Positions 1-64,000 of a stretch of 64,000 nt of DNA are shown one piece after another. Made by a program: the position numbers and the translations under genes. The stretch spans positions 62,001 to 126,000 of the forward strand of contig NIVC01000687.1 in NCBI GenBank assembly GCA_002269645.1. The letters run 5' to 3'. Each line of letters begins with the position of its first letter. Position 1 is the first letter of the stretch. The DNA comes from Macrostomum lignano (Eukaryota). A model generated the notes under the pieces. The model saw only the letters and a list, made by a program, of their open reading frames with translations, was not told the DNA's origin and did no database searches.

Positions 1-253
1 GCACAACCGACGAGGGGCATTACTGCTCATTCTGCCGACTCCCCTGAGTAGGCACACAAACGCGCAGATAAGTGCGCAGTCATACGCACAGGCACGCACT
101 CAGATAGGAGTGCACAACGGCCCTAACTTGGTAATCAAGGGCGTTAATTGCCCGAGCAGAGCCAATTTTGCTCCAAATTAATTTGACTGCATTCGGAATC
201 GAGCCTGGGCTCCTGGCACATCAGAGCGTCGCGCTAGACCACTCTATGGCCGC
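1..253 (-). mobile_element. tRNA-derived SINE family 2 (5' part; unit W)
   Basis: Minus strand reads GCGGCCATAGAGTGGTCTAGCGC...GGCTCGATTCC (A-box and B-box like). The same body occurs at 14030-14333, 25199-25390 and inverted at 28640-28958. Confidence 0.6.
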
Positions 254-394
254 TCCACAGACCTCCATTTGGGCCATAGACAATAAGCAGCAAGTCTGCA
301 ATGGCTTGGTTCCCTCACTAAGTGTTAAATTGCCGGTTTTCCGAGGCTCAATTCGAAAGTAGAATGCTTTAATATTTGATAATATACAATAATT

Positions 395-500
395 GATTAC
401 ACCTGCCCTAAAAGCAGATGTGCAACCGAGAGCTCAGCGCATCTGAAGGCTGCGTACGGCTGTTCAGTCCAAGGACTGGAGGGGGGGGGGTCACCACACA
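395..500 (-). mobile_element. 3' tail of SINE family 1
   Basis: Reverse complement CCAGTCCTTGGACTGAACAGC...GCAGCCTTCAG...CTGAGCTCTCGGTTGCACA...TAGGGCAGGTGTAATCAATT matches the tails at 11195, 22330 and 40990. Confidence 0.65.
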
Positions 501-768
501 CCCCCAATTACCCCAGCGAATGCTGCCACCCATTTTACTGCTGGGTAAACTGAAGCAATGCAGAGATTTAAGTGGTCTTTGCTTGCTCAAAGACACGAAT
601 TGTTCCAGTGGGATCGAGAATAGAACCTCGGATCTTTCAAGTCGTAAGTCCGACGCTTTAACCACTAGGCTGCGAGCTTCCAATAAGCAACTCTGTCAAA
701 GCCTCTATATATCTTGTGAAAGCTCTATTAAGTAAAATTTATTTCAATGTCTCATGCATACGACTCAC

Positions 769-1125
769 CTGGTCAGTCTGGGCTCCGGACAGCGGCTCGC
801 GCAGTCGCACCTGAACCTCAAGCCGGCCGCCAACCGCCTTTCTGCCATCCATGAGATCAATACCCCGGTGCAAGGTGCACTGGGTCTCCAGGTCCTCCAG
901 CTTCATTGTGGCCGACCCCAGCAGGCCGTCCTTCTTCAGAAAGCCACGCCGGTACATGACATCGAATTTCAGTCCGCGAATTTTGAACACCCGAGCGGTG
1001 CTGCGCGCTTTGCGGTTCACCTCGAAGCGGGTGGCGAAATCGTAGCTGGGATTGGCGCTGGCCTTCACCCAGCCCGTGCTCTGCGTCAGCGGCGACTCCG
1101 TGCTGATTGGCAGCTCGATTTTCAC
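769..1125 (-). other. Duplicated CC2D1 C2-domain exon (orphan copy, unit W), reading frame and splice sites intact
   Basis: 357 nt, CAG|GTG acceptor and CAG|GTGAGT donor. It has 3 nt differences from the native exon at 25915-26271. Confidence 0.9.
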
Positions 1126-1179
1126 CTGCGGGGGTTGGTGGAATCTGAATTGAATAGGGGATCAGGTTTGAGCTCTTAA

Positions 1180-2169
1180 ACCAGCAGGTGAGATGGGGAT
1201 GGCAAACCTACAGGTGAGATGGGGATGGCAAACCAGCAGGTGAGATGGGGATGGCAAACCAGCAGGTGAGATGGGGATGGCAAACCAGCAGGTGAGATGG
1301 GGATGGCAAACCGGCAGGTGAGATGGGGATGGCAATCCAGCAGGTAAGATGGGGATGGCAAACCGGCAGGTGAGATGGGGATGGCAAACTGGCAGGTGAG
1401 ATGGGGATGGCAAACTGGCAGGTGAGATGGGGATGGCAAACCGGCAGGTGAGATGGGGATGGCAAACCAGCAGGTGAGATGGGGATGGCAAACCGGCAGG
1501 TGAGATGGGGATGGCAAACCGGCAGGTGAGATGGGGATGGCAAAACAGCAGGTGAGATGGGGATGGCAAACCGGCAGGTGAGATGGGGATGGCAAACCAG
1601 CAGGTGAGATGGGGATGGCAAACCTACAGGTGAGATGGGGATGGCAAACCAGCAGGTGAGATGGGGATGGCAAACCGGCAGGTGAGATGGGGATGGCAAA
1701 CCAGCAGGTGAGATGGGGATGGCAAACCGGCAGGTGAGATGGGGATGGCAAACCGGCAGGTGAGATGGGGATGGCAAACTGGCAGGTGAGATGGGGATGG
1801 CAAACTGGCAGGTGAGATAGGGATGGCAAACCAGCAGGTGAGATGGGGATGGCAAACCGGCAGGTGAGATGGGGATGGCAAACTGGCAGGTGAGATGGGG
1901 ATGGCAAACCAGCAGGTGAGATGGGGATGGCAAACCGGCAGGTGAGATGGGGATGGCAAACCGGCAGGTGAGATGGGGATGGCAAACTGGCAGGTGAGAT
2001 GGGGATGGCAAACCGGCAGGTGAGATGGGGATGGCAAACTGGCAGGTGAGATGGGGATGGCAAACCAGCAGGTGAGATGGGGATGGCAAACCGGCAGGTG
2101 AGATGGGGATGGCAAACCGGCAGGTGAGATGGGGATGGCAAACCAGCAGGTGAGATGGGGATGGCAAAG
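1180..2169. repeat. 26-bp minisatellite (AAACC[A/G]GCAGGTGAGATGGGGATGGC)n, about 38 units
   Basis: Direct tandem periodicity, which explains the 26-aa periodic ORFs. Confidence 0.97.
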
Positions 2170-2235
2170 CTGGGATGGTGTGGAGAGGATGGCAAGACGA
2201 ACATGATGATGATGGGCAAGATGGGCAAACTGAAA

Positions 2236-2520
2236 CATGTCCCCCCAGTAAATGCTATGTGGGGACATGCCAATGCTTTGTCCCCCCCACACCCCACCTT
2301 GTGACTCGTCAAAAATAAATTATTTTTCTTCAGGGCGTCAAAATATAAGGCCTTCGGCGCTAAAAGGAATGCCTGCGGCGCCAAAAAAGGTGCCGGCGGC
2401 GCCAAAATGAGTGCTGACAACGCGATTCTCAAAAGAATGAAAATGTACGAATTTAGTCATGTACATGTTGAATTCTGGGCTTCGTCACCCACCATAAAAA
2501 AGCCATGGCGACGTCCCTGA
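2236..2520 (-). mobile_element. Truncated MITE-like interspersed repeat (starts CAGGGACGTCGC), cut at the duplication junction
   Basis: Its reverse complement is homologous to 20375-20600 and 7080-7170. Copy at 16363-16647. Confidence 0.55.
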
Positions 2521-3254
2521 TCAAGCCATTTCAAGTTTAAGAAAAAATCTGCGTTCTGTCTTCTGTTTTCAATCAAAGACTTTTTCGAAGCCTTCTTAGT
2601 GATCATAAATAACAGAATTTCAGTATCCTAGGACCTGAGTCTCGAGACTCAAGATATTTTTTGTATCATCTTTTTATATTACTTTTCGTTTTTTGAAAAC
2701 TACTGCTGCTAATTGAGGGACCCTATTAAGCTGCCAAGAATTTACCAAGAAATCTGAATATTTTTTGGGTACTGCTGCATCGTCCACATTATTTTTGTCT
2801 TGTCGATCTGAAAGTCTCCTGTGTTGAATCTCGCTCTTTGGGGGCAGGTAGTCGAGAAGTTATAGGACATACCCGACCATCAGTAGTTGCAATCCCCTTC
2901 ATTACTTGTTATCGACAGGGCAGCACAGAGACTTCTACAGATAAAAAACGGAAACGCACATTTTGAAATTGATGCGAAAAAATGCATTTCTATTCTTACA
3001 TTTCACTGCTAGATTTGCACAGTTAATGCAATGCTATACATTTACCTTAATCGATGCAAGATTTCAAGGAAACTGGCTTGCTAGAAAAAAATGTCTAGAA
3101 AGGTACCGGTATAACTGCAGTGACTTCCGCTGTGTTAAAAGCTTTAGTTCAAAAAATTGAGCGACAGACAAGAACAGGGAAGTAACCAAGTCTCGTTGGA
3201 GACATTCACTCTGTTTACTCAACCCAGAATGAATTAAAAAAAGAGTTAAAAAAG

Positions 3255-3382
3255 TCAGCAGCTGACTATCTATATAAGATCGACAGCGATAGGTACTGGC
3301 TGACAGAGCTGTCTGCCCCTCCATCAGGTGCTGAGCACTCAGCATGCAATCAATCCTCATTGCCGTTGCTGTCGCTCTGTGA
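3255..3382 (+). pseudogene. Truncated promoter and exon-1 remnant of FReD-A (TATATAA at 3271; MQSILIAVAVAL*)
   Basis: Near-identical to the 5' end of FReD-A2 (17455-17578) but stops at TGA 3380-3382. Confidence 0.85.
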
Positions 3383-3820
3383 AATTTCTTTGCAAAAAAC
3401 AAACAAAGTCCTCTCTAGTGCTCTTCATAGGAATCCGAAGTCAATTAATGCCCACCAATGGATGTGTGATACATACACATTACTTATTAACTGCAGACAG
3501 TAAGTGGACTAACTGCAGAAATAGAACATAATTTTCAGTTACAGAACTGGCCGTGCCTTCCGCTTTGCAAACAAACTCTGCTTTCAGAGCAGCACTGCTG
3601 GACAGTCCAGAACAATGGAAGAGAAAAAGTCTCATTGGCCAACAAGTCGGTGTTAACTCAGCCCCAGTTCACTTCTGTTGATTCCTCAATCCTAGGTATG
3701 CATTGGCAACATGTCAGTCAATATCTCCTGTTTTTTAGAATCTCTATAAAACAGGAACGAAAGCGATAAGGACTGGCTGACAGCGCTGTCTGTGCCTCCA
3801 TCAGGTGCAGAGCACTCGGC

Positions 3821-5008
3821 ATGACACCATTCCTTATAGCCGTTGCTGTCGCTCTCTGCAGCGGCTCAACTGTTTGGACTCTGGACAGTGCAGCATCTGG
3901 TAAGTCAAGCCTTTTGAATGATTGTGGAAATAATGAAGTAGTTTGTAAACAAGCTTAAATCCATGCGATTTCCAGTGTTTTCTCAAGAGGAAGTTGCGCA
4001 CACCACACCTGCTCCGATTCACCACGAGCCCGGTCGAAGCGTCGCTGACTGCGCTCTGAAATGCGAGCAGCCCATCGTGAAGTTCTGCTCCGCCTTCGCC
4101 TTCGTGCCAGAGAAGAAGCTCTGTCTGCTCTCCGAGATAACAACTGCCGATTTTGCACCTGTCGCTCCTGGTGAACTGGTTTATCGAAAGCTTATAGCTA
4201 GTAAGTTTTAAATCGAGCCTGTGTTCACTAATAATGAAATGAATAGCAGTGAAATTCTAAAAGGTGTGAAAAGTCGCTCAATGGTAGCAAATATCAATCC
4301 CTTTGATTAATAAATGAATCACTAGTTCACGCACCGCTAGACACACTTAAACATTGTTTGCTTTTTTGAAATATCAGGACAAATCGTCCAGATCAACGGA
4401 CGAGAATTCCAAGTGATTCAGCACAGGTCGAAGGGCGAGCTGAGCTTTGCTCGCAGCTGGACTGAGTATGAGAACGGCTTTGGAGACGATACGGACTTCT
4501 GGATTGGTGAGCAGGACACTTTAGCTTTACCAAACACCAATCGAATCAATAAAGACTTAAGAATGATTTCATTTTTTTCATTTCAGGCCTTCGAAAAATC
4601 CATGAGCTGACCGGAAGCTCGCCGAAGCTTCTGCGAGTCGAGGCCGTCACCTGGTCGGATGAGCTGTACGTCTGCGAGTACTCCGGCTTCACGGTGGCCG
4701 ATGCCAGCACGAACTACACCATGACTGGCATTTCGTACCTGAGCGGCAGCTCCAACACGACTGCCGATTCGTTCACCTTTAACAGTGGGATGCAGTTCTC
4801 CACCATGGACCGGGACAACGACCAATTTGGAAATCATTGTTCCAGCAGCTTTGGAAACTCCGGTTGGTGGTTCAAAAGCTGCTCGCATACCAACCCAAAC
4901 GGTATCTATTATAGCACTGCTATGACTAAAACAAATACAATGCACTGGGCTAGTGCTACATCCGGGAATGATGTTGCACTGAAGAGCATTCGATTGATGA
5001 TCCATTAG
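3821..5008 (+). CDS. Secreted PAN/apple + fibrinogen-related domain protein FReD-A1 (284 aa; exons 3821-3899, 3976-4200, 4378-4506, 4587-5008)
   Basis: Signal peptide MTPFLIAVAVALCSG. PAN-like motif CALKC..CSAFAF..KLCLL. FReD motifs VIQHRSKGELSFARSWTEYENGFG, FWIGL, FSTMDRDND, GWWFKSC, NPNG. All introns GT-AG, phase 1; total 855 nt. TATAAAA at 3745. Confidence 0.92.
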
Positions 5009-5744
5009 GTTTGATGCCAATTAGCAGTCACCTGCCTACGCTGAACTGGAGACAACTATTTTAATAACATCAAACTGGTATCTCGCGTGGCAGTTGAGCA
5101 ATCCAACTCACTCAAGACTATAACCGTACGAGAAAATAAGTGTAAGTGAGCTTTAGTAGGACACATTACCAAGGAGCTGTAATCCATTGATGCGAGCGTT
5201 GCAGTTTACGATCGTGAAAATTTTTTGACTCTTAGCTTATTTATTCTAAGCTATTGTTCTAGCTTAAGCAGTAACTCAGTACGTCAGTCTAATTAAAAAT
5301 TACTGATAAAAAAAGCATTCGTTTTTTGTTCAGAAAAAGTTGTCAAGTTTCTTAAAAAAACTGTGTATTCCTGTCGATTTCTGTGTATCTGTGAACCTCT
5401 ACACTTTGTATGACAAACGTTCCTTCTCGCTTTCTCACTTTCTCAAAAAATCACAACTGCGGTACCCAAAAAAAGCTCCATTGTGAAAAAATCTTAAAAT
5501 GTAAGCTTTACAAAAAATATTTTGATTTATTGACTATTGACAAAATCATTTTCTAACCCGTGCGTTTCTAATTCATATTCATATTTTTTCTAACCGTCCA
5601 AGATTCCGAAGTCCATAAACTGAAACTAAGTTTTTCGTTATGTAAATTTCTCTTGTTCTTAGCCTAATGTATTCCACACTGTACCACTAATCTACCCCGC
5701 AAGTGTTTTGGTAGCAGATAATCTCAGTAAGTATTCTCCGCTGC

Positions 5745-6480
5745 CATAGCAGCACTGTCCAGATTCCCCGCTACCATAGACAGCACTCTCCATATTTTCC
5801 CCGCTGCCATAGACAGCACTCTCCATATTCTCCCCGCTGCCATAGACAGCACTCTCCATATTCCCCGCTCCCATAGACAGCACTCTCCATATTCTCCCCG
5901 CCGCCATAGACAGCACTCTCCATATTCTCCCCGCTGCCATAGACAGCACTCTCCATATTCTCCCCGCTGCCATATACAGCACTCTCCATATTCCCCGCTC
6001 CCATAGACAGCACTCTCCATATTCCGAGATGCCATAGACAGCACTCTCCATATTCCGAGATGCCATGGACAGCACTCTTCATATTCCGAGATGCCATAGA
6101 CAGCAATCTCCATATTCCGAGCTGCCATAGACAGCAATCTCCATATTCCGAGCTGCCATAGACAGCACTCTCCATATTCCGAGATGCCATAGACAGCACT
6201 CTCCATATTCCGAGATGCCATAGACAGCAATCTCCATATTCCGAGCTGCCATAGACAGCAATCTCCATATTCCGAGCTGCCATAGACAGCAATCTCCATA
6301 TTCCGAGCTGCCATAGACAGCACTCTCCATATTCCGAGATGCCATAGACAGCACTCTCCATATTCCGAGATGCCATAGACAGCAATCTCCATATTCCGAG
6401 CTGCCATAGACAGCAATCTCCATATTCCGAGCTGCCATAGACAGCAATCTCCATATTCCCAGCTGCCACAGACAGCACTC
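5745..6480. repeat. 31/33-bp minisatellite (ATAGACAGCACTCTCCATATTCCGAG[A/C]TGCC)n
   Basis: Tandem periodicity; a shorter version lies at 19430-19650. Confidence 0.95.
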
Positions 6481-7149
6481 CAGTCCTGGCTTGCATGGAA
6501 TACATTTTATTGATACTATTCCACTGAATCAAGAAGAGTGTCTGTGCAGAATATTCGAGGCGAAAATAAAGGACATATATCCAAGGCAAGCTTAAATTTA
6601 CTCAACTCATTATATCCCTTTTATCTGTTTTAGCTGTTCTATCTATCTGTTTTAGCTGTTCTATCATCTCAACCTACTTGCCTATATTACGTTTTTATTA
6701 CCATTCACTTTTCTTGAATGCAAGACGTTCTATAAAAATAAACTGATAAAGTCTTTAAACTTGACCTATCAACGGCATAAGCAAAATGATCTACCATCAG
6801 AGCCAAAATCTGTTTGCTGTTTGATTATTACTGTTGAGTTCCTGGCGATCAAAGACTACGAATATTTCGACTATTACGTTGCAATACAGAACCATAAATT
6901 CCAGGGTAAATATATTCAACAGCTTAACCAACCCACCTCCAACTCACACTGTCACGCGGCAAAAAAGTTAAACAATGCATTTAATGCAAGTTTCAGTATC
7001 GTGTGCAGGAACCACTAGTGACTCGTCGTTGGCTCGATGGGGTTTATTTCTTGAGAGACTCTGACTGCCAGTCGTGTGGCTTAATTCGTAAATGCGCATT
7101 ATTTTGAGAATCGGTATCGTTAGCGCTCATTTCGGCACCGTAGGCACTT

Positions 7150-8815
7150 ATATTGGCGCCGCAGGCAGGCACTCATTTTGGCGCCGCAGGCAGGCACTCA
7201 TTTTGGCGCCGCAGGCAGGCACTCATTTTGGCGCCGCAGGCAGGCACTCATTTTGGCGCCGCAGGCAGGCACTCATATTGGCGCCGCAGGCAGGCACTCA
7301 TTTTGGCGCCGCAGGCAGGCACTCATTTTGGCGCCGCAGGCAGGCACTCATTTTGGCGCCGCAGGCAGGCACTCATTTTGGCGCCGCAGGCAGGCACTCA
7401 TTTTGGCGCCGCAGGCAGGCACTCATTTTGGCGCCGCAGGCAGGCACTCATTTTGGCGCCGCAGGCAGGCACTCATTTTGGCGCCGCAGGCAGGCACTCA
7501 TTTTGGCGCCGCAGGCAGGCACTCATTTTGGCGCCGCAGGCAGGCACTCATATTGGCGCCGCAGGCAGGCACTCATATTGGCGCCGCAGGCAGGCACTCA
7601 TTTTGGCGCCGCAGGGAGGCACTCATTTTGGCGCCGCAGGCAGGCACTCATTTTGGCGCCGCAGGCAGGCACTCATATTGGCGCCGCAGGCAGGCACTCA
7701 TTTTGGCGCCGCAGGCAGGCACTCATTTTGGCGCCGCAGGCAGGCACTCATATTGGCGCCGCAGGCAGGCACTCATATTGGCGCCGCAGGCAGGCACTCA
7801 TTTTGGCGCCGCAGGGAGGCACTCATTTTGGCGCCGCAGGCAGGCACTCATTTTGGCGCCGCAGGCAGGCACTCATATTGGCGCCGCGAGGCAGGCACTC
7901 ATTTTGGCGCCGCAGGCAGGCACTCATTTTGGCGCCGCAGGCAGGCACTCATATTGGCGCCGCAGGCAGGCACTCATTTTGGCGCCGCAGGCAGGCACTC
8001 ATTTTGGCGCCGCAGGCAGGCACTCATATTGGCGCCGCAGGCAGGCACTCATTTTGGCGCCGCAGGGAGGCACTCATATTGGCGCCGCAGGCAGGCACTC
8101 ATATTGGCGCCGCAGGCAGGCACTCATATTGGCGCCGCAGGCAGGCACTCATTTTGGCGCCGCAGGCAGGCACTCATTTTGGCGCCGCAGGCAGGCACTC
8201 ATATTGGCGCCGCAGGCAGGCACTCATTTTGGCGCCGCAGGCAGGCACTCATATTGGCGCCGCAGGCAGGCACTCATATTGGCGCCGCAGGCAGGCACTC
8301 ATTTTGGCGCCGCAGGCAGGCACTCATATTGGCGCCGCAGGCAGGCACTCATTTTGGCGCCGCAGGCAGGCACTCATTTTGGCGCCGCAGGCAGGCACTC
8401 ATTTTGGCGCCGCAGGCAGGCACTCATATTGGCGCCGCAGGCAGGCACTCATTTTGGCGCCGCAGGCAGGCACTCATTTTGGCGCCGCAGGCAGGCACTC
8501 ATATTGGCGCCGCAGGCAGGCACTCATATTGGCGCCGCAGGCAGGCACTCATTTTGGCGCCGCAGGCAGGCACTCATATTGGCGCCGCAGGCAGGCACTC
8601 ATTTTGGCGCCGCAGGCAGGCACTCATATTGGCGCCGCAGGCAGGCACTCATTTTGGCGCCGCAGGCAGGCACTCATATTGGCGCCGCAGGCAGGCACTC
8701 ATATTGGCGCCGCAGGCAGGCACTCATATTGGCGCCGCAGGCAGGCACTCATATTGGCGCCGCAGGCAGGCACTCATTTTGGCGCCGCAGGCAGGCATAC
8801 ATTTTGGCGCCGCAG
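7150..8815. repeat. 25-bp satellite (AT[T/A]TTGGCGCCGCAGGCAGGCACTC)n, about 66 units
   Basis: Highly homogeneous tandem array, which explains the 578-610 aa periodic ORFs. Confidence 0.98.
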
Positions 8816-10418
8816 GCAATCATTTTGCATGGCGCCGCATCCAGGCAATCCTTTTGGCATTGCGCAGGGAGGCGCTCATTTTGTATTGGAGGGGGGCGGG
8901 TTGGCTGTTGCTGAGTATGCATAAATGTGTCCTTAATTTTTCAGCTGTTGATTCAGTAGAATTTTAGTCTAAGTCCGCAACTGATCTATTTTCTGCGTGT
9001 ACTGCAACACGCTCGTAGTCCATCTAAGCAATCGCTGGACTAGTAGGCCTGGACTAGCGGAGTCGACCGCGGTTAGTACGCCTATGTACGCTGCAAATAT
9101 ACCTGTAGCGGTTATTTAAAACTATTTAGAGAAGACAATGGAGTTAGTGCATGAATTTCTTTAACCATAGTCTATAAATAATCAGAGATTCATGCCGCAT
9201 TGCACTTTGTGAAGATATCATTGATACGTGGCAGGCTGGTAACCCGCACAGCAAGCAATCTGAAGCCTGCAATCCAATGATTACTCGTAAGATATCCTCG
9301 GTCTTTCCTCTATTGATGTGTGGAATATTTTAAAATGTTGGGACTTTACATGCATACCACTAAAGGAAAGACTAGATTTGATTTTGTTCCATGATTTTAC
9401 GGAGGCTTTCTTTTAACAAAAACTGTTAAGCCAATTTGTAATGTTCTGTTAGTTTTATTCTCTAAATTGTTAATCGGATTTCTTCGGTCATTTTAAATAC
9501 AATTAAATGCGTAGAGATGCTACACATTCTTTACGAGTACATGCAGGCATTTCCCAGCCCTAACAATGAGTTTGACTGCTCCTTTGTAATCTAATCAAAG
9601 TCAAGCGACTTTGCCAACAAATCGTTTGCCACTTTGCTACGGTTTCAGCGAAGCCTTTCGCAAAATTCTTGTGTGGTTTACGTGCAGCTAAAATAGACTA
9701 CCGAGGACGGCCAAGGCATCGAGAGCTGCCCGAGAAGAAGGCCCGCTGCAGTGTCAGCTCAAGCTAAATGGTCTCAAAGTGAGATATGATTAAACGACCA
9801 AGCCTGCAGGGGAGTCTCCCCGAGCACAATTGTAGCAGACCTCGGTAACAGAGGCCAAGAAAGGCGGACGGACTAACTGATACCGATAATAATTAGTTTA
9901 TAAGCAGCCTATCGTTTGACGACGAATATTACTCAAAAACTGCAGAAACCATTTAAAAAGGAGAGACAACCAATTGATAAACAGGAAAAGCTTATTTACC
10001 AATTAGAATTCATAGCTGAATATATATAAAGAACGTATTATTTGCTTTATTAACATGTTCATATATGAAATACTTTCAGTCTGGATTTTAATCATCCAAA
10101 TATGAAAGCTAAATAAATAAACATTGATATTATTAACATTTGCTCAAAATAGTTTTTAAGCGCGGAGTCAATTAACAGCCAATAGCATTATTCATTAAGC
10201 AGAGCGATTCCCCCTACTTCAAGTAGCATAGATGACGTTTCATACGAAATTAGGATTATCAAAACAAAAATTACCTGGCAATCAAAAGCCATTGTGGATC
10301 AGTTCAGAAGACTTTTGGCCCAAATATTTAATTAGTCAGGACTTAAAACTGCCACTTTCCATGACTTGCTCCGCCCACCCAAAGAATCGACAAGATCCGA
10401 ATTTGTTAAACTTTGCAG

Positions 10419-10844
10419 TCACCGCAACCGCGAACTGACATCCTGAAACTCCCTGTCCGCCTCCTTCTTCTTTTTAAGAAACTTCTCAGCCTTGCCCCTG
10501 TCCTTCTCCTGCAAAGCCGATTTGGCGTGCTGAGCATAGGTGGCCGACAGCTGCTGCAGCACTGAGCAGTACTGCCGCTTCTCAGCCTCGCCACAGTTGG
10601 CCAGCAGCTGCTTGTGCTGGGCGAGGCGCTGCTCAAGGCCTCTGACTGCTTCGGCAGCTTTCGAGTTTGTGCCAGCGTGCGGCTTCAGCAGGCTGATCTC
10701 GTACTGCAGCACGTAGGCGCTGCTCTCCGGCACTGAGCCCTGAGGATGGCCAGCCCGACTGCCGCCTGCTCTGCTAGCCGATGCCTGGCGGCTTGGCGGC
10801 AGCTCCTGGTTGGTGTGCTCAATTAGCAGCCACTGCTCACGGAC
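10419..10844 (-). other. Duplicated CC2D1 terminal exon (orphan copy, unit X), intact
   Basis: 426 nt with TCAG|GTC acceptor and stop codon. It has 3 differences from 21642-22067, all synonymous. Confidence 0.9.
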
Positions 10845-10949
10845 CTGAGGGAAGGGGAATGAGGGATGCCATAGATCTAGGGATTGCTGAGTGGAACAAT
10901 GGGAGTTGGGGTTGTGAGTTGGGAGTTCGAAGTTCGTTAGGAGCTCGCC

Positions 10950-11189
10950 CCGTTCCCCCCGTTCTTTCCTATTGGCTGAAAGCATATTTTGATGCGAGCT
11001 CATACTATGCTGGGACAGACCTTTTAGAGGGGAACAAAAGCGAAAACGAGACGAAAAATACTTTGTCTATGGCAATCACGAGCCAATAGGAAAGAACGGG
11101 GGGGGGGGAAAGGGATGTCAAAAGCGAAAATCGAGCGAGATAAAAATAACTTGCTCAGATTAGCACTCCATTCTATTCTTTCCTCCATG
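10950..11189. mobile_element. Left-truncated copy of the CATGGAGG-terminated MITE
   Basis: Matches 30770-31000, including the right terminal inverted repeat ending TCCTCCATG. Confidence 0.85.
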
Positions 11190-11194
11190 GTGGT

Positions 11195-11335
11195 GACCCC
11201 CCAGTCCTTGGACTTAAAAGTAGTACGCAGCCTTCAGAAGTGCCGCGCAATAGCTGCGGCTGAGCTGTCGGTTGCAAATTTGTCTATTAGGGCAGGTGTA
11301 ATCAATTGTTATTATTTGTATTAGTTATTATCAAC
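11195..11335 (+). mobile_element. 3' tail of SINE family 1 (head lost)
   Basis: Occupies the position equivalent to the full SINE at 22130-22470 in unit Y. Confidence 0.7.
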
Positions 11336-12083
11336 TTAAATAATTACTCTAGATGAATATAGACTAAAAGCGCTTTCGAAAAAAAACAATTTTCATAGAA
11401 TTAGCTGTTAATAAGTCGTTGCATAGAATTAGCTGTTAATAAGCCGTTTGACGCGCCCAGCTTTTGTTGTTGCTAGTTGTTTTCCATTTATGCTCGCGAA
11501 TCAAGCGGATGCGACAGGGGCATAAAATCCCTCACAAGTTTGCTAATTCCAGAGGCAAATATGGTGCACTGTCTTGTAAAGCGATGCACTAATAGCGTAG
11601 AAACGTTTTACTCTCATATCCTCAATGCAAGCGGTAAGAAAGCAACTGCTTATTGCTGAAAAGTCAAAGCGCTGGATAGAGCCCCTGTTGGAATATACTT
11701 TTTAGAATGCAACTATTGCTGCACACATGCTGTGGGGGCGGCGGTCAGAAGTCTCTAGCAGGTATTGGGAAGTTTCAAGTCAGTAGGGTTGTCATGCAGA
11801 ACTGACGACTTCGAGAAATGCGAAAAAAACAGATGGAGAGGCTGAGCCATGGGGATGCGTTAACCGTGAGGGTAGAAAATAAGTCAAGAAGGGGAGCAGC
11901 TGGTTGGCGCATTGTCTTTTACTAACCGCCACTCAAAGCCTAACCCGCGCTCAGCCTCGCATTCGCCCCGCCCCGCAGTCCCGAGTAACCATGGGAAAGT
12001 TTTTGTCACGCAAATAAAAAAGAACCTACGATGGTGAGAATAGGGACGGAGTTGAACCGCTCGTGCTAAGCGAATTCGACAGC

Positions 12084-13473
12084 ATGTCTCGATTCCTACT
12101 AGCTGTTGGATTCTCCCTGTGCCTGCTGATCACTGTTGTCAGCGCCGAGACTGGTACGTTGCATTAACAGATAAGACTGTCTTCTTTCAGAACTCGTATA
12201 TCTTTGATCAATACTCGCACATGTCAAGTTGATGCGCAAAATGTTTCATTGCAGTTTTTTACACTGATGAGGCTATCCAGACAACATCTACTCCAACGAC
12301 GGTAGCGTCTGGTGGCAGCCTGACCGAGTGCGCGCTGAAATGCAAGCTGCAATTCCTGAAGGGCTGCTCCGCTGCCGCCTTTGTATCTGGGACGCAAAAA
12401 TGCCTCCTCGCGGACACAACCAATGCCGACTTTCCTGGCGGAGTAGCTGTCCGAAAGCAAGCTGCGAGCACTCGTAAGAAGCTGAATGCGATGGCTGTTA
12501 AGTTTGGCTACGCTTTACTTTGATTATTCAAGCAAATCACTTCAGACCTTACCGTGTTCCAAGCAGAAAATAGCTGTTAAATTTGTGCACAAACTTAGCA
12601 ACCATGTTGATTAATTTTCACCTTACTAAGAGTACGTGTATGTCATTATCCGCCACAACTGTGACATTTTAGAATACTTAATAGCAACTTAAAATGAGTG
12701 TAGCAACCAAAAGTTATACTTTTTGAGCACAGTTACATGTAGACTGCTCAAGATATTACAGCTATTCTCTGTCGGCAACTAACGAATGAGTTCGAAAAGA
12801 ATTCAATGACAACAGAGAATTGATTGCGATTATTTTTCAGAAGACCCAGTTCAAATCGAAGGCCGAACATTCAAAATCATTCAACACCGATCGAAGGGAC
12901 TGCTCAGCTTCGGTCGCGGATGGACTGAGTATGAGGACGGCTTTGGAGATGAGACCGACTTCTGGATTGGTGAGCAGTAATGGATTGTCACCAGAAAGGA
13001 ATACATGCCATAGTTAAGGTGTCATATCAAATACATTTTCAGGTCTGAGAAAAATTCACCAGCTGACCGGAAGCTCGCCGAAGCTTCTGCGAGTCGAGGC
13101 CGTCACCTGGTCGGATGAGCTGTACGTCTGCGAGTACTCCGGCTTCACGGTGGCCGATGCCAGCACGAACTATACCATGACCTACACTTCGTACCTGAGC
13201 GGCAGCTCCAACACGACCACCGACTCGCTTGCGGATAACAAAGGGAAGCAGTTCTCCACAATTGACCGCGACAATAACCAAATCAGTAGCTCCTGCTCTG
13301 CTGCGCGTGGCAACTCCGGTTGGTGGTTTAAAAGCTGCACAAAGTCCAACCCGAACGGAATTTATCACGCCTCTCCAGTGAATAATAATTTAAACTATAT
13401 TTACTGGACAGGTGCCACAGGTGGCAGTGTGTTTACACTGAAGAGCATTCGACTCATGCTACAGCTGGCTTGA
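12084..13473 (+). CDS. Secreted PAN/apple + FReD protein FReD-B1 (282 aa; exons 12084-12153, 12255-12473, 12841-12969, 13043-13473)
   Basis: Signal peptide MSRFLLAVGFSLCLLITVVSA. PAN-like CALKC..GCSAAAF..KCLL. FReD motifs present. GT-AG introns in the same phases as FReD-A; total 849 nt. Confidence 0.92.
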
Positions 13474-14029
13474 GTGCCCGAATCGGCGACTCTGCAGCAA
13501 GCAGCTCGAGATGTCGTTCAATAAGTCGCGAGTTTATCGACGAACTTGACAAAACAAACTGGTCTATAAAACAGAAATTGTTCTTCACACAGACATGCAA
13601 CAGTTGCCCAGAAAATATTTTTTATCAAATTTTTAAAATAGGAGCTAAGTCCGCAAAGTAAGTTTTTAATTTTCAAAATTATTTTCTTTTTAAATTTTGA
13701 AATCTCTATTATAATTCCTTTCAAAAAGCTAAGTTTAAAATAAAGCTAATAGTTTCCAGAATTTGAACTTCAACTGTCAACAGCAACAAATCACTTGTTT
13801 GTGTTGTTCTTTTCTTATTATTTCTGTCGGATGAAGAGTGCGTTAAATAAAATGCCTGGAGCTATCATTAGTGGGATGAAGCTATTGAAGAGACTGACTG
13901 TTCGTTGTCAACCATCAACCATTTCAACGTACGGTTGCGCAAGCTTTCGACCCATAGGAAATAGCAGGTCTCATCAGACAAACACGAATATGTCAGACGA
14001 AGGATTCAGTGAGCATAGCAGTGGCTTTT

Positions 14030-14333
14030 ACTAGAGGCAGGGGGCTGTGCGCAGCTTGGCGCACTTCAAGCGAAATTGTCGCACAACCGACGAGGGGCAT
14101 TACTGCTCATTCTGCCGACTCCCCTGAGTAGGCACACAAACGCGCAGATAAGTGCGCAGTCATACGCACAGGCACGCACTCAGATAGGAGTGCACAACGG
14201 CCCTAACTTGGTAATCAAGGGCGTTAATTGCCCGAGCAGAGCCAATTTTGCTCCAAATTAATTTGACTGCATTCGGAATCGAGCCTGGGCTCCTGGCACA
14301 TCAGAGCGTCGCGCTAGACCACTCTATGGCCGC
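14030..14333 (-). mobile_element. tRNA-derived SINE family 2 (unit X)
   Basis: A-box and B-box like head; homologous to 28640-28958 on the opposite strand. Confidence 0.6.
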
Positions 14334-14843
14334 TCCACAGACCTCCATTTGGGCCATAGACAATAAGCAGCAAGTCTGCAATGGCTTGGTTCCCTCACTA
14401 AGTGTTAAATTGCCGGTTTTCCGAGGCTCAATTCGAAAGTAGAATGCTTTAATATTTGATAATATACAATAATTGATTACACCTGCCCTAAAAGCAGATG
14501 TGCAACCGAGAGCTCAGCGCATCTGAAGGCTGCGTACGGCTGTTCAGTCCAAGGACTGGAGGGGGGGGGGTCACCACACACCCCCAATTACCCCAGCGAA
14601 TGCTGCCACCCATTTTACTGCTGGGTAAACTGAAGCAATTCAGAGATTTAATTGGTCTTTGCTTGCTCAAAGACACAAACTGTTCCAGTGGGATCGAGAA
14701 TAGAACCTCCGATCTTTAAGTCGTGATTCCGACGCTTTAACCATTATTATGCTTCCAATAAGCAACTCTGTCACAGCCTCTATATATCTTGTGAAAGTTC
14801 TATTAAGTAAAATTTATTTCAATGTCTCATGCAAACGACTCAC

Positions 14844-15200
14844 CTGGTCAGTCTGGGCTCCGGACAGCGGCTCGCGCAGTCGCACCTGAACCTCAAGCCG
14901 GCCGCCAACCGCCTTTCTGCCATCCATGAGATCAATACCCCGGTGCAAGGTGCACTGGGTCTCCAGGTCCTCCAGCTTCATTGTGGCCGACCCCAGCAGG
15001 CCGTCCTTCTTCAGAAAGCCACGCCGGTACATGACATCGAATTTCAGTCCGCGAATTTTGAACACCCGAGCGGTGCTGCGCGCTTCGCGGTTCACCTCGA
15101 AGCGGGTGGCGAAATCGTAGCTGGGATTGGCGCTGGCCTTCACCCAGCCCGTGCTCTGCGTCAGCGGCGACTCAGTGCTGATTGGCAGCTCGACTTTCAC
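14844..15200 (-). other. Duplicated CC2D1 C2-domain exon (orphan copy, unit X), intact
   Basis: 357 nt with intact acceptor and GTGAGT donor. It carries I>V and K>E changes relative to the unit W copy. Confidence 0.9.
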
Positions 15201-15253
15201 CTGCTGGGGTTGGTGGAATCTGAATTGAATAGGGGATCAGGTTTGAGCTCTTA

Positions 15254-16296
15254 AACCAGCAGGTGAGATGGGGATGGCAAACCTACAGGTGAGATGGGGA
15301 TGGCAAACCAGCAGGTGAGATGGGGATGGCAAACCAGCAGGTGAGATGGGGATGGCAAACCGGCAGGTGAGATGGGGATGGCAATCCAGCAGGTAAGATG
15401 GGGATGGCAAACCGGCAGGTGAGATGGGGATGGCAAACTGGCAGGTGAGATGGGGATGGCAAACTGGCAGGTGAGATGGGGATGGCAAACCGGCAGGTGA
15501 GATGGGGATGGCAAACCGGCAGGTGAGATGGGGATGGCAAACTGGCAGGTGAGATGGGGATGGCAAACCGGCAGGTGAGATGGGGATGGCAAACCAGCAG
15601 GTGAGATGGGGATGGCAAACCGGCAGGTGAGATGGGGATGGCAAACCAGCAGGTGAGATGGGGATGGCAAACTGGCAGGTGAGATAGGGATGGCAAACCA
15701 GCAGGTGAGATGGGGATGGCAAACCGGCAGGTGAGATAGGGATGGCAAACCAGCAGGTGAGATGGGGATGGCAAACCGGCAGGTGAGATGGGGATGGCAA
15801 ACTGGCAGGTGAGATGGGGATGGCAAACCAGCAGGTGAGATGGGGATGGCAAACCGGCAGGTGAGATGGGGATGGCAAACCGGCAGGTGAGATGGGGATG
15901 GCAAACTGGCAGGTGAGATGGGGATGGCAAACCAGCAGGTGAGATAGGGATGGCAAACCAGCAGGTGAGATGGGGATGGCAAACCGGCAGGTGAGATGGG
16001 GATGGCAAACTGGCAGGTGAGATGGGGATGGCAAACCAGCAGGTGAGATGGGGATGGCAAACCGGCAGGTGAGATGGGGATGGCAAACCGGCAGGTGAGA
16101 TGGGGATGGCAAACCAGCAGGTGAGATGGGGATGGCAAACCGGCAGGTGAGATGGGGATGGCAAACTGGCAGGTGAGATGGGGATGGCAAACTGGCAGGT
16201 GAGATGGGGATGGCAAACCGGCAGGTGAGATGGGGATGGCAAACCGGCAGGTGAGATGGGGATGGCAAACCAGCAGGTGAGATGGGGATGGCAAAG
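15254..16296. repeat. 26-bp minisatellite, about 40 units
   Basis: Same unit as 1180-2169. Confidence 0.97.
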
Positions 16297-17540
16297 CTGG
16301 GATGGTGTGGAGAGGATGGCAAGACGAACATGATGATGATGGGCAAGATGGGCAAACTGAAACATGTCCCCCCAGTAAATGCTATATGGGGACATGCCAA
16401 TGCTTTGTCCCCCCACACCCCACCTTGTGACTCGTCAAAAATAAATTATTTTTCTTCAGGGCGTCAAAATATAAGGCCTTCGGCGCTAAAAGGAATGCCT
16501 GCGGCGCCAAAAAAGGTGCCGGCGGCGCCAAAATGAGTGCTGACAACGCGATTCTCAAAAGAATGAAAATGTACGAATTTAGTCATGTACATGTTGAATT
16601 CTGGGCTTCGTCACCCACCATAAAAAAGCCATGGCGACGTCCCTGATCAAGCCATTTCAAGTTTAAGAAAAAATCTGCGTTCTGTCTTCTGTTTTCAATC
16701 AAAGACTTTTTCGAAGCCTTCTTAGTGATCATAAATAACAGAATTTCAGTATCCTAGGACCTGAGTCTCGAGACTCAAGATATATTTTTTGTATCATCTT
16801 TTTATATTACTTTTCGTTTTTTGAAAACTACTGCTGCTAATTGAGCGACCCTATTAAGCTGCCAAGAATTTACCAAGAAATCTGAATATTTTTTGGGTAC
16901 TGCTGCATCGTCCACATTATTTTTGTCTTGTCGATCTGAAAGTCTCCTGTGTTGAATCTCGCTCTTTGGGGGCAGGTAGTCGAGAAGTTATAGGACATAC
17001 CCGACCATCAGTAGTTGCAATCCCCTTCATTACTTGTTATCGACAGGGCAGCACAGAGACTTCTACAGATAAAAAACGGAAACGCACATTTTGAAATTGA
17101 TGCGAAAAAATGCATTTCTATTCTTACATTTCACTGCTAGATTTGCACAGTTAATGCAATGCTATACATTTACCTTAATCGATGCAAGATTTCAAGGAAA
17201 CTGGCTTGCTAGAAAAAATGTCTAGAAAGGTACCGGTATAACTGCAGTGACTTCCGCTGCGCTAAAAGCTTTAGTTTAAAAAAAGTTGAGCGACAGACAA
17301 GAACAGGGAAGTAACCAAGTCTCGTTGGAGATATTCACTCTGTTTACTCAACCCAACTTCTCTCAGTCAACATTACTTAGCAAACTCAAAACCTGCTTTT
17401 AAGGCTTTTGCAGTGCAGCAGGCCCAGCTGCTTATTTTAGAGTTAAAAAAGTCAGCAGCTGACTATCTATATAAGATCGACAGCGATAGGGACTGGCTGA
17501 CAGAGCTGTCTGTGCCTCCATCAGGTGCAGAGCACTCAGC

Positions 17541-18729
17541 ATGCAATCAATCCTCATTGCCGTTGCTGTCGCTCTCTGCAGCGGCTCAACTGTTTGGACT
17601 CTGGACAGTGCAGCATCTGGTAAGTCAAGCTTTTTGAATGAGTGTGGAAGTACTTCAGTAGTTGTTAAGAAGGTTTAAATTCATGCGATTTGCAGTGTTT
17701 TCTCAAGAGGAAGTTGCGCACACCACACCTGCTCCGATTCACCACGAGCCCGGTCGAAGCGTCGCTGACTGCGCTCTGAAATGCGAGCAGCCCATCGTGA
17801 AGTTCTGCTCCGCCTTCGCCTTCGTGCCAGAGAAGAAGCTCTGCCTGCTCTCCGAGATACCGACTGTCGATTTTGCACCTGTCGCTCCTGGTGAACTGGT
17901 TTATCGAAAGCTTATGGCTAGTAAGTTTTTATATCGAGCCTGTGTTCACTAATAATGAAATGAATAGCTGTGAATTCTAAAAGGTGTGAAAAGTCGCTCA
18001 ATGGTAGCAAATATCAATCCCTTTGATTTATAAATGAATTCACTAGTTCACGCACCGCTAGACACACTTAAACATTGTTTGCTTTTTTGATATATCAGAA
18101 CGAATCGTCCAGATCAACGGACGAGAATTCCAAGTGATTCAGCACAGGTCGAAGGGCGAGCTGAGCTTTGCTCGCAGCTGGACTGAGTATGAGAACGGCT
18201 TTGGAGACGATACGGACTTCTGGATTGGTGAGCAGGACACTTTAGCTTCACCAAACACCAATCGAATCAATAAAGACTTAAGAATGATTTCATTTTTTAC
18301 ATTTCAGGCCTTCGCAAAATCCATGAGCTGACCGGGAGCTCGCCGAAGCTTCTGCGAGTCGAGGCCGTCACCTGGTCGGATGAGCTGTACGTCTGCGAGT
18401 ACTCCGGCTTCACGGTGGCCGATGCCAGCACGAACTACACCATGACTGGCATTTCGTACCTGAGCGGCAGCTCCAACACGACTGCCGATTCGTTCACTTA
18501 TAACAGGGGGATGCAGTTCTCCACCATGGACCGGGACAACGACCAATTTGGAAATCATTGTTCCAGCAGCTTTGGAAACTCCGGTTGGTGGTTCAAAAGC
18601 TGTTCGCATACCAACCCAAACGGTATCTATTATAGCACTGCTATTACTAAAACAAATACAATGCACTGGGCTAGTGCTACATCCGGGAATGATGTTGCAC
18701 TGAAGAGCATTCGATTGATGATCCATTAG
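17541..18729 (+). CDS. Secreted PAN/apple + FReD protein FReD-A2 (284 aa; exons 17541-17619, 17696-17920, 18099-18227, 18308-18729)
   Basis: Same exon sizes as A1 (79/225/129/422 nt). Signal peptide MQSILIAVAVALCSG. TATATAA at 17468. Confidence 0.92.
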
Positions 18730-19429
18730 GTTTGATGATAATTAGCAGTCACCTACCTACGTTGAGCTGGAGCCAACTATTTTAATAACATCAAACTGGT
18801 ATCTCACGTGGCAGTTGAGCAATCCAACTCACTCAAGACTATAACCGTACGAGAAAATAAGTGTAAGTGAGCTTTAGTAGGAAACATTACCAAGGAGCTG
18901 TAATCCATTGATGCGAGCGTTGCAGTTTATGATCGTGCCTTTTTTAACTCTTAATATTCAAGCTTAGGCAGTAACTCAGTACGTCAGTCTAATGAAAAAT
19001 TACTGATAAAAAAGCATTCGTTTTTTGTTCAGAAAAAGTTGTCAAGTTTCTTAAAAAAAAACTGTGTATTCCTGTCTATTTCTGTGTATCGGTGAACCTC
19101 TACACTTTGTATGACACATATTCCTTCTCGCTTTCTCACTTTCTCAAAAAATCACAACTGCGGTACTCAAAAAAACCTTTAACCTCATACTGAAAAAATC
19201 TAAAAATTTAAGCTTTTCAAAAAATCTTTTGATTATTGTGACAAGATCATTTTCTAACCCGTGCGTTTCTAATTCATATTCATATTTTGCTAAGCGTCCA
19301 AGATTCCGAAATCCATAAACTGAAACTAAGTTTCGTTATGTAAATTTCTCTTGTTCTTAGCCTAATGTATTCCACACTGTACTCTTAATCTACCCCGGAA
19401 GTGTTTTGCTAGCAAATAATCTTAGTAAG

Positions 19430-19650
19430 TTTCCCCGCTCCCATAGACAGCACACTCTCCATATTCCCCGCTCCCATAGACAGCACTCTCCATATTCCCC
19501 GCTGCCATAGAAAGCACTCTCCATATTCCCCGCTGCCATAGACAGCACTCTCCATATTCCTAGCTGCCATAGACAGCACTCTCCATATTCCTAGCTGCCA
19601 AAGACAGCACTCTCCATATTCCGAGCTGCCAAAGTCAGCACTCCAGTCCT
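19430..19650. repeat. 31-bp minisatellite, short version (about 7 units)
   Basis: Paralogous to 5745-6480. Confidence 0.9.
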
Positions 19651-21641
19651 GGCTTGCGTGGAATACATTTTATTGATACTATTTCACCGAATCGAGGAGA
19701 ATATCTGTGCAGAATATACGAGTCGAAAATAAATAAAGTACATATATACGTCGTACAAAGCAGGCCTAAATTTACTCAACTCATTTATCCCCTTTTTATC
19801 TGTTTTAGCTGTTCTATCATCTCAAAGTACTCGTATTTGCCTATAATATTAAGTTCTTATTACCATTCAGTTTTCTTGAATGCAAGACGTTCTACAAAAA
19901 TAAACTATTAAAGTCTTTAAACTTGACCTATCAACGACATAAGCAAAATGATCTACAAACAGAGCCAAATTCTGTTTGCTGTTTGATTATTACTGTCGAG
20001 TTTTTGGCGAACAAAGACTACGAATATTTCGACTATTACGTTGCAATGCAGAACCTTAAATGCCGGGGTAAATATATTAAACAGCTTAACCAAGCCAGCT
20101 CCAACTCACACTGTCACGCGGCAAAAAGGTAAACAATGCCTTTAATGCTTGTATCAGTATCGTGTGCAGGAACCACGAGTGACTCGTCGTTGGCGTCCTG
20201 ATCACCATGCAGTCTTGAACTCTTGGGGCAGCTGCTATCAGACATTCAGAACCGTCAGTCGCGAACTGTTCAGCATTCTGTAGGGCACCCCTTGCTGAAC
20301 TCTTCTTTATACGAAGTCCCAGACATGCTCGATGGGGTTTATTTCTAGAGAGATTTTGACTGCCATAGTGTGGCACAGGGGCGTCGCATTGGATTTTACA
20401 ATATGTGTGGACGAAGCCAAGAATTCTACATGTACATGACTTAATTCGTAAATGCGCATTATTTTGAGAATCGGTATCGTTAGCGCTCATTTCGGTACCG
20501 CAGGCAGGCACACATTTTGCATGGCGCCGCATCCAGGCAATCCTTTTGACATCGCGCAGGGAGGCGCTCATTTTGTAGTGGGGGGGGGGGGTTGGCTGTT
20601 GCAGAGTATGCATAAATGTGTCCTTAATTTTTCAGCTGTCGATTCAGCAGAATTTTAGTCTAAATCCGCAACTGATCTATTTTCTGCTACACATTCTTTA
20701 CGAGTACATGCAGGCATTTCCCAGTCCTAACAATGAGTTTGACTGCTCCTTTGTAATCTAATCAAAGTCAAGCGACTTTGCCAACAAATCCTTTGCCACT
20801 TTGCTACGGTTTCAGCGAAGCCTTTCGCAAAATTCTTGTGTGGTTTACGTGCAGCTGAAATAGACTACCGAGGACGGCCAAGGCATCCAGAGCTGCCCGT
20901 GAAGAAGGCCCGCTGTGTCAGCTCAAGCCAAATGGTCTCAAAGTGAGATATGATTAAACGACCAAGCCTGCAGGGGAGTCACCCCCGAGCACAATGGTAG
21001 CAGACCTCGGTAACAGAGGCCAAGAAAGGCGGACAGCCCAACTGGTAGTTAATTATGAGTACACTGCAGCATGCGCACATGAAAAAGGCACAGTTTCCCG
21101 TTAATAATTAGTTTATAAGCAGCCTATCGTTTGACGACCAATATTACTCAAAAACTGCAGAAACCATTTAAAACGAGGAAAAAAACCAATTGATAAACAT
21201 GAAAAGCTTATTTACCAATTAGAATTCATAGCTGAATATATATATATAGAGAAAGTATTATTTGCTTTATTAACATGTTCATATATGAAATACTTTAAGT
21301 CTGAATTATAATCATCCAAATATGAAAGCTAATTAATAAATAAACATCGATATTATTAACATTTGCTCAAAATAGTTTTTAAGCGCGGAGTCAATTAACA
21401 GCCAATAGCATTATTCATTAAGCAGAGCGATTCCCCCTACTTCAAGTAGCATAGATGACGTTTCATACGAAATTAGGATTATCAAAACAAAAATTACCTG
21501 GCAATCAGAAGCCATAGCGGATCAGTTCAGAAGACTTTTGGCCCAAATACTTAATTAGTCAGGACTTAAAACTTCCACTTTCCATGGCTTGCTCCGCCCA
21601 CCCAAAGAGTCGACAAGACCCGAATTTGTTAAACTTTGCAG

Positions 21642-24600
21642 TCACCGCAACCGCGAACTGACATCCTGAAACTCCCTGTCCGCCTCCTTCTTCTTTTTAA
21701 GAAACTTCTCAGCCTTGCCCCTGTCCTTCTCCTGCAAAGCCGATTTGGCGTGCTGAGCATAGGTGGCCGACAGCTGCTGCAGCACTGAGCAGTACTGCCG
21801 CTTCTCAGCCTCGCCACAGTTGGCCAGCAGCTGCTTGTGCTGGGCGAGGCGCTGCTCAAGGCCTCTGACAGCTTCGGCAGCTTTCGAGTTCGTGCCAGCA
21901 TGCGGCTTCAGCAGGCTGATCTCGTACTGCAGCACGTAGGCGCTGCTCTCCGGCACTGAGCCCTGAGGATGGCCAGCCCGACTGCCGCCTGCTCTGCTAG
22001 CCGATGCCTGGCGGCTTGGCGGCAGCTCCTGGTTGGTGTGCTCAATTAGCAGCCACTGCTCACGGACCTGAGGAAAGGGAAGTGAGGGATGGCATAGATC
22101 TAGGGGTTGTTGAGTTTAACAATCCATGACGGGGTTGTAGCCTAGTGGTTAGAGCGTCGGACTCACGACTTCAAAGTCGGGGGTTCGATTCCCGATCCTA
22201 CTCACAACAATTTGTGTCCTCGAGCAAGACACTTAACTCTGCATTGCTTCAGTTCACCCAGCTGTAAAATAGGTGCCAGAATTTTCTGGGGTAATTGAGG
22301 GTGTATGTGTGTGTGTGTGTGTGTGGCGACCCCCCGTCATTGGACTGAACAGCAGTACGTATGCAGCCTTCGAAAGCGCCGCGCAAAAGCTGCGGCTGAG
22401 CTGTCGGTTGCACATTTGTCTATTAGGGCAGGCATAATGAATTGATATTATTAGCAGTTATTATGTTTTAATAAATTATTTTTAAAGAGCTCTAGTTATT
22501 GCTTGGAGTTGTTTCCCATTCATGCTAGCGAATCAAGCGGATACGACTAGGGCACAGATATCCCACACATCACACACAAGTTTGCTAAATTCTAATCAAA
22601 TATGGTGCGCTTGCCTAGTAAAGCGATGCATCAACAGCGTAAAACTTTTTTATCTCAGTCCCTCAATGCAAGCAGTGGGAAACCAACTGCTTACTGATGA
22701 GACAGAGCGCTGGATAAAGCCTCTGTTGAAATTTACTGCTTTAAAAAGCATTCAGATTCCCTGCTGCGTGTAGATAGATCAAATATTGCAATGACTGTCA
22801 CTTGGGATTCTACTACTTTGCGTAGCCTCTGCAAAGACTGAATAAAGCAACCGTTGCTGCACACATGCTGTAAGAGGGCGGCGGTCAGAAGTCTCTAGCA
22901 GGTATTGGAAGGCTTCAAGCCAGTAGGACAGTCAATCTGAACTACATGCTTCGCGGAATGCGAGAAAAGCAGATGGAGAGGCAGAGCCATGGGGAAGCGT
23001 TAACTGTAAGGGTAGGAAAGAAGTCAAGAAGGAAGCAGCTGGTTGGCGCATTGTATTTACTAACCGCCTCTCATGGTTTAGCCCGCGCTCAGCCTCGCAT
23101 AACAGAAGGCGCTCCGCCCACAGTCCCTGGTAACCATGGAAATTTTTTGTCACGCAAATAAAAAAGAACCTACGATGGTGAGAATAGGGATGGAGTTTAA
23201 TCACCCTTGCTGAGCAAATTCGAAATCATGCCTCACTTCCTACTAGCTGTTGGATTCTCTCTGTGCCTGCTGACTGTTGTCAGCGCCGAGAATGGTACGT
23301 TGCTTTGTCAAATCAGTCTGTCTTCTTTAAGAACTCGTATATCTTTGATCAATAAATGCCAATTTGTCAATGTAAAATGTCAATTTGATCCAAAAATATT
23401 TCCTTGCAGTTTTCTACACTGATGAGGCTATCCAGACAACATCTACTCCAACGACGGTAGCGTCTGCTGGTGGCAGCCTGACCGAGTGCGCGCTGAAATG
23501 CAAGCTGCAATTCCTGAAGGGCTGCTCAGCTGTCGCCTTTGTGCCAGGGACGCAAAAATGCCTCCTTGCGGACATCACTAATGTTGACTTTCCTGGCGGA
23601 GTAGCTGTCCGAAAGAAAGCTGCTAGCACTCGTAAGAAATTTATTGTGATGGCTGCTAAGATTGCTTATTTTGCTCATTTGAGCAAATTACTTCATTTTA
23701 CTTCATACTCCATATGTTCATTATTGATCTCCTTACTACCAGTACGTGTCCATTATCCGCCTCAATTGTGATATTTTAGAATACTTAAAACTTAAAACTT
23801 AAACTTGAAATGAGTGTACCAACCAAAAGTTTTACTTTTTGAGCACAGTTACATGTTTACTTTTCAAGATATCACAGCTATTCTCTGCCGCCAACTAACG
23901 AATGATTTCGAAAAGAATTCAATGTCAAGAGAGATTTAATTGTTATTTTTTAGAAGATCCAGTTCAAATCGAAGGTCGAACATTCAAAATTATTCAACAC
24001 CGATCCAAAGGACTGCTTAGCTTTGGTCGCGGCTGGAGTGAGTATGAGGACGGCTTTGGAGATGAGACGGACTTCTGGATTGGTGAGCAGTAAAGAAGGA
24101 TTGTCATCTGAGCAGCGCATAAAATGATTTATTTAGACAGAATGCTTGGTCGGACAAAAGATGATATAAAATACATTTCAGGTCTCCGTAAAATGCACCA
24201 GCTGACCGGGAGCTCTCCGAAGCTTCTGCGAGTCGAGGCCGTCACCTGGTCGGATGAGCTGTACGTCTGCGAGTACTCCGGCTTCACGGTGGCCGATGCC
24301 AGCACGAACTACACCATGACCTACACTTCGTACCTGAGCGGCAGCTCCAACACGACCAGCGACTCGCTTGCCGCTAACAAAGGGAGGCAGTTCTCCACAA
24401 CTGACCGCGACAATGACCAAAGAAGTGACTCCTGCTCTGCTGATCGTGGCAACGCCGGTTGGTGGTTTAACAGCTGCTCAAAGTCCAATCCGAATGGAAT
24501 TTTTTTCGGAAAGTTGGTGTATGATTTGAACTATATTTACTGGACAGGTGCCACAGGTGGCAGTGTGTTGACACTGAAGAGCATCCGACTCATGCTACAT

Positions 24601-27600
24601 CTGGCCTGATTGCCCGAATCGGCGAATCTGCAGCAAGCAGCTCGAGATGTCGTTCAATAAGTCGCGAGTTTATCAAGGAACTTGACAAAAACAAACTGGT
24701 CTATAAAACAGAAATTGTTCTTTACACAGACATGCAAAAGTTGCCCAGATAACATTTTTTATCAAAATTTTAAAATAGGAGCTAAATCTGCAAGCAAGTT
24801 TTTAACCTTCAAAATTATTTTCTTTTTAAAATTTTTGGAATTTCTATTATAATTCTTTTGAAAAAAGCAAAGTTTAAAATAAAGCTAATAGTTCCCAGAA
24901 TTTGAACTTTAACTGTCAGCAGCAACAAATTACTTGTTTGTGTTGTTTTAATCTCATTCTTTTTGTCGGATGAAGAGTGCGTTAAATAAAATGCCTGGAG
25001 CAAGACGCTCAATCATTAGTGGGATGAAGCTATTGAAGAGACTGACTGTTCATTGTCCCTGGCCCAAAGAGGGGGAATTGGGGTCGAAATCAATCATTTC
25101 AACGTACGGTTGCGCAAGCTTTCGACCCATGGGAAATAGCAGGTCTCATCAGACAAACACGAATACGAAGGATTTAGTGAGCATAGCAGTGGCTTTTACT
25201 AGAGGCAGGGGGCTGTGCGCAGCTTGGCGCACTTCAAGCGAAATTGTCACACAACCGACGAGGGGCATTGCTGCTCATTCTATGTGAGGCACACACTCAC
25301 ATAGGAGATTCCGATTTTGCTCCAAATTAATGTGACTGCATTCGGAATCGAGCCTGGGCTCCTCGCGCTGGACCACTCTATGGCGCTCCACAGAACTCCA
25401 TTTGGGCCATAGACAATAAGCAGCAAGTCTGCAATGGCTTGGTTCCCTCACTAAGTGTTAAATTGCCGGTTTTCTGAGGCTCAATTCGAAAATAAAATGT
25501 TTGAATATTTAATAATATACAATAATTTATTACACCTGGCCTAAAAGCAGATGTGCAACCGACAGCTTAGCGCATCTGAAGGCTGCGTACGGCTGTTCAG
25601 TCCAAGGACTGGAGGGGGGTCACCACACACCCCCAATTACCCCAGCGAATGCTGGAACCCATTTTACTGCTGCTGGGTAAACTGAAGCGATGCAGAGAGT
25701 TAAGTGGTCTTGCTCAAAGACACAAATTGTTCCAGTGGGATCGAGAATAGAACCTCCGACTTTCAAGTCGTAAGTCCGACGCTTTAACCACTAGGCTACT
25801 AGTACAACTCCCATTATTATGCTTCCAATAAGCAACCTGTGTCACAGCCTCTATATATCTTGTGAAAGTTCTATTAAGTAAAATTTATTTCAATGTCTCA
25901 TACAAATGACACACCTGGTCAGTCTGGGCTCCGGACAGCGGCTCGCGCAGTCGCACCTGAACCTCAAGCCGGCCGCCAACCGCCTTTCTGCCATCCATGA
26001 GATCAATGCCCCGGTGCAACGTGCACTGGGTCTCCAGGTCCTCCAGCTTCATTGTGGCCGACCCCAGCAGGCCGTCCTTCTTCAGAAAGCCACGCCGGTA
26101 CATGACATCGAATTTCAGTCCGCGAGTTTTGAACACCCGAGCGGTGCTGCGCGCTTTGCGGTTCACCTCGAAGCGGGTGGCGAAATCGTAGCTGGGATTG
26201 GCGCTGGCCTTCACCCAGCCCGTGCTCTGCGTCAGCGGCGACTCCGTGCTGATTGGCAGCTCGATTTTCACCTGCGGGGGTTGGTGGAATCTGCATTGAA
26301 TAGGGGATCAGGTTTGAGCTCTTAAACCAGCAGGTGAGATGGGGATGGCAAACCGGCAGGAGAGATGGGGATAGCAAACCGGCAGGTGAGATGGGGATGG
26401 CAAACCTACAGGTGAGATGGGGATGGCAAACCTACAGGTGAGATGGGGATGGCAAACCAGCAGGTGAGATGGGGATGGCAAACCAGCAGGTGAGATGGGG
26501 ATGGCAAACCAGCAGGTGAGATGGGGATGGCAAACCTACAGGTGAGATGGGGATGGCAAACCAGCAGGTGAGATGGGGATGGCAAACCAGCAGGTGAGAT
26601 GGGGATGGCAAACCAGCAGGTGAGATGGGATGGCAAACCTACAGGTGAGATGGGGATGGCAAACCAGCAGGTGAGATGGGGATGGCAAACCAGCAGGTGA
26701 GATGGGATGGCAAACCTACAGGTGAGATGGGGATGGCAAACCAGCAGGTGAGATGGGGATGGCAAACCTGCAGGTGAGTTGGTGAGGAGGGTATGGCCAT
26801 TGAGGAGCAATACCTTACCTGAGTCTCCAGATCTGACTCCTTAAAGCCTTCAGGCAGCGGCAGGCTGATGCCATTGAGCACTTTCACTTCAAGCGTGTTC
26901 TCCCCCAGATCCGGGTTGCACCTGACTGCGCTGACACTCTGCCAGATGAAGTTGAACTTCGGCGGCGGCCGCTTCAGCCGGCGCTGGCCCAGCAGGTAGT
27001 CCAGATCTGCGGTGGCGCTGCGGCCCAGCTTCGCCCAGCGGTCAGCAGTGGCGATTTGGCCCATGGATTTGAAGCGCCTGGCGTTCTCCTCGGCCAGGGC
27101 CAGCTTCTCCTGCGGGGGGAGGGGGCGGGCGTCCCAGAGTCACTTCAGAGTCGTTGCAGGTAGCACAGGTAAAATACGAAAGAAGTGACTTAATTTAAAC
27201 GACACTTGGTGCCAATTTGAGAAACTGTTTATTGTCTGAGACTCTTGTCTGAGACTCTGTCTGAGACGTTTCTATAACGACTTTTGAGGACGTATCTGAT
27301 TGGTATTTGAGACGTCACTTTATTGAATTAGAATCGCATTTCGCATTTATAACAACTCGATTTATTCTACTTGAGAAATGGCTCTTTAGCGATTCTTGTT
27401 GCGGTAAGACGATACTTTTAATGGGGAGACGAGAGAGAGAGTGAGAGAAGAGAGGGCGAGAGGAGAGGATTAGAGGAGAGGGGAGGGGACAGGGGAGGGT
27501 GAGAGGAGAGGGGAGGAGACAGGGGATGAAGAGGAGAGGGGAGGGGACAGGGGAGGGTGAGAGGAGAGGGGAAGAGACAGGGGAGGGTGAGAGGAGAAGG

Positions 27601-30600
27601 TGAGAGGGGAGGGTGAGAAGAGAGGGGAGGAGACAGGGGATGGAGAGGAGAGGGGAGGGGACAGGGGAGGGTGAGAGGAGAGGGGAGGAGACAGGGGATG
27701 AAGAGGAGAGGGGAGGGGACAGGGGAGGGTGAGAGGAGAGGGGAAGAGACAGGGGAGGGTGAGAAGAGAGGGGAGGAGACAGGGGATGGAGAGGAGAGGG
27801 GAGGGGACAGGGGAGGGTGAGAGGAGAGGGGAAGAGACAGGGGATGGAGAGGAGAGGGGAGTGGACAGGGGAGGGTGAGAGGAGAGGGGAGTGGACAGGG
27901 GAGGGTGAGAGGAGAGGAGAAGGCGAGAGGGGAGGATGAGAGGAGAGGGGAGGGGACAGGGGAGGGTGAGAGGAGAGGGGAAGAGACAGGGGAGGGTGAG
28001 AGGAGAAGGCGAGAGGGGAGGGGACAGGGGAGGGTGAGAGAAAGAGAGAAATAGGAGTATCACTTTTGCGAATAATAAATCAGGAAGTGGATGCCTAAAA
28101 CAGAATCAAATGCCAGAGGACAAAGGAGAGAAGGTCAAGGGTGCATTGAGTCTTTTCAAAGCAGAGGTTGCAAGCTTCAGGCCTGCATAACAAGTACAAA
28201 AGCGACGCGATACCTTGAGTGTCTTCTCCAGCGCGTCGTACACCGCCTCGGGATCTTTCAAAGCGTTGCCCTGCAGTTCCTTGGGCAGCTCGGACACTTC
28301 GCAGATGACAGCAGCGGATGGCGCAGCGGCGGGGGCGGCGGCAGCGGCAGCCGGTGCGGCAGATTCGCCAGGCAGAGGAGGCAGCTGAGCCAGGTCAACA
28401 GGCAGGCCAGCTTGAGCAGCCTGCAGCATCGGTTCGCAGCCTCTGGCGTAGCCCAGCATTCGCTTGGCGGTGGCCATGTCGCCAGTTCGCTTAGCCTGAA
28501 ACCAATTTTGCTACTGATAGTAATACGCAACGGGTTTCACTTGCTGTAGAGTCGCTACAGATTCCAGGTGGATTCTACATACAGGCTGTAAGAAAGCAGG
28601 GCTGAATAGAGACTTGTTGTAAGCGTATGTGCCAACGGCCCAGGCTCGATTCCAAGTGCAGTCACATTAATATGAAGCTAAATTAGAATCTCGGCTTGGC
28701 TCTGCGCGTGAAAATGGATGTCCTTGAGGGCCAACCCCAAGGCTCAGTGAAGTCTACATGTCTATAACGATTAAGAAAAGTTAGGGCCGCTGTACACTCC
28801 TGTGTGACAGTGTGTGCCTGTGCGTATGACTGCGTACGCATCCGCGCGCTTGTGTGCCTGCTCAGGGGAGTCGGCCAGAATGGGCAGCAATGCCTCTCGC
28901 CGGTTGTGAGGCAACGCCACTTAAAGTGCGCCAGGGTGCGTCAAGCCCCCTGCCTCTAACTATAACTAGCCCTGAGCATGCCTGAGCACATAAAAGTACA
29001 CCAATACTGTAGACCAGGCTCTCACCTGCACAGCGGCCAGTTTATACTGCTGCTGTCGCTGCATCAGCACCCGCAGCTGGGCGCCCGCCTTGCCGCCCAT
29101 GGCTGTTGCTGCTGCGGCGGCAGCGGCGCCAGCAGACGCTCCAGACGATCCGGCAGATTTTGCGGCAGCAGCCGGAGCGGCGGCTGGCAGCGGGCCAAAG
29201 CCAGGCGGAGGCGGCAGAGAGGAGAAGTCGTAGCCTGCGGCAGTCGGACCGCCCGCTCGCACGGCTGCGACAGCCTCAGCGTACTGCGACAGAATGCGGC
29301 CCATGCGCCGGGCCTTGCCGGAGTCGCCGGCCTCCTGCGCCTTCGTCTGCAGCTGCTTGTAGGCCGCCTGGCGGGCCGCCAGCTCCCCGGCGAGGCCTCC
29401 GCCAGAGGCGCTGGGTTTCGCTGCCGCAGGTTGAGCAGCCGGTTGCTGCTGTTGCTGCTGCTGAGGCGGCTGAGCTGCTTGAGGGGCCGGTGGCTTCGGT
29501 GTCAGCGGCGGCGGAGGTCCGGGCACGTCGTCGGGATCGACAGTTTCGCCGCCTTGAACGGCCTTGACCGCCTCGTCGAACTGGCGGTGCACGCGGAGCA
29601 GCTCGAGCGCCTCCTCGGTCTGGCCAGCGGATTTTGCGGCAGCGGCGGCCGCGCGGTACTCGCGAGACCGCTGCTCAAGCAGGGCCACCATCTTCGGGCC
29701 GCCCACGCCAGTTGAAGCGGCAGGCGGCGCCGCCGGGCCCGGGTTGACATAATCCAGCACCGCCTGCTGCACTTTGGCCGCCTGAGACTGCGGCTGAGAC
29801 GGCTGCGGGGGCTTCGGAGGCTGGGGCGGCAGCGAGTCCACGTCAACAGGGCGACCGCTGCGAGCATCAGTCATGGCTGAGTTCAACGTCTGCACGTTGC
29901 GCTCCAACCGGCGTCGTTTCGACGGGTCTTCGGTGGCGGCCAGCAGGCGCTGGTAGCCGGCGAGGCGTTCGGAAATCAGAGCGGACAGGTCCGGCTTCGG
30001 CGGCGAAGGCTGCCGCGGCGGTGGCGGTGGCTGGGGCGACTTTGAAGGCGAGCGGCCGGGTGATGGCGAACTACCGCCCAGGTAGCCCTGTGGCATGAAA
30101 TATACGAAGGGTGTCCCAGAAGTACAAGCTGTGTCACTCTGGTTAATTTGTTTATATTGGCCAAGTAGTCCAAGGACTGGGGGGGGGGGGGGGGGGTCCA
30201 AGGACTGAATGTGCCCTACTGCGTATCAACATGTCTCGATGTGCCTTAAGCATTACAAAGTGCCGCCTTAAGATTGACATCTGTTTCGGATTCTGTTGAT
30301 TTATCAAGTTCTCTATCTTACTATAGCTTTTTGCGTTCAAGTTCAGAAAACTTGCGTTCAATTTAAGATCGCGCTGAGTTGAAATAACAATTTAACTGAC
30401 AGACAGATCGCAGGAAGGATCGAACAGCGATCAAAGATGAAAGGTCTCTAACATGAACAAAGGCAAAGTCTATGGTTCTCAAACTGAACGCTAAAACGGT
30501 TTCGGCCCACAGCGAGACCCCCATTTTTTACCATAGACATCTCTGCCAGCCGCCACTTGCAGCCAATGTGGCCATGCTCACTTCAAATTCTTAAATTGAG

Positions 30601-32511
30601 TGCAATTGAACTCCTAGACTTTTTTGACCCTCAATAACCATCTTTGGCCCCTCTGCCTCTCCAGTGGATGTCTGTCTACCATGATTTTTCCATGGAGGAA
30701 AGAATAGAATGGAGTGCTAATCTGAGCCAGTTATTTTTATCTCGCTCGATTTTCGCTTTTAACATCCCTTTCCCCCCGTTCCTTCCTATTGGCTGAAAGC
30801 ATATTTTGATGCGAGCTCATACTATGCTGGGACAGACCTTTCAGAGGGGAACGAAAACGAAAACGAGACGAAAAATACTGTCTATGGCAGTCACGAGCCA
30901 ATAGGAAAGAACGGGGGGAAAGGGATGTTAAAAGTTCAGATCGAACGAGATAAAAAATAACTGGCTTAGATTAGCACTCCATTCTATTCTTTCCTCCATG
31001 GATTTTTCCCACAGACTATCATAACCGTTACTTTAAAAGTAGAAAGCATGCATCTTTTTATTGATTTCAATTTAACAGTCTTGATTGACGGAAATGATAT
31101 TGATATAATTAGATAGTTGTTTAACGTAGGATATTTCTAATGAAAATCAGTTTCATTAAGAAAATTTGATGGAGTTCGGTTTCACGGAGAGGATCTCGAT
31201 GATTTTTACGGTTTCACTGAGAGGATTTTTGATGGATTTTAGTTTCATGAAGAAAATTTGATTGTAATGATTGTAGTCATTTTTGTGATAGGTCAGAGAT
31301 AAAGTTGGGGGGGGGTTGCATACGCCCATTCAAGTTATTATTTCAGTAATTTCAGTAATGGAGGAGGCGGGTAACAAATTTCAATTGGTTTTATTGTCGA
31401 GCACCTTCAGTTAGCTAGATAAGAGAGTAGAGAGGAGTAAAAACAGAAAAGAGGAGAGATGATAGAAAAGAGAGTAAAGTGATTAGAGATGACAGATGGG
31501 AGAGAAGAGGGGAGTGAGGTGGGAATGAAGAGGGAGAGAGAAGAGAAGAGGAGAGAGAATAGAGAGTAGAGGGAAGAAACGAGAGAGCAGGAGAAAGGAG
31601 ATGAGAAATAGCAGAGAGGAGACAGGACAGATGAGAGGAGGGATAAAAGAGTACAGAGGAAATAGGAGAGAGGAGAGATCGGAGAGAGGAGAGAGGAGAG
31701 AGACGAGAGATGAAAGATCAGATAGATGAGAGAGATACGAGAGTAGAGAGGAGAAAGTAATAAGGAGAAAGAATAGGATCAAGATGAGAGCGCAGAGAGG
31801 AGAGATGAGAGATGAGAGAGAAAAGAGGAGAGATCAGACAGCAGGCTGGGTCTGGAGCAAACAGGGAAATTAAGATATGGTATTTGAAAACGTTTCGTAT
31901 AGGAATTGGAGACGATTTGGAAGATGGGATTTAAGTCATGGAATTTCAGCTGATGGATTTCAGGGAATATAGTTCCGGTAATGGGAGTTCTTCCCCTAAT
32001 CCCCTTTCTCCTCCGAAGGAGGAGTTCCACTCGTGTGAAGCCGAAGCTCTATTGAAAATGTATGCAGACATGATTATTGAGCCACAGCATTGGCTGCCGA
32101 CTTGTACTTGTGTAGTTGACAGAGAGAAACTGAGGGGTGGTGATCTGTCTCTACTCAATCCAACGCACACTTGAGTTATTCCATAACCCGTACCTGAAGC
32201 TCATTAAGCAGTTCGGGATCATTCTCATCAACGTCGATGTCCTCATCGTCCGGCAGATCGTCATCGGCAGCAGCAGCCAGGGGCCGCGTCTTGGCCTTCG
32301 CGGCGGCGGCGGCAGCAGGTGCTCGGCGCTTCTCTGGCGACGGCGTGGAGCTGTTACCACCGCCGAGCAGGTCGTTCAGTTCGGCCTCGAGGTCCGCGTC
32401 CTCTTCAACTCGGCCGTAGAGGCCCTCTTCGATCTGCTGCTGAGAGTTCAGGCCCAGGCCGCCCAGCAGGTTGGCCGTCATCTCATTCTTGGTGGGCTTG
32501 CGGCCCGCCAT
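21642..32511 (-). CDS. CC2D1: Coiled-coil and C2 domain-containing protein 1 / lethal(2) giant discs-like (911 aa; exons 32511-32194, 30087-29026, 28495-28214, 27109-26819, 26271-25915, 22067-21642)
   Basis: N-terminal DADLEAELNDLLG motif. Four DM14-like repeats (e.g. LEQRSREYRAAAAAAKSAG...FDEAVKAVQGGETVDPDDVPGPP). C2 domain with GLKFDVMYRRGFLKKD and MDGRKAVGGRLEVQVRLREPL. All six exons join in phase 0 with GT-AG introns. Confidence 0.9.
22130..22470 (+). mobile_element. Full-length tRNA-derived SINE family 1 with a CORE-like central domain
   Basis: TAGCCTAGTGG A-box and GGTTCGATTCC B-box. TGTGTCCTCGAGCAAGACACTTAACTC...CTGTAAAAT resembles the MIR/CORE domain. Includes (GT)n and the shared 3' tail. 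Confidence 0.75.
23228..24609 (+). CDS. Secreted PAN/apple + FReD protein FReD-B2 (281 aa; exons 23228-23294, 23410-23631, 23954-24082, 24182-24609), nested antisense in the last CC2D1 intron
   Basis: Signal peptide MPHFLLAVGFSLCLLTVVSA; PAN and FReD motifs; GT-AG introns; total 846 nt. Confidence 0.92.
26325..26775. repeat. 26-bp minisatellite in CC2D1 intron 4 (native copy, about 17 units)
   Basis: Same unit, with 25-bp and CTACAGG variants. Confidence 0.95.
27430..28050. repeat. Purine-rich degenerate tandem repeat (GGAGAGGAGAGGGGAGG...ACAGGG) in CC2D1 intron 3
   Basis: Nearly pure G/A tract with a recurring unit of roughly 25-27 nt. Confidence 0.9.
28640..28958 (+). mobile_element. SINE family 2 copy in CC2D1 intron 2
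   Basis: Reverse-complement homology to 14030-14300. Confidence 0.65.
30691..31000. mobile_element. 310-bp MITE with about 100-bp terminal inverted repeats and an 8-bp target-site duplication (hAT- or P-like non-autonomous element)
   Basis: Ends CATGGAGGAAAGAATAGAATGGAGTGCTAATCT / AGATTAGCACTCCATTCTATTCTTTCCTCCATG. GATTTTTC flanks both sides (30683-30690 and 31001-31008). Confidence 0.92.
31140..32034 (+). mobile_element. 3' portion of the Helitron-like element family in CC2D1 intron 1
   Basis: Contains the 30-bp internal repeat, the purine tract and the terminus CTCCTCC-GAA-GGAGGAG TTCCACTCGT, as in 57101-63815. Confidence 0.75.
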
Positions 32512-32526
32512 GCTGCAGGCGGGAGG

Positions 32527-33195
32527 CGGGTAGGGGCGATTCTTGAACTGGTAGGGGCGATTCTTGATCGGATAGGGGCAATTCTTCAGCTGGTAGGGGC
32601 GATTCTTGAGCGGGTAGGGGTGATTCTTGATCGGATAGGGGCGATTCTTGATCGGATAGGGGCGATTCTTGAGCTGGTAGGGGCGATTCTTGATCGGGTA
32701 GGGGCGATTCTTGATCGGGTAGGGGCGATTCTTGAGCGGGTAGGGGCGATTCTTGATCGGGTAGGGGCGATTCTTGATCGGGTAGGGGCGATTCTTGATC
32801 GGGTAGGGGCGATTCTTGAGTTGGTAGGGAAGATTTTTGAACTGGTAAGAGCGATTCTTAAGCGGGTAGGGGCGATGATTCTCAGGGTAGGATAGTGGCG
32901 ATTTTCAGTGTAGGATAGTGGCGATTCTCAGGGTAGGATAGTGGCGATGGGTAGGATACGGGGATTATCAGCGTAGAATAGTGGCGATTCTCAGGGTAGG
33001 ATAGGGGCGATTCTCATGGTAGGATAAGGGCGATTCTCAGGGTAGGATAAGGGCGATTCACAGGGTAGAATAAGGGCGATTCTCAGGGTAGGATAAGGGC
33101 GATTCTCAGGGTAGGATAAGGGCGATTCTCAGGGTAGGATAAGGGCGATTCACAGGGTGGGATAGTGGCGATTTGCAGGGTAGGATAGGGGCAAT
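32527..33195. repeat. 21-bp then 23-bp minisatellite (GGGTAGGGGCGATTCTTGATC / GGGTAGGATAAGGGCGATTCTCA) directly upstream of the CC2D1 acceptor
   Basis: Tandem periodicity; explains the RVGAILD-repeat ORF. Confidence 0.9.
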
Positions 33196-34283
33196 TTTTA
33201 AGAGTTGGACAGCTGTACTTTTAGGACTAGTGGTAATTAAGCTATTAAAACCTTTAATAGAACTAAATAATGCTTAATTAAAGATAAAAACATATGAGTA
33301 GAACTAGGAACACAGTAGTTGAGTAGAAACTCAAACATTAATTTATTGCATACAGACAGAGCAGTAAAGTTGACACTGCAGTGTCATCAAGTTAGTTATA
33401 ATTAACAAAATAACCGCTCGTAAACAATCGGAATAAAAATATTTTAGCAATACTCGGCAGTCCCAAATAAAAGTTCTGATAAAAACTGTACAAATTATGA
33501 GAGAAGTACCATGCATTTGAGTAACCGTTAGGCCCTAGACTGGTCCTAGACTCGAGCCTGGAATCGCCTGACCCACTGTATATTCAAACTAAACAATTGT
33601 TAAAGGAGAATCACAAAGTAAATATGAAGACATATTCGAAATTGGATAATTAAAGCACAAACTACTCACACAATGGAATATTGAATAGTAAGTTATACAT
33701 TACATTGTCATAATTTGTTCAACATTTCTCTATTATCACGAAAAGTAGATAGAAATTGCTTTCCGAGGATTCGTTTAACTCAATCAAAATTTATATTACT
33801 GTTAGTAGCTGAAACGCACGTAGCTACTATTTTAGGTAAGGAATTCTGTAAGTCCAATTGTTTACTAAATTGAAACCTGTTGACAATCAGTGAGAAAAAT
33901 CACTTGCTATGCACAGAGAAGAACGCATACTGTGCATAAAAAGAGGAGAGAATATTCAATAATACACACAAGAATAGACAAAAATTAACAAAACAGCTTA
34001 ATCGGCAAACACAATATAAAACTCAAGTCGGTCAGTATTTGGGAATAAAAAATATTCAAGATCATAGCATCAATTGTGTAATATCCAGTTTACATCTACA
34101 TTAGCATACAAAATGTAACATTGTTACCTTATTTAGGAAAATCAGCGCAAACAACATTTAATCCTATAAGCCCCATCAATTTAATGCTCGCTTGAGTATT
34201 TTGACTAGTGAAAACTACTAATAGTAAGATGATGCAGAGATAGTAATTCTGCCAGGCTACAAATAATGTACTTTAATGATGAT

Positions 34284-35194
34284 TCAAATAGGCAACGACT
34301 GGCCTCCCTGTTGAGTCATTGACGAAGCCGAAGAGCATGATGACGAAGAATTCTGAGCTTGATGATGCTGATGCTGATGAAGCAGCTGATGCTGATTGGG
34401 GCTGCTGGCTGAGTGGCCAGCCATACTAATGGTGACGCTGATGCCCAGGTTGCCGGTCTCAGCGAACAGAGAGGCGATGTTGGAGTCGAACACCAGGCAG
34501 TCCGAGTTGGCGATGGCCGCCTGCACACCGTCGTGAATTGACCGCGGCGTCGCCTCCCAGGTGAGCCGGCGGCGCTGGCCGTTGAGCTCCAACCGGTAGG
34601 CGAACTGGTCCGCCTGTTTGCGATTGCCGATGAGCTGCACAATGGCGTAGAACATCACCTGGTTCTCCAGGCTGCGCTCCTGCTTCTCCAGCACCAGCAT
34701 GAAGTTGTAGCCGAAGCAGCTCTGCATCATCACCCAGTCCACTGCGCCTGGCAGGTTGATGTCTGTGGCCAGGAAGATGATGTCCTCTCCCTGCAGGGTC
34801 GTGATGCTCTTGTGCTGCTGGGTCAGGTGATTCATCACCTGGGCGAGGATTGCAGGGGAACTGATTGAGAGACAGACAGACACAATTGTCATTTGTTCTG
34901 TTTAACACAGTAATTAATATGCTGATTAGTATAATTGCATCATAACTGTGTCAACTGTGCCAAAGGACAGTTAAACAAAAATTAAAAATGTGATAATCGG
35001 AATAGTAGTAGCGTAGAGGCACAGTTGGCAGAATTGCAGACTTTGCTAGGACAATTATTTTTCAGAATAAAACAGACAGACAGACAGACATATAGACAGA
35101 CAGACAGAGAGACAGAGAGACGAGAGACAGACAGACTGATAGACAGACAGAGAGACAGACAGACTGATAGACAGACAGAGAGACAGACAGACAT

Positions 35195-35269
<75 letters not shown>

Positions 35270-35426
35270 TACAGACAGACAGACACTAAGACAGACAGAC
35301 AGACAGACAATATGTCACACGGACACTATGACAGACGGACACTATGACACACGAACACAATCACAGACAGACAGACAGACAGATAGACAGATAGACAGAC
35401 AGACAGACAGACAGACAGCCAGAAAC

Positions 35427-35480
<54 letters not shown>

Positions 35481-36119
35481 GAACAGACAGAGGCGCAGGC
35501 TCACCTGCTCCAGAGAGCCCTGCCACTTGCAGCTGGCGCCGGGACACGGGCAGGTGTACGGCCTGAACTCGCAGACGTCCTCATGCTCAGTTTTGCTGGT
35601 GTGCAGGAAGCAGTCGGAGCAGCCGTTATTCACATACTTGCAGGGGAACAGCACCTGGGCGGCCAGCTTGTCCATGATCAGATTGCGGATGTTGGCCAGC
35701 GGTCCCCGGCAGGTCGGGCAGCTGCTCAGCTTGGAGCGGCAGGCGGCGCAGACAATGTGACCGGCCTGGCACTGCAGGATGGGCGGCAGGGCGAAGTCGA
35801 AGCAGACGGGGCACTCGAACAGCGACGCCAGCTCGAGATTGTGCGCCGGGTCGGCGGCGGCGGCGGCCGCGGCAGCAACAGCGGCGGCCACAGTTGATGA
35901 GGAGCCGCCAACTGCAGAGGCAGCGGCCGCGCCTCCGCCTACGCCAACCACAGCCGCGGTGGGCGGAGCTGCTGAACCTGACATCGGCTTGCCGCTGACA
36001 AACCCGACGGGGTGGTGGCCACCGCCTCCGTCCGCTGTTGAAGCACTGGAGGAAGCGGCAGCCTGACGGGCAATCAAGGAAGCGGACTTGCTATTGGAGC
36101 TCGGGTGAATTTTGCTCAT
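34284..36119 (-). CDS. SIAH: Seven-in-absentia (SIAH) E3 ubiquitin ligase (389 aa; exons 36119-35505, 34838-34284)
   Basis: [42 protein letters not shown], zinc fingers, and the substrate-binding domain [28 protein letters not shown]...[11 protein letters not shown]. Confidence 0.97.
35070..35490. repeat. (GACA)n microsatellite in the SIAH intron
   Basis: Direct observation. Confidence 0.97.
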
Positions 36120-37210
36120 GCTGTGCAGGGCGCCACTGGAATTTGGTGGGCAGACATTGAGCTGCTTTGCAGACTGGCGGGTCTCATTTCTGTGTTGAAT
36201 ATTACACTATATATTGCAGGCGACATGGTCCCAGCGCTGACAGCAATTCTGCCCATCCAACTGACTCATGAGCAATCGTAAGCCAATACACAGACACGCA
36301 CTCTAACGCCTTAACTTTCCAAAGGGCGCTCCGCTCATCCTATCTATAGCATCCTAAGAATCGTCTACTCTAGTCTAAGAGAAGCAAAGAAAAAACGGAA
36401 AAAAGTGAAACAATATCGTGTACTTCTATAGTTTTATAAAATAATGAAGAGTCATCAACTTTCTAGGCGCAATGGTCAACATGTTTGCACGCATTAAAAA
36501 GAGTACATTTAAATTAGCAAGCTTAGTAAATTTGTTATCAGTTATGGCATCAAAAAATTAAGCCGTAAATTGTAGGCACTTGATAAAAACGACAAAAAAT
36601 AGCGATACGTACTACTTAGTGTCTGTGAGAAGTCGTAGCATTGCATGTATAAATACGAAAGCTGCTTCGTGAAACAAGAACAGAAAAAAGCCTCTATGAT
36701 CAGTAGAAAAATTTTAATTTACAAGGGGTATAAAATAGAAAATTTCGTTGTGTCAAAAAAGTATAAAGCTGTGCGAAGAATAATTTATAAGGCACTTGTA
36801 AATATTCGCAAATTTAAGATACTACTTGAAGTGCGAGTTTTAGTAGTATCTCAAAAAACTCGATGAAAGAATAAGAGTTTGGTCTTTTTTAAGAATATTG
36901 GTTTAGCACTAATCTTAATACAATACTGAGCTTTTGAGTCGGTGTACTTTACTAACAAACCTGTAAAGTATGTGCACTTTTACTATTATACTATCTGATG
37001 TGTCAGGTGACAGTTCATTATGTACTTTTAAAATCTATACATGAGCTGACAAACAACCCTGTGTACTTTAGAACGACGCGACACTATCGGAGTAATCAAT
37101 GTGTACTTTTACATGTCTATAAAGTACATGTACTTTTATGGCGTAATCCAGTCTATCAAGTATTTGTACTTTCTACAAGACTATCCGAGCTGTCAAACAA
37201 GCATTACGCA

Positions 37211-37535
37211 TCAGACGTTGGCTTCCTCGCAGGCGTCAATCCATTCGCTGTAGACATCGATAGGCTCAGTCAGGTAGTTGATGCTAGTCTGGAAGTCTTC
37301 TAGGCAGACTCGACAGGACACGCTGCCCACTCTGGCCTGCTTGTTGCTGAGGAGTTTTGGGGGTGGGGGTAAAACCATCTTGCCAGCTCAATCACTATTA
37401 ATAAAATGATAAAACTCACAGTTTCACTTCGCAAGATTTCTCGTGATTGCAGAACGGGCAGTTGAACTGCACATCCAGCGGCACAATCACTTTTGCTTTG
37501 GGCGGCGGCTTGCGCGCCTTTCTGCGCCGGCCCAT
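37211..37535 (-). CDS. ELOF1: Transcription elongation factor 1 homolog (exons 37535-37420, 37346-37211); missed by the ORF track
   Basis: Manual splice gives [83 protein letters not shown]. The 73-nt intron is GTGAGT...CAG. Confidence 0.97.
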
Positions 37536-38049
37536 CACGGCTGGAATGGAGAGCATGTACTTTGTTTATAGGAGGTCCAACTGACACCAAGGACTACTAA
37601 AGTACATCTTGATCCTGCATGTACCCTCTCTGTGCCTTGGAGGTTGGGCCTCATGGCTGTGATCCGCATGGCAATCTACATAGTGGCGCGAGAGCTCGAT
37701 GCATTTACTAAATCCGGTAAAAGTACATTTTAAGGATGACGCCTACAACAAAAATGAAATAAGGATACTCGTAAAACACTTTATAGAAATTTGACTACAA
37801 TTTATTTTTTCCATTCTTTTTCAACAACACAAGCTACTACTGTAAAAGCGGCAGTCAAGTACAATGTTGTTGGCAATCAAGCAACAGCAAATGGAAGAAG
37901 ACTTCTTAAAGACCAAAAGGGTGTTGAAGATAAAATGCACAATTTGACTTTTGTGTTTATTGGGGATGCCATAGATAAAGGAACAGAAATTCGGTTTTAA
38001 TAAGTGTAGGGATTTACAAACCATGCTTTTAATTCAGTTTTATCTAATC

Positions 38050-38240
38050 GGCTGCCTGTCTGTCTGCATGTCTGTCGGTCTGTCTGCCTGTCTGTCTGTC
38101 TGCCAGTCAGTCAGTGTCTGCCTGTCAGTCAGTCAGTCAGTCAGTCAATCAGTCAGTCAGTCAGTCAGTCAATCAGTCAGTCAGTCAGTCAGTCAATCAG
38201 TCAGTCGTCTGTCTGTCAGTCTGTCTGGTCTGCATGTCTA

Positions 38241-38311
<71 letters not shown>

Positions 38312-38354
38312 GCCTGTCTGTCTGTCTGTCTGTCTGTCTGAGTGTCTGTCTGAG

Positions 38355-38423
<69 letters not shown>

Positions 38424-38432
38424 GCCTGTCTG
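38050..38432. repeat. (GTCT)n/(CAGT)n microsatellite between WDR18 and ELOF1
   Basis: Direct observation. Confidence 0.97.
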
Positions 38433-38527
38433 TGTATAATTTTGAGCGTGTGAAAGTTTATACCCCCGTATATCCATGGCAACAACTTAACACACACAAA
38501 CTCTATAATAGAGTTTCAGTTTCCCCA

Positions 38528-41500
38528 CTAATTTTTCCCCGAAATCAACTGCAGAGCCCGACGCTTCAAATCGTCCAGCCGTTTGGCTTCGGCTGCTGCC
38601 GCCGCTGCTGCAGCTGATTTGGACTTGACCGCATCGCCCTGAGCTTCAGGCTTTTCTTCATCAACCACAGACTCGCGCATCTCAGCCTCCTCTGCTACAT
38701 CATCTTGAATCTCTTCCGGCTGCTCCCGCACTGCCTCAGCTTCGGCATCTTCGACGGGCGGCATCGGCGGGAACCTCAGCAGCAGTTCAGAGTCGCCGAA
38801 GTCACCGCGGCCAAGCCTCAGTCGGGCTGTCCTGGCAGCTGACGATCGCTGCTGCTGCTGCTGAAGCAGGCTCCGCTTCAGCTGACCGTGCAGCATCAGA
38901 GGATGCCGCCGAGCTGGAGCACCAGCTGCTGCCAAGTTGGGAGTGGCAATAAGCATGCAGGCGATGGGGCAGGCGGAGTGCTTGAGGCTGAGCAGCTGCG
39001 CGAGGCCCGGGCAGGTCACGATCAGCACGCGGCCCCGGCTCGAGCCTACGGCCAGCCGATCGGACAAAGGCGAGATCACGACGGCGACAGCGTCGCCATC
39101 TTCAGCTGGCCAGAGCCGCTGGGTGGCCAGGCGGCTTTCGGTGCTGCAGGCATCGCCTTGGAGGCCCTGCTGGTGAGGCTGCAACTGCGACTGCTGCAGC
39201 AGAGGCCTCATCATGCAGACCCGGATGGCCAGGCCAGCTGAGCAGCCGAAGTAGGCGTGGGTCAGGGTGGCGTCGCCGCCGAGGGGTGGCTGCGGCAGCA
39301 GCAGCTGCAGCAGGCGGCTGCCAGTAGAGCAGCAGAACAGGCTTACCTGATGAAGGAGGTAGGCAAATGGCTTGGGGACTCAGGATGTCGATATAACCGT
39401 TCCTCTTGAGTCTGCTCTAAGAGACTCGGGTTTATGACCCTAAGGTCTAATATATGGAATCTGGGAGGCTGGCCCAGCAAACTGGGGATCTGGGAGGCTG
39501 GCCCAGCAACTGAGGATTTGGGAGGCTGTCCCAGCAACTGAGGATCTGGGAGGCAGTGACCCAGCAACTGAGGATCTGGGAGGCAGTGACCCAGCAACTG
39601 AGGATCTGAGGCTGGTGGCCCAGCAACTGAGGATCTGGGAGGCAGTGACCCAGCAACTGACGATCTGATCTGAGGCTGGTGGCCCAGCAACTGAGGATCT
39701 GGGAGGCTGGTGGCCGAGCAACTGAGGATCTGGGAGGCTGGTGGCCCAGCAACTGAGGATCTGGGAGGCAGTGACCCAGCAACTGAGGATCTGGGAGGCA
39801 GTGACCCAGCAACTGAGGATCTGGGAGGCAGTGACCCAGCAACTGAGGATCTGGGAGGCTGGCCCAGCAACTGAGGATCTGGGAGGCTGGCCAAGCAATG
39901 GCTCCAGTCAGGGATCTAACACTTGATGATAAACACCAAACTATGATCAACAAAGACCCACCGGAGCAACACCTTAAACAGAGCCTCAAAGCCCACAGCT
40001 CGCACCTGGCCATTAGCAGCCCAGGCGGCCAGCATGCAGTTATGCGGAGCCGCACCGATCGGCCGCACGCCGACAGCCGGGCACATGGCAGCCACCCAGC
40101 TGTGCAGCGGTCGCACAGCGGAGGCGCCGCCGCTCCCGGTCGCCAGCTGCAGCTGGGCGCTGGTCAACGCCAAGCCGGAGTCCCACAGGCAGACTAAACC
40201 GTCATCCCCTGATGAGGCCAGATAGTGGGGAGGCTGCGACCAGGCCAAACAGCGAATGCGGCGATGATGGGAGCCAGACAGCACTGACAGCAGGTCACCT
40301 GTGCTGGCGTGCCACACCTGAGGGAGGGGGAGGGGGAGCGGGTGAGATGTGCTCTTGATGAGTCTTCTTTTAGTCTTGAGATTTTGAGTAGGATTTGAGA
40401 GATTTTAGGTAGGATTTGGGAGATTTCAGGTAGGATTTGGGAGATTTAGGTAGGATTTGGGAGATTTTAGGTAGGATTTAGGAGATTTCAGGTAGGATTT
40501 GGAAGATTTTAGGTAGGATTTGGGAGATTTCAGGTAGTATTTGGGAGATTTTAGGTAGGACTTGAGATTTTAGGCAGGATTTAAGAACTTTTAGGCAGGT
40601 TTTGGGAGATTTTAGGAAAAATTTGGCGAGTTTATTATCAAGTTCAAAAAAGGTAAAACGGTAGGTCGCAGACTGTCAAGTTGAGGTTTTCAAGATATTT
40701 TTATCTACTACTAAAATGGAATTATATATGACGTTTACGAATGCTGGACAACAGAATATAAATAATTTTAATGACATAATTTGTACAGGTTTTTATTCGA
40801 GGTTGCAGTCTAGCGATCAGAGCGTCGGACTCCCAACTAGAAGGTCAGTGGTTCGATTCTCTCAACCCACTCAGAACAATTTGTGTCCTCTAGCAAGACG
40901 CTTCATTGCTTCAGTTTACCCAGCTGTAAAATGGGTTCCAGCATTAGCTGGGGTTACTGAGGGTTGTGTGGAGTCCCCCAATCCCCCCCCCCAGTCCTTG
41001 GACTAAACAGCAATACGCAGCCTTCAGGTGCGCCGTGGAATGGCTTCGGCTGAGCTGTCGGTTGCCCAATTGGGGCAGGTGTAATCAATTACGAGCGTAT
41101 TATTATTATAACGTAGCACTAATTAGATGACGAAGCACCTGAGTGTCTTAACACGTTGAGGTTACTCTAACCTTTTACCCGCAGCATCTGTGACTATGTC
41201 ATACTTTTACTTCAACATTTAAGACTGCTCAACCCTCCTAGCCTTACCAGAATCCGCTCGCCCAGAGCAGCAGCACAGATTTCGCCGCAATCAGTGAACG
41301 CCAAAGATGTGGCCTGACTGGGGAGAACGATTCGCCGGTGCTGCTGCTGTTGCTGCTGCTGTTGCTGCATCTGCCAGCAGCAGATCAGTGGTTTACCAGC
41401 AGCCGCAGAGAACACGGTGCCATAGTCTGCTGCACAGCACAAACTGCCAGGCACCGGTGGCTCAGTCTGACGGCACTGATTCAGTTGGGTGCCGCTTTGT

Positions 41501-41556
41501 AAATCATAGCAGCTGGTTTGGCTGCCCCCGGCGGGTCCCGAGTCGCTTACAATGAG
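38528..41556 (-). CDS. WDR18: WD40 protein WDR18/Ipi3-like (exons 41556-41248, 40317-40006, 39346-38528); no in-frame ATG in the first exon
   Basis: LIVSDS...[10 protein letters not shown]...[14 protein letters not shown]...IL|[27 protein letters not shown]...[13 protein letters not shown] follows the WDR18 layout recalled from the human protein. Coiled-coil-like C-terminus. Phase-0 GT-AG introns. Confidence 0.8.
39460..39895. repeat. 28-31-bp minisatellite (CCCAGCAACTGAGGATCTGGGAGGC...) in WDR18 intron 2
   Basis: Tandem periodicity. Confidence 0.93.
40385..40620. repeat. 20/21-bp minisatellite (GGTAGGATTTGGGAGATTTTA)n in WDR18 intron 1
   Basis: Tandem periodicity. Confidence 0.9.
40800..41105 (+). 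mobile_element. SINE family 1 copy in WDR18 intron 1
   Basis: tRNA-like head (GGTTCGATTC), CORE-like TTGTGTCCTCTAGCAAGAC...CAGCTGTAAAATGGG, and the shared tail. Confidence 0.75.
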
Positions 41557-41580
41557 CTGCAGCAGATCAAGTTTGAATCT

Positions 41581-44500
41581 TTTTTAAGGGACTATTATGG
41601 GAACTATGGCCTTAAACATTTTAGTTAACTATACTTAGCTAATAATACTTATATGGATACTTGATTTTATTTGATTTTAAAGTGCTTTGTAAATGGTGAG
41701 TGCAGGCTGCCTTAAAAGTTTGCTTCCACTTTAAATAGTATGTCTTTATGTAAATTAAGTATTCAACTAAATGTAATACCAAATTAATTCAGATTATGCA
41801 TGAGCAAAAACCAGCCAGAATTAAGTCTTGGAATGACATTATCTGACAATGTAAGCATTTTGAAGGGGTTGCATGAGAGAACACACACTGGTGTTCATAA
41901 TAAATGGTGTTTTTTTATATGCGAAATATATGATCTTTATTAAATAAAACATAGGTTTAATAGCTACAATAACTTCATTTGTTACTATCAGTTTTTGTCA
42001 ATCAATAGTTACTTAAGACTGAGCATTACCATCCATGATTATTGATTCATAACATAGTTAGGTCTCCAACATAACAATGTATAGGCTAAGATATAATAAA
42101 TAAATAATAGCTATGTACTACATAATAGCTTTTGTGATTTCTTGAAAAATTTACTAATAAAACATTGTATTGGTTTTCACTCTAGGGATTATGTTAAGGC
42201 TATCCTTCACTGCTAACTTATTAGAGCTAGGTTTTTGTAGTATATAGGTGCTATAGCATCCTAACTTTCATTTTGATACATTGGATTTTAAATACCTTGA
42301 CACCTATTAGAATTAGCAATTAGTGGGAACAAGAATAATATTAAATTTGAAAGAAAATCCTAAAGCCAAATTGAATGATTTTTGTTTGAATGAAAATATC
42401 AAATAATTTTTTTGAAATTTAAAATTTCTTTTATCTAAAATATAGAGCTATACTCTATAAAAGAGATATAGACCAGACATGCACAACCTTGGGAATCACT
42501 TGGCTGTTTCTATTGGAAACATATACATGTAAGTTGCTATTGGCTAAGAGCAGTCACGTGACTACTACTCTGTTCAATAGTGACTTACATGTGTGTGTTG
42601 GCAATAGAAATGGCCAGGTGAATCCCTAGATTGTGCCCAAGCATGATCTAGACCTTTATTGAAATAAGTGGAAAAAGATGTTCAACCATCTTGGAAAATC
42701 TTGGATCTTAAAAATTTTTGGAATTTTCTAGTGACATGTTGCAGCTAGAGTTGAAGCAGATGGTTTTGGGTAAATGGCAAGAGTAACTATGACTGTCTTA
42801 TAAAGGCTAAATGCATCATCATCTAATTAGTACTACACCTATATTTGGTGCAAAGGTTAACAGGTTTTGCTTTGCGTTGTATTTTTGAGCTACAATTTTA
42901 GACCCCATGTCATATATCTATAGGTTTTCTACACTTATTCCAATAGGGATCTAGACCACTCAATAACTTGGGAAACCTAAAACTTAAAAGTCTACTAGAG
43001 CTATTGTTTGATAAGTTTGATAAGTTTTAGGAGGGAGCTCCTAAGGGTAGAGCAATAGATTCTTTTAGAAATAAATAAATGTTGCTAGTTTTAAAGCTTT
43101 TGTGAGGGGAGCTTTAAAGTCACATAGGTTGTTGTTGTTGTTAAACAAGGTGGGTAGCCTAGGGGCTCCCACAGATCAGCCTAGGGAAGGGCTCTGCTGC
43201 TAGATCTGTGTGGCCATACTGCTAGGGGCATATAGCCCAAGAGGCCATTATTGGGACCAGGGCCTAAAGGCCTAGACATACCTAACTGGGGCTACTAGCT
43301 CAAACCTATAGACTAAGGCACTGCCAACACAAAGTGGAATCAGGGACAGTGCTAAGACCAAGTCCACTCAAGCCACCCCCAGCAGACAAATCCTGAAAGT
43401 GCACAAAAAAGATTAGAAAAGCTTTGGAATACTACTAAAAGTGGTCTAAGAGTGAGGAAACCCCAAAGTCTATAGAAAAGGCTTAATTTTGAAGTGAGTC
43501 TAGGCAGCCTATTTACCAAGGGCAAGTATCTTATCAACCCTATTGGAATAAATGTTGAAAACACATAGATATATACATGCTTTAGAAAAAGAGTCAAATT
43601 ATTTTACAGCACTTTATGATTATTAGAGATGTTCCAAAAGAGCATTTTTGTTGAAATCAAAATTGGCAAACTTTCCAAAATTGAAATTGAAATTTTTCAA
43701 AATCAATTTCAGAAAAACAAAGTTTAGTATGACCAACATTGACTGTTTTACTTTTGATTTACTGCTAATGCAAAAAGAAATATATGTATATGTAGCAGAA
43801 ATTAGTTTATTTTTGGCCACTTTTTAGACAATTCCAAAATCTTGACTTTTGAATTGTTTTAAATCAAAATTTGCTCCTAAAAATTCCTAATTTTGGAAAT
43901 TTCAAATTCAAATTTTGGAACATCTCTAAGCATTATAAATTACAAGTGTATAGGCTCCTTCTACAAAGGTATTAGACCTCCCATGTATATTTATTTGCTA
44001 GAGCAACAGCCAGCAAGAAAGGGCAGCATACATGTAGGTGCTTTATGCCTATGCTCGCGCTACACTTTAGAAAATTTTCAAAAGTGCACTGGACACTATC
44101 TACAGTTTTACAACTTTTTATAGGGCTTATCAAGAGGTAAAGATGCTATAGAAACCTTCCTATAAGGCTGCAAGCCTCAAGGCTTTTTCACTATACAGCT
44201 CTAAACAATTTTGGATATAAGGGCCAAGCCAATGGGTTAGGGAAGGGCACAAAGGGCAAGAGGAACCCAGACTCAGCCTAGGATTAGTTAGTTAGGGACT
44301 CAAGCAATAAGATTTTTGATGTCACATGTTGTTGTTAGGATAATAGGGGCTTCAATTATAGTAAGATTAATATTTTCACTTTCAATGCAAAGGGAGCTCT
44401 TAAGTCCATAGGATTGGGGCTTTAACAAAAGAGATTCTAATGCTATATAACCATTGTAGTTAAGATGAGATCATGAGAATTGCCTTAAAAAATTTCTTAT

Positions 44501-46250
44501 TTAGCTTTTTCTGTCAAGATTTACTTATGATGAATTTTGTTTAGAAGCAAAATGCCTGCCAAGTTTTCCTGCAATGCTTTTTTCTTGTAAAAGATTTAGC
44601 CAAATAACAAATATTGTCTGCATTGCCCCTCCTATGCTTAATTAGGGCCTAGTCTTCAAAAAAGGGATTTGTCCAATCACAACATATTAATAACAATAGC
44701 ATATCCAATGCATTTTTGTAAGTTTTCATTTCTATATATATCCAAAAGTATATTGGCAAGCTATTAATTAAAGTATATGTCATGTTACTTTGTCCCAAAA
44801 ATCTACTTATAAAGATTTAGCCCTATTTAGGCATTAGGAGGCAACATAAACAAAATCTGCTTCCTGGAAAAATGCACTATGGCAAGCATTGCAGGCAAAC
44901 CCTAGTGAGAAAAACTTGGCAAACAATTCATTTATAGGCAAATCTCAACTAGAAAAGCTTAGTGGGCAATTTGTCTGCAGGTAATTCTTATAGACCTAGT
45001 TGGGATAATGAGGGCTAAAGTTGAAATAAATAAAACAAACAAATAAACTACCTAGTGTTTGCCACTATAAAAGAATGCTAAATTATAAAAAATAGAAATC
45101 TTTTGTTGTTTCAATCTTCTTGGAACCAACTGATAAGCAAGCCATCACTCTCACAGATCTTGTTAAGATTTGGAAAATTTATTTCTTTAGTTGTTTAAAC
45201 ATTACAAGATTATATATAAAAGAAAGGGATAATATAAGAGTAGAGATAGATGTGAAAGGGAAGAGAAAAGAGGGAAAGAGGGGAAAAATAAGAGGAAATA
45301 GGAGAGATGAGAGATGAAGGGATAGAATAAGAAGAAGAAATAAAAAAGAAGGAAAAAGGAAAGTAAAAAAAGAAAAGGGGATCATGGAAAGAAAAGGGAA
45401 AAATTCCTATCATAGCCAATGGCCATTATCATAGATAGCAATATTATCTGGCATGGATTGGCCCTTGCAGTGGCAGGTGCAGTCTGATAGAAGAAAGGGC
45501 AATCTAGTATGATTTAGACCTTGGCTACAATAAGGATGAGAAGAGATAGGGAATGGGAGAAAAGCAAAAAAAGGAAAAAAAAGAAAAAGGAAAAGAAGAT
45601 ATAAAAAAAGAAAGAAAAAAATATAATTGTTAAAAAAGGCAACTGCAGATCAGAAAAGTAACAGTCAAAAAGGTAACTGTCATAATATATTAATTAGAAT
45701 TACAAGTTCACATGTATTAGACTTTAGTGTTAAAATGTATGAGTGGGCCTAGCAATATTAAATGTGTGATCTACTTTATGATTCTTAGCTGACTAGTTTA
45801 AAAGCTTAATGAATATCAATAGAGCTCAAAGGAAGGTAGAACATAGCAAAAGATGAACATTGAGTCTGGCATCTATCAAAAGCAATAATAATTAGAAACA
45901 AGATACTTGAATTCCAAGTAGAACTCTAAGGAAATTTCCAAGGTGATGCTTAAGTAGTCCTTAGTGCATTACAGTAATTGACATGTATGCAGAATATCAA
46001 TACAAGTCTATAAGTACATTTTAACTACTTTATAGGCCTATATTCTAACAAATATACATTTTTTAAAATATAATACTATATATATAAACTTTTATTTGTT
46101 GGCTATTGCCCTTTTGACTATTGCCCTTTTGATCTGTTGCCTTTTTGATTAGTTCCTAAGAAAAGCAATCAAAAGGTACTCAACATCAATTTAATAAACA
46201 TTGAATGCCATAGAAAAATGTAAGAGTCACTTTTCTTTTTGTCTATTATT
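41581..46250. other. CpG-depleted, TpA-rich domain of degraded repeats
   Basis: Manual scan found only 5 CG dinucleotides (41922, 42557, 42875, 44056, 44058) in about 4.7 kb. Confidence 0.9.
42481..42636. repeat. Imperfect palindrome (MITE-like remnant) centred on CACGTG
   Basis: Arms GCACAA...CATGTAAGT.. and ..ACTTACATG...TTGTGC are reverse complements with scattered mismatches. Confidence 0.85.
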
Positions 46251-48170
46251 TTACGTGTACTGCCTTAATAAAATACGACTATTTTTCTAAATCGCTAAAA
46301 ACATCTTTGTGACTGCATAAATAAATATTTTTATATTGTTAATAGTAACTCTTAATATTGTTTAGTAGCTCAAAGTATAACCTAGTGCTTTTATTAGTTT
46401 TAACGCATATGCCATTTTTGTTATATTTTGTATATAAGCGAAAGAATAAACTGAAAGAGGAGCATTCCTTCTTTGGCTGCCTGGCTTGACTTGCCTGGTC
46501 TTGCCTTTGACCTCCTCCAGCCTATCTATAATTGAGGCTTTGTAACTGAACATTGTTCTATAAATAGATCAGAATTGGTCTTAGTCATTTACGGGCGTTC
46601 CGCTTTCCCTCTCACGTGGAGCCTTGAGTGCCTAGCAATTCTCTCCCCCGTTCTCCCCAGGATAAACAGTCCCGCCCGAGCAATCGCTCAACCCCCCTCT
46701 TCCCCCCAGCAGAACAGGCATTTCGCTTCCATTCCCCTCCCCTTTTGTAGACAGTCTGTCTGCACAGGTGTATAGCCTTTTTCCCCTAGACTTACTGTCT
46801 GATCCTTGCCTATCTTCCATATCTATTAGGCATATTGCCTTCTTACCAAAAGCGATATTAGATGCTCTGCCTACTCATGCTAGCATACCCTATTAGTTAT
46901 TAGAAATTCCTTATTAGTGCGCCAGTCTACTAGGCAACTCTGATCTATCGCGAAGCCTTTACTCTCCCTCCCACTAAATACTTGGACTGAATAGAGATAT
47001 AGTGTCTTGCCGCTCGGACACTTCACGCCACTAGGAGCAACCTACGGCTTACTCCTGTCAGTAGTAGAATTTGCATCTTTCTTTATTCCCCAATTACGTC
47101 CCTTGTGATAATTTGATAGAATAGAAGTCAGTAACCTCACCCTACAACAGATTTTAGTGACATCAGTAAGATTCAAATAGATTACCCAGGAGCCCTGCAA
47201 CATATATTTTGTATTGTTTATTACTATATAACATTATCAATAGCAATAAGAGGTCTCAACTTTCTATTTATGATATTCTTACTAAGTTATTAGCTAATAA
47301 TATATTATATAAAACAAAAGCAAAAATTTATTCAATTACAAATATTACTAGGGAATTCTTGAACTTTAGGTATATAAAATAGGAATGAATCCTATCAAAA
47401 AAGGTTGCTTGTATCATGCGCCTAAACTATTCCTATCAAATAAGTTTATTTGTACTGTGTACTGCAACTTTAAAAAAAACAAAAACCAATAATTTTCCAT
47501 TCGAAAAATATCAATAAAACTTGTATTTGAACCTGTTTCATAGAAAATGCTTTTTTTCTTGCACCAAATTGAGCCAATTTTTTGTCCTGCACCGTACTGC
47601 ACTGGATTTATCTTGCCTACTTTTGCATCGGAATGCACCAGCACAGCACACATCCAACCTCCTTTTATGCTGGAATTTTCTATGAAAAAGGTCATCTTCT
47701 TAAACATGGAGAATAAATAGCAATAGGCCTATAATTATAAATGGGACTCAAGTCAAATGATAAATATTAAAAAGGTAAGTCCTAGGTTAAAAATATATAA
47801 ATTTTCTTAAAGACTTAATTTATAATTAAGGACTTTATTGATACTTTTTGGCACCTAGTAGATTAGTTTTCAATTGGGCATTAGGCCTATTAGGGTTTTA
47901 GACCTAAAAATAAATGCCATATGGCCTTGTGATTTTAGCAAAAATCTTTAATATATAGGCCCCTAAGCCTAGTTAGTTCTTTTTAAAGCGTGAAAAAAAT
48001 TATATATTTCAAAATTTGCATTATTATCAAAATTTAATACTTCCATGGCATAGGCCCTATACCTGCCTGTAACTTGTACATTATTAAATTGCTAAAAAGT
48101 CTCTAATTAATTATTATTGAGCTTAATTGGCATATTTTGGTGTCATATTGAATTGAACAGCACTAAAATA

Positions 48171-48281
48171 GGCGATTTCTTAGTTTCCCGCGTTTAATTA
48201 TAACCCCCACCCCCCACCACCCTTGAATAGAGGGCGAAATAATTCCGTAAAATAATTAAACGCGGGAATCTTCAGGATCGC
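48171..48281. repeat. Inverted repeat of about 31 bp (perfect 17-bp core TTCCCGCGTTTAATTAT)
   Basis: 48184-48201 is the reverse complement of 48252-48268. Confidence 0.8.
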
Positions 48282-49559
48282 CCTAAAATTGCCAGAACCC
48301 AAAAAACCTCCATTCAAGCCATCGTGGCATTGACCATTTCCATTGTCATTGAAGGTCTGGAGAATTATTTGACTAATTTACTAAGAAAATTTAGGCCCTA
48401 ACTGAAAATATTTTCAAAGTCTTTATAAGCCAATAAGCACACTTATAAGCATTAAATACGACTTGATAAGCATAAGTAAACTTTTTCGTAGAATTCAAGT
48501 TTTAAATGTTTTGAAACAGTGTGAAAATATAATTAAAATCCTGTTACCCAACTATAGAAATTATAGAAAATTACTACAAGCGATATTTATTTTTTTGTTT
48601 TTTAAGCTTGGTTGCAGTATGAATATTTTTTTTATCAAAATATTAGTAATAATAAAATTTGTTTTAACTTGTTTTGTTGTCAGAATGGGAAGCTGGAGGC
48701 TCCGGTCTCTCTCTCATCATTTCACGCTTAGTAAATAAAAGTTGTGCTATCCGAAGTGAAAGCACGAGACTCGCCCCGGCGCAGACTATTTGCCCGCCGA
48801 GCTTCTTCTTGTTGAGCTTCCCATTCAGAAACAAGGCATACGCTTATATTTCTTGGCCCCCTCGGGCCTCCTCAAACAACATGGCTAGCATACATGATGT
48901 AGCTGGATGTCCTTGGATGTAGCTGGTTCGACTGTACATGTTCACGGGGAAATTGGATCACTGAGCCTAAATGACAGCTCTACACTTATACTGGTTTAAA
49001 CTTTAACAAACAAATTAACGCAATCAAAACACCCCCTTGCAACGCAAGTCTTAAGATCTACATATACCCAGATTAAACTGTTCGGGATATACTGTAGTAA
49101 ATTAAATTATATACCACATATACATATACATGTATCAAATGCATATATTCTTGTATGTTTTCATCTCTAAGACTATATATACATGTTAGGGGTACATCCC
49201 GGTGAGCTACTGTATAAGGTATTATATAATACGCATCCAATGTAAAAAGCATTGTCCAAGGACCATAGCTGACGTACAGCGGCCCCTTGCACTAATGATA
49301 TTCACCTAGCTTTCTTCTTCATATTTTAAACGTCATATTTAGATCCTATATATCATTATAGGACTGAACAGTACCATCCAATTAATTGAGCAAATTCGTA
49401 TGTGCTCAGCTCAACGCATAATAGCAACAGAATAGCACAGCAGAAGCTAGTCTACAGCTTTCAGTGAGTACGAGTTTACAAGTTCTTTGAGTTGGTTTCA
49501 TGATCTTACTATATCTGAACGGATGCAGGCTGCAGGTGGATTTAGCAAAATACGCGCTG

Positions 49560-50230
49560 CAGTCGATCCTGATTGTTGTCTTATTAGATTTTAAGAAATT
49601 CGACTCAGTCGCGTCAGATCCATGCTAATAAAGGTGCACCTCAATCACAATGGTGCTATAGCAGCCTGTGTCCGCCATCATGGCAATGCACACCGTGATA
49701 CCGTGATACGAAAGCTGCAGTCGCAAGAACGGACGTCCTATCGAACTTTGAGAGGCATCCCTTAGAATGCTCCAGCGAGATACGCTCGCACCGTTCCTGT
49801 TCGTTCTAGTGCTTGACTGGGTGCTGCGGATTGTTCTTCTTACCAACGATGACGGCTTTCTTCAGGGTGCTATCATCCGCATCGTCAGCAGTTCGTCTCT
49901 CTCGATGGTCTGGTTCCCGAGGGCGGCGTTTTATTCTAGGCGGTGGTTGAGACCGTCCTGCTGTTACAACGCTGAGATCTGGACCCTGATGGACTCGCTC
50001 AAGCAAGTAGTAGATGCGGGGCACGCTGGCCTGCCGCGTTCCACCTTCAAGATCGGTGACAACTGAGTTTCCAAAGCGGCACTTTATCACCGCCTCGGTC
50101 TGGTCCGTGGCCACATCGTCCGCGCCGAGTCGTACTGCGCACAGCCGGTGCAGGAGGCACCGCTGGTGACGCTGCAAGCACCCTACAGACAGACACTCGG
50201 CGCTTCCTCGACTGCCTGTTGGCTGAATTC
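49560..50230 (+). mobile_element. Degenerate, internally deleted RTE-like non-LTR retrotransposon fragment
   Basis: RT motifs LDFKKFDS and LQRDTLAPFLFVLVLDWVLR joined directly to a C-terminal region (YNAEIWTL...AGHAGL) homologous to 51874-52400. Confidence 0.8.
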
Positions 50231-51796
50231 GTTCGGCCTAAAGGCGCACCAGCTGAAACCCTGCTTTCTAAAGACCCTGGCAGCGTACGCTGGATAGCTG
50301 CGCGCGGCCTTCGCGATCAATCTAGTACTCTATCATCTTGGTCTGTCTAAATTGACCTGAATTGCAACCGTCGGTGACTCCCCCCAGCTAACTGAAGCAA
50401 CAGGCTTTCTACTACTTGTCCTCGAGCGAGAATCGTCTTGAGAAATTTGATTTTTCTTTAGAGCGTTCTGTAGAGGATACTAAATGCACTGGCGGTACGA
50501 AAAATTAATTACGTTCCTCCTGCTCATTTCTTAGCGTCTTTCTACTTTAGGTGTTCGTGGTACTATTAAGACCATATTTGACAGCGCATTTTGTCAGATA
50601 TGGGCAGATGAGGCCGATCTGAGTTTACTCTGACAGTGACAGTAGCAATAATACTTTTGCAGCAATACTTCTACAGTAATATTTCTAGTTTTGTACTTTT
50701 TTCTACAGAAATTCTACTGTAATTCTACTGTAAAAATCCAAAAGCATCGATTTTATGAATTCCCCATATAGGTTACCAAGGTAGACAAATTTGGGGTATT
50801 GACTAACCAAGGCCAGAAACTTTCTGAAGCGGAAAGCAACCTTTGTTTTGGTCTCTTTCCACCATTCAAACAAATTAGAAAAAGTTTTCTAGCTTTCAGA
50901 GCTTAGAAAATTTAAGTAATCCAGAAAATTTTGTTTAGAAGATGCGAAAGTATTTGAGGAACTGATTTTGACTTTTTAAGTGCTTCTGGCAGAACTGCAT
51001 GGCGACTACGGGACAAAAAACGACTCTCGATTATTTAATCATTATAAAGCTTCAGTAGCAGTAGTATAGCATTGATTTAAAGTTTAGGATTTCCGAGTAT
51101 ATTAATATATGCATCTTATACATTTAGACGTCTCTTTCTATTGAAAGCTTTCCAGACTTTTTCTGGTTTACAGCGGCTTTTCCTGCAGCCAGCACGAGTT
51201 TGTTGCTTTTTGTTTTATTGAAATGGTTCTTTTTGCTTTCTAAAGAGAAAACGTTTTTCGCCGCGCTTTTAAAAAATCGAATCAGGCAATTTCCATACCG
51301 CATCATGTATTTCTTTTACTTGTCAGTTTAAAAGTAATTCTTTCAGAATTAAGAGACTTTGTCGGAGTTGGCTTGGGAATGAATGAATTTTTTTTCCAAA
51401 CAGCTCGACAAACAGTTTTCGCAAACAAATCAAAACAAAAGCGGGGTGTTAAAAAAATTGCAACTCCAAGGTAACAAAATTGTTATAAAAAAAAAGATTT
51501 TTACACAATAAACACACACAGCTGTAGTGTGTGCAAATCTGTTGAGCAAAAAAAGAATTTTAAGAGTCATATAGTGTTTTTTAGTTCTCTTGCTCAGCTT
51601 TTTCTGCTATTGTATATTCTTTTCTGTTTCAGCACAACAACTGTAGAAAAACACACGTGACCTTTCAGGGACCCGCCAATTCATTCAATTCATGCAGGTA
51701 TTGTCTGATTTTTCTCCTGGATTTTTTCATTTAGTGCCGCTGTTTAGGGGCGTATTGAATATCGAATCGTGCTCATGCATCCCTCGCGCGATCTCC

Positions 51797-51798
51797 AT

Positions 51799-51839
<41 letters not shown>

Positions 51840-52410
51840 AAAAGCAACAACAATACGCAGTTAGCGTCACAGCTCACAGGGCGCGCCTCAAGGCCAGGTC
51901 GCGAATGAACGCCACGCCGCCGGCCGAATCTGGGTCGCCGGCGTCAGCCAGCAGGCAGTCGACGAAACGCCGAGTGCACGCCTGCCCCTGCCGGTAGGGG
52001 GCCTGCAGCGTTAGCAGCAGCACCTCCTGCACCGGCTCTGGGCAGTACGACTGGGCGCGGATGATCTGGACTGCCAGCTGGAGTGGCCGACGGCGCAACA
52101 GGTCGCTTGGACGGATCAGACCGGCGCGGCGATACAAAGCCGCGTTTGTCACTCGCTCGTAGCCGATCTTGAAGGCGGTTTGAAGCAGGCCAGCGTGCAC
52201 CGCGTCAACTTGTTGCTCCAGCGACTCCGTCAGCGTTTAGATCCCGGCATTGTACAGCAGGACGGTCTCGATCACCGCCTGGAACAACGCCGCCCTCTGG
52301 CGATCAGGTAAGGCCTCGGACTGCAGGACTGCCCTTACAGAACGAAAGGCAGCCCAGGAAAGCCCGCGGCGACGCCGCAAATCCTCGCGGACGCCGGAAA
52401 CCAGAGCCTC
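51797..52410 (-). mobile_element. 3' end of an RTE-like LINE with a (TTG)n tail
   Basis: EDLRRRRGLSWAAF...LFQAVIETVLLYNAG...TNAALYRRAGL...RDLALRRAL* followed by TTG repeats. Confidence 0.85.
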
Positions 52411-53322
52411 AGGATCTCCATGCGGCTACGTCAAGCAAAAGAAAAATGTTTGACAGAGATAGTAGGTCATAAAATGTCTCTGGTAAATACTGTTGCTTCA
52501 CAATTACAAAAAACCCGAACTTATCCCTCGAATTTTGCATGCCTTGTACACCTCAAACTTATACCTGTTTTTGTGGACTCCAGTCCGCTCGTTCATTCCT
52601 CAGTCCAACAGTATAAATAGGGACAGTACTTAGCTAGCTACTCATTAATTCAAGTAACAGATGAAATTGAAGGGACTCTATAAAAGAGCATAGCTAAGTC
52701 TGGGGTGATACATGTACATGTATCTCAGAGTATGCAGTTGATATCGTGCAGGGTTAAATCTCTTTTTTAGCTGAGCTTTCTGCATTTTCACTGATTTTGT
52801 TTCACTCAAAGTCTAAATTAACACATTCATATATCACATTATTGTTTCATGAGAGCCAGCAGTCAAAGATTAAAATAGTTGTACATATACCGACATTCTG
52901 TATTTGTGCATACCAATGTAGTGTGTAATGCCGCAACCGAAACTACAAGTAATTAAAGGATTTTTAATTGATTTCCGAAACACGTTCGCTAGTTTGGCGT
53001 ACTATTTCTATCATGACCATGTTCACTGCTAGCTATACTTATTTAATTCGCTGCAGGTTTGTAATAAAATTAGCTCCGAAACCCTGTACGACACATTCAG
53101 ACACCATCGACAGTATTATGTTCTTTTTAGTCGGGACTTTACCTAATCTGGGAACTGCTAATTAACACACAGAAGAGTGAAAAAAAAAGCGTCAGGAGGG
53201 AGAAGGTAAAAAAGCGGTTACTGCACGTGAGGTTAGTCATTAAAACATCAATCGTTCCATCGACTCGATTCCTAGCCAAAATATAGGACATTCTAACCAA
53301 TCTGTCCAAAAAAATAAAAATT

Positions 53323-54387
53323 TTAGGAAAAGTAAAGTCCAATCTCCGTCAATTCGGACTCAGTAAGTGTATCATTGGCAATGGCATAGCATAGAAATCT
53401 GCCCTTCAGTGAGTACGACGGATTGCTGTTGTAGCCGAGACGCAGGCATAGAGGAGTACCCGATATTGTTGTTGAGCCACTATTGACGGCTTTCAGACTC
53501 CCAAGATGGTAGAAGTTTGTCACGGTGCTGCCATTGAAAATCACTCCAACAGAAGCTACTTGGTTAATGCTCGTGAAGTACAGAACGGTACCGGAATTAT
53601 TAGCAATAACGGAGCCGGAAAGAGGGTGTACCACATTGATTTTACCATCATCGTCGAAGAACTCGCCTCTGTTGACGGTGCTCGAGCAGTCGTAGAAGTA
53701 GTGATACGTTTGGTGGCTGCCTTCTCGATATGTTCGAGAGTAAATTGTGAACTTCTTTGACTCAGCAAGGTAAGTCGAGGCCAGAGTGTTCCCGTCGGTG
53801 TCCACCTCGATGAAGTCTTGATCGCTGTTTCCAGGAAAATGGACACCATCAGAATCTTGAGTCAAAGATCCGCGAGGAGTAGCCATGTACTTTGACGGGT
53901 TTATGAGGTTAAAGTAGCTCTTTCGGAAGTCAAAGAAGATTACCAGCTTAGACAGGATGCTATCAGAGAGACTTGGTGGCGGTGGTGCTGTTGATTGAGT
54001 GGTAGTTGTCATGGAGTTTTGAGTCGTTGGAGCAGTTGTCGTGGAGCTCATATCTTTTGACTCGTTCCAAACCTTGATGTAGCTTTCGCACTGTTCAGTT
54101 CCAGATGTGTTCGTCGAGGAAAAAAGCGTAGAAAGCTGCTCAGAGTCTCCAAAGTAGCAGAGTTTTGAGCTGCTTTGGAATATGACAGCGCAGGTGCTAC
54201 TGACGGCACATTTAAACACGCAAGTCTTCAAGTCGTGCGAGCCGTCCAGCTTGGAAAGTTGATCGAAACTTGAACTGGAGGGGCAAGTTTGCGTCTTAGA
54301 GAACTTCAGCTTTTGAGTTTCACAGCAGTTTGATGACTTAAAAATAGTCCAGAGCAGGACAATTAAGTAAATTTTCTTGCAGTCCAT
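53323..54387 (-). CDS. Intronless secreted protein: signal peptide, PAN/apple-like module, Thr/Pro linker, LamG/pentraxin-like (ConA-fold) domain (354 aa from MDCKK)
   Basis: Hydrophobic N-terminus IYLIVLLWTIF. CVFKC..TCAVIF..KLCYF motif and TTTAPTTQ linker. LVIFFDF, GVHFPG, FTIYSR and LGYN..SLKGRFLCYAIANDTLTESEL resemble the LamG/pentraxin pattern. Domain calls are motif-based only. Confidence 0.75.
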   Translation of the reverse strand: MDCKKIYLIVLLWTIFKSSNCCETQKLKFSKTQTCPSSSSFDQLSKLDGSHDLKTCVFKCAVSSTCAVIFQSSSKLCYFGDSEQLSTLFSSTNTSGTEQCESYIKVWNESKDMSSTTTAPTTQNSMTTTTQSTAPPPPSLSDSILSKLVIFFDFRKSYFNLINPSKYMATPRGSLTQDSDGVHFPGNSDQDFIEVDTDGNTLASTYLAESKKFTIYSRTYREGSHQTYHYFYDCSSTVNRGEFFDDDGKINVVHPLSGSVIANNSGTVLYFTSINQVASVGVIFNGSTVTNFYHLGSLKAVNSGSTTISGTPLCLRLGYNSNPSYSLKGRFLCYAIANDTLTESELTEIGLYFS

Positions 54388-54462
54388 TAGAAGCAGTGAA
54401 TGGAGCCCTGTCCGATTATGTGATCGCAACAAGGATCTGAGGCAGTGACCAAACTACAGTTC

Positions 54463-54469
54463 TTTTATA
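54463..54469 (-). promoter_or_regulatory. TATA box (TATAAAA) about 76 nt upstream of the PAN-LamG ATG
   Basis: Spacing to ATG is similar to the TATA-ATG spacing of the FReD-A genes. Confidence 0.55.
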
Positions 54470-55269
54470 AAGTCTGCTTTAGCTTTACGACCAATCAACA
54501 ATCAGCTGCTGAATGCAGCCGGGAGAAATCTTACAATTAAGCAGGCATGTATCAATTGAGGCAATATACCTTGATGTGCGTGTAGAATATAAACGGTACT
54601 TTAGCATATAGGCTTCCTAGCCTAAATATTAGCACTTAATTGACAACGGTAGACCGCTTATTGTCGCTGAAATAGTTCCAATTTATGCATAATTCGCACA
54701 CATACACCCATTGTCTTTAACTAAATCCTGATTCAATTTAAAAACTTAAGAGGGAGAAACCTGTCTGTACTGGAAAAAGGCAGGGACTCACGCTTAGCTG
54801 TTTTCCGATCTCATTAGTTTTATTACTATACATTCTCTGAATATTCTTTGTGTTGTTGGAGCTGTTTCTCTACTGTATTGCAGTGGGTAGCCATGGAAAC
54901 TGTTCCAAATCATTTTTTTATTGCTTTAGAAGCTTTTTTGAGATGCATTGGGACTCAATGCAAAAGACTCGTACCCGATCTGTGATCACATCTACGGCAT
55001 ATGGGAATTGATTCTAAATCGACGAAACTCTCCATATACATTATCTCGGTTGAGTACTAGATAGTCAGATTTATTAAGGTAATTCGTGTGTTTATTATAC
55101 TAATTGTGCTAATTTATGTAAAAATGGAGCAAGCTGCATTGAAAAGTAGCTATTGTAGAAAAAAATTTAGAGTGTTCTTGAATGGCGTACGCAGGCTTTT
55201 CATTTGGGAATCCGCAACTTTAAATGGATTTTTGGGAAAAGGAAAAGCCAATTTTTTGTGTCTTAGTTG

Positions 55270-55960
55270 GCGCCCCCGTCTCTTGGTGGGTGCCCCTGTC
55301 TCTTATGGTGGGCACCCCTGTGCTTTAGGGTGGGGGCCCCTGTATCTTATGGTGGCGCCCCTGTATCTTATGGTGGCGCCCCTGTATCTTATGGTGGGCG
55401 CCCCTGTATCTTATGGTGGCGCCCCTGTATCTTATGGTGGCGCCCCTGTATCTTATGGTGGGCGCCCCTGTATCTTATGGTGGCGCCCCTGTATCTTATG
55501 GTGGCGCCCCTGTATCTTATGGTGGGCGCCCCTGTCTCTTATGGTGGCGCCCCTGTATCTTATGGTGGCGCCCCTGTATCTTATGGTGGCGCCCCTGTAT
55601 CTTATGGTGGGCGCCCCTGTCTCCTTTGGTGGGCGCCCCTGTCTCTTATGTGGGCGCCCCTGTCTCTTATGGTGGGCGCCCCTGTCTTTTATGGTGGGCA
55701 CCCTTGTCTCTTATGGTGGGCACCCTTGTCTCTTATGGTGGGCGCCCCTGTCTCTTATGGTGGGCCCCCCTGTCTTTTGGTGGACGTCCCTGTCTCTTAT
55801 TATGGGCCCCCTGTCTCTTGATGGTCGCCCCTGTCTCTTATGGTGGCCCTTCCCCCTGTCTTTTGGTGGGCGCCCCTGTCTTTTGATGGGTGCCCCTGTC
55901 TCTTATGGTGGGCCCCCCTATCTCTTATGGTGCCCCCCCTGTCTCTTATGGTGGGCGCCC
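55270..55960. repeat. 21/22-bp minisatellite (GGCGCCCCTGTATCTTATGGT)n, degenerating towards the edges
   Basis: Tandem periodicity. Confidence 0.93.
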
Positions 55961-56711
55961 CTACTGTCTCTTAAGCGGAAGCCGGTGGATGCCTTATTCA
56001 GGAGGGGACAAACGTTGAGTACCTGCCATTCTTCAAGTAAGATACATATTGCAGAGGCGGTAGGTAGGTCACGTATTTTTCCAGGGTTCAATTTGGCCCC
56101 TACTAGCCGTGTAGTTTGCTTTGTTCTCAATTGATTCACTAATCATTCGAATGTAACTTTATGAACGTGCTATTAAATATGCATTTTCGTGACAACTGAA
56201 ACAATACCAAAATTTGTTTTGATTTATTAATAGCGTACGAATAAGTCAGTCTGCGTTTAAAGTTCAAAGCTCTTCTAGTTAAGGGGTTTTAGAGGGTTTT
56301 TTAAGTTGCAACGATTCCTATTCTTCTGCGAGGAGTCTACGTGTAGATAAAAATCACATAAAAAAATTCAAAAGAAGCGATGCCGATTCTGATTCTCGTC
56401 AACCAACTTTAATTTTAATTTCAAACGTTTTACATTTACTATGTTTTACTTAGAGCGCTTTTCAAGCATTGATAATCTGGGGGGGGGGGGTAAATAGTGC
56501 TAATCTGAGGAGCGTTGCTAATCTGAGCAGCGGTGCTAATCTTGGAAAAGTGTTGTTAAGGTGAGTGGTGCTGAGTTTGTTTTTGCAAAAATGAGAAAAA
56601 GTAATTTTTGATTAATGGGAATGGTAATTATGGTTACCATTGGACCAAAATAAAAACCACTTGGTGTCATTTCTCAGGCCCCTCAGCGGGGGGGGGGCTA
56701 ATGGCTAGTCC

Positions 56712-57100
56712 TTCTAAATATACTAAATCTCTAATATTTGTTTGTTTGTATGCTTGTCCATAACGCTCTAGAGACTGCAATCTAAATATACTAAATCTCT
56801 AATCTTAATACTAAATCTTAATACTAAAGTTGGTGCGATGTTTGTCTGTCTGTATGTTGCAATTTTTCTCCAAGACTACTTGCAACTCAGCGTTGAAACT
56901 TATATGGGTAAATCTTAATACTAAAGTTGGTGCGATGTTTGTCTGTCTGTATGTTGCAATTTTTCTCCAAGACTACTTGCAACTTCTTAATACTAAATCT
57001 AAATACTAAAGTTGGTGCGATGTTTGTCTGTCTGTATGTTGCAATTTTTCTCCTAGACTACTTGCAACTCATCTATCTATCTCGTCTATCTATCTATCTA
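56712..57100 (+). mobile_element. Stack of short Helitron-like 5' ends
   Basis: Repeated TC(T/TA)..ATACTAAAGTTGGTGCGATGTTTGTCTGTCTGTATG segments at about 56818, 56913 and 56998, preceded by a GC hairpin followed by GCTAGT at about 56680-56709. Confidence 0.65.
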
Positions 57101-60100
57101 TCTATATATACTAAAGTTGACGCGTTGTTTGTCTGTCTGTATGTCAGTTCGATAACTCCTCCTAGAATACTTGCAACTCAGCGTTGAAACTTATATGGGA
57201 AAACTGCAAATTTTCCGAGGATGGCTTTAGGCTATTTTAATCTTTCATTTTCAATTTTTAAGATCCCTAAAAAAGCAGAAAACGGCGGTCTTGACCTTTG
57301 ATAATCTTAATTGTCCCCTCTTTCTGCTCGGAGCTGAAAATTGGCATAAATTTTGAGTGATTACGCCACAACTTTTTCCTATGTCGCCAGTGCATTTTCT
57401 CTCCTGTGGGGGAATGGGCGCGTTCTCATTGGCGGCGTGTGTACAATTGGACCCTGGCTCACTGGCTGACTTTATAGATAATTGCGCAATGATATGGCTA
57501 CTGATAAGTTTTCCTGCCTATCAATGGGCAGTCCTGTGTATTTGTTGGACATTGAAATTCAATGCATCAACTTGCAAGCAGGCAGTGAACGTACACTCGA
57601 TACTTCAATGCTATAAATCAGACAGTTTCAAACGCTAACTGTTCCTCGAGTTTTAAACTTTGAGAGGAGAAACTTATATTGCTGGCAAGATCTTGCAACG
57701 CTGAGTTCGGGGATATAAGTTGTTTGCTTTAACTATGAAAAGAAAAAGCACAGCATTTGGAAAACTATTTCCATACTTTTAACTTTTTGCAAATATTGTA
57801 CTCAGTTTTGCAAGACGTAATAGATAAAGTTGGGGGGAGGGTTCAACTTCTCACTACAGCTGTGGATTGGAGGGTTGATTTAGATTGCGCAATCTTTTGT
57901 TAACTTTACCTGAGGCTGATACTGACTGACTGTGAAATCGGTTGCGCAATGAATTGATTCAATTAGTTCAATATTTTTATCTGTGCCTTTTAACACGAAG
58001 CTGTGCGTAGTTCTAACCCTAACCCTAACCCTAACCCTAATGAATCTGGCGAGTTGAGTTGTTTGACGGAAAAAATTCGATTAAGTCAAGTTTAGCGGAG
58101 ACGATTTCAATGTTTAAATTCTGACGGAGAAGATTTCTGTTTCGTGGAGAGGATTTCGATGATGTTCAGTTTCACGAAAGGATTTCCATGGTGTTCAGTT
58201 TCACGGAGAGGATTTCGATCATGTTCAGCTTCACGGAGAGGCTTTCTGTTTCGCTGAGATAATTTATGATTGATTTCTGTTTTATGGAAACAATTTTGAT
58301 GGATTCAGGTTTCAAGGAGAGGATTTCGAAGGAGTCCAGTTTCACTGAGAGGATTTCGATGGTTTTTAGTTGCACAGACAGGATTTTTGCTTCGCGGAGA
58401 GGATTTTGATGGATTTGGCATCTTCAATCAGTCAGAGAAGAGAGTAAAGAGAAGACTGAAAAGAGAAGAGAGAAGAGATGATAGAAAACAGAGTAAAATT
58501 GAGTGGAGAGATTAGACATGACAGATTGGAGATGATAGGAGAGAGAATAGATGAGGGATAAGAGCGTACAGAGGCAATAGAAGAGAGGGGAGAGTAGAGG
58601 AGAAAGAAAGAGTGAGATGAGGAGATGAGGAGATGAGGGATGAGAGAGGAGGGGAGAGAGGAGACAGGAGAGAGTACAGACGAAAGACTAGGGAGAAGAT
58701 ATAAATAAGGTAGTAAAGATGAGAGGAGAGAGAGGAGAGAGAAGCGAAAGGAGAAGAGAGTGAGGAGAGAGGAGAGAGATGAAAGGAGCAAGGAAAGGAG
58801 AAAAGAGAGAATGGAGAGAATAGAAAAGAGAGAAGAGAAGAGACAGGGGATAGTGAAAAGGAGGAAGAAAGATGGGAGACAAGAAAGTAGTGTCAGAGCG
58901 TATATGAAATATGAGAAATGAGAGCAGAGAGAAGAGAAAAGAGAAGAGAGAGAGAGGGTTAAGAGAGACGATAGATAAGTGAGTAGAGATGACATATGAG
59001 AGAGGAGAGAAGAGGGAGAGATAAGAGTGAAGAGAGGAGACAGAAGACAGGAGAAGGTACAGACGAAAGACGAGGGAGAAGAGATAAATAAGGGAACAGG
59101 GGTAGAGATGAGATGAAAGAGAGGAGAGAGGAGATATGAGAGACTTGAGAGTCTTTGAGCTATGGTCTTTGAAAGATTTTGTAAAGAATTTGGAGACGAT
59201 TTGGAAGATAGGGTTAAAGACATGGAATTTCAGTTGATGGATATTTCAGGGAATAGAATTCCGGTGATGGGAGTTCTTCCCCTTTCTCCTCCGAAGGAGG
59301 AGTTCCACTCGTATATACTAAAGTTGACGCGTTGTTTGTCTGTCTGTATGTCAGTTCGATAACTCCTCCTAGAATACTTGCAACTCAGCGTTGAAACTTA
59401 TATGGGAAAACTGCAAATTTTCCGAGGATGGCTTTAGGCTATTTTAATCTTTCATTTTCAATTTTTAAGATCCCTAAAAAAGCAGAAAACGGCGGTCTTG
59501 ACCTTTGATAATCTTAATTGTCCCCTCTTTCTGCTCGGAGCTGAAAATTGGCATAAATTTTGAGTGATTACGCCACAACTTTTTCCTATGTCGCCAGTGC
59601 ATTTTCTCTCCTGTGGGGGAATGGGCGCGTTCTCATTGGCGGCGTGTGTACAATTGGACCCTGGCTCACTGGCTGACTTTATAGATAATTGCGCAATGAT
59701 ATGGCTACTGATAAGTTTTCCTGCCTATCAATGGCAGTCCTGTGTATTTGTTGGACATTGAAATTCAATGCATCAACTTGCAAGCAGGCAGTGAACGTAC
59801 ACTCGATACTTCAATGCTATAAATCAGACAGTTTCAAACGCTAACTGTTCCTCGAGTTTTAAACTTTGAGAGGAGAAACTTATATTGCTGGCAAGATCTT
59901 GCAACGCTGAGTTCGGGGATATAAGTTGTTTGCTTTAACTATGAAAAGAAAAAGCACAGCATTTGGAAAACTATTTCCATACTTTTAACTTTTTGCAAAT
60001 ATTGTACTCAGTTTTGCAAGACGTAATAGATAAAGTTGGGGGGAGGGTTCAACTTCTCACTACAGCTGTGGATTGGAGGGTTGATTTAGATTGCGCAATC

Positions 60101-63100
60101 TTTTGTTAACTTTACCTGAGGCTGATACTGACTGACTGTGAAATCGGTTGCGCAATGAATTGATTCAATTAGTTCAATATTTTTATCTGTGCCTTTTAAC
60201 ACGAAGCTGTGCGTAGTTCTAACCCTAACCCTAACCCTAACCCTAATGAATCTGGCGAGTTGAGTTGTTTGACGGAAAAAATTCGATTAAGTCAAGTTTA
60301 GCGGAGACGATTTCAATGTTTAAATTCTGACGGAGAAGATTTCTGTTTCGTGGAGAGGATTTCGATGATGTTCAGTTTCACGAAAGGATTTCCATGGTGT
60401 TCAGTTTCACGGAGAGGATTTCGATCATGTTCAGCTTCACGGAGAGGCTTTCTGTTTCGCTGAGATAATTTATGATTGATTTCTGTTTTATGGAAACAAT
60501 TTTGATGGATTCAGGTTTCAAGGAGAGGATTTCGAAGGAGTCCAGTTTCACTGAGAGGATTTCGATGGTTTTTAGTTGCACAGACAGGATTTTTGCTTCG
60601 CGGAGAGGATTTGATGGATTTGGCATCTTCAATCAGTCAGAGAAGAGAGTAAAGAGAAGACTGAAAAGAGAAGAGAGAAGAGATGATAGAAAACAGAGTA
60701 AAATTGAGTGGAGAGATTAGACATGACAGATTGGAGATGATAGGAGAGAGAATAGATGAGGGATAAGAGCGTACAGAGGCAATAGAAGAGAGGGGAGAGT
60801 AGAGGAGAAAGAAAGAGTGAGATGAGGAGATGAGGAGATGAGGGATGAGAGAGGAGGGGAGAGAGGAGACAGGAGAGAGTACAGACGAAAGACTAGGGAG
60901 AAGATATAAATAAGGTAGTAAAGATGAGAGGAGAGAGAGGAGAGAGAAGCGAAAGGAGAAGAGAGTGAGGAGAGAGGAGAGAGATGAAAGGAGCAAGGAA
61001 AGGAGAAAAGAGAGAATGGAGAGAATAGAAAAGAGAGAAGAGAAGAGACAGGGGATAGTGAAAAGGAGGAAGAAAGATGGGAGACAAGAAAGTAGTGTCA
61101 GAGCGTATATGAAATATGAGAAATGAGAGCAGAGAGAAGAGAAAAGAGAAGAGAGAGAGAGGGTTAAGAGAGACGATAGATAAGTGAGTAGAGATGACAT
61201 ATGAGAGAGGAGAGAAGAGGGAGAGATAAGAGTGAAGAGAGGAGACAGAAGACAGGAGAAGGTACAGACGAAAGACGAGGGAGAAGAGATAAATAAGGGA
61301 GCAGGGGTAGAGATGAGATGAAGAGAGGAGAGAGGAGATATGAGAGACTTGAGAGTCTTTGAGCTATGGTCTTTGAAAGATTTTGTAAAGAATTTGGAGA
61401 CGATTTGGAAGATAGGGTTAAAGACATGGAATTTCAGTTGATGGATATTTCAGGGAATAGAATTCCGGTGATGGGAGTTCTTCCCCTTTCTCCTCCGAAG
61501 GAGGAGTTCCACTCGTATATACTAAAGTTGACGCGTTGTTTGTCTGTCTGTCTGTCTGTGTGTCTGTCATTTCGACAACTCCTCCTTGAATAGTGCCAAC
61601 TCAGCGTTGAAACTTATATGGGAAGATTGGAAATTATCCGAGGTCGGCTATAGGCTATTTTAATTCTGAAATTTTAATTTCTAAGATCCTCAAAAAAGCA
61701 GAAAACGGCGGTCTTGACCTTTGATAATCTTAATTGTCCCCTCTTTCTGCTTGGAGCTGAAAATTTGCATGAATTTCAAGTGATTGCGCCACAACTTTTC
61801 CCTATCTCTGCAGTGTATTTTCTCTCCAGTGGGGGATGGGGCGTTCTAAATGGCTGCATGTGTACAATCGGACCCTGGCTCACCGGCTGACTTTATAGAC
61901 AATTGCGCAAAGATTTGTGTTCTAATTTTCAATAGGCAGCCCTGTGTTTTGTTGAACCTTGAAATTCAATGCATAAACTTGCGGGCCTCTTTAGCAGGCA
62001 GTGAACGTACAATTGATATTTCAATGCTTTAAATCAGAAAGTTTCAAACGCAAACTGTTGCTCGAGTTTTTAACTTTGAGAGAAAAAATTAATATTGCTG
62101 GAAAGAACTTGCAAAGCTGATTTCAGGGATATAAATTGTTTGCTTTAAATATGAAAAGAAAAAGCACAGCATTGAAAAAACTATTTCCATACTTTTAACT
62201 TTCTGCAAAAATTGTACTCAGTTTTGCGAGACGTAATAGATAAAGTTGGGGGAGAGTTCAACTTCTCACTGCTGCTGTGTATTGGAGGGTTGATTTAGAT
62301 TGCGCAATGTTTTTGTTAACTTTAACTGAGACTGATACTGACTGACTGAGAAATCGGTTGCACAATCAATTGATTCAATTGGTTCAATTTTTTATTTGAA
62401 CACGCAGCTGTGTGTAGCTCTAACCCTAACCCTAACCCTAACAATAACCCTAACCAATGAATCCTGATATTTATTTTTTTGACGGAGAAAATTTCGATTG
62501 AGTCCAGTTTAAAAGAGAGAATTTCGATGGTTTTCAGTTTCACGGAAAGGATTTCGAAGGAGTCCAGTTTCACGGAGAGGATTTCGATGGTTTTCAGTTG
62601 CACGGACAGGATTTCTGCTTCGCGGAGAGGATCTTGATGGATTTGGCATCTTCAATCAGTCAGAGAAAAGAGTAAAGAGAAGAATGAAAGCAGAAGAGAG
62701 ATGAGATGATAGAAAACAGAGTAGAAATAAGTGGAGATATTAGACATGACAGATTGGAGAGAAGAGGGGATTTAGGCGGGAACGAAGAGGGAGAGAGAAG
62801 AAAAGAGGAGAGAGGAGAGAAAATAGATTAGGGATAAGAGCGTACAGAGAAAATAGAAGAGAGGGGAGAGTAGAGGAGAAAGAAAGAGTGAGATGAGGGG
62901 ATGAGGGATGAGAGAGGAGGGGAGACAGGAGAGACAAGAAAGGAGAAAAGAGGGGAGAAAGGAGAAAGGAGAGAGTAGAGACGAAGGACCAGTTAGAAGA
63001 TATAAATACGGCAGTAGAGATGAGAGAAGAGATAAGAGAGAGAAGCGAGAGAAGAAGCGAGAGGAGAAGAGAAAGAGGAGAGAGGAGAGAGATGAAATAG

Positions 63101-64000
63101 ATAAGAGAGTTAAGAGAGGAAAGTAGTGAGGAGAGGAGAGATGAGAGATGCGATGATAAGAGATGAGTAACAACATAAGAGAGAAGAGAGAAGAGAGGGG
63201 AGAAGATAAAAGGAGCAAGGGGAGGAGAAAAGAGAGAATGGAGAGGATAGAAAAGAGAGAAGAGAAGAGACAGGGAAAAGTGGAAAGGAGGAAAGAAAGA
63301 TTGAGACAAGTAAGTGGAGTGTGAGAGCGTATATGAGATATGAGAAATGAGAGCAGAGAGGAAAGAAAAGAGAAGAGAGAGAGGGTTAAGAGAGACAATA
63401 GATAAGTGAATAGGGATGACATATAAAAGAGGAGAGAAGAGGGAGAGATAAGAGAGAAGAGAGAAGACAGGAGACAGAAGTGAAGAGGAGAGATATGAGA
63501 GAAGAGAGGAGACAAGAGACAGGAGAGGGTACAGACGAAAGACGAGGGAGAAAACATAAATAAGGGAGTACGGGTAGAGATGAGATGAGAGAGGAAGAGA
63601 GAAGAGAGTCACGATAATAGCACAGAGTGGAGAGAGTAGATATGAGAGACGTGAGAGTCTTTGAGCTATGGTCTTTGAAAGGTTTTCTAAAGAATTTGGA
63701 GACGATTTGGAAGATAGGGTTCAAGACATGGAATTTCAGTTGATGGATATTTCAGGGAATGGAATTCCGGTGATGGGAGTTCTTCCCCTTTCTCCTCCGA
63801 AGGAGGAGTTCCACTTTCTCTATCTTAATACTAAAACTGGTGCGTTGTTTGTCTGTGTGTGTGTGTGTTTGTTGGATATCTCCTCCTAGAATACTTGCAA
63901 GTCAGCGTTGAAACTTATGTGGGAAAACTGCAAATTTTCCGAGGATGGCTTTAGGCTATTTTAATCTTTTATTTTTACATTTTAAGATCCCTAAAAAAGC
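57101..64000 (+). mobile_element. Head-to-tail array of about 2.2-kb non-autonomous Helitron-like elements (57101-59312, 59313-61516, 61517-63815, partial from about 63823)
   Basis: 5' TCTATATATACTAAAG...(GTCT)n. 3' hairpin CTCCTCC-GAA-GGAGGAG (59286-59302) ends about 10 nt before a CTCGT terminus. No target-site duplication between units. Interior has (CCCTAA)n, 30-bp repeats and a purine tract. Confidence 0.75.

What the first reader, a model, noticed from the sequence alone, without database searches (positions are those of the whole stretch)
3821..24609. Amplifying PAN-FReD lectin family with hypervariable ligand-binding loops
There are four intact secreted genes in two subfamilies (A, B) with the same exon structure. 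B1 and B2 differ at 1 of the first about 59 residues of exon 4. Over the next about 57 residues they differ at about 18 amino-acid-changing codons plus an indel, against about 4 synonymous-only codons (e.g. IDRDNNQISSSCSAAR vs TDRDNDQRSDSCSADR; IYHASPVNNN vs IFFGKLVYD). This stretch is the FReD P-subdomain, which carries the Ca2+ and ligand sites in ficolins and tachylectin-5. The pattern fits a diversifying recognition system (immune, mucus or allorecognition), analogous to snail FREPs but with PAN instead of IgSF domains. The function is inference.
Basis: partly seen in the sequence, partly recalled or inferred. Interest (0 to 1): 0.82.

Follow-up and report, generated by a model that had tools for sequence, protein, structure and literature searches.

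The report
Flatworm PAN–fibrinogen lectin-like gene cluster
Four intact, tandemly duplicated genes of the flatworm Macrostomum lignano encode small, probably secreted proteins with a PAN/Apple domain and a truncated fibrinogen-like domain; one pair differs mainly in the predicted binding loops, but at about the neutral rate, so diversifying selection is not shown.

Summary
Four intact 4-exon genes lie at the stated coordinates: A1, A2, B1 and B2. Each encodes a signal-peptide-like N-terminus, a PAN/Apple domain and a fibrinogen-related domain (FReD) lacking its N-terminal A subdomain. They sit in an 11–14 kb tandem segmental duplication in Macrostomum lignano.

Codons 59–116 then hold 18 replacement codons, one codon indel and 4 synonymous-only codons. 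The clustering is significant. It maps onto the P subdomain, including positions that align with calcium and pocket residues of human fibrinogen γ.

The "hypervariable / diversifying" reading is not demonstrated.
- dN/dS in that stretch is about 0.7, and dN is no higher than intron divergence.
- Family site models are not significant.
- A branch-site signal comes from two adjacent triple-hit codons and disappears without them.
- The A pair and four other sets of near-identical paralogues show no such pattern.

Part of the contrast comes from the conserved first half of exon 4. It holds a 95–112 nt tract identical between A and B, most likely a GC-rich gene-conversion tract.

PAN+FReD combinations are already reported in molluscs. 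Expression and function remain untested. Interest is moderate to low.

The parts
3821..5008 (+). Gene A1 (284 aa). Exons 3821-3899 (signal-peptide-like), 3976-4200 (PAN/Apple), 4378-4506 and 4587-5008 (FReD B and P subdomains).
   Evidence: GT-AG splice sites and an open frame. Pfam Fibrinogen_C 2.2e-37; PAN_1 19.7 bits, below the 21.4 cutoff.
12084..13473 (+). Gene B1 (282 aa). Exons 12084-12153, 12255-12473 (PAN/Apple), 12841-12969, 13043-13473.
   Evidence: A PAN-only model of exon 2 matches PAN/Apple folds.
17541..18729 (+). Gene A2 (284 aa). Exons 17541-17619, 17696-17920, 18099-18227, 18308-18729.
   Evidence: It differs from A1 at 11 residues; whole-CDS dS is 0.043.
23228..24609 (+). 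Gene B2 (281 aa). Exons 23228-23294, 23410-23631, 23954-24082, 24182-24609.
   Evidence: Its loop sequence is also present in the independent public gene model P0016.
13060..13218 (+). B1 exon-4 codons 6-58, the homogenised tract. Counterparts: A1 4604-4762, A2 18325-18483, B2 24199-24357. A core of 95 nt is identical in all four genes (B1 13078-13172).
   Evidence: A and B share a 101-112 nt identical run although the CDS is only 70-72% identical overall; 0 of 20000 permutations reached this. A-B pS is 0.14-0.19 here against 0.5-0.74 elsewhere. GC3 is 0.79-0.86 here against 0.41-0.66 in the other exons.
13219..13470 (+). B1 P-subdomain coding part (exon-4 codons 59-142). It carries 20 of the 30 B1/B2 amino-acid differences.
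24358..24606 (+). B2 P-subdomain coding part, the counterpart of 13219-13470.
13363..13389 (+). B1 loop patch YHASPVNNN. The B2 counterpart at 24502-24525 reads FFGKLVYD. In the first five codons 9 of 15 nt are changed, including TCTCCA>AAGTTG.
   Evidence: It is the only source of the branch-site signal. No donor sequence occurs elsewhere in the window.
1..14080 (.). Segmental-duplication unit 1 (C2-exon copy, 26-nt minisatellite, A1, 31-nt and 25-nt minisatellites, tail-exon copy, B1).
   Evidence: Self-BLAST and TRF.
14081..25310 (.). Segmental-duplication unit 2 (the same order, with A2 and B2). A partial third unit lies at 25311-26785.
   Evidence: The mismatch fraction varies from 1.4% to 17% along the unit.

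Best explanation
What it is. These are four members of a family so far found only in Macrostomum lignano. The proteins are small (about 280 aa) and probably secreted. A PAN/Apple module, encoded by one phase 1-1 exon, takes the place of the FReD A subdomain. It is followed by the FReD B and P subdomains, which keep the calcium-loop motif DRDND and the P-domain cysteine pair.

How it probably works (inferred). The protein most likely acts as an extracellular, calcium-dependent lectin-like binder. The P-subdomain pocket would contact the ligand. The PAN module would add a second binding or oligomerising surface.

How the locus evolves (shown).
- An 11-14 kb unit carrying one A and one B gene was duplicated in tandem.
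- Patchy gene conversion then acted on the copies. It homogenised the A pair from exon 2 onward (about 2% divergence).
- It also left a GC-rich tract in the first half of exon 4 that is identical even between A and B.
- The rest of the B gene body stayed at 16-20% neutral divergence.

In B1/B2, purifying selection is strong on the PAN domain and the FReD core (dN/dS 0.14). The P-subdomain loops accumulate replacements at roughly the neutral rate (dN/dS about 0.7).

My reading (inferred). The binding loops drift or are re-tuned under weak constraint after duplication. This is ordinary birth-and-death evolution of an invertebrate FReD family. It is not a demonstrated hypervariable recognition system.
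For: - Organism and family: all close homologues are M. lignano 'Fibrinogen C-terminal domain-containing' proteins. At least 10 diverged subfamilies share the PAN-like + truncated FReD layout.
- FReD: Pfam E about 1e-37 over profile positions 39-218 of 221. PDB sequence hits are angiopoietins, ficolins and tenascin. The fold search returns ficolin, ANGPTL and fibrinogen gamma at E about 1e-11.
- PAN: sub-threshold PAN_1 matches in 12 of 14 members scanned, on the same profile region, and one member passes the cutoff. For the family N-terminal profile against PDB, the top 19 hits are all PAN/Apple modules, with plasminogen at 5.4e-4. The PAN-only model matches SML-2, plasminogen PAN, HGF N domain and TgMIC4 apple domains.
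- Duplication and mosaic divergence.
- Conversion tract between A and B.
- Selection estimates.
- Synonymous divergence in the variable part (pS 0.18-0.23) equals that of exons 1-3 (0.19). The excess of replacements is therefore not local hypermutation.
- Birth-and-death: another locus holds a tandem array with a frameshifted copy and a PAN fragment carrying a stop codon.
Against: - The replacement clustering in the P subdomain is strong and recurs in the B1-B3 comparison. It hits positions homologous to calcium and pocket residues. That is also what adaptive re-tuning would look like.
- With one pair and about 30 substitutions, the tests cannot separate dN/dS of 0.7 from dN/dS above 1 at a subset of sites.
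- A post hoc sub-window (codons 64-99) gives dN/dS about 3, although it holds only about 13 changes and its boundaries were chosen after seeing the data.
- Lectin activity, secretion and expression were not tested.
- B1 carries Asn at the position of a calcium-ligand Asp, and B2 carries Phe at a family-conserved Tyr. Binding could therefore be altered or lost.
Confidence: 0.55

Rival explanations
1. The P-subdomain loops of the B lineage are under positive diversifying selection, because the proteins recognise variable targets such as microbes, mucus glycans, or self/non-self or mating partners. In this view the gene body is kept diverse while its flanks are homogenised.
For: - 18 of 30 amino-acid differences fall in one 57-codon window, p < 5e-5.
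- The replacement-to-silent ratio there differs from the rest of the gene, Fisher p = 0.002.
- The differences sit at positions aligned with fibrinogen gamma calcium and pocket residues.
- B3 (P0001) shows a third version of the same loop, and 10 of its 12 differences from B1 lie in the same part.
- The branch-site test with B1+B2 as foreground gives LRT 6.7, p = 0.005.
- The B gene body is more diverged (16-20%) than its duplicated flanks (1.4-7%).
Against: - dN/dS is 0.67-0.71 with intervals spanning 1, and the observed nonsynonymous share (22 of 30) is below the neutral expectation of 0.795.
- dN does not exceed intron divergence.
- M2a is no better than M1a.
- The branch-site signal vanishes when two adjacent triple-hit codons are removed. 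Such multi-nucleotide changes are a known source of false positives in this test (from my own knowledge).
- A1/A2 and the paralogue sets P0003/17/18, P0004/21/22, P0005/24 and P0090/176 have no P-subdomain differences at all.
Confidence: 0.25
2. B2, or the B lineage as a whole, is losing its ancestral binding function. The loops are simply unconstrained and the copy is on the way to becoming a pseudogene.
For: - The B2 branch is about 1.8 times longer than the B1 branch.
- B2 has Phe at the family-conserved Tyr after NPNG, and B1 has Asn at a calcium-ligand Asp position.
- Loop dN is close to the neutral rate.
- Decayed copies exist at another locus of the family.
Against: - All four reading frames and all splice sites are intact.
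- dN/dS in the rest of B1/B2 is 0.14, with an interval of 0.07-0.24, so the genes are still under purifying selection.
- The P-domain cysteines, the GWWF motif, the NPNG motif and the first calcium-ligand Asp are retained.
Confidence: 0.12
3. Artefact. B1 and B2 are mis-assembled alleles or homeologues of a polyploid, repeat-rich genome, and the pattern has no biological meaning as a tandem family.
For: - M. lignano has a repeat-rich genome with a recent genome duplication (from my own knowledge).
- Minisatellite arrays flank the genes and differ in copy number between the units.
- Public gene models for this locus are chimeric and poor: P0011, P0013 and P0016.
Against: - P0016, a separate sequence record that differs from the window by one residue in its A2 part, contains A2-type then B2-type sequence. 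It then continues into sequence that matches the window just downstream of B2. The B2 loop sequence in it is identical.
- B1-type sequence is seen in P0002 and P0013.
- Both units are joined by unique sequence within one contiguous window.
Confidence: 0.05

Closest known systems
Mollusc FReD genes with a PAN/Apple domain (Biomphalaria glabrata FREP1/Bg179, four Crassostrea gigas genes, some Lottia gigantea FReDs; PMC7588048)
   Same: A PAN/Apple module is combined with a fibrinogen-related domain in a lophotrochozoan. The genes belong to expanded families of secreted FReD proteins.
   Different: In Bg179 the PAN domain accompanies an IgSF domain and an interceding region. Here the PAN domain is joined directly to a FReD that lacks its A subdomain. 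No orthology was tested. The flatworm family's closest non-Macrostomum relatives are FReD-only proteins of Branchiostoma.
Snail FREPs (IgSF + FReD)
   Same: A lineage-specific, multi-copy family with an N-terminal module plus a C-terminal FReD.
   Different: There is no IgSF domain. I saw no evidence of somatic diversification, and that cannot be tested here. No link to parasite defence is known.
Ficolins and tachylectin-5A
   Same: The FReD fold and sequence match. The calcium-loop motif and the P-domain disulfide are conserved. The variable residues lie in the region that forms the ligand site in these lectins.
   Different: There is no collagen-like stalk, and the A subdomain with its disulfide is absent. 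Acetyl-group binding was not tested. The loops equivalent to gamma 291-301 and 356-362 are deleted.
PAN/Apple modules (plasminogen N-terminal domain, HGF N domain, Sarcocystis SML-2 and Toxoplasma MIC4 lectins)
   Same: The family profile hits only these modules in the PDB. The predicted fold is beta-alpha-beta-beta-beta, with TM-score 0.61-0.64 to SML-2 and plasminogen PAN. Four core cysteines are invariant.
   Different: The domain is a minimal four-cysteine version without the outer Apple disulfide. Pfam scores are just below the cutoff in most members. The binding partner is unknown.

Membership tests
Fibrinogen-related domain (FReD, Pfam PF00147) | A significant match to the Fibrinogen_C profile and the FReD fold | tested here: met
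   E 2e-37 to 2e-36 for A1, B1 and B2. PDB sequence hits reach 9e-26. Foldseek E about 1e-11 to ficolins, ANGPTL and fibrinogen gamma.
Fibrinogen-related domain (FReD, Pfam PF00147) | A complete three-subdomain organisation (A, B, P), including the A-subdomain disulfide (gamma C153-C182) | tested here: not met
   The match starts at profile position 39-40 of 221. The alignment to fibrinogen gamma starts at about residue 184. The PAN exon sits where the A subdomain would be.
Fibrinogen-related domain (FReD, Pfam PF00147) | The P-subdomain calcium loop (gamma D318, D320, and the carbonyls of 322 and 324) and the C326-C339 disulfide | tested here: met
   DRDND and both cysteines are conserved across the family. 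The exception is B1, which has Asn at the gamma-D320 position.
PAN/Apple domain | A profile match to PAN models | tested here: inconclusive
   PAN_1 scores 19.7-21.2 bits against a cutoff of 21.4 for A1, B1 and B2. Of 14 family members scanned, 12 give matches on the same profile region and one (P0169) passes at 23.5 bits. One member is named 'Apple domain-containing protein' by UniProt.
PAN/Apple domain | Homology to PAN modules of known structure, and the PAN fold with its core cysteines | tested here: met
   For the family profile against PDB, the top 19 hits are all PAN/Apple modules, the best at 5.4e-4. The AlphaFold model (pLDDT 72) has a top hit list made almost entirely of PAN-fold proteins, with TM-score 0.61-0.64 and weak E-values of 0.02 or more. 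Four cysteines are invariant.
Snail-type FREP | One or two IgSF domains upstream of the FReD | tested here: not met
   No Ig-family Pfam match in any member scanned.
Ficolin | A collagen-like Gly-X-Y stalk N-terminal to the FReD | tested here: not met
   No collagen match and no Gly-X-Y repeats in the sequences.
Diversifying (positively selected) recognition gene family | dN/dS above 1 at binding-site codons, robust to the model used | tested here: not met
   dN/dS is 0.67-0.71. M1a versus M2a gives p = 0.35 and 0.75. The branch-site signal depends on two multi-hit codons. Power is low, so the feature is not excluded.
Lectin (functional class) | Demonstrated carbohydrate or acetyl-group binding | not testable with these tools
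   Only homology to lectin FReDs and PAN lectins is available.

The most novel reading that the evidence does not exclude
The B-type PAN-FReD genes form a genuinely diversifying recognition repertoire in a free-living flatworm. Gene conversion shuffles a conserved scaffold, while selection maintains different binding-loop versions (B1, B2, B3) that recognise different microbial, mucus or mating-related ligands.
Probability: 0.2. Interest if true: 0.55.

Novelty: new variant of a known kind. Interest (0 to 1): 0.36.

Why it matters
Expanded FReD families are a recurrent solution for innate recognition in invertebrates such as snails, mosquitoes, oysters and amphioxus. Flatworm FReDs, by contrast, are essentially undescribed.

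This locus shows that a regeneration and sexual-conflict model flatworm has its own expansion, with a PAN/Apple module fused to a FReD that has lost its A subdomain. It also gives a compact example of how gene conversion and loop divergence together shape tandem paralogues.

If the loops proved to be adaptively diversified, the family would be a tractable entry point into flatworm recognition biology, because RNAi and transgenesis are available in this species. As the evidence stands, it is an ordinary birth-and-death lectin-like family.

Tried and rejected
- Hypermutation of the loop region: rejected. Synonymous divergence there (pS 0.18-0.23) equals that of the rest of the gene.
- A donor for the B1 or B2 loop patch, as templated micro-conversion: none in the window. 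Other paralogues are no closer to B2 than to B1.
- Nucleotide-level constraint as the only cause of the A/B identical tract: unlikely. Other paralogues differ at synonymous sites there (pS about 0.4). That value is still lower than elsewhere, so some extra constraint or recurrent conversion across the family remains possible.
- The N-terminal domain as a divergent FReD A subdomain: rejected. The profile and the fold both hit PAN modules.
- Expression evidence: none obtained. The spliced proteins could not be looked up. P0001 is not on record. Literature searches found nothing on Macrostomum FReDs.
- The first full-length structure model was too uncertain in the P subdomain (pLDDT 41-60) to map surfaces. 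Mapping was done instead by alignment to human fibrinogen gamma, whose sequence I checked against 1fib.
- The sub-window giving dN/dS of 3.1 (codons 64-99) was discounted. Its boundaries were chosen after seeing the data, and it holds only about 13 changes.
Full report
**What is in the window.**
Self-comparison shows a tandem segmental duplication. Unit 1 spans 1-14080, unit 2 spans 14081-25310, and a partial third unit spans 25311-26785. Each full unit carries one A gene and one B gene on the + strand. I built the gene models by hand and checked them:
- A1: 3821-3899, 3976-4200, 4378-4506, 4587-5008
- A2: 17541-17619, 17696-17920, 18099-18227, 18308-18729
- B1: 12084-12153, 12255-12473, 12841-12969, 13043-13473
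- B2: 23228-23294, 23410-23631, 23954-24082, 24182-24609

All twelve introns are GT-AG and phase 1. All four frames are open (284, 284, 282 and 281 aa). The nearest database proteins are all from Macrostomum lignano, so the window comes from that flatworm.

**Domains.**
Pfam gives Fibrinogen_C at E about 1e-37, but only from profile position 39-40 onward. Alignment to human fibrinogen γ starts at about residue 184. I had typed the γ sequence from memory, and one search confirmed it is identical to PDB 1fib. The FReD A subdomain and its disulfide are therefore absent. A full-length model matches ficolins, ANGPTL and fibrinogen γ at E about 1e-11.

Exon 2 encodes the N-terminal module.
- Pfam PAN_1 scores just under its cutoff in A1, B1 and B2 (19.7-21.2 against 21.4 bits).
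- The same weak match recurs in 12 of 14 diverged family members, and one passes the cutoff.
- A profile of 14 N-terminal domains searched against PDB sequences returns only PAN/Apple modules in its top 19 hits. These include plasminogen at 5.4e-4, HGF N domain, SML-2 and TgMIC4.
- A PAN-only AlphaFold model (pLDDT 72) has a hit list made almost entirely of PAN-fold proteins, with TM-score 0.61-0.64 to SML-2 and plasminogen.

I accept the PAN-FReD architecture. The PAN module is one symmetric phase 1-1 exon, which fits an origin by exon shuffling (inference).

**Checking the observation.**
Exon-4 codons 1-58 hold 1 amino-acid difference. Codons 59-116 hold 18 replacement codons, a 1-codon indel and 4 synonymous-only codons. 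The clustering is not chance: 18 of the 30 differences fall in one 57-codon window, which 0 of 20000 shuffles reached. The boundary coincides with the start of the P subdomain. From my own knowledge of the fibrinogen γ structure papers, the P subdomain runs from γ287 to γ380.

The B1/B2 differences align with these γ positions:
- 320, 322 and 324, which are calcium-site positions
- 329 and 340, which are pocket residues
- 332 and 337
- the 348-363 loop

**Is it hypervariable or diversifying?**
Codon counts overstate the case, because several codons carry two or three changes.
- Nei-Gojobori counting for codons 60-116 gives Nd 22 and Sd 8, so pN is 0.165, pS is 0.232 and dN/dS is 0.67.
- The nonsynonymous share (22 of 30) is below the neutral expectation of 0.795.
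- Bootstrap intervals are 0.33-1.59 for the P subdomain and 0.07-0.24 for the rest of the gene.
- Introns differ by JC 0.18, 0.20 and 0.47, and the 5' flank by 0.156. Loop dN of 0.14-0.19 reaches the neutral rate but does not exceed it.
- Synonymous divergence in the loops equals that of exons 1-3, so there is no local hypermutation.

I wrote a codon-likelihood program and applied it to A1, A2, B1, B2 and three paralogues whose coding sequences I recovered from the Mlig_3_7 assembly.
- M1a versus M2a gives LRT 2.1 (p = 0.35). Without the converted tract it gives 0.6 (p = 0.75).
- Mean posterior dN/dS is 0.54 for the PAN region, 0.36 for exon 3, 0.21 for the first half of exon 4 and 0.49 for the P subdomain. 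Family-wide, the P subdomain is no more variable than the PAN region.
- A branch-site test with B1+B2 as foreground gives LRT 6.7 (p = 0.005). The inferred class covers about 1% of sites with dN/dS at the upper bound, and it consists of two adjacent codons, TCT CCA > AAG TTG.
- Removing those two codons brings the LRT to 0. Six adjacent nucleotide changes are more simply a single multi-nucleotide event than six selected substitutions.

Other comparisons give little support. A1/A2 has 11 amino-acid differences, of which 3 are in the P subdomain. The near-identical paralogue sets P0003/17/18, P0004/21/22, P0005/24 and P0090/176 have none there.

In favour of something special in the B lineage, a third B-type protein (P0001) differs from B1 at 12 positions. 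Ten of these are in the same part, and it has a third version of the loop after NPNGIY. The data therefore show weak constraint on the B-lineage binding loops. They cannot separate drift from adaptive re-tuning.

**The conserved half of exon 4.**
A and B are only 70-72% identical over the coding sequence. Yet they share a perfectly identical run of 101-112 nt in the first half of exon 4, of which 95 nt are identical in all four genes (A1 4622-4716, B1 13078-13172, and so on). Permutation gives 0 of 20000 at nucleotide level and 1 of 20000 when only codons with identical amino acids are used.
- A-B pS is 0.14-0.19 there, against 0.5-0.74 elsewhere.
- GC3 is 0.79-0.86 there, against 0.41-0.66 in the other exons.

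I read this as a gene-conversion tract with GC bias, lying on top of strong protein constraint. Part of the striking contrast within exon 4 is therefore produced by homogenisation of its first half.

Divergence along the duplicated unit is mosaic:

| Segment | Divergence |
|---|---|
| Left part of the unit | 1.4% mismatch |
| A gene, exon 2 to exon 4 | about 2% |
| A intron 1 | 21% |
| 3' flanks of A and B | about 7% |
| B gene body and its upstream 1 kb | 11-20% |

Variants are also shared in a mosaic way among the B-type sequences of other records. This pattern is what repeated patchy conversion in a tandem family produces.

**Assembly and expression.**
The public model P0016 differs from the window by one residue in its A2 part. 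It contains A2-type and then B2-type sequence with the identical B2 loops. It then continues into sequence that matches the window just downstream of B2. P0002 and P0013 carry B1-type sequence. An assembly artefact is therefore unlikely. I could obtain no transcript evidence and found no literature on these genes.

**Comparison with known systems.**
The family has at least 10 diverged subfamilies in M. lignano. Another locus holds a tandem array with a frameshifted copy and a PAN fragment interrupted by a stop codon. Among the best 150 of 9389 library hits, every protein that I looked up whose match also covers the PAN region is from M. lignano. The nearest others looked up are FReD-only proteins of Branchiostoma.

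PAN/Apple + FReD genes have already been reported in Biomphalaria (FREP1/Bg179), Crassostrea and Lottia (PMC7588048). The combination is therefore not new. The direct replacement of the A subdomain, and the occurrence in a flatworm, are new as far as I could search. The proteins are not snail-type FREPs, because they have no IgSF domain. They are not ficolins, because they have no collagen stalk.

**Verdict.**
The most likely account is a Macrostomum-specific family of probably secreted PAN-FReD lectin-like proteins, evolving by tandem duplication, patchy gene conversion and weakly constrained change in the binding loops. Positive diversifying selection remains possible, at about 0.2-0.25, but is not shown. 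The novelty class is a new variant of a known kind, and interest is moderate to low.

Noticed in passing
window 28966-30201 (-), 25885-26271 (-), 14814-15200 (-), about 730-1120 (-), 21642-21956 (-), 10419-11003 (-): A CC2D1/Lgd-like gene lies on the minus strand. Its DM14 exon matches Pfam at 1.4e-30. Its C2-like exon and a downstream 'tail' ORF are duplicated along with the units. The B genes therefore lie antisense between C2 and tail exon copies, apparently nested in an intron, and the A genes lie downstream.
   Followed up: partly
window 1178-2168, 15253-16295, 26324-26782; 5740-6480 vs 19431-19643; 7142-8883: Minisatellites with 26-, 31- and 25-nt periods lie inside the duplicated units, with very different copy numbers. 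The 31-nt array has 23.6 against 6.8 copies. The 25-nt array has 69.6 copies in unit 1 and only a remnant in unit 2. This explains the 14.1 kb against 11.2 kb unit lengths.
   Followed up: partly
window 53323-54432 (-): A single 369-aa ORF has a hydrophobic N-terminus, a PAN-like motif (PAN_3 at 21.0 bits against a cutoff of 21.1) and a weak concanavalin-A-like / Laminin_G_3 match. It may be a second kind of PAN + lectin-fold secreted protein in the same window.
   Followed up: partly
window 4604-4762, 13060-13218, 18325-18483, 24199-24357: GC3 is 0.79-0.86 in the homogenised exon-4 tract, against 0.41-0.66 in the other exons. This looks like GC-biased gene conversion. One synonymous site (GGA/GGG) is shared within units (A1 with B1, A2 with B2) rather than within subfamilies.
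   Followed up: partly
window 13276-13278 (B1 codon 78 of exon 4): B1 has Asn where all other family members have the Asp that aligns with the calcium ligand D320 of fibrinogen gamma (P0025 has Glu there). B2 has Phe at the family-conserved Tyr after NPNG.
   Followed up: no
L003 8097-9098 and 13592-13759: At another M. lignano locus the PAN-FReD gene P0005 is flanked by an upstream paralogue with a frameshift in exon 4 and by a downstream PAN fragment containing a stop codon. This is a tandem array with decaying copies.
   Followed up: partly
window 12301-12306 (B1 exon 2): The public models P0001, P0013 and P0014 skip the first 18 residues of the PAN exon by using an internal 'gtag' acceptor. 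This may be an alternative 3' splice site, but there is no transcript evidence.
   Followed up: no
window 34284-36119 (-), 38528-40317 (-), 57105-64000: SIAH-like RING/zinc-finger ORFs, a possible WD-repeat-like ORF, and 2.2-kb tandem repeats at the right end of the window (57105-60422 against 59312-62615, 94% identical).
   Followed up: no

What the first reader, a model, noticed from the sequence alone, without database searches (positions are those of the whole stretch)
32511..41570. Candidate SL trans-spliced operon WDR18 - ELOF1 - SIAH - CC2D1
Four conserved genes are co-oriented with gaps of about 1.0, 1.1 and 1.8 kb, and each coding start abuts a splice acceptor: CC2D1 CCTCCCGCCTGCAG|C-ATG, SIAH CGCCCTGCACAG|C-ATG, ELOF1 CTCTCCATTCCAG|CCGTG-ATG, WDR18 CTGCTGCAG|CTC (in frame). 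I saw no TATA boxes at these starts, unlike the secreted genes. SL trans-splicing and operons are established in flatworms; this particular operon is inference.
Basis: partly seen in the sequence, partly recalled or inferred. Interest (0 to 1): 0.8.

Follow-up and report, generated by a model that had tools for sequence, protein, structure and literature searches.

The report
Known-type flatworm operon, four genes
This is a stretch of the flatworm Macrostomum lignano genome where four housekeeping genes (WDR18, ELOF1, SIAH, CC2D1) lie head to tail and are very probably made from shared precursor RNAs cut apart by spliced-leader trans-splicing, an arrangement already catalogued genome-wide in this species.

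Summary
The window is the reverse strand of scaffold NIVC01000687.1 of the public M. lignano assembly Mlig_3_7. The four genes, their common orientation, the gaps of 987, about 1,080 and 1,771 nt, and the quoted acceptor strings are all real.

The operon reading is supported indirectly.
- GenBank gene names follow the published transcriptional-unit scheme. They put WDR18, ELOF1 and SIAH in one unit on this scaffold. In a near-identical paralogous copy they put WDR18 with ELOF1, and SIAH with CC2D1.
- Annotated coding regions of WDR18 and SIAH start, without a start codon, right at acceptor sites.
- In the paralogous copies the acceptor AG is overwritten by the last bases of the spliced leader (..CATG) at three junctions. 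I read this as a scar of polishing the assembly with RNA-seq, and it marks real trans-splice junctions.

WDR18 has no genomic ATG, and the leader's terminal AUG is in frame.

A single promoter and the poly(A) sites remain untested, and trans-splicing of CC2D1 is only inferred. About 15% of M. lignano genes are already classed as operonic, so this is ordinary. Interest is low.

The parts
38528..41559 (-). WDR18-like gene, first cistron. Exons 41556(or 41559)-41248, 40317-40006, 39346-38528. There is no genomic ATG at the 5' end.
   Evidence: Model. Best long PDB match is human WDR18. GenBank paralog proteins PAA60855.1 and PAA83585.1 are 5'-partial and start LIVSD at this acceptor.
41557..41562 (-). 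Trans-splice acceptor region of WDR18. The junction inferred from the scar is 41560|41559 (..ctg|CAGCTC in this copy; the native sequence is probably ctgcag|CAG).
   Evidence: Paralogs L002 and L003 read gATTGCATG|CAGCTC, which is the last 8 nt of the leader joined to CAGCTC. The leader AUG is in frame at either junction.
37541..38527 (-). WDR18-to-ELOF1 spacer, 987 nt, holding the WDR18 3'UTR and a 382-nt (ACAG)n array at 38052-38433.
   Evidence: AATAAA at 37961 and 37806. No GT[AG]AG donor motif.
37211..37540 (-). ELOF1, second cistron. Acceptor ccattccag|CCGTG at 37541|37540, ATG at 37535, exons 37535-37420 and 37346-37211.
   Evidence: Pfam Elf1, model. At the last bases before the junction the paralogs read ttCATG (L002) and ttCCTG (L003) where this copy has ttCCAG.
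36136..37210 (-). ELOF1-to-SIAH spacer, 1,075 nt to the annotated SIAH junction. It holds the ELOF1 3'UTR and most of the AAAGTACA motif cluster.
34284..36135 (-). SIAH, third cistron. ATG at 36119, exons 36119-35505 and 34838-34284.
   Evidence: Pfam Sina domains. GenBank PAA78468.1 from this scaffold and PAA83587.1 both start GALHSM. L003 reads ttCATG at this junction.
32513..34283 (-). SIAH-to-CC2D1 spacer, 1,771 nt. Two minisatellites (21-mer and 23-mer units, 32527-33196, 670 nt) abut the CC2D1 acceptor.
   Evidence: In the paralogs the array is about 1.05 kb and 2.1 kb long.
21642..32512 (-). CC2D1 (Lgd-like), fourth cistron. Acceptor cctcccgcctgcag|C at 32513|32512, ATG at 32511. Exons 32511-32194, 30087-29026, 28495-28214, 27109-26819, 26271-25915, 22067-21642. 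Product 911 aa.
   Evidence: Model, Pfam DM14 and C2. My model minus its first four residues is exactly GenBank PAA78467.1 (907 aa).
41560..44000 (-). AT-rich region (33% GC) upstream of WDR18, where the outron and the presumed operon promoter should lie. No element has been located.
   Evidence: No annotated protein-coding gene in the 8.5 kb upstream of the WDR18 start (window 41557-50086).

Best explanation
The four genes form a spliced-leader-resolved operon of the kind already catalogued in M. lignano.

Proposed mechanism. RNA polymerase II starts somewhere in the AT-rich region upstream of WDR18 and reads through all four genes. Each upstream cistron is cleaved and polyadenylated. Each cistron's 5' end is made by trans-splicing the 35-nt leader (ending ..TTGCATG) onto an acceptor just upstream of the coding region.

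Junctions. WDR18 at 41560|41559 and/or 41557|41556. ELOF1 at 37541|37540. SIAH at 36136|36135, with 36121|36120 as a possible minor site. CC2D1 at 32513|32512.

Start codons. WDR18 has no genomic start codon and takes its initiator AUG from the leader, giving M(Q)LIVSD.... For the other three genes the leader AUG opens a short out-of-frame upstream ORF of 2, 15 and 10 codons that ends at or overlaps the true AUG.

Shown: gene order, gene models, the acceptor sequences, the shared transcriptional-unit names and the leader-derived bases at three junctions. Inferred: trans-splicing of CC2D1, the poly(A) sites, the single promoter, and translation from the leader AUG.
For: - The window is 100% identical to Mlig_3_7 scaffold NIVC01000687.1.
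- GenBank names: on this scaffold WDR18, ELOF1 and SIAH are Mlig023217 g2, g3 and g4. On paralog L003, WDR18 and ELOF1 are Mlig008524 g1 and g2, and SIAH and CC2D1 are Mlig010407 g3 and g4. A prefix marks a 95%-identity cluster of assembled transcriptional units (PMC5730564). Unrelated genes can therefore share a prefix only through a unit that spans them.
- Two WDR18 paralog proteins are 5'-partial and start LIVSD at the acceptor. Two SIAH proteins start GALHSM right after TTCCAG|.
- Across about 800 aligned non-repeat columns, the only multi-base differences among the three copies sit on the last bases before these three junctions, and every one changes towards the leader's terminal sequence. 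The assembly was polished with Pilon using RNA-seq.
- A model from the older ML2 assembly, held as three identical entries, keeps the native TTCCAG at the SIAH junction.
- All four acceptors have CAG plus a pyrimidine tract, and three fit the published trans-splice motif [T/C]TNCAG.
- There is one GT[AG]AG donor motif in the three spacers against about 5 expected.
- No ATG-bearing phase-0 exon with a decent donor lies within 4.4 kb upstream of WDR18.
- ML2 gene models fuse ELOF1 with SIAH. The field reads such chimeras as a sign of polycistronic precursors (PMC12582326).
Against: - No RNA read was examined directly.
- The spacers are about 1-1.8 kb from stop codon to acceptor, whereas the main mode in M. 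lignano operons is about 100 nt after repeat subtraction. After removing tandem repeats they are 605, 1,075 and 1,101 nt, and these figures still include 3'UTRs of unknown length.
- On paralog L002 all four genes fall in separate units. On this scaffold CC2D1 (Mlig010407g6) is in a different unit from the other three.
- Units assembled from multi-mapped reads over repeats, or from read-through transcription, could join neighbouring genes falsely.
- The annotated 5' ends of ELOF1 (75, 78 and 80 aa in the three copies) and of this scaffold's CC2D1 are ragged and lie inside the coding region, so those gene models do not define a junction.
- CC2D1 shows no scar in any copy.
- A TATATAG conserved in all three copies lies 78 nt upstream of the SIAH junction.
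- An unexplained AAAGTACA motif cluster flanks ELOF1. Both features could belong to internal promoters.
Confidence: 0.7

Rival explanations
1. Each gene, or some of them such as SIAH or CC2D1, has its own promoter in the spacer and is trans-spliced as a single-gene transcript. The multi-gene transcriptional units would then be read-through or assembly artefacts. A mixed case also belongs here, for example WDR18, ELOF1 and SIAH as one operon with CC2D1 separate.
For: - About 60% of trans-spliced M. lignano genes are not in operons.
- The spacers are ten times the typical 100-nt operon spacing.
- The units split differently in the three copies, and CC2D1 is in a separate unit on this scaffold.
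- A conserved TATATAG lies 78 nt upstream of the SIAH junction, and TATAAA lies 30 nt upstream of the ELOF1 junction.
- An AAAGTACA cluster surrounds ELOF1.
- The SIAH-to-CC2D1 spacer varies from 1.8 to 3.6 kb among the copies.
Against: - Every adjacent pair is bridged by a published unit in at least one copy.
- TATA-like hexamers occur at about chance density in this AT-rich DNA.
- The published operon criterion, under 1 kb after repeat subtraction, is probably met once 3'UTRs are subtracted.
- No opposite-strand gene interrupts the cluster.
Confidence: 0.22
2. The acceptors are ordinary cis-splice acceptors that receive non-coding, or for WDR18 ATG-bearing, 5' exons from each gene's own transcript. 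There is no trans-splicing.
For: An acceptor sequence alone cannot tell cis from trans use. In parasitic flatworms many acceptors serve both (PMC12582326).
Against: - Leader-derived bases (..CATG, ATTGCATG) sit at three junctions in the RNA-polished paralog copies.
- The annotated mRNAs of WDR18 and SIAH start exactly at the acceptors.
- Donor motifs are nearly absent from the spacers.
- No suitable ATG-bearing first exon lies within 4.4 kb upstream of WDR18.
Confidence: 0.03

Closest known systems
M. lignano spliced-leader operons and 'transcriptional units' (Wudarski et al. 2017, PMC5730564; Ustyantsev and Berezikov 2021, PMC8629364)
   Same: Same species and the same single 35-nt leader. 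The genes are co-oriented, conserved housekeeping genes. Acceptors fit [T/C]TNCAG. Spacers are inflated by micro- and minisatellites. The genes already carry unit-derived names in GenBank.
   Different: Nothing essential differs. The spacers sit at the long end of the distribution. Unit continuity was recovered only piecewise across the three paralogous copies.
C. elegans SL2-type operons
   Same: A polycistronic precursor is resolved by 3' end formation coupled to trans-splicing of the downstream cistrons. Operon size is two to eight genes, mostly housekeeping (from established knowledge).
   Different: M. lignano has one leader and no specialised SL2. The spacers here are about 1 kb rather than about 100 nt. 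No Ur-like element has been identified.
Leader-donated initiator AUG in Schistosoma mansoni (Cheng et al. 2006, as summarised in PMC9851317)
   Same: The leader ends in AUG. The WDR18 open frame starts at the acceptor, in frame with that AUG, and has no genomic ATG in this copy.
   Different: Translation from the leader AUG was not tested here. I found no described case of this in Macrostomum.
Chimeric gene models as operon indicators in parasitic flatworms (PMC12582326)
   Same: Two ML2-era models (A0A1I8GIA0, A0A1I8GTU7) fuse ELOF1 and SIAH across the spacer.
   Different: I could not tell whether those models rest on RNA evidence or on prediction from sequence alone.

Membership tests
M. 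lignano SL operon (criteria of Ustyantsev and Berezikov 2021) | Immediately adjacent genes on the same strand with no opposite-strand gene between them | tested here: met
   Gene models. The GenBank gene list for the locus shows only these four genes, all on one strand.
M. lignano SL operon (criteria of Ustyantsev and Berezikov 2021) | The downstream gene or genes carry the leader at their 5' end (leader-containing RNA-seq reads) | tested here: inconclusive
   Reads could not be mapped. Indirect support: leader-derived bases at the ELOF1 and SIAH junctions in paralog copies, and annotated SIAH mRNA starting at TTCCAG|. For CC2D1 there is only a good acceptor.
M. lignano SL operon (criteria of Ustyantsev and Berezikov 2021) | Transcript-to-transcript distance under 1 kb after subtracting repeats | tested here: inconclusive
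   Stop-to-junction distances minus tandem repeats are 605, 1,075 and 1,101 nt. Any 3'UTR longer than about 100 nt brings all three under 1 kb, but the poly(A) sites are unknown.
M. lignano SL operon (criteria of Ustyantsev and Berezikov 2021) | One precursor RNA from one promoter | tested here: inconclusive
   Shared unit prefixes imply assembled transcripts spanning WDR18-ELOF1-SIAH, WDR18-ELOF1 and SIAH-CC2D1. The promoter and start site are not testable with these tools.
Leader-AUG-initiated mRNA (Cheng et al. 2006 type) | The leader ends in AUG, and the acceptor joins it in frame to the conserved ORF with no intervening stop | tested here: met
   Leader sequence. The in-frame ORF is 480 or 481 codons at either junction.
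Leader-AUG-initiated mRNA (Cheng et al. 2006 type) | No usable genomic start codon | tested here: met
   There is a stop upstream and no ATG before residue 63. The alignment to human WDR18 starts at residue 17 against 23, so little or nothing is missing. No candidate ATG exon lies within 4.4 kb. The paralogs show an in-frame ATG, but it lies inside the presumed scar.
Leader-AUG-initiated mRNA (Cheng et al. 2006 type) | Translation actually starts at the leader AUG | not testable with these tools
   Needs ribosome profiling, N-terminal proteomics or a reporter.

The most novel reading that the evidence does not exclude
The leader-like bases at the junctions may not all be polishing artefacts. 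In the two sister paralogs of WDR18, the sequence ATTGCATG|CAGCTC could be a real germline capture of leader sequence. The route would be gene conversion from reverse-transcribed trans-spliced mRNA, which would turn a leader-donated AUG into a genome-encoded in-frame start codon (ATG CAG CTC). That would be a way for trans-spliced genes to become conventional ones.

The more sober version is more likely. The Mlig_3_7 assembly carries RNA-derived leader scars that overwrite acceptor AGs at expressed trans-spliced genes. These scars can be used to map junctions from the assembly alone, and they distort acceptor-motif statistics.
Probability: 0.07. Interest if true: 0.65.

Novelty: already known. 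Interest (0 to 1): 0.18.

Why it matters
As an operon it adds one more instance to about 10,000 M. lignano genes already classed as operonic, and its units are already in the GenBank annotation. Three by-products are useful.

- The trans-splice junctions for SIAH and WDR18 are corrected.
- WDR18, a ribosome-biogenesis factor, appears to depend on the leader for its start codon. Trans-splicing would then be obligatory for making the protein. This explains why GenBank marks these coding regions 'partial'.
- The reference assembly seems to carry leader-derived 'scars' at acceptor sites because RNA-seq was used for polishing. That would corrupt splice-site motifs and promoter or outron design for transgenesis. 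It also offers a cheap way to find junctions.

Tried and rejected
- Looking for transcript contigs that carry the leader. Contiguous window ORFs and P0004 were not on record. The protein database holds only UniRef and NCBI M. lignano models, with no RNA-derived ones.
- The first homology search was swamped by poly-Q and poly-A words. The last one, with masked CC2D1, gave only Capitella and one unnamed hit.
- Synteny outside the species. Capitella CC2D1 has no SIAH neighbour. No other flatworm locus could be reached. A second M. lignano ELOF1 family sits in an unrelated neighbourhood.
- Supplements of three papers held no per-gene trans-splicing table for these genes.
- There is no leader RNA gene in the window, no Rfam family and no tRNA.
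- I tested whether leader-like words are generally enriched in the window, as a natural outron element. They are at chance level, so that idea was dropped.
- I tested whether the AAAGTACA cluster is specific to ELOF1. It is absent at the second ELOF1 locus.
- TATA-like hexamers and poly(A) signals were scanned. Both are too frequent in AT-rich DNA to decide anything.
- The first ELOF1 model was off by one base at the donor and was corrected.
Full report
**What the window is.** The WD40 gene model is 97% identical to a UniRef protein of Macrostomum lignano. A GenBank locus fetched through a cluster member (L001, scaffold NIVC01000687.1 of assembly GCA_002269645.1, Mlig_3_7) is 100% identical over 21,559 bases to window 50086-28528 in reverse. 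The window is therefore the minus strand of a published, annotated scaffold. Exons are GC-rich, spacers are AT-rich, and almost every intron and spacer holds a micro- or minisatellite.

**Checking the observation.** All four genes are on the minus strand, and I built GT-AG models for each.
- WDR18-like: 41556-41248, 40317-40006, 39346-38528.
- ELOF1: 37535-37420, 37346-37211.
- SIAH: 36119-35505, 34838-34284.
- CC2D1: 32511-32194, 30087-29026, 28495-28214, 27109-26819, 26271-25915, 22067-21642. This gives 911 aa with all introns in phase 0, so the gene reaches well outside the reported interval.

Pfam confirms Elf1, the three Sina domains, and DM14 repeats plus C2. The WD40 protein has no WDR18-specific Pfam hit. 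Its only long collinear match among solved structures is human WDR18, residues 17-251 against 23-243, E 2e-11.

The gaps from stop codon to the quoted acceptors are 987, 1,090 and 1,771 nt. The quoted acceptor strings are present. Only about 3-4% of all ATGs in the window have a CAG with a pyrimidine-rich tract ending 0-5 nt upstream. Three out of three is therefore not chance.

The statement that there are no TATA boxes does not hold literally. TATAAA lies 30 nt before the ELOF1 acceptor, TATATA lies 93 nt before the quoted SIAH acceptor, and TATAAG lies 97 nt before the WDR18 acceptor. Their density is what AT-rich DNA gives anyway, so they decide nothing.

**What is known for this species.**
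- M. lignano has one 35-nt leader, CGGTCTCTTACTGCGAAGACTCAATTTATTGCATG.
- About 30% of its genes are trans-spliced, and these are enriched for conserved genes.
- The top motif at trans-splice acceptors is [T/C]TNCAG.
- About 15% of genes are called operonic, using a cut-off of 1 kb between adjacent trans-spliced genes after subtracting repeats. The main mode is near 100 nt (PMC8629364).
- The genome paper assembled 'transcriptional units', found that almost 7% are precursors with several trans-splice sites, and cut them into genes at trans-splice and poly(A) signals (PMC5730564).

**Evidence from the public annotation.** Exact look-ups of the encoded proteins returned their GenBank names.
- This scaffold: WDR18 3' part = Mlig023217g2, ELOF1 = Mlig023217g3, SIAH = Mlig023217g4, CC2D1 = Mlig010407g6.
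- Paralog L003 (NIVC01000414.1): Mlig008524g1, Mlig008524g2, Mlig010407g3, Mlig010407g4, in the same gene order.
- Paralog L002 (NIVC01002101.1): four different prefixes.

All three loci have the same four-gene order. A prefix marks a 95%-identity cd-hit cluster of transcriptional units. Unrelated genes can share a prefix only if some unit spans them. Published units therefore bridge WDR18-ELOF1-SIAH, WDR18-ELOF1 and SIAH-CC2D1, so every adjacent pair is bridged at least once. The paper itself notes that units tend to break in repeat-rich operon spacers, which fits the piecewise recovery.

The annotated proteins also place two 5' ends. Two WDR18 copies are '5'-partial' and begin LIVSD, exactly at the acceptor and without a methionine. 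Two SIAH copies, including the one from this scaffold, begin GALHSM. The annotated ELOF1 starts are ragged (75, 78 and 80 aa) and so is this scaffold's CC2D1 start. Those models do not define a junction.

**Leader 'scars' in the assembly.** I aligned the four start regions of the three copies. In about 800 non-repeat columns every difference is a single base, except three runs, and each run sits on the last bases before a junction.
- ELOF1: ttCCAG| in this copy, ttCATG| in L002, ttCCTG| in L003.
- SIAH: ttCCAG| in this copy and L002, ttCATG| in L003.
- WDR18: gatCTGCTG|CAGCTC in this copy, gATTGCATG|CAGCTC in L002 and L003.

Each change goes towards the leader's last bases (..ATTGCATG) and removes the acceptor AG. 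The assembly was polished with Pilon using RNA-seq reads mapped by STAR. Leader-bearing reads forced onto the genome would produce exactly this, starting with the A-to-T change two bases before the junction.

An ML2-era protein model, held as three identical entries, translates ..NSSGALHSM.., which corresponds to the native TTCCAG at the SIAH junction. Leader-like words are not otherwise enriched in the window.

I therefore read these runs as artefacts, and as indirect RNA evidence that the leader is joined at 37541|37540, at 36136|36135, and to CAGCTC at 41560|41559. The CTG before CAGCTC in this copy may itself be a one-base scar of a native CAG|CAG tandem acceptor. That last point is inference. 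CC2D1 shows no scar in any copy.

**Start codons.**
- WDR18: joining the leader gives an in-frame ORF of 480 or 481 codons, MLIVSD.. or MQLIVSD...
- There is a stop upstream, no genomic ATG before residue 63, and no ATG-bearing phase-0 exon with a reasonable donor within 4.4 kb upstream.
- Use of the leader AUG as initiator is documented for Schistosoma. It is in frame in 28% of trans-spliced mRNAs and required by more than 40 cDNAs (summarised in PMC9851317).
- For ELOF1, SIAH and CC2D1 the leader AUG opens out-of-frame upstream ORFs of 2, 15 and 10 codons.

**Distances.** After removing tandem repeats, the stop-to-junction distances are 605, 1,075 and 1,101 nt. Any 3'UTR over about 100 nt puts all three under the published 1-kb cut-off, but well above the 100-nt mode. 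The minisatellite before CC2D1 is 0.67, 1.05 and 2.1 kb long in the three copies. The unit spanning SIAH and CC2D1 comes from the copy with the longest array. Donor motifs are scarce in the spacers, 1 against about 5 expected, P about 0.04.

**Rivals.** Separate promoters combined with trans-splicing cannot be excluded.
- The spacers are long.
- Unit continuity is only piecewise.
- A TATATAG conserved in all three copies lies 78 nt before the SIAH junction.
- An unexplained AAAGTACA cluster flanks ELOF1.

Pure cis-splicing is unlikely given the scars and the annotated 5' ends. My weights are about 0.7 for the operon, about 0.2 for separate or mixed promoters, and 0.03 for no trans-splicing.

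**Comparison and novelty.** This is a member of the already described M. lignano operon class, and its units are already in GenBank. It differs from C. elegans operons in having one leader and long, repeat-filled spacers. It is ordinary. The by-products are the corrected junctions, the leader-dependent start of WDR18 and the polishing scars. These are of practical rather than conceptual interest.

**What led nowhere.** Transcript contigs could not be reached. Paper supplements held no per-gene data. Synteny outside the species could not be tested beyond Capitella, which lacks it.

Noticed in passing
window 36943-37727 (also 34267 and 33214): The octamer AAAGTACA occurs 16 times in the window against 1.9 expected. 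Ten copies flank ELOF1 in both orientations, including a perfect 16-nt palindrome AAAGTACATGTACTTT at 37121-37136 and one copy 10 nt before the ELOF1 acceptor. The cluster is absent at the second ELOF1 locus (L004). It could be a regulatory or 3'UTR element. It is unexplained.
   Followed up: partly
L002 and L003 at the WDR18, ELOF1 and SIAH junctions; window 41560-41562: The reference assembly carries leader-derived bases (..CATG, ATTGCATG) in place of acceptor AGs. This is most likely because Pilon polishing used RNA-seq. If it is general, it corrupts acceptor sites genome-wide.
   Followed up: partly
window 22068-25914, gene at 24112-24606 (+): A gene with a fibrinogen C-terminal domain lies on the opposite strand inside the last intron of CC2D1. 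Related copies lie at 4553-5005, 13018-13470 and 18274-18726.
   Followed up: partly
window 1-7000 ~ 14081-20200; 162-1638 ~ 14242-15713 ~ 25311-26782; 9883-10900 ~ 21098-22123: Tandem segmental duplications of about 11-14 kb carry copies of the last two CC2D1 exons (C2 domain and C-terminus) together with the fibrinogen-like genes. The extra CC2D1 pieces look like orphan exon copies.
   Followed up: partly
window 40780-41070 (WDR18 intron 1); copies at 22130-22411, 25570-25783, 437-560, 14517-14639, 11197-11275: A dispersed repeat of about 270 bp with a tRNA-like B box (GGTTCGATTC), probably a SINE. It is not called as a tRNA and has no Rfam match.
   Followed up: partly
UniRef A0A1I8GIA0 (P0004) and A0A1I8GTU7 (P0030): Older ML2 gene models fuse ELOF1 and SIAH into one protein by treating the spacer as an intron. 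These are mis-annotations typical of operons.
   Followed up: yes
L003 10001-13153: The WDR18 copy on NIVC01000414.1 is annotated as 342 aa with a divergent C-terminus. This is either a frameshift or an assembly error in exon 3.
   Followed up: no
L004-L006: A second ELOF1 gene family (Mlig004690g1, three copies) lies in an unrelated neighbourhood next to a BTB gene. Its annotated 5' end also abuts an acceptor (CTCCAG|). A 10-nt match to the leader (TTTATTGCAT) lies about 17 nt upstream of that acceptor.
   Followed up: partly
window 49600-52300, 53326-54453 (-), 57105-62615: Reverse-transcriptase-like ORF fragments. A single-exon 376-aa ORF with weak PAN and Laminin_G-like matches. A 3.3-kb tandem duplication (57105-60392 ~ 59312-62615).
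   Followed up: no

What the first reader, a model, noticed from the sequence alone, without database searches (positions are those of the whole stretch)
41540..41600. WDR18 lacks its own start codon and may use the spliced-leader AUG
Reading upstream from the WDR18-homologous N-terminus gives ...TAA AAA AGA TTC AAA CTT GAT CTG CTG CAG CTC ATT GTA AGC GAC, an in-frame stop with no ATG in between. A CAG acceptor sits in phase 0 just before LIVSDS, which matches where the homologues begin. Flatworm spliced leaders end in AUG, and this AUG can initiate translation. SL addition here would give M-LIVSDS..., making an rRNA-processing gene dependent on trans-splicing for translation.
Basis: partly seen in the sequence, partly recalled or inferred. 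Interest (0 to 1): 0.75.

Follow-up and report, generated by a model that had tools for sequence, protein, structure and literature searches.

The report
Spliced-leader start codon for flatworm WDR18
This Macrostomum lignano copy of the ribosome-assembly gene WDR18 has no start codon of its own and most likely borrows the AUG at the end of the trans-spliced leader, a mechanism already known in flatworms; the apparent ATG in sister copies looks like an artefact of polishing the genome assembly with RNA reads.

Summary
On the minus strand an in-frame TAA (41586-41584) is followed by 71 codons with no ATG. WDR18 homology to the human protein begins about 45 codons before the first ATG (M63, 41370-41368).

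The window is M. lignano Mlig_3_7 contig NIVC01000687.1. The species' spliced leader (SL) ends in ATG, and a CAG acceptor lies in phase 0.

Two sister copies read GATTGCATGCAG where the window reads GATCTGCTGCAG, which gives them an apparent in-frame ATG. I read that ATG as a polishing scar:
- TGCATG is the 3' end of the SL.
- The assembly was polished with RNA-seq.
- The SL acceptors of the neighbouring ELOF1 and SIAH genes show the same CAG-to-ATG or CAG-to-CTG changes in some copies.
- Three of 18 multi-base differences fall on such sites (p about 2.5e-6).
- All eight variable columns carry the SL base.

The scars are accidental RNA evidence that the SL joins here.

The mechanism is supported only indirectly; no reads or peptides were available. 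SL-AUG initiation was shown in Schistosoma in 2006, so this is a new member of a known kind. Interest is modest. The assembly scars are a useful caution.

The parts
41584..41586 (-). In-frame TAA stop upstream of the WDR18 reading frame.
   Evidence: Sequence. Identical in all three genome copies.
41557..41565 (-). 3' end of the outron: CTG CTG CAG, with the SL trans-splice acceptor(s). The inferred upstream acceptor ends at 41560 and reads CTG in the assembly.
   Evidence: CTGCAG fits the [T/C]TNCAG trans-acceptor motif. The sister copies read TGC ATG CAG here, where TGCATG is the 3' end of the SL.
41561..41561 (-). Suspect base. It is T on the minus strand and was probably A in the real genome (CAG), overwritten with the SL base during RNA-seq polishing.
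   Evidence: Inference by analogy with ELOF1 copy L002, where CAG became CTG at the same offset, and from the Pilon plus RNA-seq polishing. No copy retains the A.
41248..41556 (-). WDR18 exon 1 (LIVSDS...GERIL, 103 codons), ending at the donor CTG|gtaagg.
   Evidence: Colinear with human WDR18 residues 22-118. 7 synonymous and 1 non-synonymous difference from copy L001.
41368..41370 (-). First in-frame genomic ATG (M63). It lies inside the conserved first propeller blade.
   Evidence: Translation. The alignment [13 protein letters not shown] / GKNYISAWELQRK with human WDR18 is.
40006..40317 (-). WDR18 exon 2 (VWHASTG...AANGQ).
   Evidence: The junction AANGQ|VSLFCC is as in GenBank PAA60855.1.
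38528..39346 (-). WDR18 exon 3 (VSLFCC...ISGKN) with the TAG stop.
37541..37543 (-). SL acceptor CAG of the next gene, ELOF1. The ELOF1 ATG is at 37535-37533. The acceptor is intact here, reads ATG in copy L001 and CTG in copy L002.
36136..36138 (-). SL acceptor CAG of SIAH. The SIAH ATG is at 36119-36117. The acceptor is intact here and in L001, and reads ATG in L002.
   Evidence: The GenBank 5'-partial CDS starts 1 nt after this AG in two copies.
32513..32515 (-). SL acceptor CAG of the CC2D1-like gene. Its ATG is at 32511-32509. The acceptor is unchanged in all three copies.

Best explanation
The window is Macrostomum lignano assembly Mlig_3_7, contig NIVC01000687.1. WDR18 on the minus strand is the first of four same-strand genes: WDR18, ELOF1, SIAH and a CC2D1-like gene.

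Its pre-mRNA most likely starts somewhere in the AT-rich upstream region. That outron is removed, and the 35-44 nt spliced leader, which ends ...UUGCAUG, is trans-spliced onto the acceptor at 41565-41557. The genome has no in-frame ATG between the TAA and the conserved N-terminal propeller blade. The leader's terminal AUG therefore serves as the initiator.

Both are in frame.

The in-frame genomic ATG in the two sister copies, and probably the CTG in this copy, are SL bases written into the assembly when it was polished with RNA-seq reads.

Shown: the sequence facts, the SL sequence, the polishing method, and the pattern of differences among copies. Inferred: that those differences are polishing scars, the exact junction, and that ribosomes start at the SL AUG.
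For: 1. Organism and copies: a 95%-identical M. lignano protein. The window is identical to NIVC01000687.1.
2. The SL is CGGTCTCTTACTGCGAAGACTCAATTTATTGCATG. A 44-nt form also ends in ATG. All reported flatworm SLs end in ATG, which can serve as a start codon.
3. There is no in-frame ATG for 71 codons, yet homology to human WDR18 begins at residue 16. Exon 1 has 7 synonymous and 1 non-synonymous difference; whole-gene dN/dS is 0.20.
4. The 190 nt upstream of the junction are identical in three copies except for four adjacent columns: window CTGC, sisters TGCA. The sisters' version completes ATTGCATG, the last 8 nt of the SL, directly abutting CAGCTCATT.
5. The assembly was polished with Pilon using RNA-seq mapped by STAR. 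The same group mapped these data end-to-end, which forces short SL overhangs to align as mismatches.
6. The same signature is present at the SL acceptors of ELOF1 (CAG / ATG / CTG) and SIAH (CAG / CAG / ATG). Three of 18 clean multi-base differences in 17,296 aligned columns fall in the 24 columns just 5' of four junctions (Poisson p 2.5e-6). All 8 variable columns carry the SL base at that offset.
7. The GenBank models of the sister copies are flagged partial and begin at LIVSDS. No gene is called in the 10 kb upstream.
8. There is no credible upstream ATG exon: 2 candidates in 10 kb, both more than 5 kb away, against 3.4 +/- 1.9 in shuffles.
9. [quoted passage not shown]
Against: - No SL-containing read, cDNA or peptide for this gene could be inspected. 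A search with the SL-peptide plus N-terminus found nothing.
- The upstream AG required by the M-Q-LIVSDS junction is not present in any of the three assembled copies; all read TG. It is inferred.
- GenBank CDS starts sit at CTC, not CAG. This is weak evidence, because annotated 5' ends of ELOF1 and CC2D1 are displaced 11-29 nt from their junctions.
- The acceptor lacks the pyrimidine tract seen at the gene's cis acceptors and at the neighbours' SL acceptors.
- GenBank annotates the window's own copy from an internal Met (PAA78470.1, 299 aa), so its transcript model differs from those of the sister copies for unknown reasons.
- The SL AUG has U at -3, a poor context by vertebrate rules.
Confidence: 0.75

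Rival explanations
1. Same mechanism, but the reader's junction is the only or main one. The SL joins at CAG|CTC (41557/41556) and the protein starts M-LIVSDS. The window sequence CTGCTGCAG is correct as assembled.
For: A real AG is present there in all three copies, and CTGCAG fits [T/C]TNCAG. The GenBank 5'-partial CDSs of both sister copies start at CTC.
Against: SL overhangs of reads with this junction would overwrite the CAG itself to ATG or CTG, as at ELOF1 and SIAH. No copy shows that. The SL bases in the sister copies instead abut CAGCTC. To my knowledge, STAR extends read ends without gaps, so a 3-nt shifted imprint is not expected. GenBank 5' ends in this cluster are imprecise.
Confidence: 0.2
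2. The ATG in the sister copies is real DNA. WDR18 normally starts at its own ATG (M-Q-LIVSDS). This copy has lost that ATG through a complex mutation. It is then either a decaying duplicate or is translated weakly from the in-frame CUG codons at 41565-41560.
For: Two of three copies carry the ATG. M. lignano DV1 has redundant gene copies. The first CTG has a purine at -3.
Against: It would require a 4-nt change, in an otherwise invariant 190 nt, that by chance spells the SL 3' end. Meanwhile the two neighbouring genes show the same SL-ward changes at their acceptors. The coding sequence of this copy is intact and dN/dS is 0.20. The sister-copy models were still annotated as partial even though that ATG is adjacent.
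Confidence: 0.07
3. An unannotated upstream cis exon supplies the ATG and is spliced to the CAG acceptor.
For: The acceptor could serve cis splicing. Flatworm acceptors are often shared between cis and trans splicing.
Against: No upstream exon or gene appears in the RNA-seq-guided annotation of any copy within 10 kb. Only two phase-0 ATG...GT[AG]AG candidates exist, both more than 5 kb away, which is no more than chance. The upstream region is AT-rich and contains transposon fragments.
Confidence: 0.04
4. Translation starts at the first genomic ATG (M63), and the upstream open frame is 5' UTR.
For: It is the only in-frame genomic ATG.
Against: Residues 16-62 align with human WDR18 residues 22-70, and M63 lies inside a conserved strand. 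Starting there would delete most of the first blade. In exon 1 overall, 7 of 8 differences between copies are synonymous.
Confidence: 0.03

Closest known systems
SL-AUG-initiated mRNAs of Schistosoma mansoni (Cheng, Cohen, Ndegwa and Davis 2006, J Biol Chem 281:733; summarised in PMC9851317 and PMC12582326)
   Same: The flatworm SL ends in AUG. The acceptor is in frame with a conserved ORF that has no AUG of its own, so the SL AUG is the inferred initiator.
   Different: The species is a free-living macrostomid and the gene (WDR18) differs. No cDNA or translation assay exists for this case. The evidence here is genomic plus assembly scars.
slORFs: open reading frames created by spliced-leader addition (slORFfinder, PMC9851317)
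   Same: A start codon is donated by the leader.
   Different: That study called slORFs from ribosome footprints in nematodes, Oikopleura and trypanosomes, and many were alternative frames. Here the SL AUG would head the canonical conserved protein.
NAGNAG tandem splice acceptors
   Same: Two candidate acceptors lie 3 nt apart, so use of either keeps the frame and adds or drops one residue (Q).
   Different: The upstream AG is inferred, not present in the assembled sequence. The context is trans-splicing rather than cis-splicing.
Relict spliced leaders in dinoflagellate genes, left by recycling of trans-spliced cDNAs (Slamovits and Keeling 2008; cited from my own knowledge)
   Same: SL-derived bases lie in genomic sequence directly 5' of the exon.
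   Different: Here the tracts are only 1-5 nt, graded by distance from the junction, and differ among near-identical copies. They occur in an assembly polished with RNA-seq. An artefact explains them better than retro-recycling does.

Membership tests
SL-AUG-initiated flatworm mRNA (Cheng et al. 2006 class) | The organism's spliced leader ends in AUG. | tested here: met
   The M. lignano SL ...AATTTATTGCATG is given in PMC8629364 and PMC5173321. The organism was identified.
SL-AUG-initiated flatworm mRNA (Cheng et al. 2006 class) | The mRNA is SL trans-spliced at its 5' end. | tested here: inconclusive
   The evidence is indirect. SL bases are imprinted next to the junction in two copies. The GenBank models are 5'-partial and start after the AG. 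The acceptor fits the published motif. No reads could be inspected.
SL-AUG-initiated flatworm mRNA (Cheng et al. 2006 class) | The SL AUG is in frame with the conserved ORF, with no stop in between. | tested here: met
   Both candidate junctions, AUG|CAG CUC and AUG|CUC AUU, are in phase 0.
SL-AUG-initiated flatworm mRNA (Cheng et al. 2006 class) | No genome-encoded in-frame AUG lies upstream of the conserved N-terminus. | tested here: met
   In the window, TAA is followed by 71 ATG-free codons, and homology starts at residue 16. The sister-copy ATG is interpreted as a polishing scar. That interpretation is an inference.
SL-AUG-initiated flatworm mRNA (Cheng et al. 2006 class) | Translation actually initiates at the SL AUG. 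| not testable with these tools
   This needs N-terminal proteomics, ribosome profiling or a reporter assay.
WDR18 / Ipi3 (Rix1-complex or rixosome WD40 subunit) | WD40 propeller colinear with and specifically most similar to WDR18. | tested here: met
   Human WDR18 chains (7uwf, 8fl2, 9dum) align over query 17-251 to residues 23-243, E 2e-11. They are the top hit once the generic repeat is masked, E 1e-7. Pfam finds only generic propeller families, all but the generic PF00400 WD40 repeat below their curated cut-offs.
NAGNAG tandem acceptor | Two AG dinucleotides 3 nt apart at the exon start. | tested here: not met
   The assembled sequence is CTG CAG in the window and ATG CAG in the sisters, so only the downstream AG exists. 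The upstream AG is hypothesised to have been overwritten.
SL-resolved operon (Ustyantsev and Berezikov 2021 criteria) | Same-strand neighbours with SL acceptors and repeat-adjusted spacing under 1 kb. | tested here: inconclusive
   Four same-strand genes each have a CAG acceptor just 5' of the start. Raw gaps are about 1.0, 1.1 and 1.8 kb and contain microsatellites. Repeat-adjusted distances were not computed.

The most novel reading that the evidence does not exclude
The SL-derived bases next to the acceptors of WDR18, ELOF1 and SIAH are real germline DNA. They would have been written into some gene copies by recombination with reverse-transcribed, SL-bearing mRNAs. That is SL recycling as in dinoflagellates, here caught polymorphic among recent duplicates. 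It would convert an SL-dependent start into a genome-encoded ATG. One published remark points the same way: a sequence once reported as the M. lignano SL RNA maps to the 5' end of a protein-coding gene.
Probability: 0.04. Interest if true: 0.8.

Novelty: new member of a known kind. Interest (0 to 1): 0.35.

Why it matters
- An essential pre-60S maturation factor would be translatable only after trans-splicing. That ties its expression to SL supply. It also explains why the public gene models are "partial" or truncated: PAA60855.1 and PAA83585.1 start at LIVSDS, and PAA78470.1 starts at an internal Met.
- Such models can be completed by adding the SL AUG.
- The Mlig_3_7 reference appears to carry SL-derived bases at trans-splice acceptors, probably from RNA-seq polishing. 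These scars create false ATGs and destroy real AG acceptors in some copies. They could mislead start-codon calls, splice-site motif studies, comparison of gene copies and promoter or transgene design in this model flatworm.
- The same scars can be read as a record of where the SL is joined.

Tried and rejected
- Relic-SL idea. The 22 nt upstream in the sister copies align to the SL 3' end with 18/20 matches plus a 2-nt gap. However, the same alignment score is reached at about five unrelated places in the window. Only the terminal TGCATG is meaningful, so I dropped the idea that a long relic SL is present.
- Direct transcript evidence. A protein search with the SL-encoded peptide fused to the N-terminus found no candidate. 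The 90% cluster holds only five members, none from read assemblies.
- Ortholog N-termini. The all-representatives HMMER search was swamped by generic multi-WD40 proteins. A PDB search with the N-terminal 65 residues alone found nothing. Masking the generic repeat worked.
- No tRNA, Rfam family or SL RNA gene is present in the window. TTGCATG is not enriched: 12 observed against 15 expected. Other SL-suffix matches in the window showed no convincing gene starts.
- Upstream cis-exon scan: nothing above chance.
- Literature search for the gene identifiers found no paper.
- Cis-splice junctions were checked for similar overwriting. The only difference is gtaagg against gtgagg at the exon 1 donor, which is compatible with a scar but equally with a natural variant.
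- GenBank CDS starts were considered as nucleotide-exact SL sites. I rejected this because the starts of ELOF1 and CC2D1 differ among copies and lie 11-29 nt inside the genes.
Full report
**What is at the coordinates**

The feature reads on the minus strand. The frame stays open to a donor, CTG|gtaagg, at 41248. The first in-frame ATG is codon 63 counted from CTC (41370-41368).

**Organism and gene model**

- A search with the conceptual protein returned a 95%-identical Macrostomum lignano protein.
- Its cluster holds GenBank models from assembly GCA_002269645.1, Mlig_3_7.
- The window is identical to contig NIVC01000687.1 in reverse orientation.
- Exons are 41556-41248, 40317-40006 and 39346-38528. 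They encode 479 residues and match GenBank PAA60855.1 except for allelic differences.
- Human WDR18 from rixosome and pre-60S structures aligns over residues 17-251 at E 2e-11. It is the top PDB hit once the generic WD40 repeat is masked.
- That alignment starts at residue 16 (CYDLQSG against human VWELHSG at residue 22) and covers the stretch before M63. Translation must therefore begin upstream of the only genomic ATG. The N-terminus lies within 4-5 residues of the human one.
- Against sister copy L001 there are 22.5 synonymous and 13.5 non-synonymous differences (dN/dS 0.20, p 6.6e-6). Exon 1 alone has 7 synonymous and 1 non-synonymous. The copy is intact and has been under purifying selection.

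**The spliced leader**

The M. lignano SL is CGGTCTCTTACTGCGAAGACTCAATTTATTGCATG (PMC8629364). A 44-nt consensus also ends in ATG (PMC5173321). About 30% of genes are trans-spliced, and the acceptor motif is [T/C]TNCAG. The window's CTGCAG fits it. All reported flatworm SLs end in ATG, which can act as a start codon (PMC12582326). In S. mansoni the SL AUG is in frame in 28% of trans-spliced transcripts, and more than 40 cDNAs need it (Cheng et al. 2006, as summarised in PMC9851317). A Macrostomum genome paper already calls the terminal ATG a translation start codon (PMC10468722).

**The sister copies**

Two other copies, L001 (NIVC01002101.1) and L002 (NIVC01000414.1), are annotated as 5'-partial CDSs that begin at CTC (LIVSDS). 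No gene is called in the 10 kb upstream.

Unexpectedly, both read cttgATTGCATGcagCTCATT where the window reads cttgATCTGCTGcagCTCATT. This gives them an in-frame ATG (M-Q-LIVSDS). Taken at face value, it would mean the gene has its own start codon and this copy lost it.

**Why I think that ATG is not genomic**

- The 190 nt upstream of the junction are identical in all three copies except for these four adjacent columns.
- The sisters' version completes ATTGCATG, the last eight bases of the SL.
- Mlig_3_7 was polished with Pilon using Illumina DNA and RNA-seq mapped by STAR (PMC5730564). The same paper mapped these RNA-seq data end-to-end. In that mode, reads that begin a few bases inside the SL are forced onto the outron as mismatches.
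- The neighbouring genes show the same thing. The ELOF1 acceptor is ttcCAG|CCGTGATGG in the window, ttcATG| in L001 and ttcCTG| in L002. The SIAH acceptor is ttcCAG|TGGCGCC in two copies and ttcATG| in L002.
- In 17,296 three-way aligned columns there are 18 clean multi-base differences. Three fall in the 24 columns just 5' of the four SL junctions (Poisson p 2.5e-6).
- All eight variable columns there carry the SL base at the same offset in the variant copy.
- The changes are graded: offset -2 only, then -2 and -3, then -2 to -6. Read pile-ups that thin out with distance from the junction would produce exactly this.

I therefore read them as polishing scars, that is, an accidental imprint of SL-bearing mRNAs on the reference.

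**Consequence for the junction**

At ELOF1 and SIAH the imprinted bases directly abut the first exon base. By the same logic the WDR18 imprint TGCATG abuts CAGCTCATT. The main junction is then ...UUGCAUG|CAG CUC AUU, giving M-Q-LIVSDS. The true DNA would be GAT CTG CAG|CAG|CTC, a tandem acceptor. The window's own T at 41561 would be a one-base scar like CAG to CTG in ELOF1 copy L002.

Weaknesses of this reading:
- No copy keeps that AG.
- GenBank starts the CDS at CTC. That start is not decisive, because annotated 5' ends of ELOF1 and of one CC2D1 copy lie 11-29 nt inside the genes and differ among copies.

Either way the SL AUG is in frame and no genomic ATG exists.

**Alternatives**

- An upstream cis exon has no support. 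Only two phase-0 ATG...GT[AG]AG candidates occur in 10 kb, both more than 5 kb away, against 3.4 +/- 1.9 in shuffles. The upstream 11 kb is AT-rich with transposon fragments.
- A start at M63 would delete conserved sequence.
- CUG initiation on unspliced RNA cannot be excluded, but it is unnecessary.
- A real ATG in the sister copies would need a 4-nt change that spells the SL by chance, while the two neighbouring genes show the same pattern.

**What could not be done**

No SL-bearing read or cDNA was reachable. The N-terminal protein search was empty. The large HMMER search was swamped by generic WD40 proteins. Trans-splicing at this site, and initiation at the SL AUG, therefore remain inferences.

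**Comparison and verdict**

The case works like the SL-AUG-initiated mRNAs of Schistosoma. It meets every defining feature that sequence can test. Trans-splicing is supported only indirectly, and initiation is untested. It is a new member of a known kind in a species where the SL ATG is already recognised as a potential start.

The more useful by-product is the evidence that the reference assembly carries SL-derived scars at trans-splice acceptors. The exotic alternative is that these bases are real products of cDNA recycling. It is not excluded, but I give it about 4%.

Noticed in passing
window 37541-37543 and 36136-36138 (minus strand); L001:14826-14828, L002:14494-14496, L002:15900-15902: The SL acceptors of ELOF1 and SIAH read CAG in some genome copies and ATG or CTG in others. 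The changed bases always equal the SL base at that offset. These are probably RNA-seq polishing scars in Mlig_3_7. In the reference they destroy the AG and create false ATGs.
   Followed up: yes
window 28100-41556, minus strand: Four same-strand genes sit about 1.0, 1.1 and 1.8 kb apart: WDR18, ELOF1 (Zn_ribbon_Elf1), SIAH (Sina) and a CC2D1-like gene (DM14/C2). Each has a CAG acceptor just 5' of its start. The arrangement looks like an SL-resolved operon with WDR18 first.
   Followed up: partly
window 37533-37543, minus strand: At ELOF1 the SL AUG would be out of frame and would read AUG CCG UGA. That is a two-codon upstream ORF whose stop overlaps the real start (UGAUG). It is a neat way to neutralise the SL AUG.
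   Followed up: no
window 38528-40086 (GenBank PAA78470.1, Mlig023217g2): The public model of this copy starts at an internal Met (MCPAVG, 299 aa). It omits exon 1 and the first 77 of exon 2's 104 codons. UniRef models A0A1I8GID4 and A0A1I8GTS4 start at the first residue of exon 2 (VWHASTG). SL addition at the exon 2 acceptor would also be in frame.
   Followed up: partly
L001-L003 annotated CDS starts: The 5'-partial CDS starts of ELOF1 (three copies) and of CC2D1 (the window copy) lie 9-24 nt downstream of a perfectly good genomic ATG and differ among copies. Annotated 5' ends in this assembly are not nucleotide-exact.
   Followed up: partly
window 39459-39898, 40378-40616, 38052-38433: Three repeat arrays were found. 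One has a 30-nt unit in 14.8 copies in WDR18 intron 2. One has a 21-nt unit in 11.5 copies in intron 1. A (CTGT)n microsatellite of 95 copies lies between WDR18 and ELOF1. Intron lengths differ among the three copies.
   Followed up: partly
window 40800-40900, plus strand (inside WDR18 intron 1): A stretch resembles a tRNA-derived SINE (...ggtcagtggttcgattctc...). ARAGORN calls no tRNA in the window.
   Followed up: no
window 1-3226 vs 14081-17355; 3743-5951 vs 17466-19643; 11706-14113 vs 22844-25281; 57105-60422 vs 59312-62615: Large internal segmental duplications at 83-97% identity. The first 25 kb is roughly a two-fold repeat. Gene content was not examined.
   Followed up: no
window 3336-3355 and 17533-17552, minus strand: The sequence ggattgATTGCATG|CTGAGTGC occurs in both copies of the internal duplication. 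It matches 11 of the last 12 SL bases and is followed by a short ATG-headed ORF. It could be another SL imprint or chance; about two 8-mer matches are expected in the window.
   Followed up: no
window 41246-41248 vs L001:10310-10312: The exon 1 donor is gtaagg in the window and gtgagg in both sister copies. The G equals the third base of exon 2 (GTGTGG). This could be a junction-overhang scar or a natural variant.
   Followed up: partly
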